A stretch of 63,595 nt of DNA, counting the filler, from Chrysochromulina tobinii (Eukaryota): the NCBI GenBank assembly GCA_001275005.1. It is 5 parts of 5 records of this genome, joined end to end, with 100 filler letters (N's around TTAATTAATTAA, not from the genome) between each part and the next. Parts side by side here need not be neighbours in the genome. Positions count along the whole stretch, not along the records: positions 22,828 to 39,396 come from JWZX01000695.1; positions 39,497 to 42,939 come from JWZX01000696.1; positions 43,040 to 57,970 come from JWZX01000697.1; positions 58,071 to 63,595 come from JWZX01000703.1; 1 more part is not named here. One strand, given 5' to 3'. Shown here in pieces: positions 1 to 63,595 of this stretch (within the stretch, counting starts at the first letter, position 1; each line of letters starts with the position of its first letter). The notes under the pieces are model-generated. The model had not been told where the DNA came from. It did not search any database and was given only the letters and a program-made list of their open reading frames with translations. A program made the position numbers and the translations under genes.

Positions 1-241
1 CCCCCCCCCCCCCCCCCCCCCCGGGCCCTGCCCCTCGACGTCGCCCTCGCCCGGCCTGACGGCACACCCACGACCGGCACCGCTCCACACGAGATAGCAG
101 ATAGGTTTAGATAGTTACTTAGCAGTTTACACAGTGTTCTATACACACTTTACTGGGGGAGAGAAGAGGTACAAAGAGTGGTATGCAACTTCTCGACCGG
201 AGCAGCGAGCACCCCGCCCGACCGGCCACCGAGCCGCGGCA

Positions 242-1126
242 TCAGTCATGCATAACTGAATGCCTCACCAGCATCGCGAGCGTCCATGTGAGGAGTGCCC
301 ACTTGCCGAAAGTTGCCCACGGACCAACGCGCAACGCCACCTGGCCCGAAGCCTCGCTCCAGTTCGGGTACAACTCGAGCAGCGTCAGGACGCACGCGTT
401 CTCCACGAGGTCACACGCGCCTGCAAGGAGCGCTAGCCCTGCAGCAAGTACCCGACGGGCTGGGAAGCAGCGCCAGCAGAGTGCACCGGTCGCGGGCGCG
501 TAGCAGAGTGGCAGCGCGAGATCCCCCAACGGTGCCAGATACATGGCCCGGTACGCCGCGCGACCGGAGGGGCCGAGCTCCACGAAGAGAGTTCGGGCCG
601 TCTCCGCATCCCAAAAAAGAGAGGCGTCGAGGCGGCCAGGAAAGTGAGCGCGGTAGGCATCGTAACCCATGCCAGCGGTGACGATGACCGACGCCGTGCC
701 CGCAAACAAGGCGACCCAGTACGACGCGCCACGCCCTGGCCAGCGCACCACTGTCATCCAGACGAGGCTGATGCTCGCCACGATCATGGGGCTGGCAGCA
801 GACTGAAGAGTCATGGTTCTATGAATGGCGAGCTCAGGCACGAAAAGCGCGAGCGCAACGATGAATGAGAAAGCGGTCGCCACGAAAGTTGAAGTCGACG
901 GGTCAGCGCCCTCCTTGGCACAGAGCAAGCACAAGCAGCAGGTCATGAGTGTCCAGCTGGAAAATATGCGCGCGCCGAGTTCGGTCAGCTCTTGCGGCTC
1001 AGCCGCGAATAGCGAATTTGCAAGAAGATCTGGCCGTGCGATGGCGAGCACCACGGACACTGAGCGGAGGCCAGCGACGGTCAGAAGCCAGACGGGTAGG
1101 GCGCGGCGGGGAGCCAATGGAGCCAT
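242..1126 (-). CDS. ERG28: ERG28-like sterol-biosynthesis scaffold membrane protein fused to a C-terminal uncharacterised membrane domain
   Basis: N-terminal ~125 aa (WLLTVAGLRSVSV...ELGARIFSSWTLMTCCLCLLCA...ATAFSFIVALALFVPELAIHRTMT...ASISLVWM) follow the ERG28 pattern (GRTFGxWTL..., ATFxSFxxAL..FxxE...TMT). A second hydrophobic domain contains LD...ELGPSGRAAY...D.ALPLCY...ACDLVEN. Confidence 0.75.
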   Translation of the reverse strand: MAPLAPRRALPVWLLTVAGLRSVSVVLAIARPDLLANSLFAAEPQELTELGARIFSSWTLMTCCLCLLCAKEGADPSTSTFVATAFSFIVALALFVPELAIHRTMTLQSAASPMIVASISLVWMTVVRWPGRGASYWVALFAGTASVIVTAGMGYDAYRAHFPGRLDASLFWDAETARTLFVELGPSGRAAYRAMYLAPLGDLALPLCYAPATGALCWRCFPARRVLAAGLALLAGACDLVENACVLTLLELYPNWSEASGQVALRVGPWATFGKWALLTWTLAMLVRHSVMHD

Positions 1127-1341
1127 TCACATGGCCTTTCTCGAGATGTCTATGAAGTTCTATCCGAACACTTCATACCTATACTGGGTAATCACCTCGA
1201 GCGGCACTCACGACACAAAAAGTCCGCACCCGCCTCTCACTGTTTCGGATGTTCCTATAGCCACCGAACGCACGAAGTTTCCTCGCGCTTGTGCTTGTGC
1301 TTGCTGCGCAAGCACGAGAGGCAGCTTCAGAGGGCGCAGCG

Positions 1342-2109
1342 ATGTCCCTCCACGCAGGGGCTACAATGGAGATTGCGGGGTTCCGAGGTCGCCTGGACTT
1401 GAATGGATCAGCTGTGAAACTAGTAACCTGGCTGCCATGCATGCGCTGGGCAGCCCTCGTCATCCATACGAATCCTCCGGAATCGATCACCGTTAAGCCG
1501 GAGAACCTGGTCGCAATCGGCAGCCAGGACTGTGCAGTCTATGAGTCTCTGCGACGTCGAAGAAATAATTGGGAGCACGAGTTTCAAAGGCATGTGGAGC
1601 AGCGATACGCCGAGCAGAAGCGAATAGATGACAAGGAGAGGCGACAGCGAAGGGCCGATCTGCAGCGAAGTGATGAGGAGGAGAGGCGAAGAGATGAGGA
1701 GACGAGGCGCCAAGAGAGAATCCATCAAGTAAGAGAGGTGGCAGCCAGAGCTAAATCGACCAATCGCACAACTGATCTCACTCACGACGCTCTTGTGGTG
1801 GTGTGCCAATTCCTTAATCTGAGTCAGTTAGACCCGTTGCGTTTCGTGTGCAAAGCTTGGAGCGCTGCCGCTCGCGCTGCTGCACGTGATCCAACCTGGC
1901 AGCTGACCATGCTTTCTGCCAACGAGTTGAAGCGCTATAGCAATGCTCTGCCCGTCTCTCTCGCCATGCGGCAGCGCTGGGTGCATGTGAATCTACGAAA
2001 AGCCCGCCATACTCATACAGCGCAGGAAGCCAAGGCGGCGGGTTTGACGATGGGGCAGATGATTGCTGCTGGGTACTCTCCGCGTGCGTGCTTCGATGCA
2101 GGCTTCTAG
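1342..2109 (+). CDS. F-box-like protein with N-terminal G.xGRLDLNG...VKPENL module, charged coiled coil and C-terminal AxEAKAAG/AAGYS repeats
   Basis: ATG at 1342 within ORF 1291..2109. TDLTHDALVVVCQFLNLSQLDPLRFVCKAWSAAA fits the F-box consensus (LP.ELL..IF..L....L.....VCK.W). Confidence 0.55.
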   Translation: MSLHAGATMEIAGFRGRLDLNGSAVKLVTWLPCMRWAALVIHTNPPESITVKPENLVAIGSQDCAVYESLRRRRNNWEHEFQRHVEQRYAEQKRIDDKERRQRRADLQRSDEEERRRDEETRRQERIHQVREVAARAKSTNRTTDLTHDALVVVCQFLNLSQLDPLRFVCKAWSAAARAAARDPTWQLTMLSANELKRYSNALPVSLAMRQRWVHVNLRKARHTHTAQEAKAAGLTMGQMIAAGYSPRACFDAGF

Positions 2110-2671
2110 CTTGAAGAGCAAGCCCGTGCACGGGGCAGGGCACCTCCGACTCATGCAGCGCAGGAGCCAAGGCAGCGGGATTCACAAGGATACGAATCGT
2201 TATTGAGAGCTGCTACTGGGCGCGCGTTGGTCCGCGCGAGGTCGGTGTTCGAACGGCTCGCGCGGGAGGCTATACGCTCCTGAGTCTTGTGGCTGGTGCA
2301 CGACGATGCCGAAAGGTTGCTCAGGGTCGGGTCACTGCCGTGCCGACTCACAGCTGCCCTGCGATGAGCGTACTCAGACTGTCCGCGTTGATTCGGTTTG
2401 TCCCGACTGCCCGGGTCTGTGCCCGCGTTAATGCGGCTCGTTGCTGCCGTGTCGTGTGGCTGCGCCGCGGCGCGTGGCTGCGGAGCGCCACGCACCGGAC
2501 CGCACGAGCCTGCGTGGTCGTGTGTACGCGGCGCGGCCGGGGGCGCTATCCCGGGCGTGGCGGCGGCCGAACGGCGACGCCAACGGTCGTGTCTCGTCGG
2601 TGTCACGGTGATGTGTGTCGTGTGGTGCACATGTTTTTAACACATGTTTGTTCATCCCACACGCACAGACG

Positions 2672-5244
2672 CTACATTCCACCCCAGCCGAATCTCACAC
2701 GCCAGGCGGCCAGGTCCGAGAAGAGCCTCTCCCGCCACGAGCTCAGAAGGCGAGCGCGGTACGCATCAGCAAGCATCGACTGCCCAGTGAGCACCTTGCC
2801 GGCGGGCTGGCGGCCGATGGGTTGCCGAGCTGCGAGGCGTCGCAGTACCGTCGCGAGCGCGAGCGACTCTGTCGGCGTCCATCGGTCATTCTCCACAATC
2901 CACGCGATCGTGCCAGCACTGCTTCGGTCGTCGGCGCCGTCCTCCACGCCCGCTCGGAACGGCGCGCGACGCAAGCCGAGGAAGTCCATCATGAGGCGCA
3001 CGAGGCGTCGCATCATCTCATCTCCGCAATTGAGCAGCGCTGAGCGCTCGAGAACCCAGCCACACCGATCGTCGCGCCGGGACTGCACGGTCAGGAGGGC
3101 GGCCGCCCCCAACAGCACCGGTCCAACTGCCGGTTGAGCGCCCAACTCGGCGCTGAATCGTGCCAACTCGGCGCGCGCGAGAGAGAGGCTTGCGCACTCA
3201 TCGTGAGGTGAGTGCCCTCGTGGGAACAGCTGCGTGTCGAGCAGCCGATTGCGGCGCTCATCAGCGCCCGCGTGGTGGCGCTTCCGAGCCGCATTCTGCG
3301 CGGCGAGCATTGTTTCGAAGCCTCGTAGCGACTCATCGTGTGTTGATCGCCACGCAGAAGGTAGTGAGCGTGCGGTATTGGCACTGGCACCCGACGGCAG
3401 TGAGCGTGCGGTATTGGCACTGGCACCCGCATTGGCATCGTCTCTGGAAAAGGCGTGTGCGCCGGCACCCATGTTGGCAATGGCGCAAGCACCGCCCTGC
3501 ACACCAGTGGTGTCGATCCCGGAGCCAGCATCTACCGGTACCGGGCTGCCTCCCGTGCGTAGATCGGACCCCGGTTGCTCCGTGTCGGGGCTTGCGGCGC
3601 CACCCCGCAGCCGACGCCAGTTGGTTCCGCCGAATCTCTTGAGGACTAGTTCTGTGGGAAGTGCACACGAGCGGGCGCCTTCATCTGCCCAAGCAAGACG
3701 GCATCGCCACGCCGCCGCCGCCGCCTCCGCCACAGTAACGCCCCTCTCGGCCGCCCCAACCCCCTCGATGACCTCCTCGACGTGAGCCCTTACCTGATGA
3801 GGGGGGCAATCAGTCGTCATCAGAGTGAGGAGGGATGCAATTAGGAGGCAATCAGACGTCATCGGGGTGGCTCGTGGTGAGCCCTTACCCAACGGCGCCC
3901 GTGAGCGGCAGTGCGACATTGGAATTCGAGCAGCTCGCCGCGCGCGGGAGGAGCGCTGTCGGTGTCCGCACCGCGCTGCCCACCGCCGCTCAGCAGTGCG
4001 GTGATCACGGCGGTAGGCTCGTGAGCGGCGGCTACCCCAGCCGCCGCCACCGCCGCCATCTCGCCCGTCGCGCCTGCCGCCGCTGCCAGCGCCGTGGGCT
4101 TCAGGATGGAGAGCAGACAGCGCGGTGCACCGCCCGGTTTGCCGTGCACCGGCGCCTGAGCCACGAGGTCAAAGGCCGCTCTCAATCGCGCATCGTCGGT
4201 GAACGTCGCTGTGAACGCCTCTGTGGCGAGACATACAAAGGTGCTGGCGTGGGGCACTGAAGCGGCCAGCGCGCAGAGCAGATCGGTAAGGTAGCGAGCG
4301 TGCGGGATACGCTGCTCACGACCCCACGGCAGCGACGCCACCACCAAACCCACAGTCTTGGCCTGTTCGGTGGGCAGCGGCGTCGTGCAATCGTGCTCCA
4401 GCGCCGTCGGTACACTCGCAACCTCCCAACCAAACTCCTGTGCCGCAAATGCCAGGTTGGCACGGGCGCCACGCACAGCCAGAGGGTTGAGGTCGCACCC
4501 CACCGCCCTTAGCCCACGCAGCCGCGCCGCGCAGAGGACCGTGCCAGAGCCGCAGCAAGGGTCGAGCAGCACCGGTGGCAGCACGCCGGCGGCAGCGCTA
4601 GTAGTGGTGGTGGTGCGGCCAGTAGAGGCAGCGTGGTGCTGCAGCGCGAGCGAGACGGCGAGGAGCGCCAGCTCAGGGTCGGTCGCCGCCGAGAAGCTAT
4701 ACGGGCGGCTCGTCCACGTTGACAGCCGCCGCTGCTGCCGCTGCTGCTGCTGAGAGGCTGCCGAACCCACATTGCGGCAGAGGTACCAGAGCCGGCGCGT
4801 CCGCACGAGCACGAGCTCTAACGCGTTGTCCGTGTCACCACGCCGAGCCGCGGGCTCGCCGGGCAAGTATCGAGCCACGCCACACAGGCACTCGTGGGCG
4901 CGCGGACCAACGTCGTCTGCTGCAAACGACTCGTAGCGCAGCGTCCAGGGTTGCTCAAGCACAGCCGGCCGACTTGGCGAGTCGAGCTCTGCCAGTAGCT
5001 TGCCATACGAAGATGCGCGTGCTATCGGCTCGAGCACGTGCATAGCGCTCTCAGCAAGGACAAGGGCCTTGGAGCTACTCTGCTGATGCTTGGCGACATA
5101 CAATCGTGAACCGATGCGCGTTGCGTCGGGGCTCAGTTCCATGTGATGCAGGTCGCGATAGCGGCGAATTGGCGGCGTTATCACGAGCAGCGTTATCACT
5201 GGCGGAGCGAGCAGCAGCGTCGCCACATATCGAAGTCGCATCAA
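2672..5244 (-). CDS. SAM-dependent methyltransferase (TRM11/THUMP-type RNA methylase-like) with C-terminal domain of unknown function; 2 exons
   Basis: Motifs LLDPCCGSGTVL, GCDLN...GARANL and VASLPWGR. Exons 5244-3889 and 3793-2672 are joined in frame (RRW|VRAH) by GT-AG intron 3888-3794. Confidence 0.7.
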
Positions 5245-5578
5245 TAGGCAGCGTGCGCGAGCCTGTCAAGCCACACAAGGCTTGGACAAGGCCATGCTCT
5301 CGATCGTGAGCGTGAATTTTGCCGTGAAGCCCGATACGGCGCCTTTTCGAGTGCGAGAATGGTACACGTTTTATAACTCGAGCGACGAACACGTGCGGCG
5401 TGGCACCATCGCACCCCCATAGCTAGGTCAGCCGCGTGCTCGCGGCGGGCAGAGGAGGGCAGGAGGCGCCGCCTCTCAAGCTCTCATACAGCGGTAGGCC
5501 TACGGTAGCGAAGCGACCGTCGCGAATGGAGAGCTGCACGTGCCTGGGCGCGGCGCCATTCTCGGGTCGAGCCCTCCC

Positions 5579-6286
5579 TCAGAAGTACGGGAAGCCGATG
5601 GCGCCGTGGGTGATGGCGCTCTGCGTGGCGATGCCGCTGAAGGCCATCATGGCGAGACGCGAGTGCTTGATCTCGGCCTTTTTGATCGAGTCGGTGACCT
5701 GGATGTTGCCCGTCAGCGCAAAGTCGCCCGGCGCGCGCTTCCCCTCCAGCGTCTGCTGGATGGCCGCGAAGCCCGCGATCTCGCACACGCCGCAGAAGAT
5801 GAGCAGCACGATCATAGAACCCTGCTTGACTGCGGCGTCGTGGGCGGTGAACGAAGTCACCGACATCAGCGGCGAGTCGGCCGGCAGCCCCGGTGCGCGC
5901 AGGCCGATGTCCGCGGCGATCCAGCCGACAATCGCGAGCATGCACACGCGGCCGTGCTTCAGCTCAGCTTCCCGCATCCAACCGAGCGGGATTCCGGCCG
6001 ACGAGAGGCCGAGCGGGTCAAAGCCCACGTCGCCGGGCATCGAGCCTGTGATGCCAAGGCACAAAGCACACGGAGGGTGATGAGCGCATGCGTGCTACTC
6101 GTCGGGGCCAAGCTGTGTTGAAGTGCGTTTGAGGGCATTGTGAGGCTTCTCACCGTCGAGGGCTTTCGGGCGCTCCATGAATGGCAAGGATTCGGACTTG
6201 ACCATGGAGATGCTCGCGCGAGGAGTGACGCGGGCGGCAAGCGGCGCCGCGAAGGACATTGAGGCAGAGGAGGAGAGCGCGAGCAT
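5579..6286 (-). CDS. Chlorophyll a/c light-harvesting protein (Lhcr-like); 2 exons
   Basis: Exons 6286-6154 and 6045-5579, GT-AG intron 6153-6046. The spliced product has the leader MLALSSSASMSFAAP, then PKALDGSMPGDVGFDPLG, WMREAELKHGRVCMLA and AEIKHSRLAMMA. Confidence 0.93.
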
Positions 6287-6470
6287 TCCGATCTGGGGCT
6301 CTGGGTATGCGCCGATAATTACCAAGTTCAAGACATGGCAAGTCAAGTCAACTTTTAATTTACAAGCGCCGTATTGGCTTAATTTGCCCAACCAACCCAC
6401 GTCCGGAGCACACCTGTCTACCATTACTGTTTGTTCACACAATCCTTAAATCAGGAACACGCGCCAATCC

Positions 6471-7679
6471 ATGTCTCCCATGCCGGCCTCTTCTTGGAAT
6501 TTCACTCCCAAGCACCGCTGGTCCTTTCAAAACAACGCCATCTGCGGCATTTGCCTCTTCGCATGGCTCGAGCTGCTCTACGTGCGCCGCCGGCACGTTG
6601 ACTGGCTGCGGTATTGGCAGCGCGTCGCCTTCGTGACGGCGATCGCAGTGCTCAACTCGGCACTCAGCGTCGTCGAGGCGATCATGCACGGGCGCGCCAT
6701 TGAGAAGCAGAAAATCGATCCGCGCCCGGTCTTCATCCTTGGCCATCCGCGCACGGGGACCACGCTGCTTCACTCGCTGATGGCACTCGACGATGCCACG
6801 TTCGGCTACTGCTCCACGTTCTGTGTCGCGTTTCCGTCGGCGTTCCTGTGGCTCGAGCCGGTCAAGTTCCTCTTCGCGGGCCTTGTGTCCGAGAAGCGCC
6901 CCATGGACGAGATGGCGCTCGACCTTGACACGCCGCAGGAGGACGAGCTCGGGGTCAACGTGCTCAGCGCGGGCACATCGCCTTATATGCCGCTCACATT
7001 CATGACGGACGAGCCGTCGTTCCGACCGTACTTCTCCTTCAAGAACGCGCCCGAGGCCGACAAGCGACGCTGGACTGCCGCCTTCGTCCACCTGCTGCGC
7101 AAGCTGAGCCTCCGCTGCGGTGGCAAGCGTCTACTGCTCAAGTCTCCGGTGCACACGGCGCGTGTGGCGCTGCTGCTACAGCTCTTCCCAGAGGCGTCGT
7201 TCGTGTACCTGCACCGGCACCCACTCGTCGTGTACCAATCCGCGTGCCACATGGCCGATACCACCTACTGGCACATGTACCTGGCGCAGCCGACGAACGC
7301 CCAAATCCATGACTTCATCCTTGAGCAATTCGTCACTCTGTGGGAAGAGTACGCGGCGGACCGGGCACTGATCCCGGCAGGTCGGCTGGTCGAGATGTCT
7401 TTCGAGGAGCTCTCGACAGACCCAACAGCCGCCGTCGGGCGCGTGTACGCCGAGCTCGGCCTCTCGGGATTCGACGAGTGCGTCAAGCAGCGCGTGGCCT
7501 CGCTGCAGGTGGGTCAGCCCCATGGTGTGGAGCGAGGAGGGCCCAAGCTCAAAGGGTACCAGAAGAATGCGCACAAGCCGCTGCCCGCTGGCCTACGCGA
7601 GCTCGTCGCGGAGAAGTGGGAAGCTTACTCGAAGGCGTGGGGCTACTCGTGTGAGGAAGGGGCACCGGGGCAGCTTTGA
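6471..7679 (+). CDS. Sulfotransferase (Sulfotransfer_3 / Stf3-like)
   Basis: PAPS-binding PVFILGHPRTGTTLLH, RPMD.M...PQEDE, LLLKSPVHTARV and YLHRHP..V..S motifs. Confidence 0.88.
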   Translation: MSPMPASSWNFTPKHRWSFQNNAICGICLFAWLELLYVRRRHVDWLRYWQRVAFVTAIAVLNSALSVVEAIMHGRAIEKQKIDPRPVFILGHPRTGTTLLHSLMALDDATFGYCSTFCVAFPSAFLWLEPVKFLFAGLVSEKRPMDEMALDLDTPQEDELGVNVLSAGTSPYMPLTFMTDEPSFRPYFSFKNAPEADKRRWTAAFVHLLRKLSLRCGGKRLLLKSPVHTARVALLLQLFPEASFVYLHRHPLVVYQSACHMADTTYWHMYLAQPTNAQIHDFILEQFVTLWEEYAADRALIPAGRLVEMSFEELSTDPTAAVGRVYAELGLSGFDECVKQRVASLQVGQPHGVERGGPKLKGYQKNAHKPLPAGLRELVAEKWEAYSKAWGYSCEEGAPGQL

Positions 7680-8326
7680 AATATGTCTTTGGGCCGGCGC
7701 GGGGCCTCCACGCGCGGCCACCGTGGCTTTGCGTCGCGAGTCGTTGCACGTTGGTATCGTCTATGTGCCCGTGACGCGCTCTCTGTTATGACTTATGTCG
7801 TACCCTCGACGCTCGAGCTTCATTACCGCTTACCCGACGCTTACCCCCGCCCGCTATTATGGTCATTGATTTAACATTGATTACCGCCGCGGTCGTTTTA
7901 AAGACCGTGGGGGGGGCGCGCGTCCGCGGCCCGGCCCGCCGCGACCGTGCCGGCTCGCGGCTGACGCCCGCCCTCGGCGATCGGGGGGGGGACAGATGCG
8001 TCCCGTCCAAGGACCAAGCGCCACGGTGCCGGAACGCCATAGCCGGAAGCGTTATAAACCGGGTGCAGGGCTGTGTATAATCAGATCAGGCTCAGGATGT
8101 ATTTTGAGTAAGCACCTCAGGCATATACACGGCCACCTCAACAAAAGCACTACAAGGATCTTTTCCAGCGGTGCTGTTACCTGTGTGCCGCGCCGGGTGC
8201 AGGGTGAGGGTGGGGACTCGTAACTCTATCTCTTGTGACTCTCGCTCTCGTGCACGGCAAGGCGCGCAGAATGGTCGTGAGACGGGATCGAAAGGCGCGC
8301 GACTTTGTGTCGTCCATGCTCGTCCC

Positions 8327-9170
8327 TCAGTTGAACATGCAGCCCGGCAGCGCGCCGGGAATGAAGTGGTTGGACATGATGCCGGCCCAGGCAATCATGG
8401 CGAGCCGACCGTTCTTGAGCTCCTTTAGGCGCATCAGATCGGCGGCCTTTTTGTCCTTCGAGAGCATGCCCGATCCGAAGAACGGGCCCAGGTTGCCCGG
8501 CTCCCGGGTGCCCACGCCGTTATACAGGTCGAAGAGTCCCTGGGAGGTGCAGCCCTCCACAAGGCCGATGAAGAGAAGCACCTGGCTCCACGCGACAAGC
8601 GGCAGCGTCGTGGGCGCGGTGGCCCAGTTGGACGCGCCCGAGAAGTCGATCTCCGCATTGCCCGGCAGGTGGATGCCCGACGACTGCACAATGATGCCCG
8701 TCACTGCGAGCATGCTCATCCTGCCGTGCTTCAGCTCGGCCTCCCGCAGCCATCCGACGTCGGGGTTGTTGCCGCTGACCATGTTCAGCTTGGAGAAGGA
8801 CATCGGGTCCCACGGCTGCACCACGCCGCCAGGGAAGGCGGCCAGCTCCTGCGACGCGCCGACGTACTCGGAGAGCGGCTTGCGCGGCTGCTGAAGGTAC
8901 TCCTTGCCCATGCCAGCGGGTGCAAAGGTGTCATCGATGCGCATCTGCGGAGGACGTTGGCGAGAAGGGCGCAAGCGTGAGCGTGGCGGATGAGGCCCGG
9001 GAACCGGATGCCTTGGCTTGCGCGCTGTGACGCCTCTCAGGCTGCGCCGGCGGCCAGACACGGCCTCAGAGCAAGGATGTTCCTGGGCGACGGACCTGCA
9101 CGTGGGAGCGGGACGCCGGCAGCTGCACGGCCGGCAAGAAGGCAGCGGGAGCGGAGAGGACGGCGAGCAT
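8327..9170 (-). CDS. Chlorophyll a/c light-harvesting protein; 2 exons
   Basis: Exon 9170-9096 encodes the leader MLAVLSAPAAFLPAVQLPASRSHVQ. GT-AG intron 9095-8945. Exon 8944-8327 has WDP, WLREAELKHGRMSMLA and LKELKNGRLAMIA. Confidence 0.93.
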
Positions 9171-9508
9171 GGTCTCCGAAAAACGGCTCTGCGAGCGCGA
9201 GCGCGTGATAGACGACGCTCAGCAATCGGAGGGAGTAAAGGGACACTTCATAAATGAGCACACATGAGATTTTGTCGGCAGAGAATGCAAATGGGCGTCG
9301 TGGAGAGCACTTCACGAGTGCGGTGTCGTGCGTCGTGTGAACGTACAACCGTGCGTGTGAATATGTCTTTTGCTTAGTACATGTAAGTGTTGGAGTGTGT
9401 GAATTAGAAACAGGACCACACAGTACAGCGGCGCTCATGCAGGCGCGTCCCGGGAGTGTGTGAATAAAGATGTCGACCCTTCATGTACACTAGTGCAGGC
9501 CCTGGGAA

Positions 9509-10309
9509 GTGACCCTCCTCTCGAGAATGATGGCCATCTTGGCCGTCGACCCAGCCCGCGTGGAGGCTGCCGACGCGCGCGTGCTACGACCCACACGCGA
9601 AGACATGCTCGATCGCATCAGCGGTCAATCCAGCGCGGCCGACGGCAAGTTCGCGTGCCTCGAGTGTGGCGAGCGCTTCGAGTCTCTTGCTGCCGTCGAT
9701 AAGCACAGGCGAGCCACGCACCAGATCGCAATGCGCAACGACGCAAATGCCCAACGCAATGGGGTGCCCGCAATCTGCCCCGAATGCGAGTTGCAGTTTG
9801 GCACGCTGCAGCAGCTCCAGCGCCACTTTGCTCGCAAGCACGTGACGGAGCGCCAGTTCCAGTGTGCAAGCTGCGGCCTTGGATTCAAGGCTGATACGGA
9901 ACGCCGCGCGCACGAGGGCATGTGCATTGAAGGCCTCAACAGGGGCAAGGCGATTCGCTGCGAGCGATGCGGGATGATATGCATGACGCAGCATCAGTGG
10001 CGACAGCATCGGAAACTCACGAAGCACACAAAATTTGAGTTGCAGTGGGTCGATTCAGCAGCCATGGCAGCGGCCACCGCCGAGGCAGCCTCCGCGGAGG
10101 CCGCGGCCGCCGCTGCACGCCATGCGATGGCCAGTGAGCTAGCCGTTGCTCCGCTCGTGGGCCTGGCGCCGGGGCATGAGCTAGCGGCCGACGAGTTGTT
10201 GGGAGAGGTCCTCGAGGAAGGGACGATGGGCGCCGCGCACCCGTGCCTCCCAGCGGACGAGGCAGAGGTTGTAGAGGTGTGTCGAGTTGTAGAGGGGAGA
10301 GCGTACTGA
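9509..10309 (+). CDS. C2H2 zinc-finger protein (about 4 fingers)
   Basis: CLECGERF...HRRATH, CPECELQF...HFARKH, CASCGLGF...HEGMC and CERCG...HRKLTKH. The exact start is uncertain. Confidence 0.8.
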   Translation: MTLLSRMMAILAVDPARVEAADARVLRPTREDMLDRISGQSSAADGKFACLECGERFESLAAVDKHRRATHQIAMRNDANAQRNGVPAICPECELQFGTLQQLQRHFARKHVTERQFQCASCGLGFKADTERRAHEGMCIEGLNRGKAIRCERCGMICMTQHQWRQHRKLTKHTKFELQWVDSAAMAAATAEAASAEAAAAAARHAMASELAVAPLVGLAPGHELAADELLGEVLEEGTMGAAHPCLPADEAEVVEVCRVVEGRAY

Positions 10310-10952
10310 GAGCTCGTATTCCCGGAGTACCTCTGCCCCGCCTCGTTTGTCATCGCCGCCCTCAGAGCGAGACAGAGACAGAGCTTGAGACAGACGTGGA
10401 GGTGGACGCACTCGACATGCCTTCAGACATGACACTCCGACCGGCCTTTCAAAGTGAAAGTCCACTATTTAGGTTTAGCACCCGACCAGAAGCACCAGTG
10501 CCGGGGAGAGTGGTCCCATAAAGTCGAAAGTGCAAAGGCAAAGTTAAAGCCAAAGTGCCACCAGGTCCAGGAACAGACGGAAAGAGTAATCAAAAGTGAA
10601 AAGAGCATTGCAAAAGAGATCAGCCTCCCCCCCGGTCAGTACCGTACTTTCCCTTTCAACTTTGCCGATCGGACTTCGGGGCGGAGGCAGCGGAGCCCGT
10701 GTACTCGTGAGGTCGTGTGACGGTGGTCCGGTAAGAGTCTCGTATGGTGAGCGCCATGGTGAGCGCGGGGGACCTCTTGAGTCCGGGGTTCCAGCCAGCC
10801 CGGGGAGTGCTCCCAGCCCGTTGCGTACCGGTAACCCCGGTTTATATTTACCCACCAGTACGGAACAGTAACGGACTTGTGACTTATTGTGACTGTGATT
10901 TCGTTCGATCCCGCGCGCGGGGCGCCTCTCTTCTCCTGGGACCCCGGGTGTG

Positions 10953-12404
10953 ATGCTACTTCTTCCATCGGTGGCGTTTGCAGCCCTCGCTGCTCGTCCG
11001 ATGGTGACCGCACGCACAAACATCCGCATGGCTGAGCGTCCAAACTACGACGCATATAGTACCTGGCGGAGGTCCGTACGAGGCCAGATTGACGAGCCGG
11101 ACGAACCGCTGGTCCCGCAGACTGTTGATCTCCGCCGACCATTGACCGGCGCAGCGGCTCGAGCGGCGGCTCGGGAGGCGGCTCGCGAGGCGGCCCGCGA
11201 GGCGTTGGCTCGTGAGGGACCACCCGAGACGGACCGCTGGTATCCCGAGAAGGAGGAAGAGCAGGGCCTCCCGCCGCCGGCGCCTCCTCTTCCGGCCTTA
11301 GAGGTGAGTAGACGTCAGCCGCGCACGCCCGAGGCGGCGATTGTGAGCCTCGAGCGGATCGGGGCGCGCGTCCTGTTTCCACCGCCGGATGGCCAGCCGG
11401 CTCCACCAGAGGCATCGTGGGATGCGCTCGCTGGCGCGGCCGAGCTGCGCGAGCAGGTGGAGGAGGTGCTCGTGCTTCCCCTCAAGTATCCCGAAGCCTT
11501 TGCGTCTGTGCGGGCTGGGACGCGCCGCCTGGGCACAGACCGTGCAGCGGCGCTGCTCTTTTACGGACCGCCGGGCACAGGCAAGACGACCGCGGCGCGC
11601 ATCGCGGCGGCCCAGGCGGGTCTCCCTCTCGTGTATGCGCCTTTAGAAGGTATCCTCTCCAAGTGGTTCGGCCAGGCGGAGCAACAGCTCGCAGCACTCT
11701 TTGACGCGTGCGCCGCCCTCGGCCGGTGTGTGGTCTTCGTGGACGAGCTCGATGCGCTCGCGGGCTCTCGCTCTCGCGACATCGACGACGCGTCGCGCCG
11801 GGTGCTCTCAGTGCTGCTTCGGCGTCTCGATGGTCTCGAAGCGCAGCCAGGCACGACCCTCATCGGGGCGACCAACCGTCGGGCAGACCTCGACGACGCA
11901 CTCCTCTCCCGCTTCGACGTTCGCGTTCACTTCCCCGCGCCCGAGGCGGCGGCGCGCGCGGAGATCCTCGCCATGTACGCGAAGCATCTGACGGCCGACG
12001 TGTGCTCGCGCCTGGGCGCGGCGGCAGTCGGCTTGAGCGGCCGGGATCTCCTCGACGTGTGTCGCCAGGCCGAGCGCCGCTGGGTGACGAAACTGCTCAA
12101 GGGCCAGGTCGTCGAGCCACCGCTCCCGCCGCCTGCGGAATATGAGGATTCCCTCCGCCGCCGGCTCGAGAGCAGTTTTGTCAAAGAGAGCAGTCGAGCT
12201 CTCGAGAACGCTTCCGAGCAGCCGACGAGCGCCGCGACGAGCTCCGCGCGCCCGCCCGCTGCCGTGGACGCGGCCACCGCCCGCTGGAGAGCGCGACGGG
12301 GAGTGGCCAACCCGAGCGCCCTGACGAGCACAGGCTACCCGCAATCTCCTCAGTCCCTCGGTGGCAACTCCATCGTTATCGGGCCCTCGTCATCGGCATG
12401 GTAG
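10953..12404 (+). CDS. AAA+ ATPase, probably plastid-targeted
   Basis: Walker A YGPPGTGKTT, Walker B VVFVDELD, second region of homology GATNRRADLDDALLSRFD. N-terminal signal/transit-like MLLLPSVAFAALAARPMV. Confidence 0.88.
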   Translation: MLLLPSVAFAALAARPMVTARTNIRMAERPNYDAYSTWRRSVRGQIDEPDEPLVPQTVDLRRPLTGAAARAAAREAAREAAREALAREGPPETDRWYPEKEEEQGLPPPAPPLPALEVSRRQPRTPEAAIVSLERIGARVLFPPPDGQPAPPEASWDALAGAAELREQVEEVLVLPLKYPEAFASVRAGTRRLGTDRAAALLFYGPPGTGKTTAARIAAAQAGLPLVYAPLEGILSKWFGQAEQQLAALFDACAALGRCVVFVDELDALAGSRSRDIDDASRRVLSVLLRRLDGLEAQPGTTLIGATNRRADLDDALLSRFDVRVHFPAPEAAARAEILAMYAKHLTADVCSRLGAAAVGLSGRDLLDVCRQAERRWVTKLLKGQVVEPPLPPPAEYEDSLRRRLESSFVKESSRALENASEQPTSAATSSARPPAAVDAATARWRARRGVANPSALTSTGYPQSPQSLGGNSIVIGPSSSAW

Positions 12405-12949
12405 CTCTGTCTTGTTGCCGGTGGACGCTCCAAGCCTTTGTTGCGCGCAAACCGGCTTGCGCTTTTGTACCACATGGTCGCATGTGCATGGAGCATTGTC
12501 GAAGGTTTGGGAGCAGTTCTGGCGGCTTGAGCGGCTTGCTGTTGCTCGGCTGGTTCCGTGGTTCGGTTCGATCCGATTCAGATCCGGATCCGTTCCGGTC
12601 CTGCAGACTGAAGAGACGCGCCGTCCGATATGCGCGTGACCGACAGTTCTCGGTACCGTACGGAATACAATGCCCCGTGTCGCGTGTCGCGGCGCGGGAC
12701 CCTTTGTATACGATTTGTATACGGGTGTTTTAAATGATACTTGGATACCGTATCCCGTCCCGTGTGCATGCCCGGTATGGTATCTCGGAATAACATGTAA
12801 TCATGTAATACACGGTACACTGACGATTGCTTCACGCACGCAGTTGGACCAAGGCCCGGCACCGGACCGACTCGACAGACGCACGCGCAACGGCGCAATT
12901 AACCCATGGCGATTCGCTCCAAGTTTACTCGCTTCACGCAACACGTCCC

Positions 12950-15493
12950 CTATGCCGTTTGGAAGAGTGTCGCGGGGAGTTCATGCACGCCTTCCAAAAC
13001 GAGCCGATCTACCTGCACCGTGTCGAATGTCACGTTCTCGAAGACGGTCGGGGCGCCTCTGTGGAAGCCATACAGCGAGCTCACCGTCCGAGGCGTCACC
13101 TGCACGTTCCAGCCGCTGAAGCTCACGTTGCGAAAGATGGCGGCGGGCTTGTGAGCGTTCGGGCCGAGGATGACTTGATCATCGAGCCACCAGTCATTGG
13201 AGCAAAAGTACCAACGGTCAAGGTTCGTCAAACTTTGAAAGCGCGCGGTAGGCTGTCCATACGTGCCCACGCGCACGATTGACTCGATGCGATTGCCCAC
13301 GCCGCGCGGCACGAAGACGTTACGGATGGACACGTCCTCAATCGTGAGGCCCCATGGGCACGTACGGCTGCCAAGGAGTGAGCCCAGGTTATCGTCCATC
13401 CCGCCCGATTGAGTCACGCGGTGCACGTACACGCCCTGCACGAGCGTCGACGTGAGCGTGTTGCGCCGGATGCCAATGCCGTACGTGCCGAGCTCAATTG
13501 CTGAGCCGATGTTGCCTTGGACGAGCGTCAGGTGCTCCAAGAGCGAAAACGACGAGTCAACCTTGATGTTGTCGTCCGCCGTGTGCAGGTAGAGGTAGCC
13601 GAGGTAGGAGCGGTCGGCGGTGATGCGAGGGCCGTCGGCGGCATCGACCCACGTCCCCGGCGTCTTCACATCGTAGAGGCGCGCGGGCTGGTTGTTCGCC
13701 TCTATGCTATTCTCGCCTCCGAGCGGCACGCGCACGAACTGCAGCCGCACGGTGCCATCGCCACGCTTGGGCCCCCATCCCACCGTCAGCTCCGACACGT
13801 CGACGGCATAGCGGCGGCCGGTAGCCTCGGGTTGGGCACGGCTCGAGAGCTCGACAAGGCCCGACATGATGCGCCAGCGGGTGTGTTGCTCCGCGTCCTC
13901 GAGAGTACGCCAACGTTGCCAGCTGCCGCCGTAGCCGTTGAGCACACTCGCGCTCGGCGCATTCCACACCGGTTGGCCACTCATTTGCATGCGCTCCATC
14001 ATCCTCCGGCCGTTGACGCGGCCGAAACCGTTGACAACAATCGGTCCGAAGCCAGGGGCAGAGCGAATGCGCGGGCGTCCGCTGAGCACGCACGCGGAGG
14101 CATCGACGAGCTGGTAGCAGCCGACGCACTGCGGCTGAGAGCACGGCTCGGTGCGGCACGTGGATTGGCACGAGCCCGCACAGCTGCCGCCGCTGCGACC
14201 GTATAAGTCGAGGGTGGGCGAGGCCTGGATCGCCGCACACACTGCCGCGCATCCCGCATCGTCGCGCACCGGGTGCTCGACGTACGTGTTGCTGATCGGG
14301 GTGCTCACGTCAGCGCCGTCCTCCAGATGGATGAGTACCGAGCCACCATCGGCCATCGACGAGCCCGCAAGAGGGCCGAGGAACGTGACGGCACCGACGG
14401 GCTGCCCGAGGCGCCACGGAGCACCAGACGGCTCGTAGCATTGCCATCGCGGCGGCTGCAGGTCGCACGTGCCGCTCGCGATGCCAGCCGCGGGGATATC
14501 GTCCACGATCGTGCAGCAGTGGTCGTACTGCGAGCAGTCATACACGGCGTTCGCGGCGCGGAAACTGATCCAGAGAGCCTGGATCTTCGTGCCGTCGCCC
14601 TGAGCGCCGTCGCGAGCGCTATCAGGCACGAGTGTCAGATGGACAGGGGCTCCTCGTGGAGATGCTTTGGGGGGGTAGGGCACAACGAGCAGCCCGCCCT
14701 TCGAGTGGAGGCTCTCGTCTTGATAGAAAGCGCTAAAGTCGCCCGCGCTGCTTCGCAGCCGGAGCGACGTCGTCGCCTCCTTCGCCTCCGCAGGCAGCAC
14801 AAACTGCGTCGTGTATAGATGCGTCAGATCGGACCAGCCGGGCCAGTGAGCTCCCTCGCTCTCGCGCGGATACGCGGCGCACTGCTTGGTGGCCGCAAAC
14901 GGCGTGCCCAAGGGATCGATGGCCTCGAGCGCCATGGCCAGCAGCTCCGCATCAGCAGCGCAGGGCGGGAGGTTCGGCAGCGGCGGCAGCGGCGGCAGCG
15001 GCGGCAACGGCGGCAACGGTGGCGTCGGCGACGGTGGCGTCGGCAGCGGCGGCGGCGGCGACGACGACGGTGGCGTCGGCAGCGGCAGCGGCTGCGGCGG
15101 CGGCGACGGCGACGGTGGCGACGGTGGCGAATTTAGCAGTGGCGATGACGGCGATCGCGATGGCGGTGACGGCGCGCTGCTGCGTGGGAGGGGGGCGGCA
15201 CTTGGTGATGCGGTCGCCGATGCTACTGCGGCTGCCGCTTCAACTTCAGCACGTGGAAGAATGGCCCATGGCCAGTCCTTGCTTGCCACCTCGGCGTCAT
15301 CCGTCAGCAGCAGCAAGACGCCCACAAAACACATGCAAAAGGTGCAAAAGGCACACGCGAATTGCATACCCGTCCGCCACTGCCAACCCGCTGACGAGCT
15401 CTCACCTTTTTCCACGGGAGTGTATGCGGGTGCGGACCGGCTAGTGCCCTTCGTGGACGAGCTCGTTAAGGGTCTTGAAGAGGTGCTCGGCAT
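12950..15493 (-). CDS. Type II membrane protein with Pro/Ser stalk and GH49/pectin-lyase-like beta-helix glycoside hydrolase domain
   Basis: Likely ATG at 15493, TM segment FACAFCTFCMCFVGVLLLL, SPPP stalk. GFGRVNG, WVDAADGP, YLHTADDNIKV and GSAIELG resemble the GH49-type (dextranase/isopullulanase) xDG...HxxDDxIK catalytic region. Confidence 0.55.
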   Translation of the reverse strand: MPSTSSRPLTSSSTKGTSRSAPAYTPVEKGESSSAGWQWRTGMQFACAFCTFCMCFVGVLLLLTDDAEVASKDWPWAILPRAEVEAAAAVASATASPSAAPLPRSSAPSPPSRSPSSPLLNSPPSPPSPSPPPQPLPLPTPPSSSPPPPLPTPPSPTPPLPPLPPLPPLPPLPNLPPCAADAELLAMALEAIDPLGTPFAATKQCAAYPRESEGAHWPGWSDLTHLYTTQFVLPAEAKEATTSLRLRSSAGDFSAFYQDESLHSKGGLLVVPYPPKASPRGAPVHLTLVPDSARDGAQGDGTKIQALWISFRAANAVYDCSQYDHCCTIVDDIPAAGIASGTCDLQPPRWQCYEPSGAPWRLGQPVGAVTFLGPLAGSSMADGGSVLIHLEDGADVSTPISNTYVEHPVRDDAGCAAVCAAIQASPTLDLYGRSGGSCAGSCQSTCRTEPCSQPQCVGCYQLVDASACVLSGRPRIRSAPGFGPIVVNGFGRVNGRRMMERMQMSGQPVWNAPSASVLNGYGGSWQRWRTLEDAEQHTRWRIMSGLVELSSRAQPEATGRRYAVDVSELTVGWGPKRGDGTVRLQFVRVPLGGENSIEANNQPARLYDVKTPGTWVDAADGPRITADRSYLGYLYLHTADDNIKVDSSFSLLEHLTLVQGNIGSAIELGTYGIGIRRNTLTSTLVQGVYVHRVTQSGGMDDNLGSLLGSRTCPWGLTIEDVSIRNVFVPRGVGNRIESIVRVGTYGQPTARFQSLTNLDRWYFCSNDWWLDDQVILGPNAHKPAAIFRNVSFSGWNVQVTPRTVSSLYGFHRGAPTVFENVTFDTVQVDRLVLEGVHELPATLFQTA

Positions 15494-15653
15494 CCCGAAG
15501 AGCCGCCTGCACTGTGAATTGCCTGAAATGCCTGTGAATAGACTGAAATATGAACAGCTAAAATTCCCCGAGAATCGCCCCGCGCCGCCCCCCCCCCCCT
15601 CCGCGCGTGTGTTTCTCCGCTCCGCTCCGCTACAGTACCAGTATCCCACACGA

Positions 15654-16835
15654 ATGTCGACGTCAGACGAGGTCGGCAGCGCTCTGCAACTACGCCTCAA
15701 TCCGTTCGCTCGAAACGAGGCCGATCCGGCCGCACTCTTTTTCCCTCTCGGGGCCAGCGTTGCTGCGCGCGTCTGGCATGACTACGACATGGCAGTGCGT
15801 GCCGCATCTCCCATCGACCGAGCGGAGGCAATCGCTTCAGGACTAATTGTGGGCTCGCTTGGCGTCGCCTTCGATGCGCGGTGGAACTTCTCGTCGCTGA
15901 TCGCCCAGCACGTCAAGGAATCTCTGCTGCTGCATGGCAATTTGCAGGAACGGCGCTTGCAGCTGGCCTTTTTGCACGACGATCACGAGCTCCGGCCAAT
16001 CAAGCAACGCCAGGGAATTACCCAGCTCATCCATCCGTGGCCTTCGCTCGACTCCAACAGCTTTCATAATGCAGCTGGTCGGCATCGGAAAATGCAAAAG
16101 GCTGGCATGCCGTGGGCTGGCGTCGACGAGGCTGCCCACGAGCTGGAGCGGCTTGGCGTCTTTCGCTTTGACGGCGCCGCCTGGGGCCTGCGCAATGCCC
16201 TTGGCAGCGATGCACTTAGTCATCTTGATGCGGTGCACGGCGGTAAGGCGACGGCGGTCAGCAGCAAGGGCTGGGCACCTCAACTGCAAGGCGTGGGCTC
16301 ATCACTCCAACCTGTGGTGGAGCTCGCATTGGGACGCTTCCGCTCTCTCGCCGAAGCCTATCTTGGCCAGGTCGAGATCTCCTCGATCAATATGCTACGT
16401 CTACCGGCCCGCGAGCTGAGCACCAAAGAGTACGTCTCGGGCATCCACCATCACGATCGCTGTGGCCGCCGACTCAAGTGCTTCGTCTTCGCGTCCAACG
16501 TGACAGAGGACTCGCATCCGCCTGAGGTCGTCATTGGCAGTCACACGACGCTCTACTACGCCAACAGCCCATTCGAATGCACGCGCTTCGCCGAGGCGGA
16601 AGTGCAGCAGCGGTTTGCGACTCGTCGTCTGCTGCTGCTTGGTGGCGTGGGCGACGGGTTCTGCTTTGACACGAATTCTCTTCACCGCGGCACGCCTTTC
16701 GGCGCGCGCCGGCGTGACGTGCTCGTCTTTCAGCTCGACCAAGTGGGAACAAACAAAGCGACGCTCCTGCGTCGAGGCATGCTGCCGTGCTACAGTCACC
16801 ATCCTCTGTTCAAGTTTGGCACGAGCAGGACGTAA
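15654..16835 (+). CDS. Phytanoyl-CoA dioxygenase-like Fe(II)/2OG oxygenase
   Basis: HxD motif in IHHHDRCG, LKCFVF...V...P...V.GSH, and GDGFCFDTNSLHRG carrying the distal His. ATG at 15654 inside the long ORF 14886..16835. Confidence 0.75.
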   Translation: MSTSDEVGSALQLRLNPFARNEADPAALFFPLGASVAARVWHDYDMAVRAASPIDRAEAIASGLIVGSLGVAFDARWNFSSLIAQHVKESLLLHGNLQERRLQLAFLHDDHELRPIKQRQGITQLIHPWPSLDSNSFHNAAGRHRKMQKAGMPWAGVDEAAHELERLGVFRFDGAAWGLRNALGSDALSHLDAVHGGKATAVSSKGWAPQLQGVGSSLQPVVELALGRFRSLAEAYLGQVEISSINMLRLPARELSTKEYVSGIHHHDRCGRRLKCFVFASNVTEDSHPPEVVIGSHTTLYYANSPFECTRFAEAEVQQRFATRRLLLLGGVGDGFCFDTNSLHRGTPFGARRRDVLVFQLDQVGTNKATLLRRGMLPCYSHHPLFKFGTSRT

Positions 16836-17181
16836 GCAAGCAAGCAAGCAGGTTCGGGTTAGGGTTAGGATGTAAAGTGAAGTTTCTGAACTGATTAGAA
16901 TTCACATTAATTTTTGTTTCCCCATGATTTTTTCGTTTCGAATGCTGGATAATGCTCTAGAATCAAGAATGGAGAGGAGCGTAGTTTCTTCTAAAGTTCG
17001 CCGGCCACATTTCGGGAAAAGTGGCCTGTCGGTGCACGCCGTTGCCCGATGTCGACAAAGGCTGAGGGTCGTGCATTTTGTGTCGGACGCCCGCGATGAC
17101 AGACAGACAACGTACTGTACAGTATACTGCTGTATACAGGACTTGTCCTGACGTCATGACTTCCACACTTCGACATGCATC

Positions 17182-18345
17182 TCACAGCTCGAACTTTGCG
17201 CCCACCTGACGGAGCTCGAGTTCCGTCTCGACCTCTGCCTCGATGTTGTGGATCCAATCCTGGGCATGATGGAAGGCCGCGGCGCCTCCAAACTTCGGGT
17301 TCGAGCGGCATTCGACCAACTCATCCGACGAGAGCTGGCGGTCCCCATTGGTGTCGGCGAGTCCAAACAGCGCCTGCATGGCAGCGAGCCCTGCAAATGT
17401 GCCGCTCGCGTATGCAAAGTGCTCCTTGGCGTCGATCCGCGCGTCGCCATTCGCATCCAAGCCAGCGAAGATGGCCTTCGCCTCCTCATCCGACTTGGCG
17501 ATCTGCTCGCGCGAGGCGCCTTCGAGCTTCGCCGCCGCTATCTGCTTGAACTCTCGCATGGTGAGCACATCGCTGACACGACAGAGAGCCCGAACGGCAG
17601 ATGAGGGAGCGTGAAACATGACAGGCACGCAGAGAAAAGCGCGGCAGTGAGAGATGAGGGGTGTAGGGGAGAGAGCGGTCTGGGTCTGCGGGTGCTGGGT
17701 AGTGGGTTTGAGCGCGGCAATGTGCTCTCACTCCTTGTTGACGTCGAGATTCTGGAAGCTGAACATGAAGTTGAACAGTGGCGACGCCTCCTCGTGGGAA
17801 AGGACTGCGTCTCCGTCATCGTCAAAGGCTGGAAATTTGCGTCGAAAATGCGCCTTCCTCTCGTCTGGAATGTTCAGGTGCCTCAGGTCCTTTGCAAACT
17901 CCTGCTGGCTCAGACGTCCATCCTTGTTCGCGTCCATTGTTTCCATGATTCGAAAGGAGCTTTGGGCCTCGAGAGAGGTTCGTAGAACCTTGACGAACGT
18001 GAAAGCTTCGTCCAGCGAGACCTTCGAGTCGGCGTCGGTGTCCATCGTCGCATGCAATTGGCGCATTTGGGCGCCAGACATGACCTTCACCATTCGCGGG
18101 CCTGGTGACTTTGGAGGCGATGGCGCTCTCGGCGGTGGCGCTCTCGGCGACGGCGATCTCAACGGAGGCGCTTTCGGCGGAAGCGGTCTCTGCGAAGACG
18201 GAGATGCCACCGTCGGGGGCACGGTGGTTGGTGTCTCACTTGCGGCTGCGATGGCAAACAGAACAACGAGTGTGCGGCGCAGAGAACATCGGCACAGAGA
18301 ACAACGAGGCAGAGACGGCACAGATGACACGGCGATGAGCGTCAT
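17182..18345 (-). CDS. Secretory-pathway multi-EF-hand calcium-binding protein ending in KFEL; 2 exons
   Basis: EF loops DTDADSKVSLDE, DANKDGRLSQQE, DDDGDAVLSHEE, DANGDARIDAKE and DTNGDRQLSSDE. Splicing intron 17731-17573 restores a sixth loop, DVNKDDVLTMRE. Hydrophobic N-terminal segment and KDEL-like C-terminus. Confidence 0.85.
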
Positions 18346-18848
18346 GCCCCGGCGCGCCGCCCGCGCCGCGCGGAAGGGCGACAGCAGCCGACGCCTCTCG
18401 GGCTCCTCCGTATTGCGTCGAGATACCTTGAAAGGGAACAAACCAAAACGTACACATGCACATGCATGCATGCAGATGTGCCTTTTGAACGATGCTACGC
18501 AGCGATCGCGCCGCACCGTATATTGACTCACCAGCGGTCCGAACCCCACCCCCCAACCCGTCAAGCGGCCACGCTTAAAGGATCCTTAGGCACATGTATA
18601 CATCGCGATCGGCCCCCATCCGCCCCCCCATGCCGAATTCGTTCACGTTACCCCCCCCATGTACATGCCCTTAGGGAAAAGTAAGGGAAAAGTGCAGAGG
18701 CACACTGATCGTCGCCGGAGAGGATGTGGCCAATCTATGGTAGCCCCCGCTGAACTTGCGCGAAGGCCGTTTTTTTAACCTTGACCTTTTAAACAAGCCT
18801 TGACCCCCGCCCGTTGATCGGGTCGCTGAATACCTCGGAATTGAAACC

Positions 18849-18940
18849 GTGGTTTATACCGTCAAGCCCTGGTGGTTTATACTGTCAAGCCCTGGTGGTT
18901 TATACTGTCAAGCCCTGGTGGTCTGCATACTGTCAACTGT
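18849..18940. repeat. 23-bp tandem repeat (GTGGTTTATACTGTCAAGCCCTG), three near-perfect copies plus one degenerate copy
   Basis: Visible in intergenic DNA; the units abut with no spacers. Confidence 0.9.
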
Positions 18941-19303
18941 GGTCGTGCCAGCATTTCGTTTTCCGGTTTTTACATGGGGTTTTAGCTACAAGCTTTTACT
19001 AGCCGGCACCCGACCTGGCGTGGTTTCTTTTAGAAGCGCCTCCCCGCTCCGCTCGAGCTCGACTTACACCGAGGGGTGGCCTCGCGCCGCGGGTTTATAA
19101 GTAGTAGCGAGGTGGTCACTAGATCTTATGAGAGTAATGTAAACACTAAACCGTAGGTACGCCTCTCTGCTCGGCACTTGGCGAGATGACTCCAGCATCC
19201 GCCACCGATTTGCCGTGCTGCCCGCGAGGTAGTGGCCTTGCTCGATCGGGACGTCACTGGGTCGTCCCCGGTGCAAACCCCTTGGCCCGCGCTGCGCGGC
19301 GGG

Positions 19304-22042
19304 TCACTCCCGGGGCTTTGGTCTGCCAAACACGACACGGATGATCCACTTGGCCGGGCGGAATCTTTTGGGCTTGTTGCTCCGCCCCTCGTGTCCCGAA
19401 GCGCTCGCGGCGCCCTGCTTTCGCCTCGAGAGCACCTCATCGAGTGTAAGCTTTGCTGGCGAGACGTAATCAGCAGGCGAGTCGAAGCTAGAGAAGCCTC
19501 CGGGCGATGGAGCCAAGCCACCCCCTCTGCTCAGCCTCGAGCGCGAGTCGGCGGTACTCAAGGGCGAGGGATTGACCGACCAGGCATCGTACGCATTCGG
19601 CACGGGGCTCGCGCCGAATCCGAACGTGCGACCCCGACCACTGAGCCGGCCACCGCTGCCGCCGCCGCCGCCGCTGCCGCTGTGGCCCATTGCGACGCCT
19701 CCGTGCCCTTCGCCGAGGCTGGCGACACTGCTGCCGCCCCGCGCCGCCTGTGGGGTAGCGCTGTACTGGTCGTCGTCGTGCTCCTCAGTCCGCAGAGCTG
19801 CGTCCTCGAGCGCCTTCTCGAGCTGTTGGATACGCTCGTGCGCGTGAGCGAGGGCCTTCTCGGCCGCCTTCGCAGCCTTCTCCGCTTGACGAGACTCGAC
19901 GCGCAGCCGCGAGTTGGTCTGCATCTTCTGGGCCTCGGCGGCACTCCACTCATCCTCTAGTGCGCTCACCTGCGGCAACCAGGCCGGCAAGTAAGGAGGC
20001 GATCAGACGCAATCGGACGCAATCAGACGTCCATCACGATCCTTCAGAGGGCAGGCAGGGACACTGAGCTCACCTGCACTGACGCCGTCGCGAGCGCCTC
20101 CTCCGCGTCGCTGAGCGTCGTGCTGAGCGCAACCGCGACCGAATATTGCTCGATCGCTGCCGTGGTGGGCGCATGCCGCTCATCACGACGCTCGAAGGCG
20201 GGCCCGTTCGCCGAGAGCGTCTGCTGTGCCTCCCTGAGCTTGCCTTGCACGCTCCTCAATGGGCGAGCGCTCAGGGTGGCCTCTGCGCGTTCACAGGTAG
20301 CCTCGAATTCACAGGTGGCCTCTGCGCTCGGCACCATTGCTTTGGGCTTCGGCTTCGGAAAGCCGGCCAACAGAACGGGCACCGCAGGCGGCGCCGGTGG
20401 GGCAGAGCGCAGCGTCGCCGCCTCCGGCAGCGTCGCCACCTCCTGCAGCGTCGCCGCCTCCGGCAGCGTCGCCACCTCCGCGTCCTCGAGCGCCTTCTCG
20501 AGCTGTTGGATACGCTCATGCGCGTGAGCGAGGGCCTTCTCGGCCGCCTTCGCCGCCTTCTCCGCTTGACGAGACTCGACGCGCAGCCGCGAGTTGGTCT
20601 GCATCTTCTGGGCCTCGGCGGCACTCCACTCATCCTCTAGTGCGCTCACCTGCGGCAACCAGGCCGGCAAGTAAGGAGGCGATCAGACGCAATCGGACGC
20701 AATCAGACGTCCATCACGATCCTTGAGAGGGCAGGCAGGGACACTGAGCTCACCTGCACTGACGCCGTCGCGAGCGCCTCCTCCGCGTCGCTGAGCGTCG
20801 TGCTGAGCGCCACCGCGACCGAGTACTGCTCGATCGCGAGGAGAGCTAAGCTCGTCTTGCCTGCACCCGTCGGAGCGCCTACGAGCGTCGTGCTGAGCGC
20901 CGTGCTGAGCGTCGTGCTGAGCGTCGTGCTGAGCGTCGTGCTGAGCGTCTTGCCTGCACCCGTCGGAGCGTCGACGAGCATCTTCTCATTCGAATCGAGC
21001 GCCACGCCCACGACGGCGCTCTGGAGCGCATGCTCAGGCAGATCGCTCATCTGGACCAGCCTCGGCTCGAGTCTCGTGGTTGGGGCGGGTGGCACCGGCA
21101 CCTCCTCCCACCCCTTTCCGGTGCGCTGTACAGTTCCCTCTGGGAGCGCCTTGCCCAATCCGCTGCTGGAGGCGAGACTACGCAGCTGCGCGAGCGCCGA
21201 GTCGGGCGCGAGCGGCTTCACCGCCTTCGCCGCCTTCGCCGCCTCCTCCTGACGAAGCCGTTTCGTCGCCGGTTCGAATCCGGCCGCGCTCAGCCACTCG
21301 AGCTCGGCCGCGATCTCGTCGGGAGATCGCGTCTCATCGAGCGCGGCGCGGCGCTTCTCCTTGGCAAGTTTCGTCGCGTCCGTGCGCCTCTGCTCCTCCT
21401 CGAGCTCCTGCTGCGACTTGCCTAATTTGGACGTGGTGGTCATGGCCATGCAACCAACGGGCGCTGTGTCGGGCGCTGCGGGGCCGCCGCCGGCACCTCC
21501 ACTGCCACCCAGCCCGCCGCTCGAGCTCCCGTCCGCATCCGCATGCTCAGCGGCGGCGAGCAGCCGCTCCAGATCGTCCTTCACACGCACCCGTGCGGGC
21601 AGCACCGTCGCAATCAGCTCCAGCGCGCCGAGGCCGAGCAGGCTGAGCAGGTCGCCCTGCAGTGCGTGACGAGTCGTGGTGGGCGCATGGGACCATCAGT
21701 TGGCCATCGGTGGCCATCAGTGGCAATCAGTGGCCATCGATGGCAAATCACCTGCAGTGCGTCATCCTCCGCCGTATTGGAGTAGAGTTGCCCGAGGAGC
21801 GTTGCACTGAGCATATCCACCTCTGCGTCGGTCGCCACGCCACCCCTTTCCGGATTCGCATACAGATGCATGCGGCAGCGCTCGCGTACCCAACCGATGG
21901 TCCCTTCTGGCGAAGCGCCGCCGCCAGCAGCACCGCCGCCGCCATTGCTACCCCCAATGCCGCTGCCGCTGCCGCCGCCGTCGGCTGTCGCCGCCGCGCT
22001 CGCCGCCGCCGCGCTCGCCGGCGGCCTTCTGAGAGACTGCAT
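19304..22042 (-). CDS. Chimeric gene: truncated ASCC3/Slh1/Brr2-like helicase N-terminus fused to a duplicated coiled-coil module; 4 exons
   Basis: Exons 22042-21752, 21656-20754, 20649-20074 and 19969-19304 are all phase 0 and open. LQ|GDLLSLLGLGALELIATVL, LPEGTVQRTGKGWEEVPVP, LVQMSDLP and SNEKMLVDAPTGAGKT match the lead-in and Walker A of ASCC3/Brr2. No DExH motif follows. Confidence 0.6.
19800..20837. repeat. ~358-bp direct duplication (19800-20157 and 20480-20837) including a 104-nt intron in each copy
   Basis: Near-identical segments at offset 680 with only scattered substitutions. Confidence 0.92.
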
Positions 22043-22164
22043 TGCAAAGTTCGGGCAGCACGACGACGTGGTACGGCAGGCCGAGGTTGCCAGGGTTCGC
22101 GCTGAAGTCAGAAGTGCGACCTAATTAGGACTCGTCGCAGGCAAAGTAGGATAAGTCTGTTGCT

Positions 22165-22206
<42 letters not shown>

Positions 22207-22727
22207 TCAAAATGGCGGTCGCCTTTCCGCCTCCTTTGGTGCCCATCGCTGGCGCGAGCGATCGGGAGGGCAGATCTCGGCGCAACCGGCACTACTGGAT
22301 AGCCCCGATTCGGGGCATCATCCTCATCTACTTGCTCTTGATCATCGCGGCGCACCGGGGCTTCATCTACATGCCTTTTTCAGGAAGTCTACTGTAGGTC
22401 AATGCAACACCGCATCAGGCCGACGACGGGAGCGATCAGGGGCCTGCGCGAGGGCTGTTCCGATGGGCCGAGGTATCGGTAGGGTCTGGTGACTGCCGGC
22501 GCCGCGCGTCGAGCGCGCGCGGCCCTTCTCCGACGAGTTTTGATCGTTTGGGCCTGACAAGGGCTCATCAACCGTGCAGAAGCGGCCTTAGCTCGATGGC
22601 GGGAGCGCTCGGGGGCCTGCGCGAGGGCCTCATCAATGGGCAAAGGACCGGAAGGGTCAGGCGACCTTCGGCGTGGCGCGACGAGTGTCGCACTGCCGCG
22701 CTTCTGACGATATGTGGCTTCAAGCGG

Positions 22728-22827
22728 NNNNNNNNNNNNNNNNNNNNNNNNNNNNNNNNNNNNNNNNNNNNTTAATTAATTAANNNNNNNNNNNNNNNNN
22801 NNNNNNNNNNNNNNNNNNNNNNNNNNN
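22728..22827. other. Artificial contig linker (N44-TTAATTAATTAA-N44)
   Basis: Exactly 100 nt with a six-frame stop cassette; the same structure occurs four times. Confidence 0.97.
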
Positions 22828-23850
22828 CGCAGCCTTGCGCATCGCCTCGAGCGTACCCGCGCGAAGCGAGGCCCACTGCGCGTTCATCAGGTCCGCCTCG
22901 AGCGTCGAGAGCGAGCGACCCTCGCCCCCCATGCAATGCTGCACGATCTCGTGCGGCATCAGCGCCTTGCCCTGCACGCCCTTCTTGCTCACGATGGCCT
23001 CGCGCAGGTGCAGGCGGGCGGCGACGCGGGCGGGGTCATCCGGGTGCCGATTGCCTGTGCCATCCTGCGCCGGCGTGAGCACACCCTTGAGCGCCTCATT
23101 GAGGAACGCCTTGCGGTGGCGCTGCAGGCACAGCGAAGCCACTCGCGCGAAACGAATCTCCTCCCACCGGCCCGCAGCCATCAGCACCTCAGTCGTGCAG
23201 AGCTGGCTGTTCAGGGACGAGCACAGCTTGCGGTACTTGCGTGCCGAGGCCGCCGGATTGGCGGAGCCGAAGAGCCGCTGCGCGAGGCGCTTGGCCAGGC
23301 GCAGCGGACCCTTGTCAAATTTCATGCCCTCGCGGGGTGCGTACTTCGCCACCAGCGAGAGGCTCGGCGTTCGCTTCTCTGCCGTGGCAGCCGCGAGCTC
23401 CGCCTCGTCTGCCAGGAGCTGCTCACAGAGGAGCTCCTCGATCTTGTCGGCTAGCGCCCGAGGCCAGTCGTCCGATGCGAGCAGGTGAACGAGATCCTTC
23501 CAGTAGCCGTAAAGTGGGAGGAGGCCGAGGACTGCGGCCACGGGCTCCTCACCGAACTCCTTGGCGCAGAGCTTCAGGAGATGGTACGCGAGGTCCTTCT
23601 CACCCTTCCCGTGGCCACGAGTGGCGCGGGTCTGGAACGCGAGCACGATCAGGTCCGCCTTTGCCTCCGGCCTGGTCGCCTCGGTGACCGCGGCAGAAAA
23701 GAGGCTTGCCAATTCTTCGGCGTCAAGGCCGCGAACGAGCTTGAAGAAGAGGTCGAGCAGGCTCGAGCTGGTCTTCTTCAGGCACGCGTCTCCGTTGGTA
23801 GTGACAGTGCGGGAGTCGAGGAGGTCCATAGCGGCCGTGAAGGCGCTCAT
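22828..23850 (-). CDS. DUF2828 family (TROVE/vWA-related) protein, 3'-truncated by contig end
   Basis: TTNGD...TSSSLLDLFF, FQTRATRGHGKGEK, YGYWKDL, SLVAKYAPRE, YRK...L...EVLMAAGRWEEIRFARVASL and MPHEIV...AQW are characteristic of the family. Confidence 0.8.
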
Positions 23851-24055
23851 GATTTCCTCGGTTTGTGCGAGTGCGCGGATAGTGGCGCTCGGGAAATGCA
23901 CGCGAGCTCGACAAGTACATGTATTTTCCAACTTTTCAGTACATGTACTCTACCGTCAGTGCGCTACATGTACCGTACTTGAGTGTAGCATTTCGTCTTA
24001 TCGAATAATCTGACTTGGACAAACTCCCGCCATTTCGAAGAAAACCGGCGTCACG

Positions 24056-24937
24056 ATGGGCTGGGGCGGACGGAGCGCGATCCGCAAAGGCGGCCGCGGC
24101 CGCGGTGGCGGCGCTCACATTTTGAACAACCCTAGCGTGCACCAAATTAAGGGCGCCACCCTCTCTCTCAACTCGGCGATCGCGGAGTACGGCATCAGCC
24201 GTGCAGACCTCGAAGATGTCCCGTGCACCTGGAGGTCCTGTCATGGGAATTCGTACCCACTCTATCAGCGATCGGACGTGTTGGCGGCTGTGGCCAACAA
24301 AAGAGCGTGCGATCCTACGTTCGCCAGTGCGGAAAAGGTCAAGCAAGACGCCAAGGAGCTGGCCGCGGCACATGCAGCGCTTGCGGAGGCGACGGACAAG
24401 GTCAACGAAATCGAGGCCAGCATCTTAAACGGTGGGTACCTCGGCCTCACCGGCACGAACCTAAGCATCAGGGAGCGGCTGCCCAAGACCGACGCAAAGA
24501 GTCTCTACTGTCTTGACGACTCTGACCTTCGCGGCCTGTCCGTCACCTACGGCCGCGGGATGATGGGGAACGCCTCTGAGAATTACCTGCCCGAGGAACT
24601 CCTCAGAGCCGCCGAGGCGAAGCATGGCGGGCCGGCGGGCTTTCTGGAGCGTCGGCGCAAGCAGCAGCAGCGTACGCGCAAGAAGGACCTCGACGAGTGG
24701 AAGGGTAAGAGAGCGAGCGCGCAGGCGGCCGTCGCACGCCTCGCGCCCCTGTCGTCACGCAACGCCGGTGGAGCGGCGGCGGCCGCGTCGTCGTCCTCGA
24801 GCGCCGTCACGTTGGTACCGAGCTCGTCGGGCGGTGGGGGCAAGGCCAAGGCACCCGCCACCTCGACTCCCACAACGGTCGGCGAGGCCGCAGCCAAGAA
24901 GAGTGCCTTTGCGGTGCTCATGAAGACAGGCGAATGA
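24056..24937 (+). CDS. Protein with two XPA C-terminal-like DNA-binding modules
   Basis: LPKTDAKSLYCLDDSDL...Y..EELLRAAEAKHGG and a weaker copy, LSLNSAIAEYGISRADL...LYQRSDV, resemble the XPA_C pattern (KT.AK..YLL...DL...LY....V...A....G). Confidence 0.6.
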   Translation: MGWGGRSAIRKGGRGRGGGAHILNNPSVHQIKGATLSLNSAIAEYGISRADLEDVPCTWRSCHGNSYPLYQRSDVLAAVANKRACDPTFASAEKVKQDAKELAAAHAALAEATDKVNEIEASILNGGYLGLTGTNLSIRERLPKTDAKSLYCLDDSDLRGLSVTYGRGMMGNASENYLPEELLRAAEAKHGGPAGFLERRRKQQQRTRKKDLDEWKGKRASAQAAVARLAPLSSRNAGGAAAAASSSSSAVTLVPSSSGGGGKAKAPATSTPTTVGEAAAKKSAFAVLMKTGE

Positions 24938-25456
24938 GCCGTCACTGAAAGGCAGTGTCTGAAATGCCCTGGAGAGATCTTGCAGTACTCTTGGGTTGAG
25001 ACGGGGTTGTGTGTGGTGTCGGAGTGTAGTAGGTGAACCCTGTGTGTATTTGCTTCCGTGGTTAGGCCATGCCAATTCAAACCACATCGCACATGCGCTC
25101 CGGAATCGTCAACTCTGTATTCGCCGCTTTGCAGCACGTCGTGAGGCGGTGGACCGGCACGCGATGCGCGGGAGGCGCTCACTTACACACACTGTGACTC
25201 GGACCCAGTTTGTGGGACACAAGCGACGACGTGCCCGTAGCAGCGCGGCCGCGCAGCTCCGAGCTCGCAGCTCCGAGCTCGCAGCTCGCTGGCAGCAGCA
25301 CACACCGCCACAGCTTGCTCCTCGGTCAGACTCTCGACTCGGGCACGTCCAGCATAGCCGCTGCCGTCGCACCGCACGCCCCATGGGATCCAAGTCAAGT
25401 CAAGTCAAGTCATGGGATCCACGCGCCACCGCGCGCGCCGCGCCCGCTCAGGCCAC

Positions 25457-27432
25457 TCATTGCTGCTTGCACTCTGGGTCGCCCGGCTTGGGCCCACCGG
25501 GGGCAGCCGCCGCGCTGCCGCTCGGTTTGGCGGCACCGCCCTTGCCCTTGCCCTTGGCCGGGGGCGGCTCGTCGTCGTCGTCATCGTCGTCGTCCTCATC
25601 CTCGTCCTCGTCCTCGTCCTCGTCGTCGTCGTCGTCCTCATCCTCCTCATCATACTCGTCGTCGTCGTCATCGTACTCGTCCTCCGGGTCGACGGCTGCG
25701 CCGGTGAACCAGGCGACAGCGCGCGGAATGATCTTATCCTTGATCACGCACCCGAGCTCATAATCTGCCTCGAGGCTGTCATGGAGCTGGTCCATCTGCA
25801 GCACAGTACGCGAGCAGCGTAGGACGACGCAACCCACGAGCGTCAGGTGCGCGATGCGTCATGGCGCGGGCACTCAGCAGCTGAGCCAAGCCAGGGTGAA
25901 GACTGTGCTCCCTAAAAAGGATTGGCACCGGCGCCATGAGGCAATCAGAGGCAATCAGAGGCAATCAGAAGCAAATAGAGGACTGTGCTCCCTATGTAAG
26001 ATCGCCGCTGGCGCCACAGAGGTTTCCACCCCGAGGTGGAGCCTCGGCCCCAGCAGCCTGTGATGAGAGGCGGCTTGTGGCGCAGTTGCAAACCTCGATG
26101 ATCCTTGAAGGTCTCTCACCGAGGGTTCGTCTGCGCAAGGCGGGCCGGCCAGGCGAAGGCCAGGCGCTGTAGCGGGCGCCAGGCGCTGTGCCGGGCGGGC
26201 GGCGCTGCAGAAGGCGGCTAGGCGAGGTCAAGGGCAGTTCGGGCGGTGCATGCACGCACCTCCTCCTCATCCATCTCCTCATCCTCTCCGGGCATCGAAG
26301 GCGGCTGGAAGAACTGGAAGAACGAGTCAATCGGCTCCTCCTGCTTGACAGTGCGCACCTTGCCCTTCTTCTTCTGCTTCTTCTCGACCAGCTTGACCGT
26401 TGGGTTCTTGCCTGGCTTCCAGTCGATCTCGGTGCCGATCGACTTGGTGAGGCACTCGTCCTCGTCATCCGGGTCGAAGAGGTACGTCTTCGTGATCGTC
26501 GTGCCCTGGAAGTACTCGTTCGGCGAGAACAGGAAAGCGAGCTGAAAGCCCTTCTTACCCTGTCCTAGCTGGGCCGAGTACTTGATGTCGATCAGGTGCT
26601 TGAGGATGGGCTCGTCGTGCTCGTGGATCTCGTCCGCGGTGATCATGTTGTTCTCGAGGCACTTGAGCCAGAAGCCGGGCACGCCGCCGTCCTTGCTCGT
26701 CACTGTCTCGTACCGCTGCTTGTACAGCGGTGCCTTTTTCTTCTCGTACTCTTCCTTGAGCTGCTCGAGCTTCTCGAGGAACTCCTTGGACAGCGCGTCC
26801 ACCGAGTCCTGCAGCTGCTCGAGGCTCTCGACGCGCGTACGCACGTCCGCTGGCAGCTCAGCGATCGTCGCGTCGCGCCGCTCCGCGGACGACATGTTCA
26901 TCATCGCCAACTTCTTTTGCAGCTCGATCGGAAGCTCAGCCTTGCCGCCGCTGCGGGTCTTCGTCATCTTGCTCGTATCCACCTCGTCCTCGTCGTCGTC
27001 CGCGTCACCCATGCCGCCACCCGTCTGCGCGGCGAAGTTGAATTGGAACGAGCCGGTAGCCGGCGCGGATGGCGGCGGCTGTGCCGCTGCATTGAAGGTG
27101 AATGGCGACGGCTTGCCGCTGTCGGCGGGCGCCACAGGCGCCGCGGCGCTGAAGGAAAAGGTGCTGCCCTTGCCGTCGGCTCCCGCTGGCGGCGCAAAGC
27201 TGAACGCCGGTGCCGCGGGCTTGCTCGGCGCGGGCGAGTCATCACCAATGTGCTTCTTGTACATGTCGACCAGCTGCTCCTTGGTCACGCGCTTGACGAC
27301 AGAGGTGATGGCGCCGCCGATTTTGTTCTCGTTGACGAAGTCGTCGCCCGCTTTTTCCTGCAGGTACTGGATGAGCATCTTCTTCGAGACATCATCGCTC
27401 GCCGCCTGCGCGGCGGTCCAGGGCGCCGCCAT
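25457..27432 (-). CDS. NAP1: Nucleosome assembly protein 1 with N-terminal BTHB-like domain; 2 exons
   Basis: [60 protein letters not shown] and [15 protein letters not shown]; acidic tail; C-terminal CKQQ. Exons 27432-26260 and 25795-25457, intron 26259-25796. Confidence 0.93.
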
Positions 27433-27568
27433 TGGCCTCCCTCGCTCGGCTTCGTGGCGACGATCGATGTCGCGTCGACAAAAAAAAATTCGCGCTTTCG
27501 TGAGCGCCGAGTCGCGAAATTGTGAGAGGGTGCGTGGGGGAACAAATAAGCCTGACGGTTGCCAACCT

Positions 27569-28474
27569 TCAGCGAAACTGACGACGAAGATGGTCCGCAT
27601 CAAGCTGGGCCATCTCGCTGGCGGCGAGTACGAAGTCGAAGATGTCGAGATCCTCTGCAAGGTACGTGGGGTTTGTCGACTGGGTGGCGATGGTGACATT
27701 GTGCTGTAGGAGCCACCGCAGCGCGACTTGCGCTGCGGACTTGTTGTGAGCTCCGCCGATGCTGATCAGCAGAGGATCTTTCACGAGTGAGCCAGAGCCC
27801 AGCGGCGAGTATGCCTGGACGACCACGCCGCCGGCCGCAGCATTCTGCTGTACAATCGGCACCGGGTCGCCGCATGAGACGCACGCGAGCAATTGGTTCG
27901 AGGCTGGCGCTACCGTCGTGTTCTTCAGGCAATCGAGCTCGTCCGATCCAAAGTTGCTCACGGCGATGGATTTGACTCGTTTCGCCTGGTAGAGATCCGA
28001 GAGCACCTTCCACTGGCCTCTGATGGCGTCGCAGCCCGACCGAGACGGGTAGTCCAGCATGAGCATCTCGAGAGGCTCGCCCAGCACCTGGAATTGGTTT
28101 TCAGCGCCACTACGGGTCTGAGCCACGCAATCATCATAACCTCCGCACGAACCCGTGTTGACCGTTCCCGACACAAATAGCTCCTGGCGCGGAATTCCGC
28201 CAGAATCATTCCGAGCGGCAGCGATTGCTTGCGCCTGCGCGGCCTGGCACGAGTTGCCAATCAGCACCGAAGACCACACGAACCTGAAGCCGCTAGAGAG
28301 CGCTGCGAGCGTTGCATACTTGCAAGTGTCTGGATCCCAAACGTTGGCCGCAAAGGCGACCTTTGGCATCACGAGGCCATTATTCAGGGTCACGGTCATG
28401 GAGTCGGCGGATGCAACCACAGCGAACGTGCTTGAGTGCACCGCCATCAGCCAGGCCGTCTGTGAGAACACCAT
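27569..28474 (-). CDS. Aldo/keto reductase-fold protein with signal-peptide-like N-terminus and a non-canonical active site
   Basis: VTLNNGLVMPKV, PRQELFV, VKSIAVSNF, NQ, VQAYSPLG, HNKSAAQVALRWLLQ and DIFDFVL...EM..LD. Confidence 0.85.
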   Translation of the reverse strand: MVFSQTAWLMAVHSSTFAVVASADSMTVTLNNGLVMPKVAFAANVWDPDTCKYATLAALSSGFRFVWSSVLIGNSCQAAQAQAIAAARNDSGGIPRQELFVSGTVNTGSCGGYDDCVAQTRSGAENQFQVLGEPLEMLMLDYPSRSGCDAIRGQWKVLSDLYQAKRVKSIAVSNFGSDELDCLKNTTVAPASNQLLACVSCGDPVPIVQQNAAAGGVVVQAYSPLGSGSLVKDPLLISIGGAHNKSAAQVALRWLLQHNVTIATQSTNPTYLAEDLDIFDFVLAASEMAQLDADHLRRQFR

Positions 28475-28808
28475 CCGCGTTGCAGTCGGTCACTCCGAGG
28501 TCAGTTTCCTTGAAATTTCTCCTAAATTCAGTCTGTGGCCAACATGTACCCAGACACAGGGCCCAAGGATCCCCTTTCAGAACTTGACTACTGAACTGTT
28601 CTATTTTTAGACTCGGCAGAGAGAGGGGCTTCTCGCGTCTCGCTTCGCCTCCTGTCGGGAGGTGGTCGTGCGGTGCGTGCCCTTTTCGGCTGTGGATTCG
28701 GTGCAGAGGTCCTGTCCGCGCGCGCGACGGAGCCCTTTGCAAGTTCAAAGGGCGCATCCAAGGAGCTTGGCGGCGCCAGCGCCGGGACGTTCGGAGCAGA
28801 AAGCTGTG

Positions 28809-29540
28809 ATGCAGTGGGCGCAAGCCTCATCCCAAGGTGGCCTCGCCCCTTTGTCTTCCTCTGACAGCGGCGCTGGAATATGGCCCCAGACGCCGCATCC
28901 CGGATCGGGCAAAAAGGCTCACTCAGAAGCTCATTGCTCAGCCGACGGGCCAAATGATGCTACGCCAGCCCCGCAGGGTTGCTTGGCGGCTGGTCAACTT
29001 GCTGCACCGGTTATGGCTGCTGAGGATTTTTTCAGCCTGATCGCCAAGAGGGAACATTTGGCAGTTCTAGCGGCCATCAACAATGGAATGTCACCCGAGA
29101 TGCAATGTCAGGGAGCTTTGCCGCTGCGAGCGGCTGTCAAGACAGGGGACGTGAGCACGTTTGCCATTCTGCTGCTTGCGGGCGCTGACATCCACAGGCG
29201 ATCCATGGAGCCTGGCGAGGCTGGGCTGCTCATGCGGAGCGCGTACGAGGAAATGCACCGCGTCCTGCCCGTGCCCAAGCACATCCCACAGCACTATCCC
29301 GATGAGTACAAGCAACCCTTGCAGCTCATGGCGGAGTTCATGCACGACCGACCGAGCGCGCGCCGGTACCTGTGGGAGCATTTTGGGAACGTGCAGATCC
29401 GAGGTGAGGGCGTGCGCCCAGATTGGCAGCCGCGCTTCTCCACCCGGGTACGCGTGATTGACTCGGCGCGCGAACCGCTCGGTGAGGGACGCGATGGAAG
29501 CCCCTCAGGCGAGCGCGGGTCCCGTTACGTTACTTCTTAG
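28809..29540 (+). CDS. Ankyrin-repeat-like protein
   Basis: GALPLRAAVKTGDVSTFAILLLAGADIH is an ankyrin-like unit. The start codon is uncertain. Confidence 0.5.
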   Translation: MQWAQASSQGGLAPLSSSDSGAGIWPQTPHPGSGKKAHSEAHCSADGPNDATPAPQGCLAAGQLAAPVMAAEDFFSLIAKREHLAVLAAINNGMSPEMQCQGALPLRAAVKTGDVSTFAILLLAGADIHRRSMEPGEAGLLMRSAYEEMHRVLPVPKHIPQHYPDEYKQPLQLMAEFMHDRPSARRYLWEHFGNVQIRGEGVRPDWQPRFSTRVRVIDSAREPLGEGRDGSPSGERGSRYVTS

Positions 29541-29859
29541 TATGACAGTGGTGCACCCAGCACTTTGAACCTGGTCCCTCTTGCGTCTCGGGGTGGAAGA
29601 GTACCAGACGCGCCTTAGGATTAGCCCTCATCAAATAAGTTGGATTGTTCGTGGTATCTGGCACGGACCGAGTAGCCACGGCGACCGAGCCGCGCCGGCC
29701 GCCGCGGACCTTCACCGCCATACGACACCTACACGACAAAACACGACACTATCCGATCCCCGCGGGAGCCCCGCCCGTTTCGCCTAGTATCTGACCGGCT
29801 TCACCGCTTGCGGCACGAGCATGCGACGCGGCGCGCGCTCCGTGCGCGCCTCATTGCTT

Positions 29860-31656
29860 TCACACCAAATCGAGCCGCCGCACTGGCGAACGACTGTACA
29901 CTTCGCTCGTCTTTCGAGCCGCAGCACCAACCGTCGGCTCGCCCCCATATCCTCGTTCGGCAGCGTCGCCGCCGACACTAGCCTCGTTTGCAGGCGTGCC
30001 ACCTGTGCCAAGCAGTCCTCGTGCGAAGAGCTCGTCGTTGATGGCCTCAATATCAGCCCATGGCGCGGCGCGGTTGACCGTCTCAGGGTACGAGGAGAGG
30101 GATAAGATCAGGGCGCCGAGCGCAAAGGGCACTGAGCTGGCCAGCATGAACCATTCTTCGAGCGAGGGCGCGAGCGTGACTGAGACCAACTCGAAGAGCA
30201 CGCCCGCAATCATGAACCACGCAAAGCCCCAAGCTCCAGCCATCTGATCGTTTGCGAGATGCTTGGAGATATCGAGGCAGCTGAAGCACGCTCGTAAGCA
30301 CGCGGATTTCTCTATCGCACGCCGGATGTAGCACGTGCCGAGTCCGCCGTTTTCGCAGAGCGCGTCGGGCGTCGAGCCGTACCAAAGCAGGATCATGGAA
30401 GGCACGAAATAGAAGTTGAGCAAAAGGTAGATCCACGCGTCGCTGTCCCATGGGCGCGCCACGACGCCGGCGACCGAGCCAAAGGCAAAGAGGACCCCAC
30501 CGACCAAGAAGAGCCAGCTGCCGAAGAGCATGGGCGAGTCCGAAAAGTAGCGCGTGAGTGGCGAGAGCTGATAGCGCCGGGTCGTGTCGGCGACGTCGGC
30601 AGAGGTGGTGGAGATCATTCGAAGCACGGCTTCGGGATAGGCCGCTTCCATCAACGGTACAGAGCCGGCAAGCCAGATAAGGGACGAGAGGACGTATAGG
30701 GCCACCTCGATATGAGTAGCACATGCCGCCGCCGTCAGGTGCGCGGCGGACTCGTGGGTTGTTTCGTTGGTCAGGGCGTTCAACGCGATTCTGGCGTCGA
30801 TCCAGCTCAACCAGACCCAGAGTGCTGCGCCGATCAAGAGCAGCCAGGAGCCCACCTGCAGATGCGTGCCTACGTGGCGCAGCAGCAGCCGATAGCACCG
30901 TGAGCGTCGGCTCACGCGCTCCCGGCGCTCCTCGGTAGCTTTGGCCTCGGCATCCGCGAGCTTCGCCGCGGCCAAGGTGGCCGTCTCGGCGGAGACCTTG
31001 TTGGCGGCGCCCATGGAAGCTAGCAGGGCTCTCAGCACCTCCTCTCCTCTGACAAGGAGCACTTCGAGGGCCTCAGCCGCTGCGAAGCTGCCCGACAGGC
31101 GCACATGGCCCAGGGCTAGGGCCGTTGCCCACGCGCTAGCCTCGGCCACGAGCAGCTTGGAGAGCACCGACTCGCTCTTGACGACCAGCGTGGCGGCGCA
31201 ATCGGTCAGCTGGTCGGCGGCAGGCGCACGACTGGCGTCAGTTAGGGAGCCGTCGCTGCAGGATAGCACGAGCCAATCACCATCTGCACACCGCAGACCG
31301 ATGCTCCCGTCCAGCTCGAGTCCTGGCAAGTGCAAGCCGGCGATCGAACGAAGAGCGTTAAAGATTGACTCCGACAAAGGAGTGTCCGGCAAGTGAATTG
31401 CGTGAAGCACAGGCAGCGGCAAAGTTGAGTAATCGATCCCATTTCCCCCCTGCTCCACCCTGCACGTGGTGCACCATGGGCGAAAGAAATGGGCTCCACA
31501 AACCGATTTTCCACATCGACGACAGTGGTGCCGGCCGCCCAGGAGGAAGGTCTTCTGACAAATCTCGCATCGCAGCTGACGGTGTCTTGGCGACTTCATC
31601 CCGTTAGCTTCTCCAGAAGCCTTCTTACCGCTCATGATGGTACTCTTGACGATCAT
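29860..31656 (-). CDS. FYVE-type zinc finger + SCP2-like domain + multi-pass membrane domain
   Basis: CEICQKTF...RHHCRRCGKSVC...CTTC (FYVE). AATLVVKSESVLSKLL...ALALGHVRLSGSFAAAEAL (SCP2-like). About 8 hydrophobic segments with three related G[SA]W-containing repeats. Confidence 0.7.
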   Translation of the reverse strand: MIVKSTIMSGKKASGEANGMKSPRHRQLRCEICQKTFLLGGRHHCRRCGKSVCGAHFFRPWCTTCRVEQGGNGIDYSTLPLPVLHAIHLPDTPLSESIFNALRSIAGLHLPGLELDGSIGLRCADGDWLVLSCSDGSLTDASRAPAADQLTDCAATLVVKSESVLSKLLVAEASAWATALALGHVRLSGSFAAAEALEVLLVRGEEVLRALLASMGAANKVSAETATLAAAKLADAEAKATEERRERVSRRSRCYRLLLRHVGTHLQVGSWLLLIGAALWVWLSWIDARIALNALTNETTHESAAHLTAAACATHIEVALYVLSSLIWLAGSVPLMEAAYPEAVLRMISTTSADVADTTRRYQLSPLTRYFSDSPMLFGSWLFLVGGVLFAFGSVAGVVARPWDSDAWIYLLLNFYFVPSMILLWYGSTPDALCENGGLGTCYIRRAIEKSACLRACFSCLDISKHLANDQMAGAWGFAWFMIAGVLFELVSVTLAPSLEEWFMLASSVPFALGALILSLSSYPETVNRAAPWADIEAINDELFARGLLGTGGTPANEASVGGDAAERGYGGEPTVGAAARKTSEVYSRSPVRRLDLV

Positions 31657-31922
31657 TCCTCGTCTACTCGAGTGGCTGCTTGCGTGATGGGCCGAAAGGC
31701 AAAGGCCCAAATCCACAATCGAGAATGCGCGTTGTCTCGCAGGGCCCGCGGGTGATGATGAACGCTCCCTTCGGAAGTTCCGGTTTCGTTGAACAATGTT
31801 TCGTTTGGGGTTTGCGAAGTTGCGCGAACGGAAAACACTCGGCGCTCGTGCAACTTCACACGAGCCGCTGTGCGGCATGCACGCACTTTAGTTGCCGAAC
31901 ATAGAAAGCGCACAAACTTTCC

Positions 31923-33258
31923 ATGTCGGGCCCCTCCACTCTCGTCTGCGTCCTCGAGTCAGGCGACTGGGTTTGGCCGTCGAGTAACGCCACTAACATC
32001 ACCCGCTGCTGTCACGCTTGCGTGCACACACTCTCGTGCGCTGTTTTTGAATTGGGCGATGAGTCTTGCCGCCTGCTTGGTGTGGACAGTATCCGCAACC
32101 GCACAGCATCATTCACACGAGGCCTGGTGCTCCGCGTGACGTACAGGAGCAGAGCAGAGGCGCACCAACCGGTGCGGGCACGCCGTCGACTACGTTCGAG
32201 CGTGCACTCCCGCCAGAAGCGGCGGCGCTCTTCGTCGGCCTTGTCGCCGCTGCCTTCTGTGTGCCACGAGCGGCTTTCGTATCTGAACTTGACAATGGCC
32301 GAGAGGTGCGGCTCCGAGCATCGCGAGCGATTCGTGATCAACGAGTGTGGCAGCAGCGGGTCGAGCGATGCGCTTGCGGCCGCGCAGGCTAATGAGCTCT
32401 ACCTGCGCAGGGAGTGCGGTGCGACGTGCGTCTTCGACCCCGCGATGCCCATGACGGCGGGCTGGGAGTACCAGACAGCGGCGCAGTGCTACGATCGCTG
32501 GCAGCAGCCTGCGGCGGCGCCGGCGCCGCACCGCTGCCTCAAGGCACTCATCGATGATCCGGCGGAGCTCAGTCGCGTGCTCGGACGCGTCTCTCGCACG
32601 TGCCCCGAGGGATCGTGCGAGCCGCCTCGGCCCGAGAGCAAGGCAGCGCTACACTCCTCAGGCTGTGAAGGGCGCGCTGCGGCGCTTCGGAACGTGAGTC
32701 GGGTGTGTGCGTCCTCTTCGAGCAGCGGACCGCCCATCGTCTCCATCGACGTCGCGCGTGCGCAGGTCAACCGTCTGTGGGAATCTTGCCGCTCGCCCTG
32801 CCTGTACTCTGCAGTGTCGCCGGGCGCAACGGGCTGGAGCTACGATCGCAGCATGGGGTGCTTTCGCCCGTTTGCGCGGCTGGCACGCCCTGAGGAGGCC
32901 GCGCACGACGGGTTGCCCTATGCGCCGCCGGCCGTCGCCGAGGCAGCTCCCGCGCAGCAGCCTCCTTGCCTCTCAACACGCCACAGCACCGCCGTCCGCA
33001 AGGCGGCCCGAACAGCCGCGTCCCTGTGTGCCGAATGCGGTGAGCCGCAGCGACGAGAAGTGTGGTGCCACGCGCTCGTACGCCGGCGGCTCGCGGCCGT
33101 GCACCGTGCGGTCGGACCTCATGCGGCGCGGGTGTGGGATTTCGATCGCGTCCAGGCGGCGTTTGCCGCGCGCGGCTATTGCCGAATGCCGTGCCTCCAG
33201 CGCAGCATCGACAGCGCTCCCAATGCTCACGTCGCCCGTGGTGGCGAGCGCAAAGGCA

Positions 33259-33292
<34 letters not shown>

Positions 33293-35071
33293 CGGCGGCG
33301 GCGGCGGCAGCAGCGGCAGCAGCGGCCGCAGCGGCAGCAGCGGCAGCGGCAGCGGCAGCGGCAGCGGCAGTCCAGATGTGGGCCCCGATGGCGCGGACGG
33401 CGCTCGCGTTGAGAGAGGCTCTGACGCGACCTCGGACGCGCTGCCGTGGGCGCTCAACGGCCGCTGGACTTCAATTGAGCCGGTCTGGCTTGGTGCGATG
33501 CAGCTCGACTTGGACTCATCGGCAGCCACGCGAGCTGCAGTCCTGCGCGAGTGGGTAGCGTTTAGCCGTCGGCGGCTCGACCTCGGTGCGGCGCGCGCGT
33601 CGTCGTGTGCGGGCCGGGTCCTGCAACCTCGCTCGGCGCGCACGCAGACCTTCCTCGAGGTGAGCGAGGCGCGCGAGCAGATGCACAAGAACAAGTTTGT
33701 GGTCTCGGACGCGCTGTACATTGCACACGTGCTCGGGAGGGCGCTCGTAGAGCCGATGGTGTCCAACTCACGCCTTGGAGAGGAGCGACCCGAGCAGACG
33801 GTCCAGATTCGCGCCTCGTCGCGAATCGAAGACTTGCGAAGACCCGAGCAGACGGTCCAGATTCGCGCCTCGTCGCGAATCGAAGACTTGCGAAGACTTG
33901 CGGACGCGGACGCCACCAACGGTGCCGACGCTTCGAGGGACGGCAGCGGCGAGGCCGACGGCGGCGAGGGCGAGGGCGGCGGCGACGGCAGCAACGCCAA
34001 GCGTTCAGGCGAGGAGGCGTCGGAGGAGGAGGCGGAGGAGGCGGCTGCACAGGCACGTTGATTGCTACTGATGACCTGCCTTGCATGCAAGTGCTCACCA
34101 CAGCGCGTTCGGCTCTCGAGGCGGCTGCACAGGCGGGGGCCGCACGCGCCGCGAGCGCCACCAAGCAAGCGATCGCGGACGCGGACGCGGATGGCGCTCG
34201 CCGCTTCAGTAGGCTGATGCTTCGTCACTATTGGGACCTCGAGCCGTTGTGCGAGCGCTTCGATCTGGTGCCGCGCTCGATTCATCACAAGTACAAGCGG
34301 GGCGGGCACGTGGTGATTTCGCCGCGGGAGGCCAACCGCGGCATCGGGCTATGGCGACTGCACACTCGCCAGGCGGTGTTGCGAGCCTTCCGCCCCGTGC
34401 TGAGCAGCAAGACGATTGAGATTCGAGGCATGTGGCGCTCAGTCACGAACGCCGAGGCGCTGCGCATAGGGCATGCTCTGCCTTATCAGGGAGTGAGCCT
34501 GCGCCCCTCGACGTGGGAGCTCAACCCTGGCTATGAGCTCATCGCCGTGCAGCTCATCGCCGGCCTGATGGACCCGAGCGCTGGCGGCCGCTTCCTCGCC
34601 GTCCAATGGCGCTCTGAAGATTGGCACAAGCAGCTCCAAAAACGGGGCGAGGACCACACGAAGCCCGAGGCGCTGCATGCGTGTGCACGCTGGGCCGTGA
34701 GCCACATCAGTGACGAGATGCGCAAGCACGGCCTTGGTGAGGCGTATCTCGCAACTGATCTGCGCGGCGGTGCCTCGGGCACGTATGCCGTCGGAGTCGC
34801 GCAGGCGGAGGCGCTGCAGATACTCTACAAGGCGGTGCCGCGCATGAACAACCCTCGAATGCGCGCCTTCATTGATGCCATCCCGGACGCGGGCGTTCGC
34901 GCCAACGTGGAGACAGCCATCTGCCTCAAGGCCACCGTGCTGCTCGCGACGACTGGCCAGTGCAAGGACTGCGAGCATGCGCGCCGCTGTGCCAAGATGT
35001 CCTCCGCGTTTGGCCACTACATCGTCGAGCGGCGCCAGGCATTCATGCGGCCGACGAGTCCACTCTTCTGA
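31923..35071 (+). CDS. Cys-rich-repeat protein with C-terminal O-fucosyltransferase-like (GT-B) domain; 2 exons, GC-AG intron
   Basis: Exons 31923-34052 and 34133-35071 are in frame. LGRALVEP, FLAVQWRSE, YLATD, VETAICLKA and SSAF...I match POFUT-type motifs. N-terminal PAN-like CC..C...C unit and repeated A..N.L...C...C.[FY]...GW.Y....C units. Confidence 0.65.
33787..33894 (+). repeat. Exact 54-nt in-frame tandem duplication (RPEQTVQIRASSRIEDLR x2)
   Basis: 33787-33840 equals 33841-33894. Confidence 0.9.
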
Positions 35072-35376
35072 TCCCCCAGGTGCGGCATTTCGAAATAAGC
35101 GCGCGTGCACCCTAGAAGCTGGTGACCCGGTGACATGGAGCCTATACGCGTGTCTTACCAGTCACGCGCGATACATCCTACATACTTGACTTGTCTTGAA
35201 TTGACCTGTTGCTGCGCGGGGGGGCGACGAAACTGACTTTCATCACATGTCATCAGCAACGCGTGAATGACCGTGGTGCTCCTGTGACGGCATCGACCGA
35301 AGCGCTCGCAAGCCGCGGTAGGGTACCACTTTTCTTACACCCTGGAGACAACACACGCCGGTTGACGCGCATCCGA

Positions 35377-37572
35377 ATGGAGAGCATTCCCCCGACCGAC
35401 GAGGACCTCAAGAAGCTGGCGGCCGAGGCGGCGGACCGACGGCTCAAGGGGCTCACCGACGAGGCTGAGCGCGGCGCGCGTGACATCCACGTCGCCGACC
35501 ACATGCCTATCAAGCGCTTCTTCTACGCAGCAAAGACCATCTTGCAGCAAGCACGCACGCTGGCGGGCGAGCAGGACCTCGAGCGCGCGTACGTGCTGCT
35601 GATCCGCTTCTCAACCCTCTTTGTCGAGGTGCTTCCTACGCACGCTGGCTTCAAGACCGCAGAGGTCGCTGATGACCGGAAGGCACTGATCAAAGAGGTC
35701 TCGAAAGTGCTTGAGGAAGCGACTCTCGTGAAGAGCGTGCTCCGATCGCGCTACCTCGTCGACGACGAGGCGCGCATCCGAGCCGAAGTGGAGTTGCAGC
35801 AGCAGGCTGCGGCCGAGGCCAAGGCTGCGGCCGAGGCCCAGGCTGCCGCAAAGGCCGCGGCCGAAGCGGCGGCTGCGAATGCGGCGCGGGCAGCGGCGGC
35901 AGCGGCGGAGGCGAGGAGAGTCGCCGAGGCAGAGGCAAAGGCCAAGGCCAAGGCGGCGGCGGAGGCGGCGGAGGTGGCGGCCGCACTCGCGGCCGTCGAA
36001 GAGTTCGAGAAACGCGAGCACTCGGCGAGTCGAGCCAACGCTCTGTTGGCACAAGCTAGGGCCGCCGAGGCCAAGGCAGCCGAGGCGGCGGCAGCCGAGA
36101 AGGCGGCGGCCGAGGTGGCGGGCACCAGGGCGGCGGCCTTGGCCTCGTGGTCCGAGCCAGCGTGGGCGGCGCCAGTTTGCGGCGCCTGCGCGGACGGGTC
36201 TGACACGCACCTCAGCCTACCCCCGCCGGCATACCCGCCGGCATACCCGCCGGCCTACCCTGAAGATCGTTCGGCAGCTAGCGGCAGCGGCGGCGGCAAC
36301 GTCGGAGGAGGAGGAGGAGGAGGAGGCGCCAGCGCTCGTGATGGGGCTCTGTCCATGGAAGCCGCAGCCGCAGCCGCGGCGGAGGCCTACGCGCCGCGGT
36401 GGGCGGCAGCGCCGCCGGTGATACCGCCATCGCAGCCGGTGGCAGCAGCAGCCCTCGCGCAGCCGCTGTCAGTGTCGCCGCTGACTCCGCCGAGCGCGCC
36501 CCTCGGCCAGTTCGACGTGCCATCGCCCGCATACCGGGTGCCGACCTTCCCTCCGCCCGCGACCGCGGTGGCAAGCGCCGTGGCAAGCACGCCCGCCGCC
36601 GCCGCCACCGACGCACGCAGCGCGCCGCGGCCCACTGCCGCCACCAACGACGGTTTGGGACCCCTTCCAAAAGACCTCGTCAGCCTCAGCCTGCAGCCCA
36701 AGGTGCCCTGCGCCTACAGTGGCGGCAGCTACATTGGCGGCTCTGCCCAGTCGTTCGCGGTACCGTCGCAAACGGTACAGCAGAGCACAAGCATGGTGCC
36801 CCCCGTCACACGCCCGTCCGCGCCCCTAGCGCCGGGCGCCGTCCCGGGCACCACCCTGCTCGCGGGCGGCGCCTCTCCATTCAGTGGTTGTGGCAGCTGC
36901 GCACCGCCGCCCTTTTCCTGGGATCCAACGAGGACAACCACGCCGCCGGGTCACGTCGGTGCCCAACTCGGCGCCACCGGCCGCGCGCACGGCAACCCTA
37001 CCGGTATCGGCTCTAACCTCCGGCCGCTGCTGATCCCCGAGGCACTCATCAGCACCTTCGAGCGGCTCGCCGCATCCAACACGGCACGGAACATCGAGAC
37101 TTGCGGGATCCTGGTAGGCACGGTCGTGAACGGCGAGCTGCGTACCGACCGACTCCTGTTGCCCTCCCAGACGGGTACGAGTGACACGTGCACCACCACG
37201 GACGAGAATGAGATCTGGGACTATTGCTCCGGACAGGGCGCGTGTACCTTCGGATGGATCCACACACACCCGACGCAGACGTGCTTTCTCTCGTCGATGG
37301 ACTTGCATACGCACTGCGGCTACCAGAGCATGCTCGATGAGGCCGTCGCCATCGTCCTTTCACCCTCACGCACGCCCCGACACGGCGTCTTTCGACTTTC
37401 GCATCCGGACCCGCCCGGCCTGCGTGAGCTTCAGCGCTGCCGGAAGCACGGCTTCCATCCAGACCACCAGCGTAACGGGCAGGACGCGGGCAACGGCGTG
37501 TACGAGCACTCGACACACATCCGATGGACCCAGACCCCTATCCAAGTGGTCGACCTACGCAAGCCCAAGTGA
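35377..37572 (+). CDS. STAMBP: AMSH/STAMBP-like JAMM deubiquitinase
   Basis: N-terminal MIT/USP8-dimerisation-like region (PIKRFF...DLERAYVLLIRFSTLFVEVLPTH). C-terminal MPN+ domain NTARNIETCGIL...GWIHTHPTQTCFLSSMDLHTH. Confidence 0.92.
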   Translation: MESIPPTDEDLKKLAAEAADRRLKGLTDEAERGARDIHVADHMPIKRFFYAAKTILQQARTLAGEQDLERAYVLLIRFSTLFVEVLPTHAGFKTAEVADDRKALIKEVSKVLEEATLVKSVLRSRYLVDDEARIRAEVELQQQAAAEAKAAAEAQAAAKAAAEAAAANAARAAAAAAEARRVAEAEAKAKAKAAAEAAEVAAALAAVEEFEKREHSASRANALLAQARAAEAKAAEAAAAEKAAAEVAGTRAAALASWSEPAWAAPVCGACADGSDTHLSLPPPAYPPAYPPAYPEDRSAASGSGGGNVGGGGGGGGASARDGALSMEAAAAAAAEAYAPRWAAAPPVIPPSQPVAAAALAQPLSVSPLTPPSAPLGQFDVPSPAYRVPTFPPPATAVASAVASTPAAAATDARSAPRPTAATNDGLGPLPKDLVSLSLQPKVPCAYSGGSYIGGSAQSFAVPSQTVQQSTSMVPPVTRPSAPLAPGAVPGTTLLAGGASPFSGCGSCAPPPFSWDPTRTTTPPGHVGAQLGATGRAHGNPTGIGSNLRPLLIPEALISTFERLAASNTARNIETCGILVGTVVNGELRTDRLLLPSQTGTSDTCTTTDENEIWDYCSGQGACTFGWIHTHPTQTCFLSSMDLHTHCGYQSMLDEAVAIVLSPSRTPRHGVFRLSHPDPPGLRELQRCRKHGFHPDHQRNGQDAGNGVYEHSTHIRWTQTPIQVVDLRKPK

Positions 37573-38190
37573 CGCGCACGCTGCTGCACCTTGGAGCCTG
37601 CGTGGCTGCATGCTGCACAGCCTGCGCACACACTCATCCCGCGCTGCGTACGACACAGCTCATGCCGCAGTGCAGTGCCGCAGTGGGTGTGCGGGGATGT
37701 GGGCTCTATGCAGCGCTGCCGCGATGTTTAGAATTCATGACGGCTACCCTCGGCCGGGTGATCTGCCCCCCTTTTGTCCGGTCTCACCTCTGTCCACTGC
37801 CTCACACCGAGCGCGGTGGCACGTGTGCTGCGCGCGGGTGCGCTTATGAACGTTTTTGCACTGTGAACTAGCGATTTTTGCGGGACGACGGTCGTGGCGG
37901 CGGCGGGACTTGCGATCTTGATTTCTTGTAACATTTGAGAACTCATCATTTGTGTTTAACAACGTTAACAACCGAACACTAACCATTTAACAACATTAGC
38001 GCTTGAAAAAAACACTAAGCCAACGTTAGGAGTCAACATTAACCGGTTCGGCGACGCGGCGGGGGCCGCGGGGGCGGGGGGCCGCGCGCGTCTAACGCAA
38101 GTTTGAAGTTAACAACTCGCTCGACCTCGACCTCGAGCACGTGGCTTCTGCTGAATGTTTTGAGTTTGATCGTTCGATCCTGGCTGACTA

Positions 38191-39159
38191 TCACTCCCAG
38201 ACCGCTGACCAGTCTTCCCCACGTCCTCGAAGTCCTCGTTCGCGTCCCCCGCGACTTCCTAAAGCTAAACGGGGAGGCTTCGGCCCCCTTACAGCTTTCC
38301 TTGGCGCGGCGCCGAAGGAGAAGGCTGCAATCGCACATGACAGCGATGCGGGTATGATGCGCCGATCGCTCAGCCCGACATACATCCGGGGAAGCACCCC
38401 AGGGACGACTTCGCGCTGACCGCGCAGGGTGGCCGAAAGCATGATTCGAGCGGCTCTCTCCGCGCTAAGCACCACCCCTCCAACGGAGCGCACGCCCGGC
38501 AGCGAGAACACGGCGGATTTCTCCAGCCCTGACTTGGATGCAAACTCGCTGTCGACCGCGCCCGGCATCCCGCACGTCACGCTTACGCCCGAACGGCGCA
38601 GCTCTGCGCCAGCGCCGGCCGCCAACGAGCGAAGAAATGCTTTACTCGCAGCGTAGCACGCAACGCCCGGCACGCCTGGAGCGGCGCCTGCACTCGAAGC
38701 CACGAGCAAGACGCGCCCATGGCCACGTGCGGCAAACGACGCACCTACACGCTGCAAAAGTGCAACGTTGGCGCCCACGTTGAGCGCAAGCATTCGCTGA
38801 AGCTCGGGAGCGGACTGCTGGCACATGGCTGCAGGAATCGGGCAGACGCCTGCGTTGAGGATGAGGAGATCGAGTTTCTCGAAATCGGCAGCGGATCGAA
38901 CTGCGTCGACGCCCACCACGGACGACAGATCAGCTGGCACGATCCTGGTGCGAGTGCCGTGGGTCGCTTCCAGTTCCGCAGCAAGGGTAACAAGTTGTGG
39001 AAATCGTCTTGCAACCAGAATGACATCGTACCCTGCAGATGCCGCCTCTCGAGCCAGAGCTGCCCCGATTCCAGAGGACGCGCCGGTCACCAGCGCCCAC
39101 GGTCGGTCGGTAGCGAAGTCAGAGATGGCCATCAGCCCGCCTGCCAGCAGCAACCACAT
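38191..39159 (-). CDS. Short-chain dehydrogenase/reductase
   Basis: ALVTGASSGIG, LILNAG, VASSAG, YAASK and PGAVDSEF. Confidence 0.92.
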   Translation of the reverse strand: MWLLLAGGLMAISDFATDRPWALVTGASSGIGAALAREAASAGYDVILVARRFPQLVTLAAELEATHGTRTRIVPADLSSVVGVDAVRSAADFEKLDLLILNAGVCPIPAAMCQQSAPELQRMLALNVGANVALLQRVGASFAARGHGRVLLVASSAGAAPGVPGVACYAASKAFLRSLAAGAGAELRRSGVSVTCGMPGAVDSEFASKSGLEKSAVFSLPGVRSVGGVVLSAERAARIMLSATLRGQREVVPGVLPRMYVGLSDRRIIPASLSCAIAAFSFGAAPRKAVRGPKPPRLALGSRGGRERGLRGRGEDWSAVWE

Positions 39160-39396
39160 CTATGAATATTTCCGGGGGAGGCGGCGTTTTGGGCGTGGTG
39201 GATCCCACAGGGTCGGCCTGGCCTCGGCCTGGCCTCGCCTGCGCTGGTTCGCGCACTGAGGCCGCTGGAGCGCGAGCGGAGCGATATTTCACGTACGGAT
39301 GGACGCAAACGAAGCGCACACGGCTGAAGCGCAGCAGCGTGCGGCCGCCGAAGAAGAATTGGCGAAGAGCGCTCTCCGGCAGGCGGAGATCAAGCG

Positions 39397-39496
39397 NNNN
39401 NNNNNNNNNNNNNNNNNNNNNNNNNNNNNNNNNNNNNNNNTTAATTAATTAANNNNNNNNNNNNNNNNNNNNNNNNNNNNNNNNNNNNNNNNNNNN
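39397..39496. other. Artificial contig linker
   Basis: N44-TTAATTAATTAA-N44. Confidence 0.97.
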
Positions 39497-40316
39497 CAAA
39501 CTTGGCCTTGAGAAACTCCTTGAAATCGAATGCATTGCCTACGATCATGATGGAGCGTGGGAGAATGCCGTCGTTGCGCGTCTCGAATTGCGTCGCCGAC
39601 GTCGCGAGCGTGAAGTGCGGCCTCTTAACCTTGTCGAAGGGGGAGACGTCGAGCTCAAGGTTCAACTGGGAGGAGGTCTTGCGCATCTTGGGGGAGGTCT
39701 TGATGCTCTCGAACAGTCTCAGAGCGACCTCCTTCGTCGGAACTTTCACGGCCCATTCCTTCTGCTCCTCGAAGAAATTCGGCCTCTCGACATGGGCAAC
39801 TTTGCTGACGAGCGCCTTGAACGGCTCGTTCTCTCCGAACGGAATGTGGATGGCAAAGTACATGTTACCCGTAGGCTGCCCTGTCTTGGGACCCTGCTGG
39901 TGCACCGCGGCAACGATGTGCGCATGGGCGTCCTTTTCCTTTTTCTTGTCGAAGTACTTGTATCTTGTTCGCCGACGAGTCCTTGACAGGTCGCCGAATC
40001 CTTGCAGGTCGTGGAAGCTTCTCTTCTTCTTCTTCTTCGGCGTCTCTGCCGGCGCTTTCTTAGAGGAGCGCTCCGTAAAGGAGAAGCGCTCCGGCGTCGC
40101 TTTCTCTGGCACGAGGATTTCATTATGATACGACACGTCAGGGTCGAGATGACGGTCGGAAGAGGTCCCTTTTCCGACGTTGGCCGCACTTCTGATGAGC
40201 AGTTCTTCTTGCACCTGCAGGTCGTGCTCCTCGTCGTCGCTCTCGGGCACAGTATTCTTCTTCCCCTTCGTCACCGGTACGACCGGGGCTTTGCCCTTGC
40301 TCGAGCGAGGTGGCAT
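39497..40316 (-). CDS. Hypothetical Lys-rich protein, truncated at contig end
   Basis: Open frame with coding-like codon usage, MPPRSSKGK start and NLS-like PKKKKKR. No family recognised. Confidence 0.5.
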
Positions 40317-40798
40317 GACCACCACCGACGCCGCTCTCTTTCTTCCGTCCAGTCACGGACAAAGATCGGGGTTGGTCCGACCTTTGCGCCAACGATACTT
40401 GCCTAGAAAGGCAAGGATGAACTGGCATGGTGGTTCTTTGCATGAGTTTATCCTACTGTACTTGTACTGCAGTACTCTGCACTGGATGCGCTACTGACAT
40501 GGGGCGAGCGTGGGGTAGGCGTCGCTCGGCGTCGGAGTCAAGCGTGTCGCACTAGGTCGCTGCCGTGCGCCGTCGAGCGCTGCATACGAGCCTCAGCTTG
40601 ACCACCTTCGTGAGCAGCGCGGGCCAGAGCTCGTCGGCCGCTGCCAAAGAGCCACCATGCCGTCCAGGCCGCTCGGCGCTCGGAGCGAGCGCCGAATTAC
40701 GACGTAGTGTCTGGAGCTCGCAGTAGGAGACCGTGGTGGGCGGAAAGCTCCAGCGTTGCATGAAACGCAGCATTGGCGCGCGGGCGTCCGCAGCGGCG

Positions 40799-41072
40799 GC
40801 CGGTTGCGCGCGTACGCACTCAGCGCCGAGTTTAACACGATCGCGTTGGCGCGCACGTTGGCTGAGCGTATCGCCTGCACCTGCCACATCGCGTGTGTCG
40901 CTGTCGCTTGGCGCTGCACGCGCATGTCGCGCGGCAGCTAGCGCGCGGGCTTCCACAGCGTTAGCCGGTTGCGCGCGTACGCACTCAGCGCCGAGTTGAA
41001 GATGATCGCGTCGGCGCGCACGTTGGTTGAGCGCATCGCCTGCATCAGCCGCAGCGTACGTGTCGCTTGGCA
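40799..41072. repeat. Degenerate direct repeat, period ~165 nt
   Basis: GCCGGTTGCGCGCGTACGCACTCAGCGCCGAGTT...GTGTCGCT...TTGGC recurs at 40799 and 40964. Confidence 0.75.
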
Positions 41073-41825
41073 CCCCTCACAGCACGCGGCGACTGCGGAG
41101 TAGGTCCGACGGCCGAGTGTCGTTGACGTCTAGGACGGCGATTGGTACGTCGGATTTAGCCTCATTCGAATCGTCGCCCTTTGATCTATCGGACTCCTCC
41201 ACGCCACGAGCATGCTCGCAGAAGATGAAGAGTATGAAGACGCAGTGCTGTACGAGCGCCTCAGCACGCCTGTTCTGCGCAGTGCGCGCCCCGAGCTCGA
41301 CGTACCCACACCCTGGACGAGATGGCTTTGGACTGGAGCCCCTAATTCGAAGTTATGGCCTCGAGCATGCGCTGCGACGTCGTAGCGCGTCTCGATGAGG
41401 CAGAGCCGCGTCCCCGGTTTTCCGGCCGCTGTCTTGGGTGGTCAGTGATTCCCAAAAAGAATGACCCCGGGGTGGGGTGGGGGGGGAGGGGGGGGTCGAT
41501 CGCGGAGAAAACATTCGCGGGGAGAACATTTCCTCGCGTCGCGCGGGGCCCGCTTCTCGCGACTCGCGGGGTGCCGGCCGCACTCTTCTCGCTCGGGCGC
41601 GCTCGAGTCGGACGCGTGTCATGCCTTCTACGTATACTTCTAAGAATCCGCAGTATACACGCGCGTCTGGGATCTTCAAGGCCGACTCCTTCACGGTCTT
41701 GAGGCAGTCACGAGCCCACAGACAGTGGCCATGAGGCGACATGAAGCCATGCCGCCTCGGTACTGCTATGAGCACGTTGAGTGCCATCCTGCTCCCCGCA
41801 TCGCGAGCAGACCAGTGTTGACCAG

Positions 41826-42939
41826 ATGATGATGAAGGTCCGCGCCGATGGCACGACGCTCGCGTCCGAGTTCTCATGCCTCATCCTGGACAACGCCTCC
41901 ATAAGGACGAGGACTTTATCCTCAAGATGAAGACACACATCCACGTCATGTTCATCCCGCCGTATTGCTATCACCTCTCACCCCTCGACTTTGGTGCTTA
42001 TGGCTTAGTCGAAAGTCGAGCGCTTCCTGAGGAAGATGGGCGAGGACTTTGGGGAGCACAACTGACGAACAGGCGAAATGGTGTTTCCATAATTGCCGGT
42101 ATTTGTTCTGATTAATTGTTAACGTAAGGTTCTACACTCAAGCGTTGTGATACGGCGGCAGAGGTGGAGGCGGCGGCGGTGACGTGCAAGGCGAGTCGCG
42201 GGAGACGGGTCACGGCACACGGGAGGGTGCGGCAAGGCGGCGGGCGGAAGCCTGCGGCGCACACGCAGCCGGCCGGAATCGGTGCGAGGAAGCCTGCGGC
42301 GCAAAGCGGCGCACACGCATCCGATGACGGCGAGGGGATTATGGCGGGGCGGCGGTGGAGACGGACGGCGGCGGCGAACCTGTGTCAGCACCGACGCACC
42401 GATGGCGCACGCCCCTCGGGGAACGCAAAGGTGTGCGCTCAGCACCGTCGCTTGACGACGGTGTCGAGCGACAGGTCATGAGCAAAGGAGCAGAAAGTCA
42501 GGCAAGCGGAGTTGAGAGGCGCACCTGGAATGCGGACGTGTTGAATGTGCCCTTAGTCATTCGCCAGTCCTCAAAGCCTCTCGACGAGAAGAGCGTCAAG
42601 GCGGAGATTCGCCCACCGCGCGTGAGATGCCAGTCACGCACGTAAGGGGTGATGCCACGAAAGCCCCAGCCGATGTTGGGCCTCAAGTTACGACGATCCT
42701 TGGCCGTCTCGTCCAGCACGAGAAGCTGGTCAGCCGTGTAGTAGGTCATAAGCTCCATCCAGAAGTCGCGGGCCTTGTCCTCATCACGCTTGCGAGCGAA
42801 GTGCTGCACCTGCAAACATGACGATGTGTGGCAACCGTCAGAGGCTGCAGTGTGATGAGGACAAGGCCCGCGACTTCTGGATGGAGCTTATGACCTACTA
42901 CACGGCTGACCAGCTTCTCGTGCTGGACGAGACGGCCAA
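41826..42939. mobile_element. Rearranged IS630/Tc1-mariner-like transposase remnants
   Basis: Minus strand ~42525-42808: ARKRDE..R.FW...DQLLVLDETAKD...GWGFRG...RGGRISAL...GTFN. Plus strand 41826-42012: CLILDNAS (frameshift) HKD...VMFIPPYCYHLSPLD. Plus 42852-42939 is an inverted copy of 42700-42787. Confidence 0.8.
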
Positions 42940-43039
42940 NNNNNNNNNNNNNNNNNNNNNNNNNNNNNNNNNNNNNNNNNNNNTTAATTAATTAANNNNN
43001 NNNNNNNNNNNNNNNNNNNNNNNNNNNNNNNNNNNNNNN
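42940..43039. other. Artificial contig linker
   Basis: N44-TTAATTAATTAA-N44. Confidence 0.97.
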
Positions 43040-46000
43040 AAGCTACGGAGTTGCTCACTGGCTATCTGGACTCGCAGGCCTCCTGCGAGCACGGCGAGGA
43101 GGGTCTGCTCATCAATGTGCACCCCACGACGACCGCTAGGCTGTTTCGCGAGTCCCTCGTGAAACGCGCTCCCAGCCATCCAAGCAGTCGCTTCCGCCAC
43201 GCAAACAAGGAGCAAGAGTGGACACACGTGAAGACGGTCCACTCGATCCACTCGACGATGCTCAAGGCCGCGCTCACCCACGAGCACACGATGGTTGTCG
43301 AGGCCAACTGCGTGTCGGTCGACATGTCCACCCCACTCTTCGACGGTCGGTACACCAGGGCACGGTCGAACTGCGAATACACCATTGAAAGCACGCAAAG
43401 CTTAGGAGAATTCGGCATGACGCGCGTCTTCCTGGCGATCGTCACCATGCGCTTACCGGGCGGCTTGAATGCGGGCGCGTGCGATGGCGTGACGGACAAG
43501 CTCAAGCCCGTCAACGCGACGATCTTCATGAGCACCGAGCGCGTGGGCGTCATCGAGCTACCGGTCCTCGATGAGGACGGCTCGATGAGCGTCTCCATCG
43601 GACGGTACGTGATCGACCCGCATGGCCTGCAAGATACTATCGAGTGGGATGAGGACAAACGACTCATTTGGTCCAAGTTAGGCCAGGCGTACGAGAAGAC
43701 AAGCAGCATTGAGGACGCGGAGGTCGGGATTCTGAAACGGAACGCGGATGCGTGGTTGCACTGGAATTGGGGACTCGATCGCATCGACACATGGCAGATC
43801 GACCTTAACAACGAGTACCGCTTCGGCTACGCGACAGGTGAAGGCACCACGCTGTTCAACCTGGACACAGGTGTCGCCGTCTATCACGACGACTTCGGCC
43901 GTGCGCTCGGCCGTGCGCGCGGCGGCTACTCGGCTGGCTGTGCGGATGGGACGGAGCTCACCTGCCTGGACAAATGGATTTACCCGGGCACCGTAGACGA
44001 CGGTGTGATGGCGCGCAACAGGACGACGTTCAAGGGCTGCTCCGAGCACGGCACGCACACCTCGTCGACCGCTGTGGGCACGAAGTACGGTGTCTCTAGC
44101 GGCGCCAAGCTCGTCGCGGTGCAGGTGCTCAGTTGCGACGGCGTCGGGTCGGATGCGACGATCCTCGCCGGCCTCGACTGGTCCATCAACCACGCTCTTA
44201 CGCAGAGGCCGTGGCGCCCTTCCGTTGCGTCCCTCTCTCTGGGAGGCCCACGTGGTCAATCGATCGCGTACAACGACGCGGTGAAGAGCATCTCAGCGAT
44301 AAGCATGCTCATCGTCGTGGCGGCGGGCAACGACGCTGGTGACTCGTGCGCCGAGTCACCGGCCGACATCGCGGAGGCCATGACGGTGGGTGCGAGCACC
44401 CTGATTCAGCCCGATGTAGAGGACGGCAAGTTGCTGCAGCTCGCATCAGGCGAGGCACCGCCTCTCTATGACGTCCAAGCAGAGTACAGCGACATGGGCT
44501 CATGCGTCGACCTCTTTGCCCCAAGCTCGCAGATTCTCACCGCCGTCCCTACGTACGGCTCGACGCACATTGCGGGCATCCTCTCGGGCACGTCGATGGC
44601 GACGCCCTTCGTTGCGGGCATCGCACTGCAAATCCTCGGGTTCGTCCCAAGTTTTCATGCTGACAACGTGACGCGCGCTCTCCACACGCTGCTGATTACC
44701 TTCCTCATCTCGGGCATCTGGTACGAGCGTGCCGCCGCCGTCGCCGCCGCGTTCAAGACGATTACCGAGCAGTACGAATTCTTTGCGAATCTTGACTTTG
44801 TGGTAGGCGTGTCGACGCTGCTCGTGCAATTACTGTGTTTCTCGCACAAGTACTCACTGTGCTGGCTTGGCTTCCACTGCACGCTCGTGGCCGAGCCGAT
44901 CGCAATGGCCGTTGGGCTGTGCATCGCTAACGTGCATCCAGGGCTGCTCTCGATCGCCCTCCTATATGGGTTCCGCAAGATCATGCACTACTCCAAGCCG
45001 GCCAAGGAGGGGCTGTACGCGTCGCTGCCCAAGGAAGTCGTCTTCATCACCAAGCCGCTGCTCCAAACGCTCGTCTATCGCGCCGGCTCGCTTGTGGGTG
45101 TGGCCTACTTCACCGCCGCCATCCAGTGGGGACTTAGCCCCAAGGTTCGTCAGTACATGCTTCTTGGGGTCGCCGTTGGTTGGGCGGCCAATTGCTTTTG
45201 GCTGGGCATCCTCGCCGAGCGCCACCAGCAGGCGCAGGACGAGCAGTTGCGGGACAGTCACGGCTGCGCTTCCCGGCTTGCCCCCTCCCGCCGCTCGATG
45301 AAAGTGTATCCGGCGCTCTGCATACTTGGAGGTCTCGTTGTCGTCAGCGGCAATTCTGGTGATGGTTTTGTCTCTGCTGCGCGTTCAAACGGTTCTCCAA
45401 GCCAATCATGTATCCGCATTGGTTTCCTTGGCCGGGCAGATATCGTCAAGCCGGCACTATTTACGCCCGCTGCGCGCCGCCCGGGCATGGTGGCCATTGT
45501 TGGGCTTGCGGCGCGGTCTGTGCAGGATGCAATCGCCTTCAAGCAGCAGCACTTGGAATACCTTTCAAATGCAACTGTGTACTCCAGTTACAGCGCGCTC
45601 CTTACGAGCCCGGACGTTGATGGTGTGTACATTGCATTGCCGACCAGCTTACACTTTGAGTGGGCGGCGCTTGCTCTCGCGGCCGGTAAGCACGTTCTTC
45701 TTGAGAAGCCACTTACTTCGAATGCTGTACAGGCTGAAGCACTGGTAGCACTTGCACGGCAGCGCAATCTTGTGCTCATGCACGGCTTGCACAACCTGCA
45801 CCATCCAATGATAGCGCGCGTGCGTGCGCTCGTACGCGGGCTAGGCAAACTACGCCACGCAGAAGCAAAACTGATCATGCCGAAGAAGTGGATTCAGAGG
45901 AAGGGGTCGCGCTATGACTCAGCTCTCTCGGGAGGCAGCGCCATGGACCTTGCTGGCTACGTGCTGAGCACGCTCCTAGAAATTCTGTATGACGATAGTC

Positions 46001-48486
46001 ACGAGAAAAGCTGCGACGTTCGCAGCACTGTCGCAACTCGTTGGCCAAAGGATCCCCTGATCGACGAGGGTATGGAAGGGGACATTCTCATTGGCGGCTT
46101 ATCGGTGCGCTTCGCCTGGTCTCTGATTGGTGAGAAGACTCCTGAAACAAAAGAGCTGCGTGTGGTGGGCTCCAACGGCACTTTGGTTGTATTCGGCTTC
46201 CAGGCACCTCAGTTCGGCAATTCGATCACTCTGCACGCGCATGACGGAACAGTGGTGCATCGCCAGTCCTTTGACAAGGCTATTACTACTTATGGCAACC
46301 AGGTGTCACATTTTACAGCCGCGGTGACACGCATTCGCAGTGGAGCAGTTTCCGACGCGGCATCCTTTGTGAACACGGGCGCTGCCTCGGTGCGTCTGAT
46401 GCGGTGCATCGACGCTGTCTACACGAGTGCGGGTATGCAACCAAGAGCCGGGCTGATTGAGCGGCCGCCACCAAGGGCATGCGCTAGCATAGCACGCGGA
46501 GCACCCGTGCACACTACTGCTGCATGTGATCAAGCCGAAGCTAGCCTACTTGGATCTGCCGGCAACGAGGGTGCAAAGAGTGGGATCAATTTCACCACTG
46601 CACTCACGGTGCGTACGCCTGTGTCCACCGACGGTGGTGCGCAGCTGCGCGCCATTTTGTACACAAGTGGTGCGGCATTAGTCAAACATGCTTTGTCAGC
46701 CGCGCAGCTCCAGCGCATCTTTGCGGCGATCGAAAAGCAAGGTCGGTGGCGCCTGCCGCCACTTGATAAAAGGAACGGGGTTGAAAATCAGCCTCGCCGC
46801 CTGAAAGCAGTGCTGAGCTCGTCGACAGGCTCATCGTCGCTCTCACCCCCGGAGCTTCTGTCAAGCGTGTTTGAGCCTATCTACGCACTGGCAGAGGCGG
46901 CCCTGTCTGGTGCGGTTGATAGTGGAGCAATACTCAAGCTGGCACGCCGACGCTTGCACAGGGATGAAGACACTACTTCCGACTCAATACTGGAGGAGGT
47001 CCACCTTAACTCGGCGCTCTCTGATAGCAAGCACCAAAATCCGCACTATGACCAAGCCTATAATGATCCTCATCTGCTTCTGACGATAGATATCCCGTTA
47101 GTTGAAGTCACTGATGAACTTGGTCCGCTTGAAGTGTGGCCAGGTACCCAAGGCATCCCCCTCGAGCAGCTCTTCAGTAGATCAACAATCAAGGCGCTGC
47201 GTTCTGCGGGTGGCGGCTCTCTGCAGTACAGAGCATGCTGGTGCGAGGTGAATCACGTGTTGGGTCGGAACTTTCCAAGCGTCCGGCTCCTCTCTGGCAT
47301 TGGGGACGCAGTAGTGCGCTTTCCTTCCACGTGGCACCGTGGCACACCGAATCGTCACCCTTCCCAGGTACGTGATATGGTGACCTTTGTATGGCGCCTC
47401 GCAAGACCAGCTGCTGTACCCGTTTGGTTGAAGTTACGGAAAGAGACTCCGCCAAGCTTGCCGCATGGACGCAACTTGAAGCTTGCCGCATGGCCGCATG
47501 GACCAAGCTTGCCGCATGGACGCAACTTGAAGCTTGCCGCATGGCCGCATGGACCAAGCTTGCCGCATGGAAGCGTAACAAGCCGCCCAAGCCCTCAGCT
47601 TGTGGCCGGCTGGCGCGTAACTGAAGCGGAATGGTCGGCAGCACAGGAGAAAGTAGCCCACATTTTAAGAGACGTGCCGCTGAAGCATCGCGAGCGTTGC
47701 GAACGGGTGCTGCGGAATCTGCCGGATGCTGGTTTTGCGCAAGCATGGCAGGATCACTTCCTCTATCGTAATTTCTTCGCAGGGATGGTGGCCGAGTCAC
47801 AAAAGGGCTTATATATCGACATCGGCACAAATGATGCAATCAAAATATCGAACACTGCTTTCTTTGACGTATGTCTTGGCTGGACAGGCGTGTGCTTTGA
47901 GCCGCAGGCAATTTACCACGAGCGTATCCGCTCGGAGCGCAGTTGTCACTTGGTGCCTTCCTGCGTGATGGGCAGACCAACGAAAATGATTGCGACCGGC
48001 TCTGGTGGTCTTTTGACTCTGAGACCAAGCACTGTGGTGAAGGGTGGAGGCAGCGAGATTCAATGCGTCGGCTTGCGTGAATCTCTTGTCAAGTTGAAGC
48101 TAGAAATGCGCCGAGTCGACCTGATCAGCATTGACATTGAGGGCAACGAACCTAGCGTACTCAAGTGCTTACCATGGGGGAAACTCGATGTCCGAGCTGT
48201 TCTCATCGAGACCAACAAGTATCGTGACCTACGGCCGGTGGACATGTTTTTCTCTGCTCACGGCTACGTCAACGCAAAGACGTTCCTGTACAAAGCATAT
48301 AAAGATCTTTCTGGCTCTTGGTTAGACAACTTGTACGTGAAGATGCCAGGCGGAGCTCCCCTTGTTCAGCCTCCTGGTAAGCCTAGGTGCGACCGAGCAG
48401 ATTTAGCGTTCAACCCTGATTGCGATCAGTGGCGTGAATGGGCACGGCCAGATATATCAGATGGGTGGGGTGCATGCGACTCGTGA
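43040..48486 (+). CDS. Uninterrupted >1800-codon ORF: subtilisin S8 peptidase + nucleotide-translocase (TLC/MFS)-like fragment + Gfo/Idh/MocA oxidoreductase + PhyH dioxygenase + FkbM methyltransferase (5'-truncated; may be two units split at ATG 45298)
   Basis: S8: WGLDRID, LDTG, HGTH, VAAGN, SGTSMATP. TLC-like: KPAKEGLY...KP....VYRAG. Gfo: DGVYIALPTSLHFEW...GKHVLLEKP. PhyH: QNPHYD, GPLEVWPGT, WHRGTPN. FkbM: YIDIGTND...SNT.FFD..LGW.G..FEP, ISIDIEGNE. Confidence 0.75.
47452..47571 (+). repeat. 51-nt in-frame tandem repeat (PSLPHGRNLKLAAWPHG), about 2.3 copies
   Basis: Units start at 47452, 47503 and 47554, in the PhyH-FkbM linker. Confidence 0.85.
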
Positions 48487-48589
48487 TTATTGCAGATGGG
48501 TGGGATGCATGCTACTTGTGATTCTTGCAGATGGGTGGGGTGCATGCGACTCGTGATTATTGCAGATGGGTGGGGTGCATGCGACTCGT
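48459..48589 (+). repeat. ~35-nt tandem repeat copying the last codons and stop of the upstream ORF (about 4 copies)
   Basis: CAGATGGGTGGGGTGCATGCGACTCGTGATTATTG repeated with variants. Confidence 0.85.
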
Positions 48590-49473
48590 GCTCATGCTCG
48601 TGCTTGTGTGTCTGAGACATAGGGTGGGGTAGGGTAAACGACTATCCCCACCACCTGATTTTGAACTCAATGATAACCCAAGGGGTAGGGGGAGGTATTC
48701 TTTCTGGATTCTACCATGGGATTCACACACTCGATCCCCACCTCACCTGATTTTGCAAAATTTTGAACTCAGCCGTCAGCGCGCTTCGCACTTCCCCTCC
48801 GGAAAAGGCTAATAGCCTAAGGCTTACCGAAAAGGGGGGTTCGAGGGTTGGCGGGGGGGTAAGGTGTAGTCAGATGAACCCCGAGCCGTATTGGCCGTTA
48901 TACGCTTGTGGGCCGGTGGCGCGTAGGGGGGGATCAACGGACCACCCTGTCCCTGACCCTCTGCCAAGGCCCAAGGGGGGAGTTCGCTAGGCCCGCCCGA
49001 AGGTGGCCCGCCTCGTTAGGTTATAGGTACGGTCCGGTGAGACAAAAGAAAACTTTTCTACAGTGGACAGTCGAGGCAGGCAGGAGCGGTGCAGGCCCCC
49101 GTGGGGGCATCCCTTCCGGGGCAAGGCAACCTCCCCGACCGAGCTTGCCTCCCACACAGCAACTTCTCCGGAGCCATGCGCATTTCGACATACACCGCAC
49201 ACCCGCGCGGACCTCGACGCGCCGCTCAGACCACACACCATGCCACACACCCTGCCACGCGCGGCGACTCCGATGGTGGACAATCTAGAATCTTCAATCA
49301 CACCGTTCTTGGTGGTCCTCATGCAGACCTCTTTCGAGGAGGCGCGTCGTTTACGTTTGGACACGCAAGTGGACAAATGCACCTGTTATAGTGTAACGGC
49401 CGAAGCGCAGCCGTCCGACCTTCGCCCGGTCAGCCCGTCAGGTGTGAATTCGGCCCAGCTGTGAATCGCCTGG

Positions 49474-50766
49474 TCAGCCCGTCAGGGCCGATTTGTGCCA
49501 GAAGGCCATGGGATCAATGGTGTGGAAAGGGGGAGAGCCTCGCTGGTGAGAAGACCACATGGGGGAAGTGATATTCATGTTGCGGCGGTACGTCAGGATG
49601 GCTGCGCGCGACTGCAAGAACTTCCAATCATCGAAGACGATGTAACCACCGACTGTGAGAGGCGTGAGAGGCGGGTATACATGTAGAGGGCGCGTCACCC
49701 ATTTCAGGAGGTAGGGTTGTTAGTTAGGGTGAGCACAGGGTGGGCATTAGGGTGAGCATGCACCCACCTGAGAGGCGAGGGTAGAGGGCGTCAAGCGTCT
49801 CATAGATCGACACGAACATATCCGAGTCCGCGCGGATGAGTGCGAACGAGCTGCCCGGTGGTATCGTGTGGAGCGTCTCGTTGAAGAAGCCAGGCAGGAA
49901 CCTGACCTGACGAAGCACGTCACCCTCTGCGCCCTTCTCCTCGAAGCCTCCGTGCACTTTCCCGCCCTCTGGCGTACCTGCGGAAGGAGAGGGGCGCGCG
50001 CCGTGGTGGGCACTTGCATGCACGGCCCTTTTGTGTTGCTCTTCCCACAGCTCTCTGTCGTACCCATGGCTGGGAACGGCTGGTGAGTTGGGCTGCTGAG
50101 GCACGTCGACATGCGCTTCTTCACAGCGTCGAGGGGGCTGGCAAACTTGCCAGGTGTCCAATCGCGTGCCCCCGCGTACTCAAACTTGGCGGCTCGGGCG
50201 ATGCTCTCCATGTTGGTGCCTGCCCTGTTACCGCCGTCGCGCTCTGCGAACTGTCGGATGTATGCTTTCGAGGGCGGCAGGCCTCCGAAACTATCAGCGA
50301 GCCACATCTGACGAACCCGCTCGCGTGGTGCGTGGGCCGTGGCGCCCCGAAGCGTGTAGAATGCATGCAGCAGGGCCTCCATGTGCACCGAAATACCGCC
50401 CTTGTAGACCCCAGCTTCGATGAAGTCGCCTGCGATGCCGTTGTGCAGCACGTCCCAAGCAAGAGGCTCCAGCATCGTGGCACGGCGCCAGCAGTCCCAC
50501 TGGCATGCGGCTTCAGGGTCGCCTCTGTTGCTGGTCGGGAACGCTTTCGCACGGCCTATGACGCACGCCTTCGACGCATTGAGGAAGGCAAGCTGCTCTT
50601 CCGTCCACTGCTGCTGCTGGGCAAGGCGAGAAAGCTCTGAAACCTCCTCTGCGGACTGGCTCGCCAGCGGGTCATACATTGGAAGATGCGCCTTGATGCG
50701 TTGGTCAGGCGTGACTGACTTGCACACCAGGATAACTGCATGCATGTGCAGCACGTGCAGCCGCAT
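49474..50766 (-). CDS. TylF/MycF (macrocin O-methyltransferase) family protein; 3 exons
   Basis: GIAGDFIEAGVYKGG, WLADSFGGLP, VRFLPGFFNETL, ALIRADSDMFVS and LYPRLS|VGGYIVFDDW. Exons 50766-50064, 49977-49768 and 49652-49474 total 364 codons. Confidence 0.9.
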
Positions 50767-51623
50767 CGTGCTGGGTTGATCTGCCCAGCCTAGCGGTCCG
50801 GCGCTACAAACCGCTTCTTCCAAGACCACACACAGAAATTCCTATCGACTGATTCCTATCCGTTATTTTCGCTTTTCACGTGCGATGCATGCGAGGGCGT
50901 GATTTCCGCCAACAGACAGGATCCTCCTGCGAAAGATGGCGAAACATGGCGACGCTGCAAATACGAAACCGGTCACCACCGCGCACACCGCGCGACATCC
51001 GATTGAGACGAGACGGAGAGGCGGGAAGGCGGGGCGTAGCCGGTACGCATGCCGGTTCGGCAATGACGTGAGACCATTTGATTAAATTTGAGCATGTGAC
51101 GCATGCGTGGTCGACACATCGGCCTTCGGCTTGGCCGTATCGCGTATGGGCATTGCCCAATTATCCCCTCGCCCTGGCCTCGCCATTCCCGATTCAGCAT
51201 TCACGCATCACGGGGTCGACGTCTCGAGTGTCGAGATTTCGTTAATATCAAATATGGTTTTTTCACACAAGTCTTTGCAGATTGCACACTCATGCGTTGC
51301 ATCATGCATGCCGTACGCCAGGCTGGGCGGGGGGATACATCTCGTCACTCTCCAAATCGCTAATCGCATGGCGGGCTCATTATAAACGCAAGACGCGGCT
51401 CTGGACGCTGCCTTGCTGTCAGCTGTCTGAATCAATCAATCATTTGGTTTTGGGCTACTGCCGCATTCTGCCGCCCCGCGTGCGCAGTTCTCGCTCACAA
51501 CGTGCCGGCTGGTAGCAATGGCTCCGGTGCCTCACGGCGAGCGCTCGTGTCGAGCGGTGACTGACGGCATGAGCATGCGTGTACCTCTCCCGTGCATGAA
51601 ATCGAGCAACGGCTCGCACCAGT

Positions 51624-51779
51624 TTAGGATGGTTAGAGCAGCTCGAGCTCGCGATCTCCCCATTAGGATGGTTAGAGCAGCTCGAGCTCGCGATCTCCCC
51701 ATTAGGATGGTTAGAGCAGCTCGAGCTCGCGATCTCCCCATTAGGATGGTTAGAGCAGCTCGAGCTCGCGATCTCCCCA
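51624..51779. repeat. 39-nt exact tandem repeat x4 spanning the DGAT-like gene stop codon
   Basis: TTAGGATGGTTAGAGCAGCTCGAGCTCGCGATCTCCCCA at 51624, 51663, 51702 and 51741. Confidence 0.93.
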
Positions 51780-53495
51780 ACCAAATGCGACCTTTTGGGA
51801 GTCAAACGTGGCCACCATCTCGTCGCACAGCTTTGCATGCAGCGCGTCAATCTCGGCGTCGCTCGGGCATTTGCACGCCTCGCCTACCTCGATCGGCCGG
51901 CCGAGGACCACGGTGATCGCCGCCCGGCGCGGCACGGGAGGCAGCCCGGGGCCAAACCGCCCATACGGGAGAATGAGCGAGATTTTGAGCGTGCGCGAGA
52001 TCCATTCGCCAGCCGTGCCGAGCAGGTTGCGCAGGGGGCGTCGGGACACGAAGAACCAGCAGGGCACCAGCGGGACGCCGTGCGCCTTGGCCAGCTTCGT
52101 CAATCCCTTGCGCTTCCGAATGATGACGGCGGGAGAGGCATGGGATCGCGCCGCGTCCGTGAAGATGCCTGCAATGCCGTCGATGGCCACTCCGGTCGGG
52201 TACCTGATGCGGGATGCAATCAGAGGTCATCAGCATGCAATCAGCATGCAATGCCGTCGATGGCCACTCCGGTCGGGTACCTGATGCGGGATGCAATCAG
52301 AGGTCATCAGAGGCCACCAGAGGCCATCAAAGGTTATCCGAGGTTATTCAGAGGTTATTCAGAGGTCATCAGGGGCCATCAGAGGTTATCAGGGGCCATC
52401 AGAGGTCATCAGCGCACCCATTCGAGAGCAGTGTCGAGAGGACGTCGCGATCGGCAGGCACACACCCAATGCCATAGAAGATCTGGGAGGCGAGATTGGG
52501 GCGAGATTGGGGGGATTGGTGAGTCACCACAGACGCGGGACTGACGAAGCGCGATCGGCTAGACTTCTATATTAGGGACGGCGAGTCACCTGGCGCCAGA
52601 TTGGGAGGCGAGTCACTACCGACGCGACGCCCGCCCGCCCATGGCAGCGCGAGGTCAAGTAGGGCGAGAGCTGCCACAGGAGCCCGCCGATCGGGAAGAG
52701 CGAATGCGGTGCGCACACGTGGATGTACCTGAGGGACGGAGGCGGCGCCGTGCTGAGCACTTGCATGCCAGGCAGGTCATCAGTGGCAATCCACACACAG
52801 CTGAACGGCGCTGTGCTGAGCACTTGCATGCCAGGCAGGTCATCAGTGGCAATCCACACGTACGGTCGATCGGCGACGAACTTGTTCTCCGGGGCGAAGA
52901 CGACCCGGAACGAGAAGTAGCGGTACATCGCGCGCAGCACGAAGTTGTGCTTCAGGCCGGCGCGGGGGGCGGGCGCCCAGATCGTGAGCGCCGCGACGAG
53001 CGCCAGCGCCAGCGAGGGGAAGTAGACCCACCCGACCACGGCCCAGGAAAGCAGGGCGAGGAACACCGCGACCGGTGCAAAGGCCGGCCCTGAAAAGAAG
53101 AGGGCAAGGGCCACAATGCACACGAGCTCCTCCCACCAACCCATCGGTGCCTCGGTGGCCAGCGCGCCTGGCTCGAAGGCTCCGTCGGCGGCTTTGCGCG
53201 CGATCCCGGCCACCAGCGCGGCGTGGCTCTCCTCAGAGATGGCGGGATCACCAACTTCGGCCGGAAGTCGCCACATCTCCAGCACGGAGCACTCGGACGG
53301 GAGCCGAGCGATGAAGTCATCTGGACGTTTCCAAGTATTGCGAACGCGAAGCCCATCGGCGGAGAAGTTGGACAGGGAATTGTAGGAAGCGTCCCTCGAC
53401 AGAGGACTCGTTGGTGGGGTCTGCAGATCGCGCAGCTCGTCGGAAGTGGTCGGAGTCGTTTCGACGTTCAGCGTGTTGCGCCCGCCGCTGCCCAT
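51750..53495 (-). CDS. Diacylglycerol/monoacylglycerol acyltransferase (DGAT2/MGAT family); 4 exons
   Basis: RYFSFRVV, YIHVCAPHSLFPIG, ASVVTRLPIWRQ, DGIAGIF, RKGLTKLAKAHGVPLVP, VVLGRPI and IDALHAK. Exons 53495-52864, 52728-52590, 52482-52418 and 52203-51750 total 430 codons. Confidence 0.88.
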
Positions 53496-53972
53496 TTCGT
53501 TGTGAGTGCTCCCCGCTAAAAAGGCAGCGCCGCTGCAGACGACTGGCGTCGGTGTTCGCAAAGATCCAGCATCCGGACGACCAGGAGGGAATCGGCCGGA
53601 CGCTTCGGAGAATCTCTGCTCGAGTTCGCGAGCAAACTCAGAACAACCGAGAACAACCGATAAACTTGGTCGCGAAGGAGGTAAGTGCGGTCATCAAACT
53701 TCTCACAAAGGCAGCCTGGTTTGAGCGCGACATCCCAAGATCAACGTGCCAAGATCAACGATCCGGTCGACAAACTACTTCTTAATAACATACGTTCTGG
53801 CCGCGAGGTTCTTTGTGCCGTGTGTGTCCCGTGTGTGTCCCGGCTCCCCCCGGTGTCTTTGAACCGGCACGGAGATTGGTCTCTTTGGAACGTCCCCGAA
53901 ATTTTGTTTGCTTGAACTCATCACACTTCCAACCAGTCGCTTCCAACGCGTCTCAAAATTCGTGGACCTGAA

Positions 53973-56900
53973 ATGTCGGACGACCTTGCTTTGCCGTCCG
54001 CCCGCGCGCTGGCAACGTCGCTGCTCTCGGCGGCCTTCGCGGCCGAGGGCGGCCCGCCGAGCCAGCTCTCCGAGGAGGACTTTCTTGCGGCCGAGGCCTC
54101 GGTCATCGAATGCCCGCCGTCCCCGCTCGAGTGCTGCCTTCGCGTGCACCGCCGGTGCGTCTTCGACGCGGTCAACGAGGCGCTCGACGAGCTCTCTCAG
54201 CCGCCGCCAACGCCGCGCGGGCTGTCGCTCGCCACACGCTCCGCCAACGGCGCGAAGCCCGCCTCCCGGTCGAGCAGCATCGCCTCGCTCCTGGCGGCCG
54301 CACACGAGCAGCGCATCTCGACGCTCGACTGCGAGGCGTGGACGCAGCGCGTGCTCGCGTTGATGCCCGAGCCGTCGGCGCCGCCGGTGGGGCTCGCGGT
54401 GGTACCGGACGACATCGGCGCCACCACACGGCGCGTGTGGAAGCAGCTCCTGCCCGAGTGGAGCGACTTTGGCGAGGACGAGATGGCTCTCGCCCGCTCT
54501 GAGGTTCGCTCGGATGAGAGTGCTTGATGACCTCTGATGGCCTCTGATGACCTCTGATGACGAGATGGCGCTCGCCCGCTCTGAGATTCGCTCGGATGAG
54601 AGTGCTTGATGACCTCTGATGACCTCTGATGACGTATGATTGCCTCCCTCATCAGGTGCGCTCGGCTGAGAGTGCGGCGGAGCTGCGCGAGCTGCGCGCG
54701 AAGCGCGCGGCGGAGTTGTTTTGGGAGGGGCGCGAGGCGCTCTTGCTCTCCGACGACGAGCTGCATGGCGTGCTCTGGGATGCGCTGTGTCAGTACGTGT
54801 CCCCTCCGTGGCCGGCCGAGGGGCTTGGCGACTCGGATAGCGACCCCCACGGCGAGGTGGGACGCAAGCTGCCGAAGCCGAAGCCGAAGCCGAAGAAGAA
54901 GAAGAAGAAGGAGGAGGAGGACGACGAGGGGCAGGGCGAGGAGGAGGGCGAGGAGGAGGAGGAGGAGGAGGAGCCCGAGGAGGAGGAGGTCGTCGGGGCG
55001 CGCGATCGGCATGCGCGCATCCATTACGAAGACTACCTGCTGGTATGCTGATGGCCCTGATGGCATCTTCAGTCAAGACCTGCCTGATGACGTGCCTGAT
55101 GACGTGCCTGATGACGTGCCTGATGACGTGCCTGATGGCGTCTGAGGACATGCCTGGTGACCTCCCTGATCGCCTCTCATCGCGTGCGCTCCTCTCGCCT
55201 CTCTGCTGCAGGCGCTGAGTGAGCTCGATCGTCGCAAGGTGGCACCACTGCGATCGGCGCGCCTCTTCCTCTCCCTGCGACTAGACGCGTATGGTCGCGC
55301 ATCCATCCGGTCGCTCTACGCGCTCGCGTGCTCGCTCACGCAGCTACTGACGACCCGCATTCAGCTCGCGATGCTCGAGGATGGGCACGGCCGCCTGTCG
55401 GAGCAGGTATGCCCTTTCGCTCTAGATGGACACTTGATGGACACTTGATGGACTCTTGATGGACTCTTGATGGACTCTTGATGGACTCTTGATGGACTCT
55501 TGATGGACTCTTGATGGACTCTTGATGGACTCTTGATGGACTCTTGATGGACTCTTGATGGACTCTTGATGGACTCTTGATGGACTCTTGATGGACTCTT
55601 GATGGACTCTTGATGGACTCTTGATGGACTCTTGATGGACTCTTGATGGACTCTTGATGGACTCTGCCGGCACATAATCACATTCACACTCGGTCTCTGC
55701 TCACTCGTGCCCTTTTCACACTTGCCATTTTAGGCGCTCGAGACGTTCGTCTCCGAGTCGATCCCGAGGCTCGCCCGGCTGCGTGACCACGTGCACCTGC
55801 AGCAAGGCCACTCCTTTCTGCCCTTCTACGTCGCCCATTGCGTGCGCAAGTTCTGCCTGCTGCTCGAGCCGAAGGACAAGCGTGGGGTCCCTTCCGAGAC
55901 ACTTCTGATCTCGGCGGAGCTCGCCCAGCTATGCGCGCTCGGCGAGGAGTTGCCCGATACGGCAGCTGGCCTGCGGCGCGACAGCCACTCCAGCGAGGAC
56001 ACGCCGCCCCCGAGCAGCTTGGGTGATACGCCGCCCCCGATTTGGTTCTCCCTCCCGTGCCGCCGTGGGTGTGCCGCCGCATGCATGTGCTCACCACGAC
56101 GCCCTCGCCTCCCCACAGGTGATGAGTCGAATTGGTTCTCCCTGGCCTCGGCCATCCGCGTGTACCGCCACTTCCTCGAGCTCGACACGGACCACGACGG
56201 GATGCTCACGCCGGACGAGCTCGCTTCGTATGGCGATGGACTGCTCTCGCTCACACCGGCCTTTGTGAGTAGTGGCCCCTGATCGCGCCCCTGATCGCGC
56301 CCCTGATCTCGCCCCTTTTGAGTGTGGCACTGCCCCTGATGGCCCCTGATGGCCCTTCTCATCAGGTCCCTGATTGTCCCTCTCATCAGGTCCCTGATTG
56401 TCCCTCTCATCAATTCCCCGATTGTCCCTCTCATCAGGTCCCTGATTGTCCCTCTCATCAATTCCCCGATTGTCCCTCTCATCAGGTCGGTCGCCTCTTC
56501 GAAGCCGTCCACACATACGACGGCAAGCTCGACTACAAGGGGTACCTCGACTTCGTCATCGCGCATGAGCACCGCTCCCACCCGGCGGCGCTCGCCTACT
56601 TTTTCCGCTCGCTCGACTTGCATGCGTCGGGCAAGCTCGGCGTCTTCGAGGTCAACTACTTCGTGCGCGACATTGTGCAGGGCCTGATCGACTCGGGAGA
56701 CGAGCCGCCCGGCCTTGGCACGATCGTGGATGAGGTCTTCGATCTCGTCAAGGGGAGATCGCACAAGTCGCGGGGCGCGGGCGCGCTCGAGCGCGGGCGC
56801 GTCGTCTCGGGCGCGATGCCAACGCTCTCGCTCACGGAGTTTGTGCGCTGCGGCGCGGGCTCGATCGTGATGCAGATGCTGATCGACGTGCAGGGGTTCT

Positions 56901-57910
56901 GGAATTGGGACAATCGAGAGTCCTTGATTGAGTACGATGACGACGACCGATACGCGAAGGACGAGCTCGAGGCGGCTCGACGCACCACGATCCTGTTCAG
57001 CCACGCGGCGCACCGGCGCTCCGCGCCCTCGATTGCGGCGCTGCAGGGAGATTCGCCCGAGATGTCGCCGCTGCATGAAGAGCGGCGGTTGCGCGCGGCG
57101 CGCACCATCACCACACTGCTGCTGCGCGTCCAGCGGCTCGACCACTCTCAACGCAACCCGACGCCCGCCGTCAGCCAGGTGTGCCCCCTAATGACCTCTA
57201 ATGACCTCTGATGACCTCTGATGACCTCTGATGACCTCTGATGACCTCTGATGACCTCTGATGACCTCTAATGACCTCTGATGACATCTAATCGCCTCCC
57301 TCATCAGGTGTGCCCCCTGGCGCCGGCGACCAAGCAGCCACCGTACAAGCCTCCGCCCAAGCCGTCGGGCGCGCCCCCGCCGCCGCCGACGACCCTGGCG
57401 GGCTGGAAAAAGTCCGCAGAGCAGCTCGACGAGCCCGCGTCGCCTGTGGGGTCCGACGTGACACCGCCTGGCGCCGTGTATCCTCCCGACGGCCATTTCC
57501 CGCCCGATTACTTTGTCATCCCGCCGTTACCGGCCGACGTCGAAGTCATCTACCCGACGCTTCCACAGGCGCCGCCGCCCAAGACGGCGCCCGCGCCCGC
57601 GCCGGCGCCCGCCACGGCGCTTCCGCCGCCCCTGCCGCCGCCGCCGCCGCCCGTGATGCTGCCTGACTCGCCCCCGAGCATGCCGCCCGACTCGGCGCTC
57701 AGCTCGAACAATCCCCCCCTCTCCGAGAGCACCAAGGAGAAGCCCGAGTCGTCCCGCAGAGCCGCGCCGGAAGGAGCCCGCGCCGTCCCGGGCGGAGGCG
57801 AGCGACGAGGCAGCCTCCCCCGAGGCGCCGGCGCGAGCGTTCACAGCCGGCGCGAGCGTTCACAGCCCCGAGGCGCCGGCGCGAGCGCCTTTGCCGCCGC
57901 CGCCTGCTGA
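53973..57910 (+). CDS. PPP2R3C: PP2A regulatory subunit B'' gamma (PPP2R3C/TON2-like) with N- and C-terminal extensions; 7 exons
   Basis: SFLPFYVAHCVRKF, NWFSLASAIRVYRHFLELDTDHDGML, TYDGKLDYKGYLDFV, PAALAYFF, DEVFDLVK and MLIDVQGFWNWDNRE. Exons 53973-54503, 54656-55042, 55212-55406, 55734-56022, 56119-56264, 56486-57178 and 57308-57910 are in frame (948 codons). Confidence 0.88.
55425..55665 (+). repeat. Intronic 11-nt minisatellite (GATGGACTCTT)n, about 22 copies
   Basis: Directly visible inside intron 55407-55733. Confidence 0.93.
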
Positions 57911-57935
57911 GCCGGCGCCATTGGCGCCGCCGCCG

Positions 57936-57969
<34 letters not shown>

Positions 57970-57970
57970 C

Positions 57971-58070
57971 NNNNNNNNNNNNNNNNNNNNNNNNNNNNNN
58001 NNNNNNNNNNNNNNTTAATTAATTAANNNNNNNNNNNNNNNNNNNNNNNNNNNNNNNNNNNNNNNNNNNN
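57971..58070. other. Artificial contig linker
   Basis: N44-TTAATTAATTAA-N44, preceded by a poly-C run. Confidence 0.97.
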
Positions 58071-59564
58071 CGTCGGAGGATGCCGATAAGGCAGCGGCGA
58101 GCGCGGAGGCGAGCGGCAGCATCATCGGCCGCGGCGGCAGAGGCGGAGGTGGAGGAGGTGGCGGCGACGGCCGCGGCGGAGGCGGAGGCAGCGGCTGAGC
58201 GCGGCTCGCCGGTCTCGCAGCTGATCCGGGCCAGGAGTGCCGAGGACCAGGCGGCAGCAACGGAGCCGGCGGCAGCGGAGCCGGCGGCAATGGGGCCGGC
58301 GACAGTGGAGCCGGCGGCACATGAGATCATCCGGAAAGACGCCATCGAGACGGCCGCGGCGACTCGCGTGCAGTCGGCCGAGCGCGGTAGAAGAGCCAAG
58401 GAGGAAGCCAAAAAGAAGGCCAAGGAGATGAAGGGCCAACCTGTAAAACCGGCTGAAGCTCGCGCCTCTGTATCTGCCCTGCGAAGGGATGTGCTCGCTG
58501 CTCAGCTGCGCAACACATTGATCAGCATCAACCGCGGCGCCATGGATCGCCCACGCACCTCAGGCTCGATAGGTGGCTCGAAGGCAGATTCGGGTCTTGT
58601 CGGTGTTCGGGTCTTGTCGGTGGCGACGCGCAATGCGACGCACGAGTTGCTCGAGCGCGCGCGCACGTCCTTGCAGGCGGATGAAGATGGGGCGTTCACG
58701 AAGCGCTCTGCGCGCCTCATTCAGAACCAGGAGCGCCTCGGGCGGCTCTCACACATGGACTCGGTAGACCGCGCCGTGCGACGGCACGAGAAGCAGACGG
58801 CGCTGCAACAGAATCAGCACCGTTACAAACAGCAGTGGGAAACCGAGACGGCGATGAAGCTCGCGCGTGAGACGATGGTCGGCGCCATGCGCACCAACGC
58901 GGTACGACCCGTCCTGACCTCGGCGTCATCATTGCACCGCTTGCCCTTGTCCCCGACCCGCTCGGCTCGTCGGCACCGCGTGCACCATGAGCGGTCCCTC
59001 TCGGCCGATGCCTCCGCTGAAGCTCTTACGTTACGCGTGATCATGCCTCCATCGGGCAAGAAGCCACACGTCCAGATGGGTACGATGCTCCCCAAGACGA
59101 TCCGCGGTGCCCGCCGACTGCAGAGCGCTAGCAACCTGCCGCGTGTGCTTTCTAAGGAGCGACTGGTGGCTTTGGCATCCAACCCGGCCATCCTACCGAC
59201 GGTCCTCTTCTCTCTGTTGATGCAATCGCCCCACGGCTCACGGCCGTCAACCTCACCGAGCTCGACACGCCGCAAATCCGTGCTGTCTTACCCACGGCCG
59301 TCAACCTCACCGAGCAGATCCCAAAACAACTCCCTCGACGCAACACGGCCGTCGACTTCGCCGAGCACGACAAGTCGTGAACGCAGACCGAGCATGAGCC
59401 AGCCTAGCCAAAGAAGGGCACGGCAACCATCAGCCAGCCGCAAGCCCGATGGCGACCTCTTAGGAGGCGCGAAGGATACCGTGTACCAGCGCTTGGGCAG
59501 TGCTTCCTTGCATGCATCCTCCTCCGGGACGGCTAAAGACTTAGGACCGTGGGATGCACTGTGA
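58071..59564 (+). CDS. Hypothetical low-complexity protein with an IQ-like motif, probably 5'-truncated
   Basis: Long ORF with AAATRVQSAERGRRAK (IQ-like) and three RPSTSPS repeats. Confidence 0.55.
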   Translation, partial: RRRMPIRQRRARRRAAASSAAAAEAEVEEVAATAAAEAEAAAERGSPVSQLIRARSAEDQAAATEPAAAEPAAMGPATVEPAAHEIIRKDAIETAAATRVQSAERGRRAKEEAKKKAKEMKGQPVKPAEARASVSALRRDVLAAQLRNTLISINRGAMDRPRTSGSIGGSKADSGLVGVRVLSVATRNATHELLERARTSLQADEDGAFTKRSARLIQNQERLGRLSHMDSVDRAVRRHEKQTALQQNQHRYKQQWETETAMKLARETMVGAMRTNAVRPVLTSASSLHRLPLSPTRSARRHRVHHERSLSADASAEALTLRVIMPPSGKKPHVQMGTMLPKTIRGARRLQSASNLPRVLSKERLVALASNPAILPTVLFSLLMQSPHGSRPSTSPSSTRRKSVLSYPRPSTSPSRSQNNSLDATRPSTSPSTTSRERRPSMSQPSQRRARQPSASRKPDGDLLGGAKDTVYQRLGSASLHASSSGTAKDLGPWDAL

Positions 59565-59961
59565 CGCGCCCGGTTTCCGGGTTCGTCCGGCGGTTAGCGA
59601 GTACATGTACGTCAAGGATCTAACTAACGTTAGTCATTACGACGAGAACAATCCGGACCGACCGACGCGTTCGGTCTAAGAGACTAAGACGTAGCGCTAG
59701 AACGCTCCGGACAATCATGATCGCGGGCGGCGTGACCGTCCGGCCTGAGAGATGTGAGATCTCCGTGTGTGAGCTGTGACGATGTGTCGTCGTGTGCCTG
59801 TGCGACGCCGACAGCATGGCTTTGGGGGGCGAAGACGAAGTACGAAGAGCCGCTTCGTAAGCACGATGGACAAGACCACGATACGATCGATAGGCCCCAG
59901 AGGGTCGTACGGTTCGTGGATCGTTCGATCCGCGATCACAAGATGTTGACCCTCGCCCATT

Positions 59962-61540
59962 CTATGCCACTGCATCCAAAAGCAGCCGGTTGAGCAACAT
60001 CATACTTCCACTGCACGGCTGCCAGTGTGTGCAGTCGAGCCGCGGCGTCGCGCGACTAGCGCTGGCGTCCACGCCGCCGCCGCTACCACCGCGTCGGCTC
60101 GTCCATCCCGGGTGGTCCACCCGCAATCAGATGCAATCAGATGCAATCAAATGCAATCACCTGAGTAGTGACGGGAGGTGGTCCATGTGGCGATGCACGA
60201 GAGGCCAAAAGGCGGGAAGCGTCTCGACCACACGTGCGCCGCGCATGCACGACTCTCCCTGTGAAGGGACCTGCTGTGAAGAGCCCTGCCGTGAAGAGCC
60301 CTGCTGTGAAGAGCCCCGCGCCTCCCGCGCGCCCGCGGCGGCGCTGGTGGCGGCTCCCTCGACCATTTCCATCGCGGGGCGAGCCACTCGTGCATGCAAG
60401 CGCCGCGCCTCATGCACAGAGAGTGGCATGCATCCGGCGCTCGCGTTTGCGTGACGGGCGGCGCGCGGCGGGCGGCCTGGGAAGGCTCCACCGCCGGCGT
60501 AGTGCTGCGGCAGGTGCTCACGCCAGAGGACACGTGGCCAGTGGGTGCGGCGACATGCAAGCGCGATGAGTGAGCGCACTCCGGTGGAGAGTAAGTCGAG
60601 CGCCGTGTCGAGCGCCGTGTCGAGCGCCTCGTGAGCTCGAATCTCCGCTGCCGCTGGTTCGGCGAGGGGGCTGCGCTCGGGACGACGCGAGATGCTCGCC
60701 ACGGCGCCGTGGCCGCCGTGCTCGGCCTCGGCACTGCGATCGGCAGCGTTCGGACCCCCTAACCTCGCGAGAGGGCCGTACCTGTGGGGAAATGACGCCG
60801 TGGTGAGCACTTGCATGCAGCGCCCCGAGCCTCGCCAGAGGCCCGTACCAGAGCCCCACGTTGAGCACAACGGTGCCGTCTCGGCCAACGGGTGCGAAGA
60901 GCGGATCGAGCACCCGGGCGAGCGCGGCCTCACTCGGCGGGAGCAAGTTGAGCCGGCGCACCATCAAGGTCAGCGCGGGTGCACCCCGTGCCTCGCAGTC
61001 CATCTCGGCGCCTTCGTATCGGTTCACGTAAAGGAGCTCAGGCAGCCGATCACGCAGCCGACCGCCTCGCCTCGCCGTCCGTGACGTCTGAGCCAGTGAG
61101 GTCTCTGGCCGGTGAATCCCCGTGCACTGCATGGTACGCCCGGCGCGTCGGAGCCAGGCGAGCAGCGCGTCGAATTGGAACTTCATCAGCGAATCGCCGA
61201 TGAGCATGAGCCGCCCTCGTAGGCGCCTTACGCTGTGGCGTGCCACGCTACAATTGTCGGGCACAAAGTGAGCGGGCGTACCTCGATGCTGGTCGATGCA
61301 AGGCTCCTTGTGATGCCAACCGGCAGCTGGCTTTCGGTACCAACGGCCCTGCAACGGCCGAGGTTGGAGCCGGCAGAGTGGCAGCGCCTTGGTCTCCTCG
61401 AGGCAGGACGTGCAAGCAGCGCACCGGCACCATTGGCCACAATGGCTAGGTAAGCACCAGGACTCGCACGCGGCCGGTGCGGTGTCGCGGCGCTTGCGTG
61501 GCACGCACGTCGAGCGCGTGTGAACGCTCGAGGGCTCCAT
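59962..61540 (-). CDS. SGNH/PC-esterase (trichome-birefringence-like) polysaccharide O-acetyl-modifying protein; 3 exons
   Basis: FVPDNC, LMLIGDSL, VVLNVGLW|Y, LWREHLPQHY and LDCTHW (DxxH). Introns are 60848-60782 and one from 60160 to an acceptor at 60083 or 60062 (both keep frame). Confidence 0.75.
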
Positions 61541-62176
61541 ACGCTCGCCTCATGCTGGCGCACCTCGATCCTTGTGTGTGAATGTGAGGTAAAGCGGTGT
61601 GAACGTTAACACGACAGGCACTGTTACTGCCCGCTCAGAATACACACACCTTACATGACCCCATGTGAGACGCGGAGCATGTGAATTACATTCAACTCTG
61701 ACTAACTAGTTTGTCCGCGCAATTCTCAGCTCAAATTCTGGCACGTTCTGGATGTAGGATGACTGTCAAACATCATGTTTCCTGCGAGAGCCTCTCGCTC
61801 TCTCAAAGGGTGACGAAATCGTGGGCGGTGGCGGCCCACTGCGTCTTGGCGCCGCTGAGTATGCTCGGGTCGACTTGGTAGAAGCTGGCGCGCAGCCCGG
61901 CCATCCACGTGTCGCTGTTCTGCGGCGGCCACGACTCCTTGGTGGCGATGGCCACGTTGCCGTTCACCACCAGCTCCTGACGTTGTAGGGATGCCTGGAG
62001 CCCTTGCCGGCGCTACTGCTCGATCAGGCCCTGCTTCTGCAGCTTGTGCTGCTTGTCACGCGCGTCCTCGCGCTCGAACTGGTGGCGCAGCTCCTCTGCC
62101 TCCCGGTAGTGCTCGCTCAAGATCCGGTGGAGCTTCATCCGTTGACCCTTGGCAGTTACCGTCCGATGAGCGTATC

Positions 62177-63595
62177 TCAGATGTGCAACATGCCTGGCAC
62201 GGCCGAGCGCGGCGCGTCGGGGTCGCTGCAGTTGGGCGCCACCATGTTCCCCGACGCGCCGCTACTGATGCCAGAGGCGCGGCCCCCGCCATTGCCCCCT
62301 ACGTCGCCCCTTTCCTTGCGAAGCTCATAGGTGCTCAGCTGGTGCTCGCCTGCGTCGACGTGATCGTCATGAGAGTCAGTAACGACGGAGAGGTCGGCAG
62401 CGGAGCCTGCAGAGGAGCGCCCCCGAGGCGGCTGATGCACGATCGTCGCGCGCTCCCGCGCCGACCTTGCCGCCGCCACATTCTGCGCCTCCTCGTTTTG
62501 CTGGCGCAACATGTCCTGCTGCCGTGCGCCGACCTCGGCACTGTCTGCTCGTGAAGAGCCTTCCGTTTTGGAGGAATCTCTGTCGAAGCGATCGCACATC
62601 TCGATACCAACGCCGCCACCGCCGCCACCGCTACCGCCGCTACCGCCGCTACCACTGGGCATGGAGACGCTGCACGCGGGCAGCTCCTGTTGATGAAGCT
62701 GCTCTGCGGAGACCGTGCTCGCGGACATATTGCGGAGCCAGTTGTTGACGTCTTTGCGCCGCAGCTCGACTCCCCTGCGCCTCGACCACCAGCAGACCAT
62801 CGCCAGGCAGCACAGAAGCCCAACAATCGCCGCGGGCACGGCGATGGCGAGGATGGCTATGGCGCCGCCACCGGCGCTGTCCTGCGCGCCTGGCGGCCGT
62901 TGCGGGGGCGGAAATGGAGAGAGCGAGGAAGGCGGTGGCGGTGGCGGAGGTGCGACGTTCGCGATGGTGGGCGGCGTCACGACCGCGAGCACGGCGATCG
63001 AGACGCCGGTGACGCTCGCGAGCATGGCTGTCGCGCCGCTTGGGCTGCTCGTCGCGCTGGCCATCGTCGACTGCACCGAGGTCGCCGTCACCGCGTACGT
63101 CTGGATGCTCACAAGGACGATGACGCTGCCCGATGTCACAGTCACCGTCACCGCCGATGGGTCGACGCCCGCCCGCGCCGCGATCGCGCCCTGCATCTCG
63201 TTCCGCACGCTCGGGGTGAACGAGGAGACGTCGCCGGCGAGCACGAGGGCGAATCCGACGACGCTCATCGCCGGCGGCGATGGCGGCGGCGATGGCGGGG
63301 GCGGCGAGGGCGGCGGTTGTGGCAGTGAGGGTGGTGGCGACCATGGTGGCGGTGGCGGCGGTGAGGGTGGTGGCGAGGGTAGTGGCGGCAAACAGCCACC
63401 CGCAGGTGCGGGCGGCGAGTGCGGCGGCGGCGAGGGCGAGGGCGGCGGCGGGGAGGGCGAGGGCGGCGGCGGCGAGGGCGGCGGCGGTGGTGAGGGCGAG
63501 GGCGGAGGTGGCGAGGGCGGAGGCGGCGAGGGCAGCGGCGGTGGTGAGGGCGAGGGCGGAGGCAGCAGCGAGGACGGAGGCGGCGGCGAGGGCGG
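62177..63595 (-). CDS. Ser/Pro-rich single-pass cell-surface protein, 5'-truncated by the window end
   Basis: SPPP extensin-like tracts, a VGFALVLAGDVSSF...VTSGSVIV module, TM segment AIAILAIAVPAAIVGLLCCLAMVCWW and a basic stop-transfer sequence. Confidence 0.7.
   Translation of the reverse strand, partial: PPSPPPPSSLLPPPSPSPPPLPSPPPPSPPPPSPSPPPPPSPPPPSPSPPPPSPSPPPHSPPAPAGGCLPPLPSPPPSPPPPPPWSPPPSLPQPPPSPPPPSPPPSPPAMSVVGFALVLAGDVSSFTPSVRNEMQGAIAARAGVDPSAVTVTVTSGSVIVLVSIQTYAVTATSVQSTMASATSSPSGATAMLASVTGVSIAVLAVVTPPTIANVAPPPPPPPSSLSPFPPPQRPPGAQDSAGGGAIAILAIAVPAAIVGLLCCLAMVCWWSRRRGVELRRKDVNNWLRNMSASTVSAEQLHQQELPACSVSMPSGSGGSGGSGGGGGGVGIEMCDRFDRDSSKTEGSSRADSAEVGARQQDMLRQQNEEAQNVAAARSARERATIVHQPPRGRSSAGSAADLSVVTDSHDDHVDAGEHQLSTYELRKERGDVGGNGGGRASGISSGASGNMVAPNCSDPDAPRSAVPGMLHI

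Follow-up and report, generated by a model that had tools for sequence, protein, structure and literature searches.

Intron gain by repair of staggered double-strand breaks has been described in Daphnia pulex, in which direct repeats are left at opposite ends of the new intron (PMC4202315; PMC3443670), and the source of most new introns is stated there to be unknown (PMC4202315). In the freshwater haptophyte Chrysochromulina tobinii, introns that start or end with a duplicate of their own exon junction are confirmed here as a genuine observation. These introns show a same-strand target duplication of ~10–34 nt with a shared filler between the two copies, and splicing removes one copy together with the filler. 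The sample is a single window, that is, the whole stretch of 63,595 nucleotides that was analysed, made of five records of the genome joined end to end, with 21 intron models.

Polymerase theta-mediated end joining produces templated insertions, patchworks of short flank copies and small tandem duplications, and the copying of remote splice modules is not its usual outcome. In another haptophyte, Emiliania huxleyi, the 2013 genome paper reportedly found 10–11-nt tandem repeats enriched in introns, and the C. tobinii introns are similarly filled with repeats of ~10–11-nt period. We know of no link made in that paper between intron repeats and junction duplications or intron gain.

Results

Junction repeats are long, variable in length and above chance

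Nine segments had been proposed in an earlier note to be introns flanked by copies of their exon junction (Table 1). All nine have GT(GC)...AG ends at the coordinates listed, and the quoted repeats were found in each. Five of these repeats are exact at the junction and three are decayed, while that of 49653–49767 is weaker than claimed, with 3 nt exact only; its CGCCTCTCA copy sits 2 nt inside the intron and adjoins a 10-nt copy of the upstream exon. Among all 21 models, five carry an exact junction repeat of at least 10 nt (10–17 nt) and eight an exact or decayed one of 10–27 nt, the segmental duplicate of the 19970–20073 intron being counted once with its original. The share of 'roughly half' put forward earlier therefore amounts to 8/21 at the junction itself, and to 13/21 if internal same-strand flank copies of at least 10 nt are added.

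The earlier note had also suggested a comparison with shuffled donor/acceptor pairs, and in this control, run on the 21 introns of the window, the junction repeats exceed the shuffled pairs. An exact repeat of at least 9 nt occurs in 0 of 420 shuffled pairs (maximum 8, mean 3.3), a mismatch-tolerant score of at least 9 is reached by 8/21 introns versus 2/420 shuffled pairs, and the observed mean repeat was reached by none of 100,000 permutations.

The duplication length is variable, with exact values of 10, 12, 13, 14 and 17 nt, decayed ones from 12 to ~27 nt and 34 nt in the DGAT2 unit. Variable-length target duplication is a non-LTR or SINE-type trait; direct repeats at opposite intron ends beyond chance, a Daphnia-type staggered-break trait, are also present. 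The 21 introns show no fixed target-site duplication length of the kind seen in DNA-transposon introners, no terminal inverted repeats (TIRs; inverted matches between the two 30-nt ends reach 6 nt at most in 21/21) and no poly(A) or A/T tails, A/T runs never exceeding 5 nt. The duplicate supplies the donor in six cases, both splice sites in 34053 and the acceptor in 21751, and in four cases the duplication takes in the G but not the A of the acceptor AG.

Table 1. Introns of the window, with junction repeats, filler modules (A, B) and RNA joints; X8 is a DNA run, X12–X16 are RNA runs
Position	Strand	Length (nt)	Feature	Characteristics
3794..3888	-	95	Intron, RNA methyltransferase-like gene	13-nt exact junction repeat; filler A with CTCATCAG at its end; supported by frame and sequence
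19970..20073	-	104	Intron	10-nt exact junction repeat; degenerate filler A; supported by frame and sequence
20650..20753	-		Segmental-duplicate copy of 19970–20073 intron	1 difference; not an independent event
21657..21751	-	95	Intron	Ends with upstream exon-end copy, 12-nt exact; filler A repeats and degenerate B; T of GT donor contributed by filler
25796..26259	-	464	NAP1 intron	Internal filler A x3.7; no junction repeat
34053..34132	+	80	GC-AG intron	17-nt exact repeat gives both splice sites; A+B filler, of which ~59 nt align with DGAT2 intron 1
49653..49767	-	115	TylF intron 2	Junction repeat 3 nt exact; CCCTAA-like repeats; 9–10-nt upstream-exon copies inside 3' part, off the junction
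49978..50063	-	86	TylF intron 1	Decayed junction repeat 11/12 (10/11 + G); filler B
52204..52417	-	214	DGAT2 intron 3	Filler A; 77-nt unit = 34-nt copy of next exon start + acceptor-end copy, one extra unit in loci L002/L003; RNA skip of 214 in X14, X16
52483..52589	-	107	DGAT2 intron 2	10–11-nt patches from both flanks; RNA skip of 107 in X12, X14, X13
52729..52863	-	135	DGAT2 intron 1	Filler A+B x2 tandem; 4-nt junction repeat; RNA skip of 135 in 4/4 runs
54504..54655	+	152	PPP2R3C-like intron 1	Decayed 20-nt junction repeat (18/20 + AG); filler A; later 82-nt duplication across donor (54477–54640), second donor reads AT; RNA skip of 152 in X13, X16
55043..55211	+	169	PPP2R3C-like intron 2	12-nt-period filler; no junction repeat; RNA skip of 169 in X12, X16
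55407..55733	+	327	PPP2R3C-like intron 3	11-nt array x22; no junction repeat; RNA loose ends at 55732 bear upstream exon end
56023..56118	+	96	PPP2R3C-like intron 4	Filler B; 5' part a patchwork of 13 nt upstream exon and 5+12 nt downstream exon; X14 contig pieces 55732–56021 then 56118–56264
56265..56485	+	221	PPP2R3C-like intron 5	24-nt acceptor unit in six copies; filler A; RNA skip of 221 in X12, X14, X16
57179..57307	+	129	PPP2R3C-like intron 6	14-nt exact junction repeat; 10-nt filler unit x9.9 ending CTCATCAG; RNA skip of 129 (14 ambiguous letters) in X12, X14, X16, absent from X8
60098..60160	-	63	Additional modelled intron, not among the nine named	Filler A x3.7 and 9-nt upstream-exon patch; excision lengthens frame to 484 aa
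60782..60848	-	67	Intron	Decayed junction repeat 22/26 + G; filler B

A modular filler is shared by introns of unrelated genes

Between the repeat copies lies a filler of 10–12-nt TGAT-core repeats and/or the module GCATGCAAGTGCTCACCAC. The two filler modules are common to unrelated genes and each of the eight repeat-bearing introns carries one; junction repeats occur in 8/15 filler introns versus 0/6 filler-free introns, and the remaining 7/15 filler introns have none. The stereotyped filler of the earlier note is thus upheld as homologous sequence common to introns of unrelated genes and contigs. Local alignment scores reach 86 for the OFuc/DGAT2-1 pair and 127 for PP6 (57179–57307) and DG3 (52204–52417), against a shuffle maximum of 28, and 29 intron pairs score at least 36, a count that includes some pairs within one gene and scores inflated by tandem repeats. 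The similarity is local and modular, the fillers being mosaic and differing at both ends. Introns similar from end to end at unrelated loci are absent among the 21, and the best unrelated-gene pair aligns over ~59 nt of 80 and 135. A near-identical 20-nt acceptor module ends five introns, nested truncations of an A+B master are seen among the fillers, and a fixed head with a 10-nt repeat tail fits five introns if read antisense, but not the others. Filler ends in non-AG sequence before the repeat in two introns (34053, 21751).

All 18 filler hits lie within introns on the sense strand; none is intergenic or antisense, and the window includes at least 8 kb outside long frames. Seventeen fall in introns modelled before the scan, and the eighteenth prompted the 60098–60160 model. 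The filler is abundant in the C. tobinii genome: in DNA run X8, 2,276 contigs match a 2.25-kb stretch, mostly at filler, a figure that is not a copy number.

Copying from the immediate surroundings is also evident. Same-strand sharing of at least 10 nt with their own flanks is found for 10/21 introns, versus 10/420 with foreign flanks, and reverse-strand sharing of that length for 0/21. Filler-free perfect tandem duplications of 14–54 nt are common outside introns (33787–33897, 47452–47571, 51624–51779), and secondary duplications inside introns comprise the 77-, 82- and 24-nt units of Table 1.

Splicing and RNA support

Spliceosomal U2-type ends (GT/GC...AG) are present in 21/21 introns, and excising each named segment, as well as the duplicate at 20650–20753, gives back a long reading frame. 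RNA contigs support 9/21 introns, the other 12 models being without RNA support. The RNA comparison took in four of the nine introns named earlier, and splicing is corroborated for two of them, 54504–54655 and 57179–57307; the other seven supported introns are additional ones. For the two TylF introns no RNA joint is found among the best 15 of 27 matches listed for their stretch. DNA run X8 is continuous into 57179–57307 from both sides, and three RNA runs skip this intron. Filler joints at which RNA contigs 'go back' also occur in DNA run X8 and are therefore not intron circles. The beginning of intron 56265 is present in one wild RNA contig. Alleles lacking an intron were not encountered among the DNA runs and loci L002–L004, which are essentially one genotype.

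Intron positions in relatives

The orthologue comparison uses the protein reading frames of relatives that are distant (0.8–1.1 substitutions per site), and covers one of the nine named introns, PPP2R3C-like intron 1 (54504–54655). It is absent from the reading frames of six relatives, as the intron gain proposed earlier would have it, and these frames, which read through its position, are broken at introns of their own. The positions of introns 4 and 5 of the same gene are read through in 4–5 relatives with their own intron breaks, and P0025, P0024 and P0023 (the first with a contig of up to 54,390 nt) read through all three DGAT2 intron positions. The frame of relative P0046 breaks at the identical position to PPP2R3C-like intron 2 (55043–55211), and a relative's frame breaks one codon upstream of intron 3 (55407–55733). 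Neither of these two introns has a junction repeat, and since each lies at or close to a break in a relative, growth of filler is possible in older introns as well.

The earlier intron-gain interpretation is partly supported by these data. Its terms 'recent' and 'high-rate' are not borne out, the relatives being so distant and no allele lacking an intron having been seen, and nor is a dedicated intron-generating 'system'. The alternative raised with it, templated copying in old introns, retains some force for the filler but not for the junction repeat of 54504–54655: both 82-nt units carry the same mismatch to the exon, and because the duplication thus preserved an already-diverged junction copy, this repeat decays and is not refreshed.

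Discussion

We give about an even chance to the view that introns with repeat and filler were gained in the C. tobinii lineage through error-prone repair of breaks and bear the scars of that birth. A gene would suffer a staggered break, or a pair of nicks, and fill-in synthesis would duplicate the target. The broken end would prime on local flanks, giving patchworks, and also on other introns, which are the most plentiful source of branch-point-and-acceptor sequence, giving filler. Insertions would persist only if a GT/GC, a branch point and an AG happened to enclose just one copy of the repeat, and the intronic copy would then decay. The same process may re-duplicate junctions and expand arrays in new and old introns alike, and every new intron would add to the donor pool, so that filler could spread without a transposase of its own. 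Pol theta-like end joining or synthesis-dependent annealing is our guess for the enzymology, made from established repair signatures.

Break repair is supported because the repeats exceed shuffles and filler is present in all eight repeat introns; because repeat length varies in the absence of TIRs or A/T tails; because local same-strand templating is joined by filler-free tandem duplications outside introns; because 54504 points to a one-time birth followed by decay; because relatives read through several of the positions, which are thus lineage-specific; because the filler is homologous across unrelated genes and contigs and abundant in the genome; and because Daphnia provides a precedent (PMC4202315; PMC3443670). 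Counting against it are the seven filler introns without a junction repeat, the two array introns at or near relatives' breaks, the wild RNA contig with the start of intron 56265, the lack of an intron-less allele among those seen, and the acceptor module of five introns, as would fit a template whose end is defined. It also needs extra gene and strand targeting, because random repair plus selection predicts neutral intergenic or antisense copies, none of which occurs in the window. A bolder form, which we consider rather unlikely, is a transposon-free, self-feeding intron factory, in which introns already present would supply their branch-point/acceptor ends, perhaps in the form of excised RNA, to be copied sense-only into staggered breaks of transcribed genes with duplication of ~10–35 nt of target, and by which much of the intron complement would have been, and would still be, made.

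The main rival leads to the same gain by other machinery, an RNA-templated, retroposon-like introner in which target-primed reverse transcription at a nick would copy in a short RNA; we regard it as possible, if doubtful. The RNA might be the branch-point-to-AG end of an excised intron or, read antisense, a tiny SINE-like element that has a fixed head and a tandem-repeat tail. Variable target duplications, one-end truncation and reiterated repeats are its predictions, and the variable 10–34-nt duplications without TIRs, the 3' module common to five introns, the nested truncations of an A+B master and the exclusively sense, intronic filler hits agree with it; non-LTR-derived introners are known and make up ~5% of classified families (PMC12130899). 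However, the fillers are mosaics in which both ends differ, non-AG sequence precedes the repeat in 34053 and 21751, no RNA is required for the patchworks drawn from both flanks or for tandem duplications free of filler, poly(A) is lacking, the 'goes back' joints are not intron circles, and the window holds neither an autonomous element nor any intergenic or antisense filler hit. It is distinctly improbable that old introns were instead remodelled, a tendency to local tandem duplication throughout the genome having copied the ends of exons into those of introns, and minisatellites of filler having spread between existing introns by conversion. This would account for the intron-only filler, and fits the plain secondary duplications across junctions (52204–52417, 54477–54640, 56265–56485), the matched or nearly matched positions of 55043 and 55407 and the internal filler of the long NAP1 intron. 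Yet several relatives read through the positions of PPP2R3C-like introns 1, 4 and 5 and DGAT2 introns 1–3, both matched positions belong to introns without junction repeats, the repeat in 54504 was not refreshed, and copying at an old donor usually yields the old donor plus a new cryptic site, as at 54477–54640, rather than a clean repeat-filler-repeat.

Decayed conventional DNA-transposon introners, with a fixed short target duplication and often TIRs, the longer repeats being later or due to chance, are very improbable. Introners with 4-nt duplications and no TIRs exist in marine Chrysochromulina MAGs (PMC9860276) and several C. tobinii introns have 3–4-nt junction repeats, but such repeats equal the shuffled expectation (mean 3.3), no end-to-end family is present, and C. 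tobinii, although among the screened genomes, is in no other supplement row among those listed (PMC9860276). For the eight long-repeat introns this reading is contradicted by repeats of varied length (10–17 nt where exact) and the absence of TIRs. An assembly or modelling artefact is scarcely credible. The assembly is fragmented, with at least one error (a surplus C at 57762) and, at 52215, a unit that is collapsed or variable, and 12 of the 21 models are without RNA joints; the independently assembled loci L002–L004 nevertheless retain the fourth-contig introns, L002 spanning all of them, and the RNA skips of 57179–57307 stand against DNA continuity in X8, so that an artefact is refuted for the fourth contig.

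In C. tobinii, a cultured alga whose genome and RNA data are public, scar and traceable shared source come together at about one-third of the window's introns. Mass intron gain via a non-transposon or unusual-retroposon route thereby becomes testable genome-wide and in populations, and such introns would escape introner screens based on end-to-end intron similarity.

Comparison with known systems

Templated insertions by polymerase theta resemble the C. tobinii introns in their same-strand patchworks from both flanks (56023–56118, 49653–49767, 52483–52589) and small tandem duplications, but inverted patches are found in 0/21 of the latter. Tandem duplication of an AGGT proto-splice site likewise provides the donor from one copy and marks the acceptor with the other, leaving the mRNA unchanged (PMC3443670), whereas the C. 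tobinii intron body is mostly foreign filler rather than duplicated exon. In Symbiodinium, Polarella glacialis and the marine Chrysochromulina MAGs, introners also take splice sites from the target duplication (donor, acceptor or both) and are strongly biased towards genes; they have a characteristic 3–8-nt duplication, end-to-end similar copies and often TIRs (bioRxiv 10.1101/2020.10.14.339549; PMC9860276), whereas in C. tobinii the lengths are 10–34 nt, TIRs are absent, and the fillers are modular, tandem and mixed with local patchwork. The C. tobinii introns are not a standard introner, and are like Daphnia break-repair introns but with a shared filler. Opposite-end direct repeats, secondary internal duplications and decay with age are common to both (PMC4202315). 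Daphnia inserts are AT-rich and come for the most part from sources that are unknown and unrelated (PMC4202315), whereas the C. tobinii filler is common to many introns, and its repeats of at least 10 nt occur in 8/21 of all introns, not only in polymorphic ones.

Junction repeats and their controls

The repeat-bearing introns considered here share a layout of repeat, filler and repeat. Twenty-two introns were modelled by reading-frame restoration, of which 21 are counted (the segmental duplicate 20650-20753 is left out), and all counts refer to this one window, which is composed of five spacer-separated contigs. Exact junction repeats of at least 10 nt occur in 5 of 21 introns, whereas among 420 shuffled donor/acceptor pairs none reaches 9 nt, and a mismatch-tolerant junction score of at least 9 is reached by 8 of 21 introns versus 2 of 420 shuffled pairs. 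The observed mean repeat score is reached by none of 100,000 permutations. The repeats claimed in the earlier note thus exceed their shuffled control, and they are present as claimed in eight of its nine named segments; in the ninth (49767-49653), however, the copy is offset and does not span the junction. At least 10 nt are held in common with an intron's own 50-nt flanks in 10 of 21 introns (foreign flanks, 10 of 420; reverse strand, 0 of 21). With junction repeats and internal flank copies combined, 13 of 21 introns carry a local copy of some kind, and local templating is general.

Coordinates of introns, duplications and neighbouring features in the window
Feature	Coordinates	Strand	Observation
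PPP2R3C-like intron PP1	54504-54655		Named segment
PP2	55043-55211		
PP3	55407-55733		
PP4	56023-56118		
PP5	56265-56485		
PP6	57179-57307		Named segment
DGAT2 intron 1	52729-52863	-	135 nt
DGAT2 intron 2	52483-52589	-	107 nt
DGAT2 intron 3	52204-52417	-	214 nt
Tandem duplications, perfect or near-perfect	33787-33897, 47452-47571, 48458-48590, 51624-51779, 18849-18936		23-54 nt; exons and non-coding DNA
TylF intron 2 repeats	49700-49765	-	CCCTAA/CTAAC, telomere-like, doubling as branch-point-like pentamers; possible third filler type
Gene with DEAD/DEAH helicase-like start	19140-22042	-	Pfam DEAD fragments; duplicated Walker A region, 12-nt array, ~360-nt duplicated block containing an intron; apparently a scrambled helicase paralogue
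End of third contig	41600-42939		Fragments with internal duplication, by eye presumably transposase-like
Stretch of fourth contig	43040-48490		AT-richer, intron-free; frames taken by eye to be subtilisin-like, transporter-like and oxidoreductase/methyltransferase-like
Extra C	57762		Absent from metagenome locus L002, DNA run X8 and RNA run X12; probable assembly error
Poly-C run	57936-57968		GCC repeats in L002; probable assembly error

Splicing and assembly support

RNA contigs support splicing of at least 9 of 21 introns, including at least two of the nine named in the earlier note. PP1 is skipped in at least two of four runs and PP6 in three of three RNA runs, with 14 ambiguous letters and no skip in the DNA run X8. 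The three DGAT2 introns, PP2 and PP5 are also skipped, and PP3 and PP4 have backing from contig pieces or loose ends. The TylF region is neutral either way, being thinly covered by RNA and showing no joint in the matches listed; runs X18-X21 were left out of the comparison, as almost none of the search words occur in them. A metagenome scan with the DGAT2 alignment returned three loci only, each of the window's genotype, and the introns of the fourth contig are kept in independently assembled loci. The feature is real, RNA-supported and statistically strong.

The probable errors at 57762 and 57936-57968 truncate the C-terminus of the PPP2R3C-like protein. In the window, DGAT2 exon 1 (53150-53270, minus strand) encodes in frame ~37 residues that all homologues have and the named protein record P0010 lacks; because RNA contigs read through this stretch, the extra intron of P0010 looks like a mis-annotation.

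Filler and intron anatomy

Filler is found in 15 of 21 introns, including all eight repeat-bearing ones, and repeats occur in none of the six filler-free introns. Filler A is a TGAT-core array with a period of 10-12 nt, and in five introns it ends in a near-identical 20-nt acceptor module; filler B consists of GCATGCAAGTGCTCACCAC followed by a pyrimidine tract. Intron 34053-34132 and DGAT2 intron 1 each carry A fused to B, with ~59 nt alignable between them (score 86 versus a shuffle maximum of 28). Both fillers contain the pentamers CTGAT, CTAAT and CTCAC, which we take, by established consensus, to be branch-point-like and thus putative branch sites. All 18 array or module matches in the window lie on the sense strand inside introns (shuffles give 0.2); 17 of these fell in introns already modelled, and the 18th prompted the model 60098-60160. 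The duplicate supplies the donor in six introns, both splice sites in 34053-34132, and the acceptor plus one G in 21751-21657. Neither terminal inverted repeats nor poly(A) were found in the 21 modelled introns.

The rest of the genome is rich in filler too: a 2.25-kb stretch was matched by 2,276 X8 contigs, mostly at filler, a figure that is not a copy number. The wild RNA run X16 has loose ends at 57190 and 57227 with ~20 nt in common, ending in AG and flanking a filler; with both ends presumably on one contig, they probably represent a same-type intron of another gene. Intron circles were considered and rejected, as the 'goes back' filler joints of RNA contigs are found in X8 too. Scanning viral contigs for filler motifs yielded 1, 0, 1, 1 and 39 stretches, of which those of L007 and L008 were judged on full sequence and the remainder by GC content and motif count. 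The end of L008, a phage-like IMG/VR contig (4400-4554; also in L001), combines a terminal short tandem repeat, filler B and an AG/GT junction, and probably represents a chimera with haptophyte intron DNA. The other viral stretches look like chance phage matches. A GTDB scan gave two matches in bacterial MAG records, neither sharing more than 100 nt with the window, and these were discarded.

Local duplications and patchworks

PP4 begins with patches of both neighbouring exons. DGAT2 intron 3 holds a 77-nt unit (52204-52280, minus strand), of which the metagenome loci L002 and L003 contain one more than the window; because this unit is itself a GT...AG repeat-filler-repeat, two-step, recursive-like removal of the 214-nt intron through an internal AG/GT would be possible. 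An 82-nt duplication (54477-54640) spans a donor, and both its units share one mismatch to the exon, which implies that the junction copy diverged first, without later refreshing. Exons and non-coding DNA contain perfect tandem duplications of 14-54 nt that are free of filler, and the C. tobinii genome looks unusually rich in small tandem duplications.

Intron positions in relatives

Proteins of unannotated source are treated as probable single-frame calls, because several of them continue into a frameshift or into intron-like text. PP1 is read through by P0173, P0125, P0046, P0049/P0182, P0008 and P0066/P0193, all with a break elsewhere; PP4 by P0039, P0040/P0183, P0056 and P0115/P0134; and PP5 by P0040/P0183, P0056, P0115/P0134 and P0008. 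All three DGAT2 intron positions are read through without a break in the homologues P0025 (contig of up to 54,390 nt), P0024 and P0023. The intron gain proposed in the earlier note would agree with the proteins at PP1, PP4, PP5 and DGAT2 1-3, but the frame of P0046 breaks at PP2 and those of P0049/P0182/P0040 one codon upstream of PP3, which speaks against a pure-gain view. The introns at PP2 and PP3 are without junction repeats, and PP6 lies in a non-alignable region. Relatives' frames also break at several places that are intron-free in C. tobinii, indicating that PPP2R3C intron positions are very labile.

The full-length PPP2R3C homologues P0002, P0003 and P0004 were excluded as evidence of intron absence for a possible transcript origin, suspected because the P0003 sequence recurs in P0057, whose record is chimeric and has an acceptor-like beginning; the DGAT2 homologues P0011, P0014, P0015 and P0017 (contigs below 2 kb) were excluded for the same possible origin. 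A 'shorter' homologue search, limited to proteins of 30-34 aa, gave no match. Since the relatives' distance is 0.8-1.1 substitutions per site, gain is bounded no closer than the lineage, and any recency would rest on five repeats being exact. A wild RNA contig contains the beginning of PPP2R3C intron 5, so this intron is older than the divergence of that population.

A 694-nt X16 contig from wild RNA matches 56051-56159, which takes in PPP2R3C exon 5 and the 3' half of intron 4, and the wild allele may have a differing or longer 5' part. The frame of P0125 runs at its C-terminus into PLM-type text, which suggests that a TGAT filler intron is present elsewhere in this gene. At RRRGS in P0056/P0075, intron-like text starts VLPHDVL and the next exon VPLLDLL, a possible decayed junction repeat in another lineage, as read from protein.

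Origin of the introns

Gain with target duplication, by break repair or by an RNA-templated or retroposon route, is the probable origin. Break repair, in which the target would be duplicated and the filler copied from other introns, is favoured at roughly an even chance because one process would account for the variable lengths, the patchworks, the duplications free of filler and the decay. Its weak point is that intergenic or antisense filler is absent from the window. That same absence, together with the acceptor end common to several introns, is in favour of the RNA-templated or retroposon route, which we consider a tentative second candidate.

Remodelling of old introns certainly occurs as a secondary process; as the origin it fits the orthologue data more poorly than either route of gain and appears rather improbable. 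A DNA introner with fixed duplication is quite unlikely: these introns lack the fixed duplication length, terminal inverted repeats and end-to-end similarity of standard introners. An assembly or modelling artefact is the least likely of all and scarcely credible, as the three metagenome loci of window genotype count against it, while being uninformative on presence/absence.

Comparison with known systems

The final DGAT2 exon of the window matches a protein named Chrysochromulina tobinii at 100% identity. C. tobinii is a freshwater haptophyte whose genome paper, in the part available, mentions introns solely as about one per gene (PMC4580454). Introners of marine Chrysochromulina MAGs have 4-nt duplications in the corresponding portion of PMC9860276; C. 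tobinii is among the genomes screened there and absent from all other supplement rows among those listed. The main text of the 2025 follow-up, as far as available, leaves the genus Chrysochromulina unmentioned (PMC12130899). By titles and abstract starts, no paper was found that describes haptophyte introns with junction repeats or with these fillers; subscription papers and supplements may differ. Excised intron RNA has been proposed as repair filler, in the available section of PMC8469720 for introns without duplications. On the excerpts available, the C. tobinii introns work like staggered-break intron gain in Daphnia (PMC4202315, PMC3443670) and resemble the introners of Polarella and Symbiodinium in splice-site recruitment (10.1101/2020.10.14.339549). 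They represent a variant on known modes of intron gain and are unusual in that both scar and source can be seen.

What the first reader, a model, noticed from the sequence alone, without database searches (positions are those of the whole stretch)
34053..60819. Shared intronic element GCATGCAAGTGCTCACCAC(A/G)GCG in five unrelated genes (introner-like family)
The motif lies in sense orientation shortly before the acceptor AG at 34082-34105 (+), 49999-50022 (-), 52746-52768 and 52809-52831 (-, tandem), 56079-56101 (+) and 60796-60819 (-). At 34060 and at 52746-52860 it extends to a ~45-nt core, GATTGC(C/T)ACTGATGACCTGCC(T/G)GCATGCAAGTGCTCA(C/G)CAC. Host introns are short (67, 80, 86, 96 and 135 nt). 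It contains a branch-point-like TGCTCAC, but more than 20 conserved nt exceeds what U2 pairing needs. I see no terminal inverted repeats, unlike DNA-transposon-derived introners. Inference: a mobile, splice-competent cassette or an unusually long splicing signal.
Basis: partly seen in the sequence, partly recalled or inferred. Interest (0 to 1): 0.8.

Follow-up and report, generated by a model that had tools for sequence, protein, structure and literature searches.

The report
Intron-making mobile element in Chrysochromulina
A short repeated sequence carrying a branch site and one splice site fills five introns of unrelated genes in the alga Chrysochromulina; four are flanked by a 13-26-base copy of the gene's own sequence, so it is likely a mobile element that makes new introns, a known kind but with unusually long, variable flank duplications.

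Summary
Six copies of the 19-mer sit at the stated places (0.04 expected by chance), sense-oriented, in five introns of 67, 80, 86, 96 and 135 nt. The hosts are unrelated genes of Chrysochromulina tobinii/parva.

The "mobile cassette" reading is supported.

A capped metagenome scan gave 175 further unique copies at 132 or more distinct sites. 133 of 175 have such a repeat, against 2 of 175 mismatched-flank controls. There are two half-intron modules:
- One carries branch site, pyrimidine tract and CAG, and takes its GT from the duplication.
- The other carries GTACGT and the branch site, and takes its AG from the duplication.

Duplications are 12-44 bp and often perfect. There are no inverted repeats.

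RNA contigs and public gene models show one intron spliced. Four related organisms lack another. Two RNA-verified neighbouring introns lack the motif, so it is not a general splicing signal.

Introners that co-opt a splice site from the duplication are known, including in marine Chrysochromulina genomes. The long variable duplication is the new feature. How copies are made is unresolved. This scan found the same footprint earlier elsewhere in this genome (e1-2577349).

The parts
34053..34132 (+). Intron I1, 80 nt, GC-AG. It holds a 5'-site-carrying element (GCACGTTGATTGCTACTGATGACCTGCCTT + core + AGCGCGTTCGGCTCTC), followed by the second copy of the duplicated target, which ends in CAG and supplies the acceptor.
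   Evidence: open frame 500 aa upstream, 312 aa downstream; A-type HMM E 2.3e-18. Splicing is predicted, not shown. Unspliced, a TGA inside the element ends the frame (ORF 31905-34061).
34038..34054 (+). Left copy of the 17-bp perfect target duplication of I1. The right copy is at 34118-34134.
   Evidence: 17 nt, 100% identity, spacing 80, equal to the intron length.
49978..50063 (-). Intron I2, 86 nt, GT-AG. It holds a 3'-site-carrying element (core 50003-50021 + GGCGCGCGCCCCTCTCCTTCCGCAG). The donor comes from the duplicated target (copies at 50050-50064 and 49964-49978).
   Evidence: 15 nt, 87%, spacing 86; TylF domain split across the two exons in matching frames.
52729..52863 (-). Intron I3, 135 nt, in DGAT2. 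It consists of two tandem 63-nt units of the element (cores at 52813-52831 and 52750-52768). The second unit has both arms.
   Evidence: RNA contigs of 3 of 4 runs join 52724 to 52860 (skip of 135, CT..AC on the + strand, 4-nt ambiguity); public gene models P0126 and P0122 read FVADRP|YIHVCAPH across the junction. P0121 reads through a single-unit 72-nt form.
56023..56118 (+). Intron I4, 96 nt, GT-AG. It holds a 3'-site-carrying element (core 56079-56097 + GACGCCCTCGCCTCCCCACAG). The duplicated target has diverged: GTGAT plus the block at 56038-56050, against GTGAT plus 56128-56140.
   Evidence: 13 nt, 92%, spacing 90. The downstream exon has a weak EF-hand match below Pfam's cut-off.
60782..60848 (-). 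Intron I5, 67 nt, GT-AG. It holds a 3'-site-carrying element (core 60800-60818 + GGCGTCATTTCCCCACAG). The donor GTACGG comes from the duplicated target (copies at 60830-60849 and 60763-60782).
   Evidence: 20 nt, 90%, spacing 67; the predicted spliced protein ...NVGL-W-YGPLAR... aligns without a gap at the junction with four relatives (P0142, P0144, P0146, P0148). P0143 (96% identical) is an unspliced read-through of the same intron.

Best explanation
The six motif copies belong to a family of short (about 40-65 nt) non-coding introners of Chrysochromulina tobinii/parva. Each copy carries the branch site and one splice site, and a duplication of the insertion site (12-44 bp in the measured subset, visible in the sequence) supplies the other, so removing element plus one duplicate would restore the original message; this is shown by RNA for one copy and predicted for the rest.

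There are two complementary forms:
- The commoner G-type begins at GCATGCA, runs through the branch-site-like GTGCTCACCAC and GGCGCC, and ends in a C/T-rich tract and CCCCACAG. The copied target directly after it starts with GT, and its upstream twin becomes the 5' part of the intron and the donor.
- The A-type begins GTACGTTGATTGCCACTGATGACCTGCCTT, shares the same core and stops at CACAGCGC. Here the copied target ends in CAG, and its downstream twin becomes the 3' end of the intron.

I infer that only insertions whose duplicate happens to offer the missing site survive inside coding sequence. Copies without such geometry exist and presumably lie outside coding sequence.

After insertion, the flanking repeats likely promote tandem amplification of the unit. 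This would explain the 2-unit intron in DGAT2, which has 1 unit in a related contig.

The copying step is not shown. I favour a copy-and-paste step primed at two nicks 12-46 bp apart, templated by RNA or a single strand from an existing intron (target-primed, SINE-like), followed by fill-in. My odds for an RNA template are about 0.4.
For: Shown directly:
- Six copies in the window against 0.04 expected.
- Direct repeats spaced by exactly the intron length, and no inverted repeats.
183 have at least 100 nt on both sides; 175 of these are unique.
- 133 of 175 have a flanking direct repeat scoring 12 or more, against 2 of 175 when left and right flanks of different copies are paired.
- 133 copies are not in tandem context, and they have 132 distinct downstream flanks.
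- Among the 101 of these 133 with a strong repeat, 59 have the donor at the start of the left copy and AG at the element's end, 10 have the mirror form, 13 have the sites inside the repeat, and 19 have none.
- GT...AG is the commonest boundary pair, 66 of 101 against a mean of 5.3 over all 256 dinucleotide pairs.
- In 53 G-type copies the duplication measured from GT is 12-44 bp (median 29), the median identity is 96.8%, 19 of 53 are perfect, and the introns are 67-94 nt.
- Subfamilies: 124 of 175 continue GGCGC/GACGC, and 29 of 175 continue AGCGC and have the conserved 30-nt left arm.

Specificity control: the same pattern hits 31 loci (32 matches) in 596 Gb of prokaryote genomes. That is about the chance rate by my own rough estimate, and only 2 of the 32 continue with GACGC.

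Splicing:
- RNA contigs of 3 of 4 runs skip exactly the 135-nt intron.
- Two public gene models have the predicted junction.
- I5's predicted junction is collinear with four relatives.

Gain: four continuous ORFs from relatives (72-86% identical) run through the I1 site without any insertion.

Not a general signal: two other RNA-verified introns of DGAT2 lack the core.

Copy-number change of the unit: P0121 has 1 unit where the window has 2, and L102 has 1 unit where L041 has 2.
Against: - No whole genome was available. Copy number and the intronic, sense and intergenic shares are therefore untested genome-wide. The 141 loci come from several samples and possibly several related species.
- No empty site was seen as DNA. 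The absence of I1 in relatives rests on protein ORFs only, and loss cannot be formally excluded.
- Splicing is shown for only one of the five introns. I1 has a GC donor and no RNA evidence.
- 32 of 133 single copies lack a strong repeat. Most have short or diverged ones, and 2 look like chance hits.

Against the RNA-templated step:
- There is no poly(A) or other 3' tail.
- No reverse transcriptase partner was sought or found.
- The A-type shows variable 3' ends, not 5' ends.
- The 0-29 nt between the left duplicate and the core are heterogeneous. Only 7 of 40 end like the A-type arm, and 1 of 40 is fully explained by it.

The preference for GT-starting duplicates could reflect targeting and not selection.
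Confidence: 0.8

Rival explanations
1. The copies are made at the DNA level, not from RNA. One route would be a rolling-circle (HUH/Rep) or other copy-and-paste transposon system with imprecise ends. Another would be capture of intron-derived DNA fragments at staggered double-strand breaks that are then filled in. The splicing logic stays the same and only the copying step differs.
For: - Both element ends are somewhat fuzzy: 0-29 nt of heterogeneous sequence at the left junction and variable 3' ends in the A-type.
- There is no poly(A).
- Junctions show possible microhomology, for example L002/L017.
[quoted passage not shown] They also report one Replitron Rep locus in C. tobinii.
Against: - Nothing links these elements to a Rep gene.
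- No short terminal direct repeats or terminal hairpin were seen.
- Break capture does not explain why one core sequence dominates at 130 or more sites, unless intron-derived nucleic acid is the main donor.
Confidence: 0.35
2. It is a classical miniature DNA transposon (MITE-type introner), as in Micromonas, Aureococcus and Symbiodinium, cut and pasted by a transposase.
For: It uses the same splice-site logic as those families: one site carried and the other taken from the duplication (Roy et al. preprint text; Gozashti 2022 passages).
Against: - There are no terminal inverted repeats.
- The duplication length ranges from 12 to 44 bp and is not fixed.
- Both half-forms, which share only the core, have multiplied. 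That is hard to reconcile with transposase recognition of two defined ends.
Confidence: 0.07
3. The conserved 20-45 nt is an extended, lineage-specific branch-site or splicing signal kept by selection in ordinary old introns, and is not a mobile sequence.
For: - The core contains CTCAC, which fits a branch-site consensus.
- One unrelated RNA-verified intron has the similar GTGACTCACCA.
- The motif always lies 20-35 nt before the AG in the window.
Against: - Site-specific flanking duplications occur in 133 of 175 copies against 2 of 175 controls.
- Two of three RNA-verified introns in one gene lack the core.
- 19 of 101 copies have no splice-compatible geometry.
- Tandem arrays exist.
- I1 is absent from four relatives.
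Confidence: 0.03
4. The similarity spreads by local duplication or gene conversion between introns, not by insertion at new sites.
For: Tandem amplification of the unit is real: 36 adjacent core pairs lie 150 nt or less apart across 25 metagenome loci and the window, and the 63-nt unit in I3 is one of them.
Against: The copies lie in unrelated genes on many contigs and have 132 distinct flanks. Each copy has its own duplicated target, which conversion would not create.
Confidence: 0.02

Closest known systems
Introners that carry one splice site and recruit the other from the target-site duplication (Aureococcus anophagefferens; Symbiodinium; Polarella glacialis classes 4/5 and 6/8/10). Source: Roy et al. 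bioRxiv 10.1101/2020.10.14.339549, parts 1-2 of 4 of the text read.
   Same: - Multi-copy sequences make up introns of unrelated genes.
- One end of the element serves as the 3' (or 5') splice site, and the edge of the duplication serves as the other.
- Splicing restores the message.
   Different: Those families have fixed duplications of 3-8 nt (4-nt GHNN, 8-nt GHN6), and Symbiodinium elements end in inverted repeats. Here the duplication is 12-44 bp, variable, and makes up about a third of the intron. There are no inverted repeats.
[quoted passage not shown] Source: Gozashti et al. 2022, PMC9860276, passages and Supplementary Tables 5-6 rows read.
   Same: - Same genus.
- About 72 nt on average, 618 copies, duplication scored present, no inverted repeats.
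[quoted passage not shown]
   Different: The paper reports 4-bp duplications and 53% GC in a marine metagenome-assembled genome. Here duplications are 12-44 bp in a GC-rich (about 63%) freshwater species. Sequences could not be compared because the library is on GitHub and was not available, so identity with a published family is not excluded. The 2025 table lists 0 families for C. tobinii GCA_001275005.1.
Emiliania huxleyi small introner families. Source: Gozashti et al. 2025, PMC12130899, dataset rows read.
   Same: - Introns of about 70 nt in a haptophyte.
- One family is annotated 'co-opt 5' carry 3'' with '10bp terminal direct repeats'. Another is annotated 'carry 5' co-opt 3'' with GT and GC donors.
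- They are left unclassified as to mechanism.
   Different: Only 5-6 copies per family are listed there. No long variable duplication is described, and sequences were not compared.
SINE-type retroposons inserted by target-primed reverse transcription (general knowledge, recalled, from no call).
   Same: - Short non-coding copies.
- Variable-length target duplications of ten to tens of bp.
- No inverted repeats.
- Some 5'-shortened arms.
   Different: There is no poly(A) or simple-repeat tail, no recognised polymerase III promoter and no partner element. The A-type varies at its 3' end.
Replitron-1 and some Helitrons of Chlamydomonas reinhardtii. Source: Craig 2023, PMC10288648, passages read.
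   Same: - Copy-and-paste elements in an alga with variable-length target duplications and fuzzy ends.
- A Replitron Rep locus is reported in C. tobinii.
   Different: Those elements are 0.9-3.6 kb, with TAAAGG terminal direct repeats and an RG target. None of these features is seen here, and they have no link to introns.
Fungal introner-like elements, interpreted as spreading by reverse splicing. Described in Gozashti 2022 passages; the structural detail is recalled.
   Same: Short, no inverted repeats, strongly genic.
   Different: Ascomycete families have no target duplications. Here duplications are the rule, and the introns show no unusual folding (z -0.98 to +1.40).

Membership tests
Introner / introner-like element | Many near-identical copies that make up most of the introns of unrelated genes | tested here: met
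   There are 6 copies in 5 introns of unrelated genes. A further 175 unique copies were found elsewhere, at 132 or more distinct sites.
Introner / introner-like element | Copies lie in sense orientation and are removed by splicing | tested here: met
   I3 is shown spliced by RNA contigs of 3 of 4 runs and by two gene models. The I5 junction is supported by homology. I1, I2 and I4 are predicted from open frames only. All 6 window copies are on the coding strand.
Introner / introner-like element | Insertion footprint, with a splice site recruited from the target-site duplication | tested here: met
   133 of 175 against 2 of 175; 59 + 10 + 13 of 101 splice-compatible; GT-AG in 66 of 101 against a mean of 5.3.
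Introner / introner-like element | Lineage-specific presence (recent gain) | tested here: met
   I1 is absent from four related continuous ORFs, and 19 of 53 duplications are perfect. This is protein-level evidence for one intron only. No DNA empty site was seen.
Introner / introner-like element | Genome-wide enrichment in genes over intergenic DNA | not testable with these tools
   No whole genome is held for this window.
MITE-type (cut-and-paste DNA transposon) introner | Terminal inverted repeats | tested here: not met
   no terminal inverted repeats in four of the introns. The subfamily consensus ends (GCATGCA... / ...CCCCACAG and GTACGTT... / ...CACAGCGC) are not complementary.
MITE-type (cut-and-paste DNA transposon) introner | Short target-site duplication of fixed length (3-9 bp) | tested here: not met
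   12-44 bp with a broad spread (median 29); 15-35 bp in the mirror form.
SINE / target-primed retroposon | Variable-length target-site duplication | tested here: met
SINE / target-primed retroposon | 3' poly(A) or simple-repeat tail; 5' truncation series | tested here: not met
   No A-rich tail appears in either consensus. The simple 5'-truncation model explains 1 of 40 left junctions fully, although some subfamily arms are shortened.
SINE / target-primed retroposon | Internal polymerase III promoter or an autonomous reverse-transcriptase partner | not tested
   No genome was available to search, and no partner was sought.
Reverse-splicing fungal-type introner-like element | No target-site duplication | tested here: not met
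   Duplications are present in most copies.
Replitron / Helitron (HUH rolling-circle) non-autonomous element | Short terminal direct repeats or a 3' hairpin, and a Rep-encoding parent | tested here: inconclusive
   No terminal direct repeat or significant fold was seen. No parent could be searched for. Variable duplications are shared with Replitron-1.

The most novel reading that the evidence does not exclude
These may not be transposons in the usual sense. The cell's own introns would breed new introns. Pieces of transcribed or spliced-out introns, either donor-to-branch-site or branch-site-to-acceptor, would be copied back into the genome at nicks 12-46 bp apart. The resulting duplication of host sequence would supply the missing splice site and a third of the new intron. 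At least two unrelated element families in this window carry the same footprint: the core family and the CTGATGACC/GATTGCC satellite family. The pathway could therefore be general and account for a sizeable share of the roughly one intron per gene in Chrysochromulina. The long repeats would also allow precise loss by recombination, making intron gain reversible.
Probability: 0.25. Interest if true: 0.85.

Novelty: new variant of a known kind. Interest (0 to 1): 0.6.

Why it matters
Where new spliceosomal introns come from is a long-standing question, and introners are the best-documented source. This family matters for four reasons.
- It is in a cultured, sequenced haptophyte. The published genome-wide screen lists no introner family for this species, probably because a third of each intron is unique host sequence; that explanation is my inference.
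- Its insertion footprint, long, variable and often perfect duplications without inverted repeats, does not fit the cut-and-paste transposons thought to drive most introners. It therefore points to another integration route that could be studied in culture.
- The two complementary half-intron modules show plainly why an element must lack one splice site. With a long duplication, only a site taken from the duplicate restores the message exactly.
- In practice, the motif and the flank repeat give gene annotators a direct way to find these introns, including GC-AG ones.

Tried and rejected
- **Whole genome:** none is held, so no census was possible.
- **Read laying:** This left I1, I4 and I5 without RNA data.
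- **I2:** no RNA contig bridged it, so nothing can be said from that.
- **Species identification, failed routes:** the 1832-aa ORF gave only distant subtilase hits, and the protein atlas gave only bacterial and viral TylF clusters. The DGAT2 exon settled it.
- **Rfam:** no family in the window, so complementarity to this organism's U2 snRNA could not be tested.
- **Folding:** the five introns fold no better than shuffles (z -0.98 to +1.40).
- **Generic window scan for GT...AG units with flank repeats:** not enriched over other dinucleotide pairs (10 against 3-19), because 10-nt satellites swamp it. Only individual hits were useful.
- **Left-junction hypothesis:** I tested whether the sequence between the left duplicate and the core is always a 5'-shortened A-type arm. 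It is not supported (7 of 40 end in CTT, 1 of 40 fully explained).
- **Copies truncated inside the core:** in 157 kb, nearly all 3' halves have the full 5' half. That script's 'without 5' half' count was wrong because of an offset error, and I judged from the printed rows.
- **The one hit in the viral collection (L173/L174):** it has 66-70% GC across the four 1-kb bins and no Pfam match in 4 ORFs. It is most likely a host contig, not a virus.
- **Literature:**
  - One search was wasted by a loose term setting.
  - No paper in the library prints the motif.
  - The search 'Chrysochromulina' + 'introns' + 'direct repeats' returned 11 papers. From the listing, none describes this family.
  - Passages of the C. 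tobin genome paper mention introns only as about one per gene.
- **Not seen:** the introner sequence libraries on GitHub, files 13-14 of the 2025 supplements, and whatever was cut from the stored 2022 table. These could hold a matching family.


Full report
**1. The observation**

The 19-mer GCATGCAAGTGCTCACCAC occurs six times in the window with at most one mismatch. The places are 34083 (+), 50021 (-), 52768 (-), 52831 (-), 56079 (+) and 60818 (-). Shuffles expect 0.04, and none of 100 shuffles reached six. The longer left part, GATTGC.ACTGATGA, is present at 34060 (+) and twice at 52.8 kb (-). Profile HMMs built from copies found elsewhere detect only these six places in the window.

Reading the five loci and testing frames gives these introns:

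| Intron | Coordinates | Length | Type |
|---|---|---|---|
| I1 | 34053-34132 (+) | 80 nt | GC-AG |
| I2 | 49978-50063 (-) | 86 nt | GT-AG |
| I3 | 52729-52863 (-) | 135 nt | two tandem units |
| I4 | 56023-56118 (+) | 96 nt | GT-AG |
| I5 | 60782-60848 (-) | 67 nt | GT-AG |

Each joins open frames on both sides, and in each the motif is on the coding strand, 20-35 nt before the AG.

**2. Organism and host genes**

The upstream exon of I3's gene is 100% identical to 'diacylglycerol o-acyltransferase 2 [Chrysochromulina tobinii]' and to a JGI Chrysochromulina (Chrpa1) model. Window GC is about 0.58-0.67, and the C. tobin genome paper gives 63.4% (passages).

- I2 splits a TylF-type methyltransferase domain across its two exons.
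- I4's downstream exon has a weak EF-hand match below Pfam's cut-off.
- The I1 and I5 hosts have no Pfam family.

The genes are unrelated.

**3.

The repeat finder shows direct repeats whose spacing equals the intron length:

| Intron | Repeat | Identity | Spacing |
|---|---|---|---|
| I1 | 17 nt | 100% | 80 |
| I2 | 15 nt | 87% | 86 |
| I5 | 20 nt | 90% | 67 |
| I4 | 13 nt | 92% | 90 (an indel has occurred in the 96-nt intron) |

There are no terminal inverted repeats. In I2, I4 and I5 the 5' part of the intron is a copy of the first bases of the downstream exon and begins with the donor GT. In I1 the 3' part of the intron is a copy of the last bases of the upstream exon and ends with the acceptor CAG.

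**4. The family outside the window**

None is a window locus. They hold 185 copies. With the six window copies included, 183 copies have at least 100 nt on both sides, and 175 of those are unique.

*Flank repeats.*
- 133 of 175 have a flank repeat scoring 12 or more, with a median score of 21.
- When left and right flanks of different copies are paired, 2 of 175 reach that score, with a median of 7.
- 42 of 175 are in tandem context.
- The other 133 have 132 distinct downstream flanks.

*Geometry of the 101 single copies with a strong repeat.*
- In 59 the left copy starts at the donor and the element ends in AG.
- In 10 the geometry is mirrored: the element starts with GT and the right copy ends in AG.
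- In 13 the sites lie inside the repeat.
- In 19 there is no GT/GC...AG solution.
- GT...AG is the commonest boundary pair, 66 of 101 against a mean of 5.3 over all 256 pairs.

*The 53 G-type copies of the first geometry.*
- The duplication measured from GT is 12-44 bp (median 29).
- Median identity is 96.8%, and 19 of 53 are perfect.
- Introns are 67-94 nt.

*The 32 single copies with weaker repeats.* Most have short or diverged repeats or carry both arms. Two (L070, L095) look like chance hits.

*Specificity control.* The same pattern gives 31 loci (32 matches) in 596 Gb of prokaryote genomes, about the chance rate by my own rough estimate. Only 2 of the 32 continue with GACGC.

**5. Anatomy**

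Anchoring all copies on the core shows two subfamilies.
- 124 of 175 continue GGCGC/GACGC. They are conserved from about 6 nt before GCATGCA to GGCGCC, followed by a C/T-rich tract of variable length that ends in CCCCACAG.
- 29 of 175 continue AGCGC. They have a conserved 30-nt left arm, GTACGTTGATTGCCACTGATGACCTGCCTT.

The first form carries branch site, pyrimidine tract and acceptor. The second carries donor and branch site. A few copies carry both arms: I3's second unit, L013, L014 and L099.

With a long duplication, only a splice site at the outer edge of the duplicate lets splicing remove exactly element plus one duplicate. An element using two sites of its own would leave 12-44 extra bases in the message. 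This follows from the geometry, and I take it as the reason the half-forms dominate (inference).

The 19 copies without usable geometry show that insertion itself does not need GT. I infer that the GT rule among the rest is mostly selection.

**6. Splicing and gain**

*I3.*
- RNA contigs from three of four runs (X16, X15, X18) skip exactly 135 nt at I3. The ends are CT..AC on the + strand, with a 4-nt GTAC ambiguity.
- Gene models P0126 and P0122 read FVADRP|YIHVCAPH across the junction.
- P0121, an ORF from a 98%-identical contig, reads through a 72-nt single-unit version (24 extra residues). The 63-nt unit is therefore present once there and twice here.

*I5.*
- The predicted product ...NVGL-W-YGPLAR... 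aligns without a gap at the junction with four relatives.
- P0143 (96% identical) is an unspliced read-through of the same intron.

*I1.* Four continuous ORFs from relatives run through the site without any insertion. P0131 is 86% identical; P0132, P0134 and P0135 are 73-78% identical in the search table. For example, the window reads EEAEEAAAQ|AGAARAAS and P0131 reads EEAAEEAAAKAAAVRAAS. With its perfect 17-bp duplicate, I1 looks like a recent gain. This is protein-level evidence only, and I1's GC donor has no RNA support.

**7. Not a general splicing signal**

The same RNA contigs define two more DGAT2 introns.
- Intron 52483-52589 lacks the core but has GTGACTCACCA 37 nt before its AG.
- Intron 52204-52417 is filled with a 10-nt satellite (CTGATGACC type).

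CTCAC is probably the branch signal. The other 20 or more conserved bases are family-specific. The U2 snRNA could not be examined.

**8. A sister family with the same footprint**

- Intron 54504-54655 (+) is joined in an RNA contig (X14 record 21). It begins with a 20-nt copy (17 of 20 identical) of the downstream exon's start. It then carries TTGATGACCTCTGATG...GATTGCCTCCCTCATCAG, with an 82-nt tandem duplication.
- 52204-52280 (-) is a 77-nt unit with a perfect 34-bp duplicate starting GTACCC and a related 43-nt element.
- 3794-3888 (-) has a 12-bp duplicate starting GTAAGG and a related element.

The left arm of the A-type is made of the same 10-nt units. The duplication-making process therefore acts on more than one element family in this genome.

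**9. How copies are made**

This is not shown.

*Constraints.*
- Duplications are variable, 12-44 bp.
- There are no inverted repeats, no unusual fold and no poly(A).
- The left junction of the G-type has 0-29 nt of heterogeneous sequence. Only 7 of 40 end like the A-type arm.
- The A-type has a nested set of 3' ends.
- Shared upstream 10-mers define subfamilies, and some junctions suggest microhomology.

*Reading.* These features fit a nick-primed copy-and-paste process better than a cut-and-paste transposase. I put RNA-templated (SINE-like) copying at about 0.4. I put DNA-based routes at about 0.35. Those include break capture and a rolling-circle system such as Replitron-1, which gives variable duplications and fuzzy ends in Chlamydomonas and has one Rep locus in C. 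tobinii (passages).

Tandem arrays of the unit are common: 36 adjacent core pairs lie 150 nt or less apart. Recombination between the flanking repeats would produce them (inference).

**10. What is known**

- The logic of carrying one splice site and recruiting the other from the duplication is described for Aureococcus, Symbiodinium and Polarella, with 3-8-nt duplications (parts 1-2 of 4 of the preprint read).
- Gozashti 2022 catalogues short introners without inverted repeats in marine Chrysochromulina, Prymnesium, Haptolina and Emiliania genomes. One is a 618-copy, 72-nt Chrysochromulina family described as having 4-bp duplications, carrying the 5' site and co-opting the 3' site (passages and table rows).
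- The 2025 dataset lists small E. huxleyi families, one with '10bp terminal direct repeats'. It lists 0 families for C. tobinii GCA_001275005.1.
- No paper in the library prints the motif.
- I could not compare sequences with the published libraries.
- An earlier report of this scan (e1-2577349) described the same footprint at a 66-nt intron elsewhere in this genome. I reached the duplications from the sequence and tested them independently here.

**11. Verdict**

The kind is known. The long, variable duplication, the complementary half-intron modules and the presence in a species scored as introner-free make it a new variant worth a genome-wide census. If the window were typical, 6 copies per 63.6 kb in a 59-Mb genome would mean thousands of copies. 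This is an untested extrapolation.

Noticed in passing
window 54504-54655 (+); 52204-52417 (-), with inner unit 52204-52280; 3794-3888 (-): A second intron-borne element family is built of CTGATGACC/GATTGCC 10-nt units and ends in CATCAG. It shows the same footprint: duplicates of 20, 34 and 12 bp of the downstream exon's start, each beginning with GT. Two of the three introns are joined in RNA contigs.
   Followed up: partly
window 52296-52412, 54525-54561, 54607-54633, 57191-57289, 21693-21746, 25938-25981, 60123-60159, 55420-55665: There are many 10-11-nt satellites of the form TGATGACCTC / CCATCAGTGG / GCAATCAGAT. Those checked lie inside introns and resemble the left arm of the A-type element. 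They contain repeated CTGAT/CTGAC branch-site-like words.
   Followed up: partly
window 34053 (I1); loci L063 and L106: One subfamily of the 5'-site-carrying element has GC in place of GT as its first two bases (GCACGTTGATTGCC...). It occurs at three or more different sites and shares the tail GTTCGG(C/T)TCTC. This implies that GC-AG introns are made by this element. No RNA evidence was obtained.
   Followed up: partly
L173/L174 (IMGVR_UViG_3300027760_000958, 4554 bp): One full family member (core + GGCGCC + pyrimidine tract + CAG|GT) lies at the end of a contig filed in the viral collection. The contig has 66-70% GC across the four 1-kb bins, and 4 long ORFs have no Pfam match. It is probably algal DNA and not a virus.
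   Followed up: partly
window 33787-33897: A perfect 54-nt tandem duplication lies inside the coding exon upstream of I1 (PEQTVQIRASSRIEDLRR twice). Relatives P0131 and P0132 have no such repeat.
   Followed up: no
window 42988-48486 (+): A single 1832-aa open frame combines a subtilase S8 domain, a GFO/IDH/MocA oxidoreductase fold, a PhyH dioxygenase (weak match) and an FkbM methyltransferase. The RNA contigs laid on it differ at many places and skip one 51-nt unit of the repeat at 47452-47571. They may come from a diverged allele or paralogue.
   Followed up: no
window 18463, 18467, 26247, 50362, 50737, 51834, 59509, 60391 and the element copies: The 8-bp palindrome TGCATGCA occurs at 11 places. 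From base composition I would expect about one (rough hand estimate). Several of them cluster at 50.3-51.9 kb, between the genes that host I2 and I3.
   Followed up: no
window 48458-48590 and 51624-51779: There is a 35-nt repeat (3.8 copies) and a perfect 39-nt repeat (4 copies). The bin holding the first shows very high summed DNA-contig depth (2220 against about 45-90 in neighbouring bins). It is probably a dispersed repeat.
   Followed up: no

What the first reader, a model, noticed from the sequence alone, without database searches (positions are those of the whole stretch)
43040..48486. Intronless 1811-codon ORF joining a protease, a transporter fragment and three small-molecule/glycan-modifying enzymes
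One open frame carries an S8 peptidase with an intact D/H/S triad (~43760-44690) and the C-terminal half of a TLC-like nucleotide translocase (~44690-45250). It then has Gfo/Idh/MocA (~45410-46460), PhyH (~46640-47400) and FkbM (~47730-48345) domains. I know of no such architecture. An internal ATG at 45298 starts a signal-anchor-like MKVYPALCILGGLVVVSG, and the sequence looks less GC-rich downstream. The likeliest reading is a Gfo-PhyH-FkbM secretory-pathway gene fused in frame to captured upstream fragments. A self-processing polyprotein is the speculative alternative. The Gfo-PhyH-FkbM trifusion alone suggests an oxidise/hydroxylate/methylate assembly line.
Basis: partly seen in the sequence, partly recalled or inferred. 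Interest (0 to 1): 0.72.

Follow-up and report, generated by a model that had tools for sequence, protein, structure and literature searches.

The report
Chimeric protease–transporter–three-enzyme reading frame
The long open frame is real DNA of the haptophyte Chrysochromulina tobinii, but it is a patchwork: a recent partial copy of a protease gene and the back half of a transporter gene sit in frame ahead of an intact, conserved three-enzyme gene that likely tailors sugars in the secretory pathway.

Summary
The frame is real and longer than reported. The window is five contigs joined by N spacers, and 43040 is a contig's first base. Longer contigs with identical sequence give an ATG 121 nt upstream and 1855 codons.

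It has three parts:
- **Protease piece.** The first ~587 codons are 97% identical to an intact C. tobinii S8 protease paralog. They break off about 24 residues before the end of the catalytic domain.
- **Transporter piece.** About 193 codons equal the last part of an ATP:ADP-antiporter-like MFS transporter, 78% identical to an intact 456-aa C. tobinii protein.
- **Three-enzyme gene.** From ATG 45298 there is a complete signal-peptide–Gfo/Idh/MocA–PhyH–FkbM gene.

Third-position GC falls from 0.80 to 0.57 at the second junction. Both junctions are bridged by exact contigs in three other DNA runs.

A second genomic copy shares only 45172–48630. RNA contigs from three runs match that copy, without introns. 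The three-enzyme unit also stands alone at 54% identity in another organism, and Gfo–PhyH two-domain relatives exist.

No RNA shows the five-domain protein, and its predicted membrane topology is inconsistent. The find is of moderate interest.

The parts
43040..43764 (+). N-terminal pre/pro region of the S8 protease piece. It is cut by the contig start; the real ATG and a signal-peptide-like MRSFYWLLLLQPANGA lie 121 nt upstream in identical longer contigs.
   Evidence: contig boundary. (L001 3622 ATG). GC3 0.80-0.83 in this frame. 100% identical at protein level to the paralog P0170 here.
43765..44679 (+). S8 (proteinase K/aqualysin-type) catalytic domain. The triad is intact (Asp 43864, His 44047, Ser 44593), but the last ~24 residues of the fold are missing.
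   Evidence: Pfam PF00082 E 2.7e-24. The alignment to aqualysin ends at residue 248 of 276, whereas the intact paralog P0170 aligns to 272. Coordinates.
44677..44682 (.). Junction 1, protease piece to transporter piece (…VTRAL|HTLL…).
   Evidence: The S8 paralog's DNA contig matches up to 44678 and then reads …A LLCLAVDDAL, as P0170 does. The transporter parent reads LRAITLHTLL. An exact 740-nt contig bridges 44577-45316 in DNA runs X1, X2 and X7.
44680..45255 (+). 3' part (about six membrane helices) of an ATP:ADP-antiporter-like MFS transporter paralog. The first ~250 residues of the transporter are absent.
   Evidence: 78% identical to P0193 residues 251-443 of 456. 61% identical to P0004 residues 246-433. 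Hydropathy peaks. GC3 0.80.
45256..45297 (+). Junction 2: 14 codons between the end of transporter homology and the internal ATG. The GC3 change-point interval 45256-45328 starts here.
   Evidence: homology ends at …LRDS; the parent goes on 13 residues to its stop. (change point).
45172..48630 (+). Segment shared with the second genomic copy ('copy B': L004-L006, P0002). It is the only part of the frame seen in RNA contigs, and those are of copy B.
   Evidence: blastn limits. (RNA and DNA contigs diverge at 45172 with the same loose end). (same indels in genomic copy B and in the RNA).
45298..48486 (+). Three-enzyme gene, 1062 codons plus stop, intronless.
- Signal-peptide-like start at 45298-45351.
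- Gfo/Idh/MocA oxidoreductase, about 45400-46460 (Lys 45706, Asp 45946, Tyr 45958).
- PhyH-type Fe(II)/2-oxoglutarate dioxygenase, about 46660-47360 (His 47044, Asp 47050, His 47335, Arg 47353).
- FkbM methyltransferase, about 47815-48270, followed by a Cys-rich tail.
   Evidence: Pfam. KijD10 alignment. KanJ fold match. Relatives P0002 (92%) and P0003 (54%) are colinear over the whole length. Relatives begin with signal-peptide-like stretches directly before the Rossmann fold.
47452..47571 (+). In-frame 51-nt tandem duplication (2.4 copies) in the linker between the dioxygenase and the methyltransferase. Copy B and the RNA have one unit fewer.
48458..48590 (+). 35-nt tandem repeat (3.8 copies) that includes the last codons and the stop codon.
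49747..50841 (-). Neighbouring open frame with a TylF (macrocin O-methyltransferase family) match, tail to tail with the three-enzyme gene.
   Evidence: Pfam PF05711 E 3.8e-11.

Best explanation
The frame is a chimeric locus of Chrysochromulina tobinii in which three pieces of different origin are joined in frame at the DNA level, and only the last piece, a signal-peptide-bearing Gfo/Idh/MocA-PhyH-FkbM enzyme, is likely the working unit.

Shown:
- Piece 1 is a recent partial duplicate of a secreted S8 protease gene. It is 97% identical to an intact paralog and is cut ~24 residues before the end of the catalytic domain.
- Piece 2 is the last ~193 codons of an older paralog of an ATP:ADP-antiporter-like MFS transporter, 78% identical to an intact gene.
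- Piece 3 is complete and intronless, and has a codon composition of its own.
- Piece 3 also exists as a second genomic copy that is transcribed, and as a stand-alone 1080-aa protein in another organism.

Inferred:
- The pieces were joined by duplication and non-homologous joining. The transporter-to-enzyme join came first, because both copies share it. The protease join came recently.
- The three-enzyme protein would enter the secretory pathway. There it would act on a sugar or glycoside in up to three steps: NAD(P)-dependent keto-reduction or oxidation (KijD10-like), Fe(II)/2-oxoglutarate-dependent oxidation (KanJ-like) and S-adenosylmethionine-dependent methylation (FkbM).
- If the 1855-aa chimera is translated at all, it is predicted to be topologically inconsistent and not a designed five-domain enzyme.
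For: DNA reality.
- The window is identical to L001-L003 over the frame (0 differences). These come from contigs of 39-123 kb.
- L007, from another assembly, is 99.7% identical over 8,223 nt.
- Exact 740-nt contigs bridge 44577-45316 in 3 of 3 DNA runs laid there (X1, X2, X7).

Piece 1.
- P0170 (726 aa, named extracellular serine proteinase of C. tobinii) is 550/566 identical up to …VTRAL. It then continues LCLAVDDALRTVDPHTPNRL, which aligns to the end of aqualysin (residue 272 of 276). The chimera aligns only to residue 248.
- A DNA contig of that paralog leaves the window at 44678.

Piece 2. P0193 residues 251-443 of 456 match at 78% identity.

Piece 3.
- P0002 is 92% identical and P0003 54% identical, both colinear over the whole three-enzyme part.
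- Copy-B loci L004-L006 are homologous only over 45172-48630.
- RNA contigs of 3 of 3 RNA runs laid (X12 polyA, X13, X14) are colinear with 45172-48509. They carry copy B's indels and show no splice.
- GC3 goes from 0.80 to 0.57, with the change point at 45256-45328 and a log-likelihood ratio of 54.

Function.
- The KijD10 sugar 3-ketoreductase is the best solved match (E 2.4e-26), with the EKP Lys and the D…Y pair kept.
- The model of the middle domain (pLDDT 77.9) matches KanJ best (E ~1e-12). The H-x-D…H…R motif is kept in 7 of 9 two-domain relatives.
- FkbM scores above the Pfam cut-off.
- Relatives start with signal-peptide-like stretches.
- Methyltransferase frames flank both copies.
Against: - The frame stays open over 1855 codons from a signal-peptide ATG, and both joins are in frame. 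A young expressed chimeric gene is therefore not excluded. This argument is weakened because the finding was picked for being a long frame.
- Copy A lacks the upstream sequence from which copy B's RNA starts. If copy A's enzyme part is expressed at all, it may be only as the chimera.
- The transporter piece is 22% diverged from its nearest intact relative. It still has no stop or frameshift and keeps GC3 at 0.80. This suggests a long period under selection, possibly as a true transporter-enzyme fusion.
- In copy B the first ATG in the RNA-covered 5' stretch is in frame and upstream of the transporter-derived helix. That helix is probably translated there.
- The substrate and the order of the three reactions rest on family resemblance only.
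- The paper's passages call C. tobin naturally wall-less, so no obvious glycan target is known.
Confidence: 0.72

Rival explanations
1. Young expressed chimeric gene. The duplicated protease promoter and start codon drive one mRNA. An 1855-aa secreted-protease/membrane/three-enzyme protein is made, with or without any use to the cell.
For: There is an uninterrupted frame from an ATG with a signal-peptide-like start. The catalytic triad is intact. Both joins are in frame. Copy A has none of copy B's upstream sequence. The RNA runs are uninformative here, because they show no cover on 43040-44480 even though the 97-100% identical intact paralog would lay there too. The protease promoter therefore seems silent in them.
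Against: No RNA contig carries either junction in the 3 RNA runs laid. This is only weak evidence. The protease fold lacks its last ~24 residues. The topology does not add up: a lumenal protease followed by about six helices, which would be inverted relative to their native orientation, and then the former signal peptide would put the Cys-rich enzyme part in the cytosol. This last point is an inference from the recalled standard 12-helix MFS topology and.
Confidence: 0.2
2. Remnant of a true transporter-enzyme fusion. The ancestor was a full 12-helix antiporter-like transporter with an extra helix and the three enzymes at its C-terminus. Copy A lost its front half to the protease duplicate, and copy B kept only the last helix.
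For: Relatives of the same transporter carry C-terminal enzyme domains: P0004 and P0200 with an aldo/keto reductase, P0201 with FAD_binding_6. P0004 also has a hydrophobic stretch between transporter and enzyme. The transporter-enzyme join is shared by copies A and B and is open in both. The transporter piece has no stop or frameshift despite 22% divergence.
Against: There is a sharp GC3 step at the join. P0003 and the two-domain relatives have no transporter part and start with their own signal-peptide-like stretch. No full-length transporter-three-enzyme protein was found among proteins of 996-3170 aa. That search is word-limited, so the absence is weak.
Confidence: 0.15
3. Assembly or amplification artefact. 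The joins at 44679 and about 45256 do not exist in the organism's DNA.
For: The genome is a fragmented draft, and the window is made of joined contigs. The preceding contig ends in a 91-nt inverted repeat typical of artefacts. L007 shows a patch of copy-B variants inside copy A.
Against: The same joins occur in the window, in L001-L003, in L007 from another assembly, and in exact 740-nt contigs at depth ~37 in 3 DNA runs. Copy-specific differences lie on both sides of junction 1, so no shared 31-mer could have mis-joined the graph.
Confidence: 0.03
4. Evolved self-processing polyprotein. The protease releases the downstream enzymes.
For: The only support is the co-occurrence of an intact triad and downstream enzymes in one frame.
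Against: The protease part is a near-identical recent copy of an ordinary secreted protease and is truncated. None of the relatives found combines S8 with these enzymes. The relatives work without it.
Confidence: 0.02

Closest known systems
Young chimeric genes formed by partial gene duplication and fusion (textbook examples such as jingwei in Drosophila; recalled, not searched here)
   Same: Pieces of existing genes, whose intact parents are still present in the genome, are joined in frame into a new open frame. One join is very recent, since the protease piece is 97% identical to its parent.
   Different: Expression of the chimera is not shown. One donor piece is a truncated catalytic domain and another is half a transporter, so a useful product is doubtful. 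No sign of retroposition could be tested, because the donor is intronless.
KijD10, dTDP-sugar C-3''-ketoreductase of Actinomadura kijaniata (PDB 3rbv)
   Same: It is the best solved match of the first enzyme domain (E 2.4e-26). The Rossmann fold, the EKP lysine and the Asp…Tyr pair align.
   Different: KijD10 is a bacterial single-domain cytosolic enzyme. Here the domain follows a signal peptide and is fused to two further enzymes. The substrate is unknown.
KanJ, kanamycin B dioxygenase (PDB 6s0r, 7cl2), PhyH-type Fe(II)/2-oxoglutarate oxygenase
   Same: It is the best sequence match (E 4e-4) and fold match (E ~1e-12, TM 0.5-0.6) of the middle domain. The His-x-Asp…His…Arg set is present.
   Different: Identity is only 18%. 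Large inserts make the domain about 350 residues long. It is fused on both sides.
Gfo/Idh/MocA-PhyH two-domain proteins of unnamed environmental eukaryote-like sequences (P0023, P0025, P0027 and others)
   Same: They have the same order of the first two domains, the same signal-peptide-like start and the same motifs, and match as one continuous stretch over profile positions ~34-712.
   Different: They lack the FkbM module, which occurs on its own in many ~300-aa proteins (P0010, P0012, loci L008-L014). None has a known function.
Transporter-enzyme fusions in the same transporter family (P0004, P0200: transporter + aldo/keto reductase; P0201: + FAD_binding_6)
   Same: An antiporter-like MFS transporter is followed in one frame by a hydrophobic stretch and an oxidoreductase.
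   Different: Those proteins have the whole transporter. Here only its back half (copy A) or its last helix (copy B) remains.

Membership tests
Peptidase S8 (subtilase, proteinase K/aqualysin type) | Asp-His-Ser catalytic triad in the conserved motifs | tested here: met
   D272 (LDTG), H333 (HGTH) and S515 (GTSMATP) align to aqualysin-1. Pfam E 2.7e-24.
Peptidase S8 (subtilase, proteinase K/aqualysin type) | Complete catalytic domain through its C-terminal segment | tested here: not met
   The alignment to aqualysin stops at residue 248 of 276. The intact paralog P0170 aligns to 272 with …LCLAVDDALRTVDPHTPNRL, which the chimera replaces with transporter sequence.
ATP:ADP antiporter-like (TLC/AAA) MFS transporter | Sequence membership | tested here: inconclusive
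   The piece itself has no Pfam hit. It is 78% identical to P0193 (named MFS_1 by its source); P0193's near-identical 491-aa relative P0192 is named 'AAA family ATP:ADP antiporter' by its source. P0004 reaches PF03219 at 21.3 bits against a cut-off of 21. Distant bacterial relatives carry PF03219.
ATP:ADP antiporter-like (TLC/AAA) MFS transporter | Full set of about 12 membrane helices | tested here: not met
   Only residues equivalent to 251-443 of the 456-aa parent are present.
Gfo/Idh/MocA oxidoreductase | N-terminal Rossmann fold with the EKP motif, and a C-terminal domain with the Asp…Tyr/His pair | tested here: met
   PF01408 at 65.6-68.3 bits. PF22725 is weak at 15-19 bits. EKP (K886) and GGSAMDLAGY (D966, Y970) align to KijD10. 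The role of these residues is recalled from the family literature.
PhyH-type Fe(II)/2-oxoglutarate dioxygenase | Double-stranded beta-helix fold with the His-x-Asp…His iron triad and a 2-oxoglutarate-binding Arg | tested here: met
   Pfam 19.4 bits (whole protein) and 24.5 bits (segment) against a cut-off of 22. The model has pLDDT 77.9 and its top fold matches are KanJ, AndA, SptF and AsqJ. H1332, D1334, H1429 and R1435 are conserved in 7 of 9 two-domain relatives. Metal binding itself is not testable here.
FkbM methyltransferase (Methyltransf_21) | Profile match above the curated cut-off | tested here: met
   28.6 bits (whole protein) and 32.7 bits (segment) against a cut-off of 22.7. P0002 scores 33.1 and P0003 28.1. 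SAM binding was not tested.
Viral or cellular self-processing polyprotein | Protease plus cargo conserved together, with defined cleavage sites | tested here: not met
   None of the relatives found joins S8 to the three enzymes. The protease part is a recent truncated duplicate. Cleavage sites are not testable here.

The most novel reading that the evidence does not exclude
The three-enzyme unit was born as the C-terminal, lumen-facing extension of a nucleotide-antiporter-like transporter. This transporter family repeatedly carries oxidoreductases on its tail in haptophytes, coupling import of a nucleotide-linked substrate to its tailoring. The locus in the window is this fusion caught while a duplicated protease gene takes over its front half, making an expressed new chimeric gene in a haploid alga.
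Probability: 0.12. Interest if true: 0.65.

Novelty: new variant of a known kind. Interest (0 to 1): 0.4.

Why it matters
- **Annotation.** The public gene model for this contig (639 aa, 'extracellular serine proteinase') joins the protease piece and the transporter piece. It ends in an out-of-frame scrap of the oxidoreductase domain. Among the 40 of 64 cluster members read, no named model covers the three-enzyme gene.
- **Enzymology.** The Gfo/Idh/MocA-PhyH-FkbM order is a rare architecture that is conserved across 46% sequence divergence. Only two protein clusters carrying it were found among 5.8 billion. It has two-domain relatives of unknown function. It is a candidate for sugar tailoring in an alga whose glycans and glycosylated metabolites are barely known.
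- **Genome evolution.** The locus shows gene pieces being shuffled in frame in a small, gene-dense haptophyte genome, with the parent genes still present for comparison.
- **Limits.** None of this overturns a current view. The five-domain enzyme that made the finding striking is most likely not a functional design.

Tried and rejected
- **Whole-genome search.** No genome is held for this window.
- **RNA cover of the protease and transporter pieces.** The three RNA runs laid show no contig on 43040-44480. On the transporter piece they show only short pieces from other paralogs. Such gaps are not evidence of silence, and the intact S8 paralog, which would lay on the same stretch, is equally absent.
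- **Selection test within copy A.** The window and L001-L003 are identical over the frame. L007 differs only in a patch of copy-B variants at 45847-46083. There is no polymorphism to measure constraint on the upstream pieces. A rough count of 12 listed differences to the S8 paralog in 44368-44678 gave 6 at third codon positions and 6 at first or second positions, counted by hand. That is too few to decide.
- **Viral or bacterial origin of the low-GC3 three-enzyme gene.** Pattern scans of viral contigs (40 stretches, 0 confirmed) and genome contigs (84 stretches, 0 confirmed) found no relative. These scans use two short peptide patterns only, so the negative is weak.
- **ESM Atlas.** No usable hit.
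- **Representatives search.** None of the 150 listed proteins matched all three domains. The three-enzyme cluster itself did not appear (top score 424 bits), so this library cannot be used to count the architecture.
- **Splicing as the cause of the break at 45172.** Rejected. DNA contigs of copy B carry the same upstream letters as the RNA, and there is no AG before 45172.
- **Earlier scan notes.** Nothing found.
- **Literature.** No paper holds FkbM + phytanoyl-CoA dioxygenase + Gfo Idh MocA together or either protein accession.

Full report
**1. What is in the sequence.**
The frame 43051..48486 (+) is open for 1811 codons and 1832 codons stop to stop. It is by far the longest frame in the window; the next is 943 codons.

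The window is not one molecule. Four N44-TTAATTAATTAA-N44 spacers split it into five contigs. Base 43040, where the finding starts, is the first base of a 14,931-nt contig (43040-57970), so the frame is cut at its 5' end.

A scan of metagenome contigs with an alignment of the three-enzyme part returned three loci (L001-L003) from contigs of 39-123 kb. These are identical to each other over 15,186 nt. They are identical to the window over the frame, with 0 differences, and 99.2% identical over 43040-54406.

In these loci the frame runs 1864 codons stop to stop. It has an ATG 121 nt before the window's contig start, which gives 1855 aa beginning MRSFYWLLLLQPANGA, a signal-peptide-like start. A gene call of exactly this length, P0173, is on record.

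**2. Domains.**
- Pfam on the whole frame gives S8 (E 2.7e-24), the Gfo/Idh/MocA N-domain (8.4e-18), FkbM (28.6 bits, cut-off 22.7) and PhyH (19.4 bits, below the cut-off of 22).
- On the isolated segments, PhyH reaches 24.5 bits and FkbM 32.7 bits.
It is 78% identical to residues 251-443 of P0193. P0193 is a 456-aa protein named 'major facilitator superfamily mfs_1 [Chrysochromulina tobinii]'. Its 491-aa relative P0192 is named 'AAA family ATP:ADP antiporter' by its source. More distant bacterial relatives carry PF03219 TLC.

**3. Organism and existing annotation.**
Cluster look-up lists P0162, 639 aa, 'extracellular serine proteinase [Chrysochromulina tobinii]'. It lies on a contig of 14,931 nt, the length of this window's contig.

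P0162's sequence equals frame residues 70-698 and then ends LQRAPYEPGR. That tail is encoded out of frame inside the oxidoreductase domain at 45591. The public model is therefore an ab initio join that ends artificially. Among the 40 of 64 cluster members read, no named model covers the three-enzyme part.

Passages read from the genome paper (PMC4580454) give these figures and statements:
- 59 Mb in 3,472 contigs, GC 63.4%;
- on average one intron per gene, and an average gene length of 1,899 bp;
- a naturally wall-less cell;
- several macrocin-O-methyltransferase homologues.

**4. Piece 1: a recent, truncated copy of a protease gene.**
P0170 (726 aa, same organism, same name) is 550/566 identical to the chimera from its Met to …VTRAL. 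There are no differences in the first ~400 residues.

P0170 then continues LCLAVDDALRTVDPHTPNRL…. This aligns to the C-terminal end of aqualysin-1 (to residue 272 of 276). The chimera aligns only to residue 248 and switches to HTLLITFLISGIWYERAAAV…, which is transporter sequence. The parent transporter reads LRAITLHTLLITFLVSGVWYERAAAV.

In DNA runs X1, X2 and X7, a 213-nt contig of the paralog (10 differences in 102 nt) follows the window to 44678. It then leaves with letters that translate to …A LLCLAVDDAL.

The triad D272/H333/S515 is intact, but the last ~24 residues of the fold are replaced.

**5. Piece 2: the back half of a transporter paralog.**
Homology to P0193 runs from the junction to …AERHQQAQDEQLRDS, at nt ~45255. 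P0193 ends 13 residues later.

The piece has a two-codon deletion, no stop and no frameshift. Its GC3 is 0.80 in this frame. Hydropathy shows several helix-like peaks.

Relatives of this transporter in other organisms carry C-terminal enzymes in one frame. P0004 and P0200 have an aldo/keto reductase, and P0201 has FAD_binding_6.

**6. Piece 3: the three-enzyme gene.**
From ATG 45298 the frame reads MKVYPALCILGGLVVVSG, then a Rossmann fold.

Searches of 5.8 billion protein clusters:
- With the whole frame, 6 proteins reached E<=0.001 among 7,985 scored candidates.
- With the three-enzyme part alone, 3 reached it among 7,997.
- Only two clusters cover all three enzymes. P0002 (1141 aa, 92% identical, 64 members) and P0003 (1080 aa, 54% identical, 5 members) are both colinear from the start of the oxidoreductase to the last residues.

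An exhaustive profile search of 1.84 billion representatives gave 39,772 hits at E<=0.001, of which 150 were listed.
- I scanned 15 long or multi-stretch hits with Pfam. None has all three domains.
- P0023, P0025 and P0027 match as one stretch over the oxidoreductase and dioxygenase parts.
- In an alignment, 7 of 9 such relatives keep QNPHxD and WHRGTPN.
- The methyltransferase module, with its N-terminal extension and Cys-rich tail, occurs alone in many ~300-aa proteins and in 7 of the 14 metagenome loci, at 41-52% identity.
- The three-enzyme cluster itself did not show up in the list, so that list cannot be used to count the architecture.

The two-domain relatives start with short hydrophobic stretches directly before the Rossmann fold. 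This supports 45298 as the native start and a secretory destination.

**7. Likely chemistry (inferred).**
- The best solved match of the first domain is the sugar 3-ketoreductase KijD10 (E 2.4e-26). EKP and GGxxxDxxxY align.
- The middle domain's only solved sequence matches at E<=0.001 are three chains of kanamycin B dioxygenase KanJ (E 4e-4).
- An AlphaFold2 model from a 12-row alignment (pLDDT 77.9, pTM 0.82) has KanJ as its best fold match (E ~1e-12, TM 0.5-0.6). Next come other PhyH-type oxygenases: AndA, SptF and AsqJ.
- H1332, D1334, H1429 and R1435 form the expected iron and 2-oxoglutarate set.
- The third domain is FkbM.
- A TylF-family frame lies tail to tail with this copy. A Methyltransf_22/FkbM-like frame lies head to head with the other copy.

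All of the nearest characterised relatives act on sugars or aminoglycosides. My best guess is stepwise tailoring of a sugar or glycoside in the secretory pathway. No substrate is shown.

**8. Two genomic copies, and RNA from one.**
Loci L004-L006 ('copy B') align to copy A only over window 45172-48630 (94-96% in the blastn rows; 96.1-98.2% by substitutions within the coding part). The sequence on both sides is different.

One assembly holds both copies on separate contigs, L004 and L007, whose names carry similar coverage (94.7 and 90.5). In runs X1, X2 and X7, copy-A-specific and copy-B-specific contigs have similar depth (37 against 31-46). With a haploid genome suggested, these are most simply paralogs.

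RNA contigs of 3 of 3 RNA runs laid (X12 polyA, 4571 nt; X13, 3552 nt; X14, 3289 nt) are colinear with 45172-48509.
- They carry about 96 differences per 2,280 nt.
- They carry indels at 45386, 46139, 47452, 48510 and 48616.
- Genomic copy-B loci L005 and L006 carry all five of these indels, and L004 four of them, lacking the 3-nt one at 46139.

The RNA is therefore copy B, unspliced.

The RNA leaves the window at 45172 with the letters …CCTCCTACTACAGTTT. DNA contigs of copy B show the same letters, and they are L006 4348-4377. The break is genomic, not a splice.

In L006 the first ATG inside the RNA-covered 5' stretch (4295) is in frame. It lies ahead of the transporter-derived helix and the former signal peptide. 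Copy B's product is therefore predicted to begin with three hydrophobic stretches.

**9. Composition.**
- In the frame's own phase, GC3 is 0.78-0.83 for codons 1-749 and 0.55-0.59 afterwards.
- The best single change point is after codon 757. The support interval is codons 735-759 (nt 45256-45328) and the log-likelihood ratio is 54.
- This interval spans the end of transporter homology and the ATG.
- Other long frames of the window have GC3 of 0.60-0.82.
- Copy B shows the same step, 0.83 to 0.58.

The three-enzyme gene thus has a different compositional history from the two upstream pieces. Pattern scans found no viral or prokaryotic relative, so the source is open.

**10. Are the joins real?**
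Exact 740-nt contigs (44577-45316, no differences, depth ~37) occur in 3 of 3 DNA runs laid on the junctions. The same sequence stands in the window, in L001-L003 and in L007. Copy-specific differences flank junction 1 on the protease side, so a graph mis-join through a shared word is excluded. An artefact is very unlikely.

**11. Is the 1855-aa protein real?**
This is not shown. No RNA contig carries a junction. The same runs also lack any cover from the near-identical intact protease gene, so they do not test transcription from that promoter.

Points against a working five-domain enzyme:
- the protease fold is truncated;
- only half a transporter is present;
- no relative with this order was found;
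- the predicted topology is inconsistent (inference).

On topology: a lumenal protease followed by about six helices would invert those helices relative to their native orientation. With the former signal peptide as a seventh helix, the Cys-rich enzyme part would end up on the cytosolic side. In copy B and in all relatives, the start of the protein predicts a lumenal enzyme.

Points that keep it open:
- the intact frame and start codon;
- copy A lacks copy B's upstream sequence, so the chimera may be the only way this copy can be expressed.

**12. Order of events (inferred).**
1. The three-enzyme gene came to lie in frame behind a transporter paralog. This join is shared by copies A and B.
2. 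The segment 45172-48630 was duplicated next to a methyltransferase gene and is transcribed there (copy B).
3. Recently, a duplicate of the 5' ~587 codons of the protease gene replaced the front half of the transporter in copy A.

Whether step 1 made a true transporter-enzyme fusion, as in P0004-like relatives, is the most interesting open point.

**13. Verdict.**
- The polyprotein idea is not supported.
- The conserved novelty is the Gfo/Idh/MocA-PhyH-FkbM architecture, which is rare, of unknown function, and has two-domain relatives.
- The five-domain frame is a chimeric locus, most likely an evolutionary accident and possibly a young gene.
- Literature searches found no paper holding the three family names together and none holding the two protein accessions.
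- From a paper on Ostreococcus (PMC5082852, passages read) I take only a lead. There, lower-GC, rearrangement-prone chromosome regions collect glycan-building genes, including an FkbM methyltransferase and sugar transporters. Nothing here tests such a link.

Noticed in passing
window 22728-22827, 39397-39496, 42940-43039, 57971-58070: N44-TTAATTAATTAA-N44 spacers. The window is five separate contigs laid end to end, so features that touch these places are cut and neighbours across them are not linked.
   Followed up: yes
window 42700-42790 and 42849-42939: A 91-nt inverted repeat, 99% complementary with 58 nt between the arms, lies at the very end of the preceding contig. It looks like a fold-back assembly or amplification artefact.
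   Followed up: partly
window 45144-45620: The public 639-aa gene model for this contig leaves the frame at …GLSPK. It ends with LQRAPYEPGR, which is encoded out of frame inside the oxidoreductase domain at 45591. This is an artificial last exon.
   Followed up: yes
window 47452-47571: A perfect 51-nt in-frame tandem duplication (PSLPHGRNLKLAAWPHG twice) lies in the linker before the methyltransferase. Copy B and the RNA contigs have one unit fewer.
   Followed up: yes
window 48458-48590: A 35-nt tandem repeat, 3.8 copies, repeats the last codons and the stop codon of the gene. Copy B has a 68-nt deletion here and a different, longer C-terminal tail in P0002.
   Followed up: partly
window 48641-49063: A high-copy repeat lies just past the end of the segment shared by the two copies. 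Summed contig depth is about 2,000-3,000 in DNA run X1, against about 40-100 nearby. It may have played a part in the rearrangement.
   Followed up: no
window 49747-50841 (-): An open frame with a TylF (macrocin O-methyltransferase family) match, E 3.8e-11, lies tail to tail with the three-enzyme gene. The genome paper mentions several such homologues.
   Followed up: partly
L006 2972-4021 (-): A Methyltransf_22/FkbM-like frame lies head to head with copy B, with about 270 nt between the two starts. It is unrelated in sequence to the TylF frame beside copy A.
   Followed up: partly
L001 3372-3430: A degenerate short copy of the protease gene's first codons (…LLKPANGA…GYLDSQAS, ending in a stop) lies about 200 nt upstream of the real ATG. 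It lacks 29 codons that the real start has.
   Followed up: no
L007, equivalent to window 45847-46083: In another assembly of copy A, a 240-nt patch carries copy B's variants and nothing else differs. This is either an assembly mosaic or gene conversion between the copies.
   Followed up: partly
P0004, P0200, P0201 (proteins of other organisms): Full-length relatives of the transporter continue in one frame into an aldo/keto reductase or a FAD-binding domain. Transporter-enzyme fusions seem to recur in this family.
   Followed up: partly
L006 4201-4238 and window 53830-53867: A 38-nt stretch just upstream of copy B's start also occurs, 95% identical, further along copy A's contig. Its meaning is unknown.
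   Followed up: no
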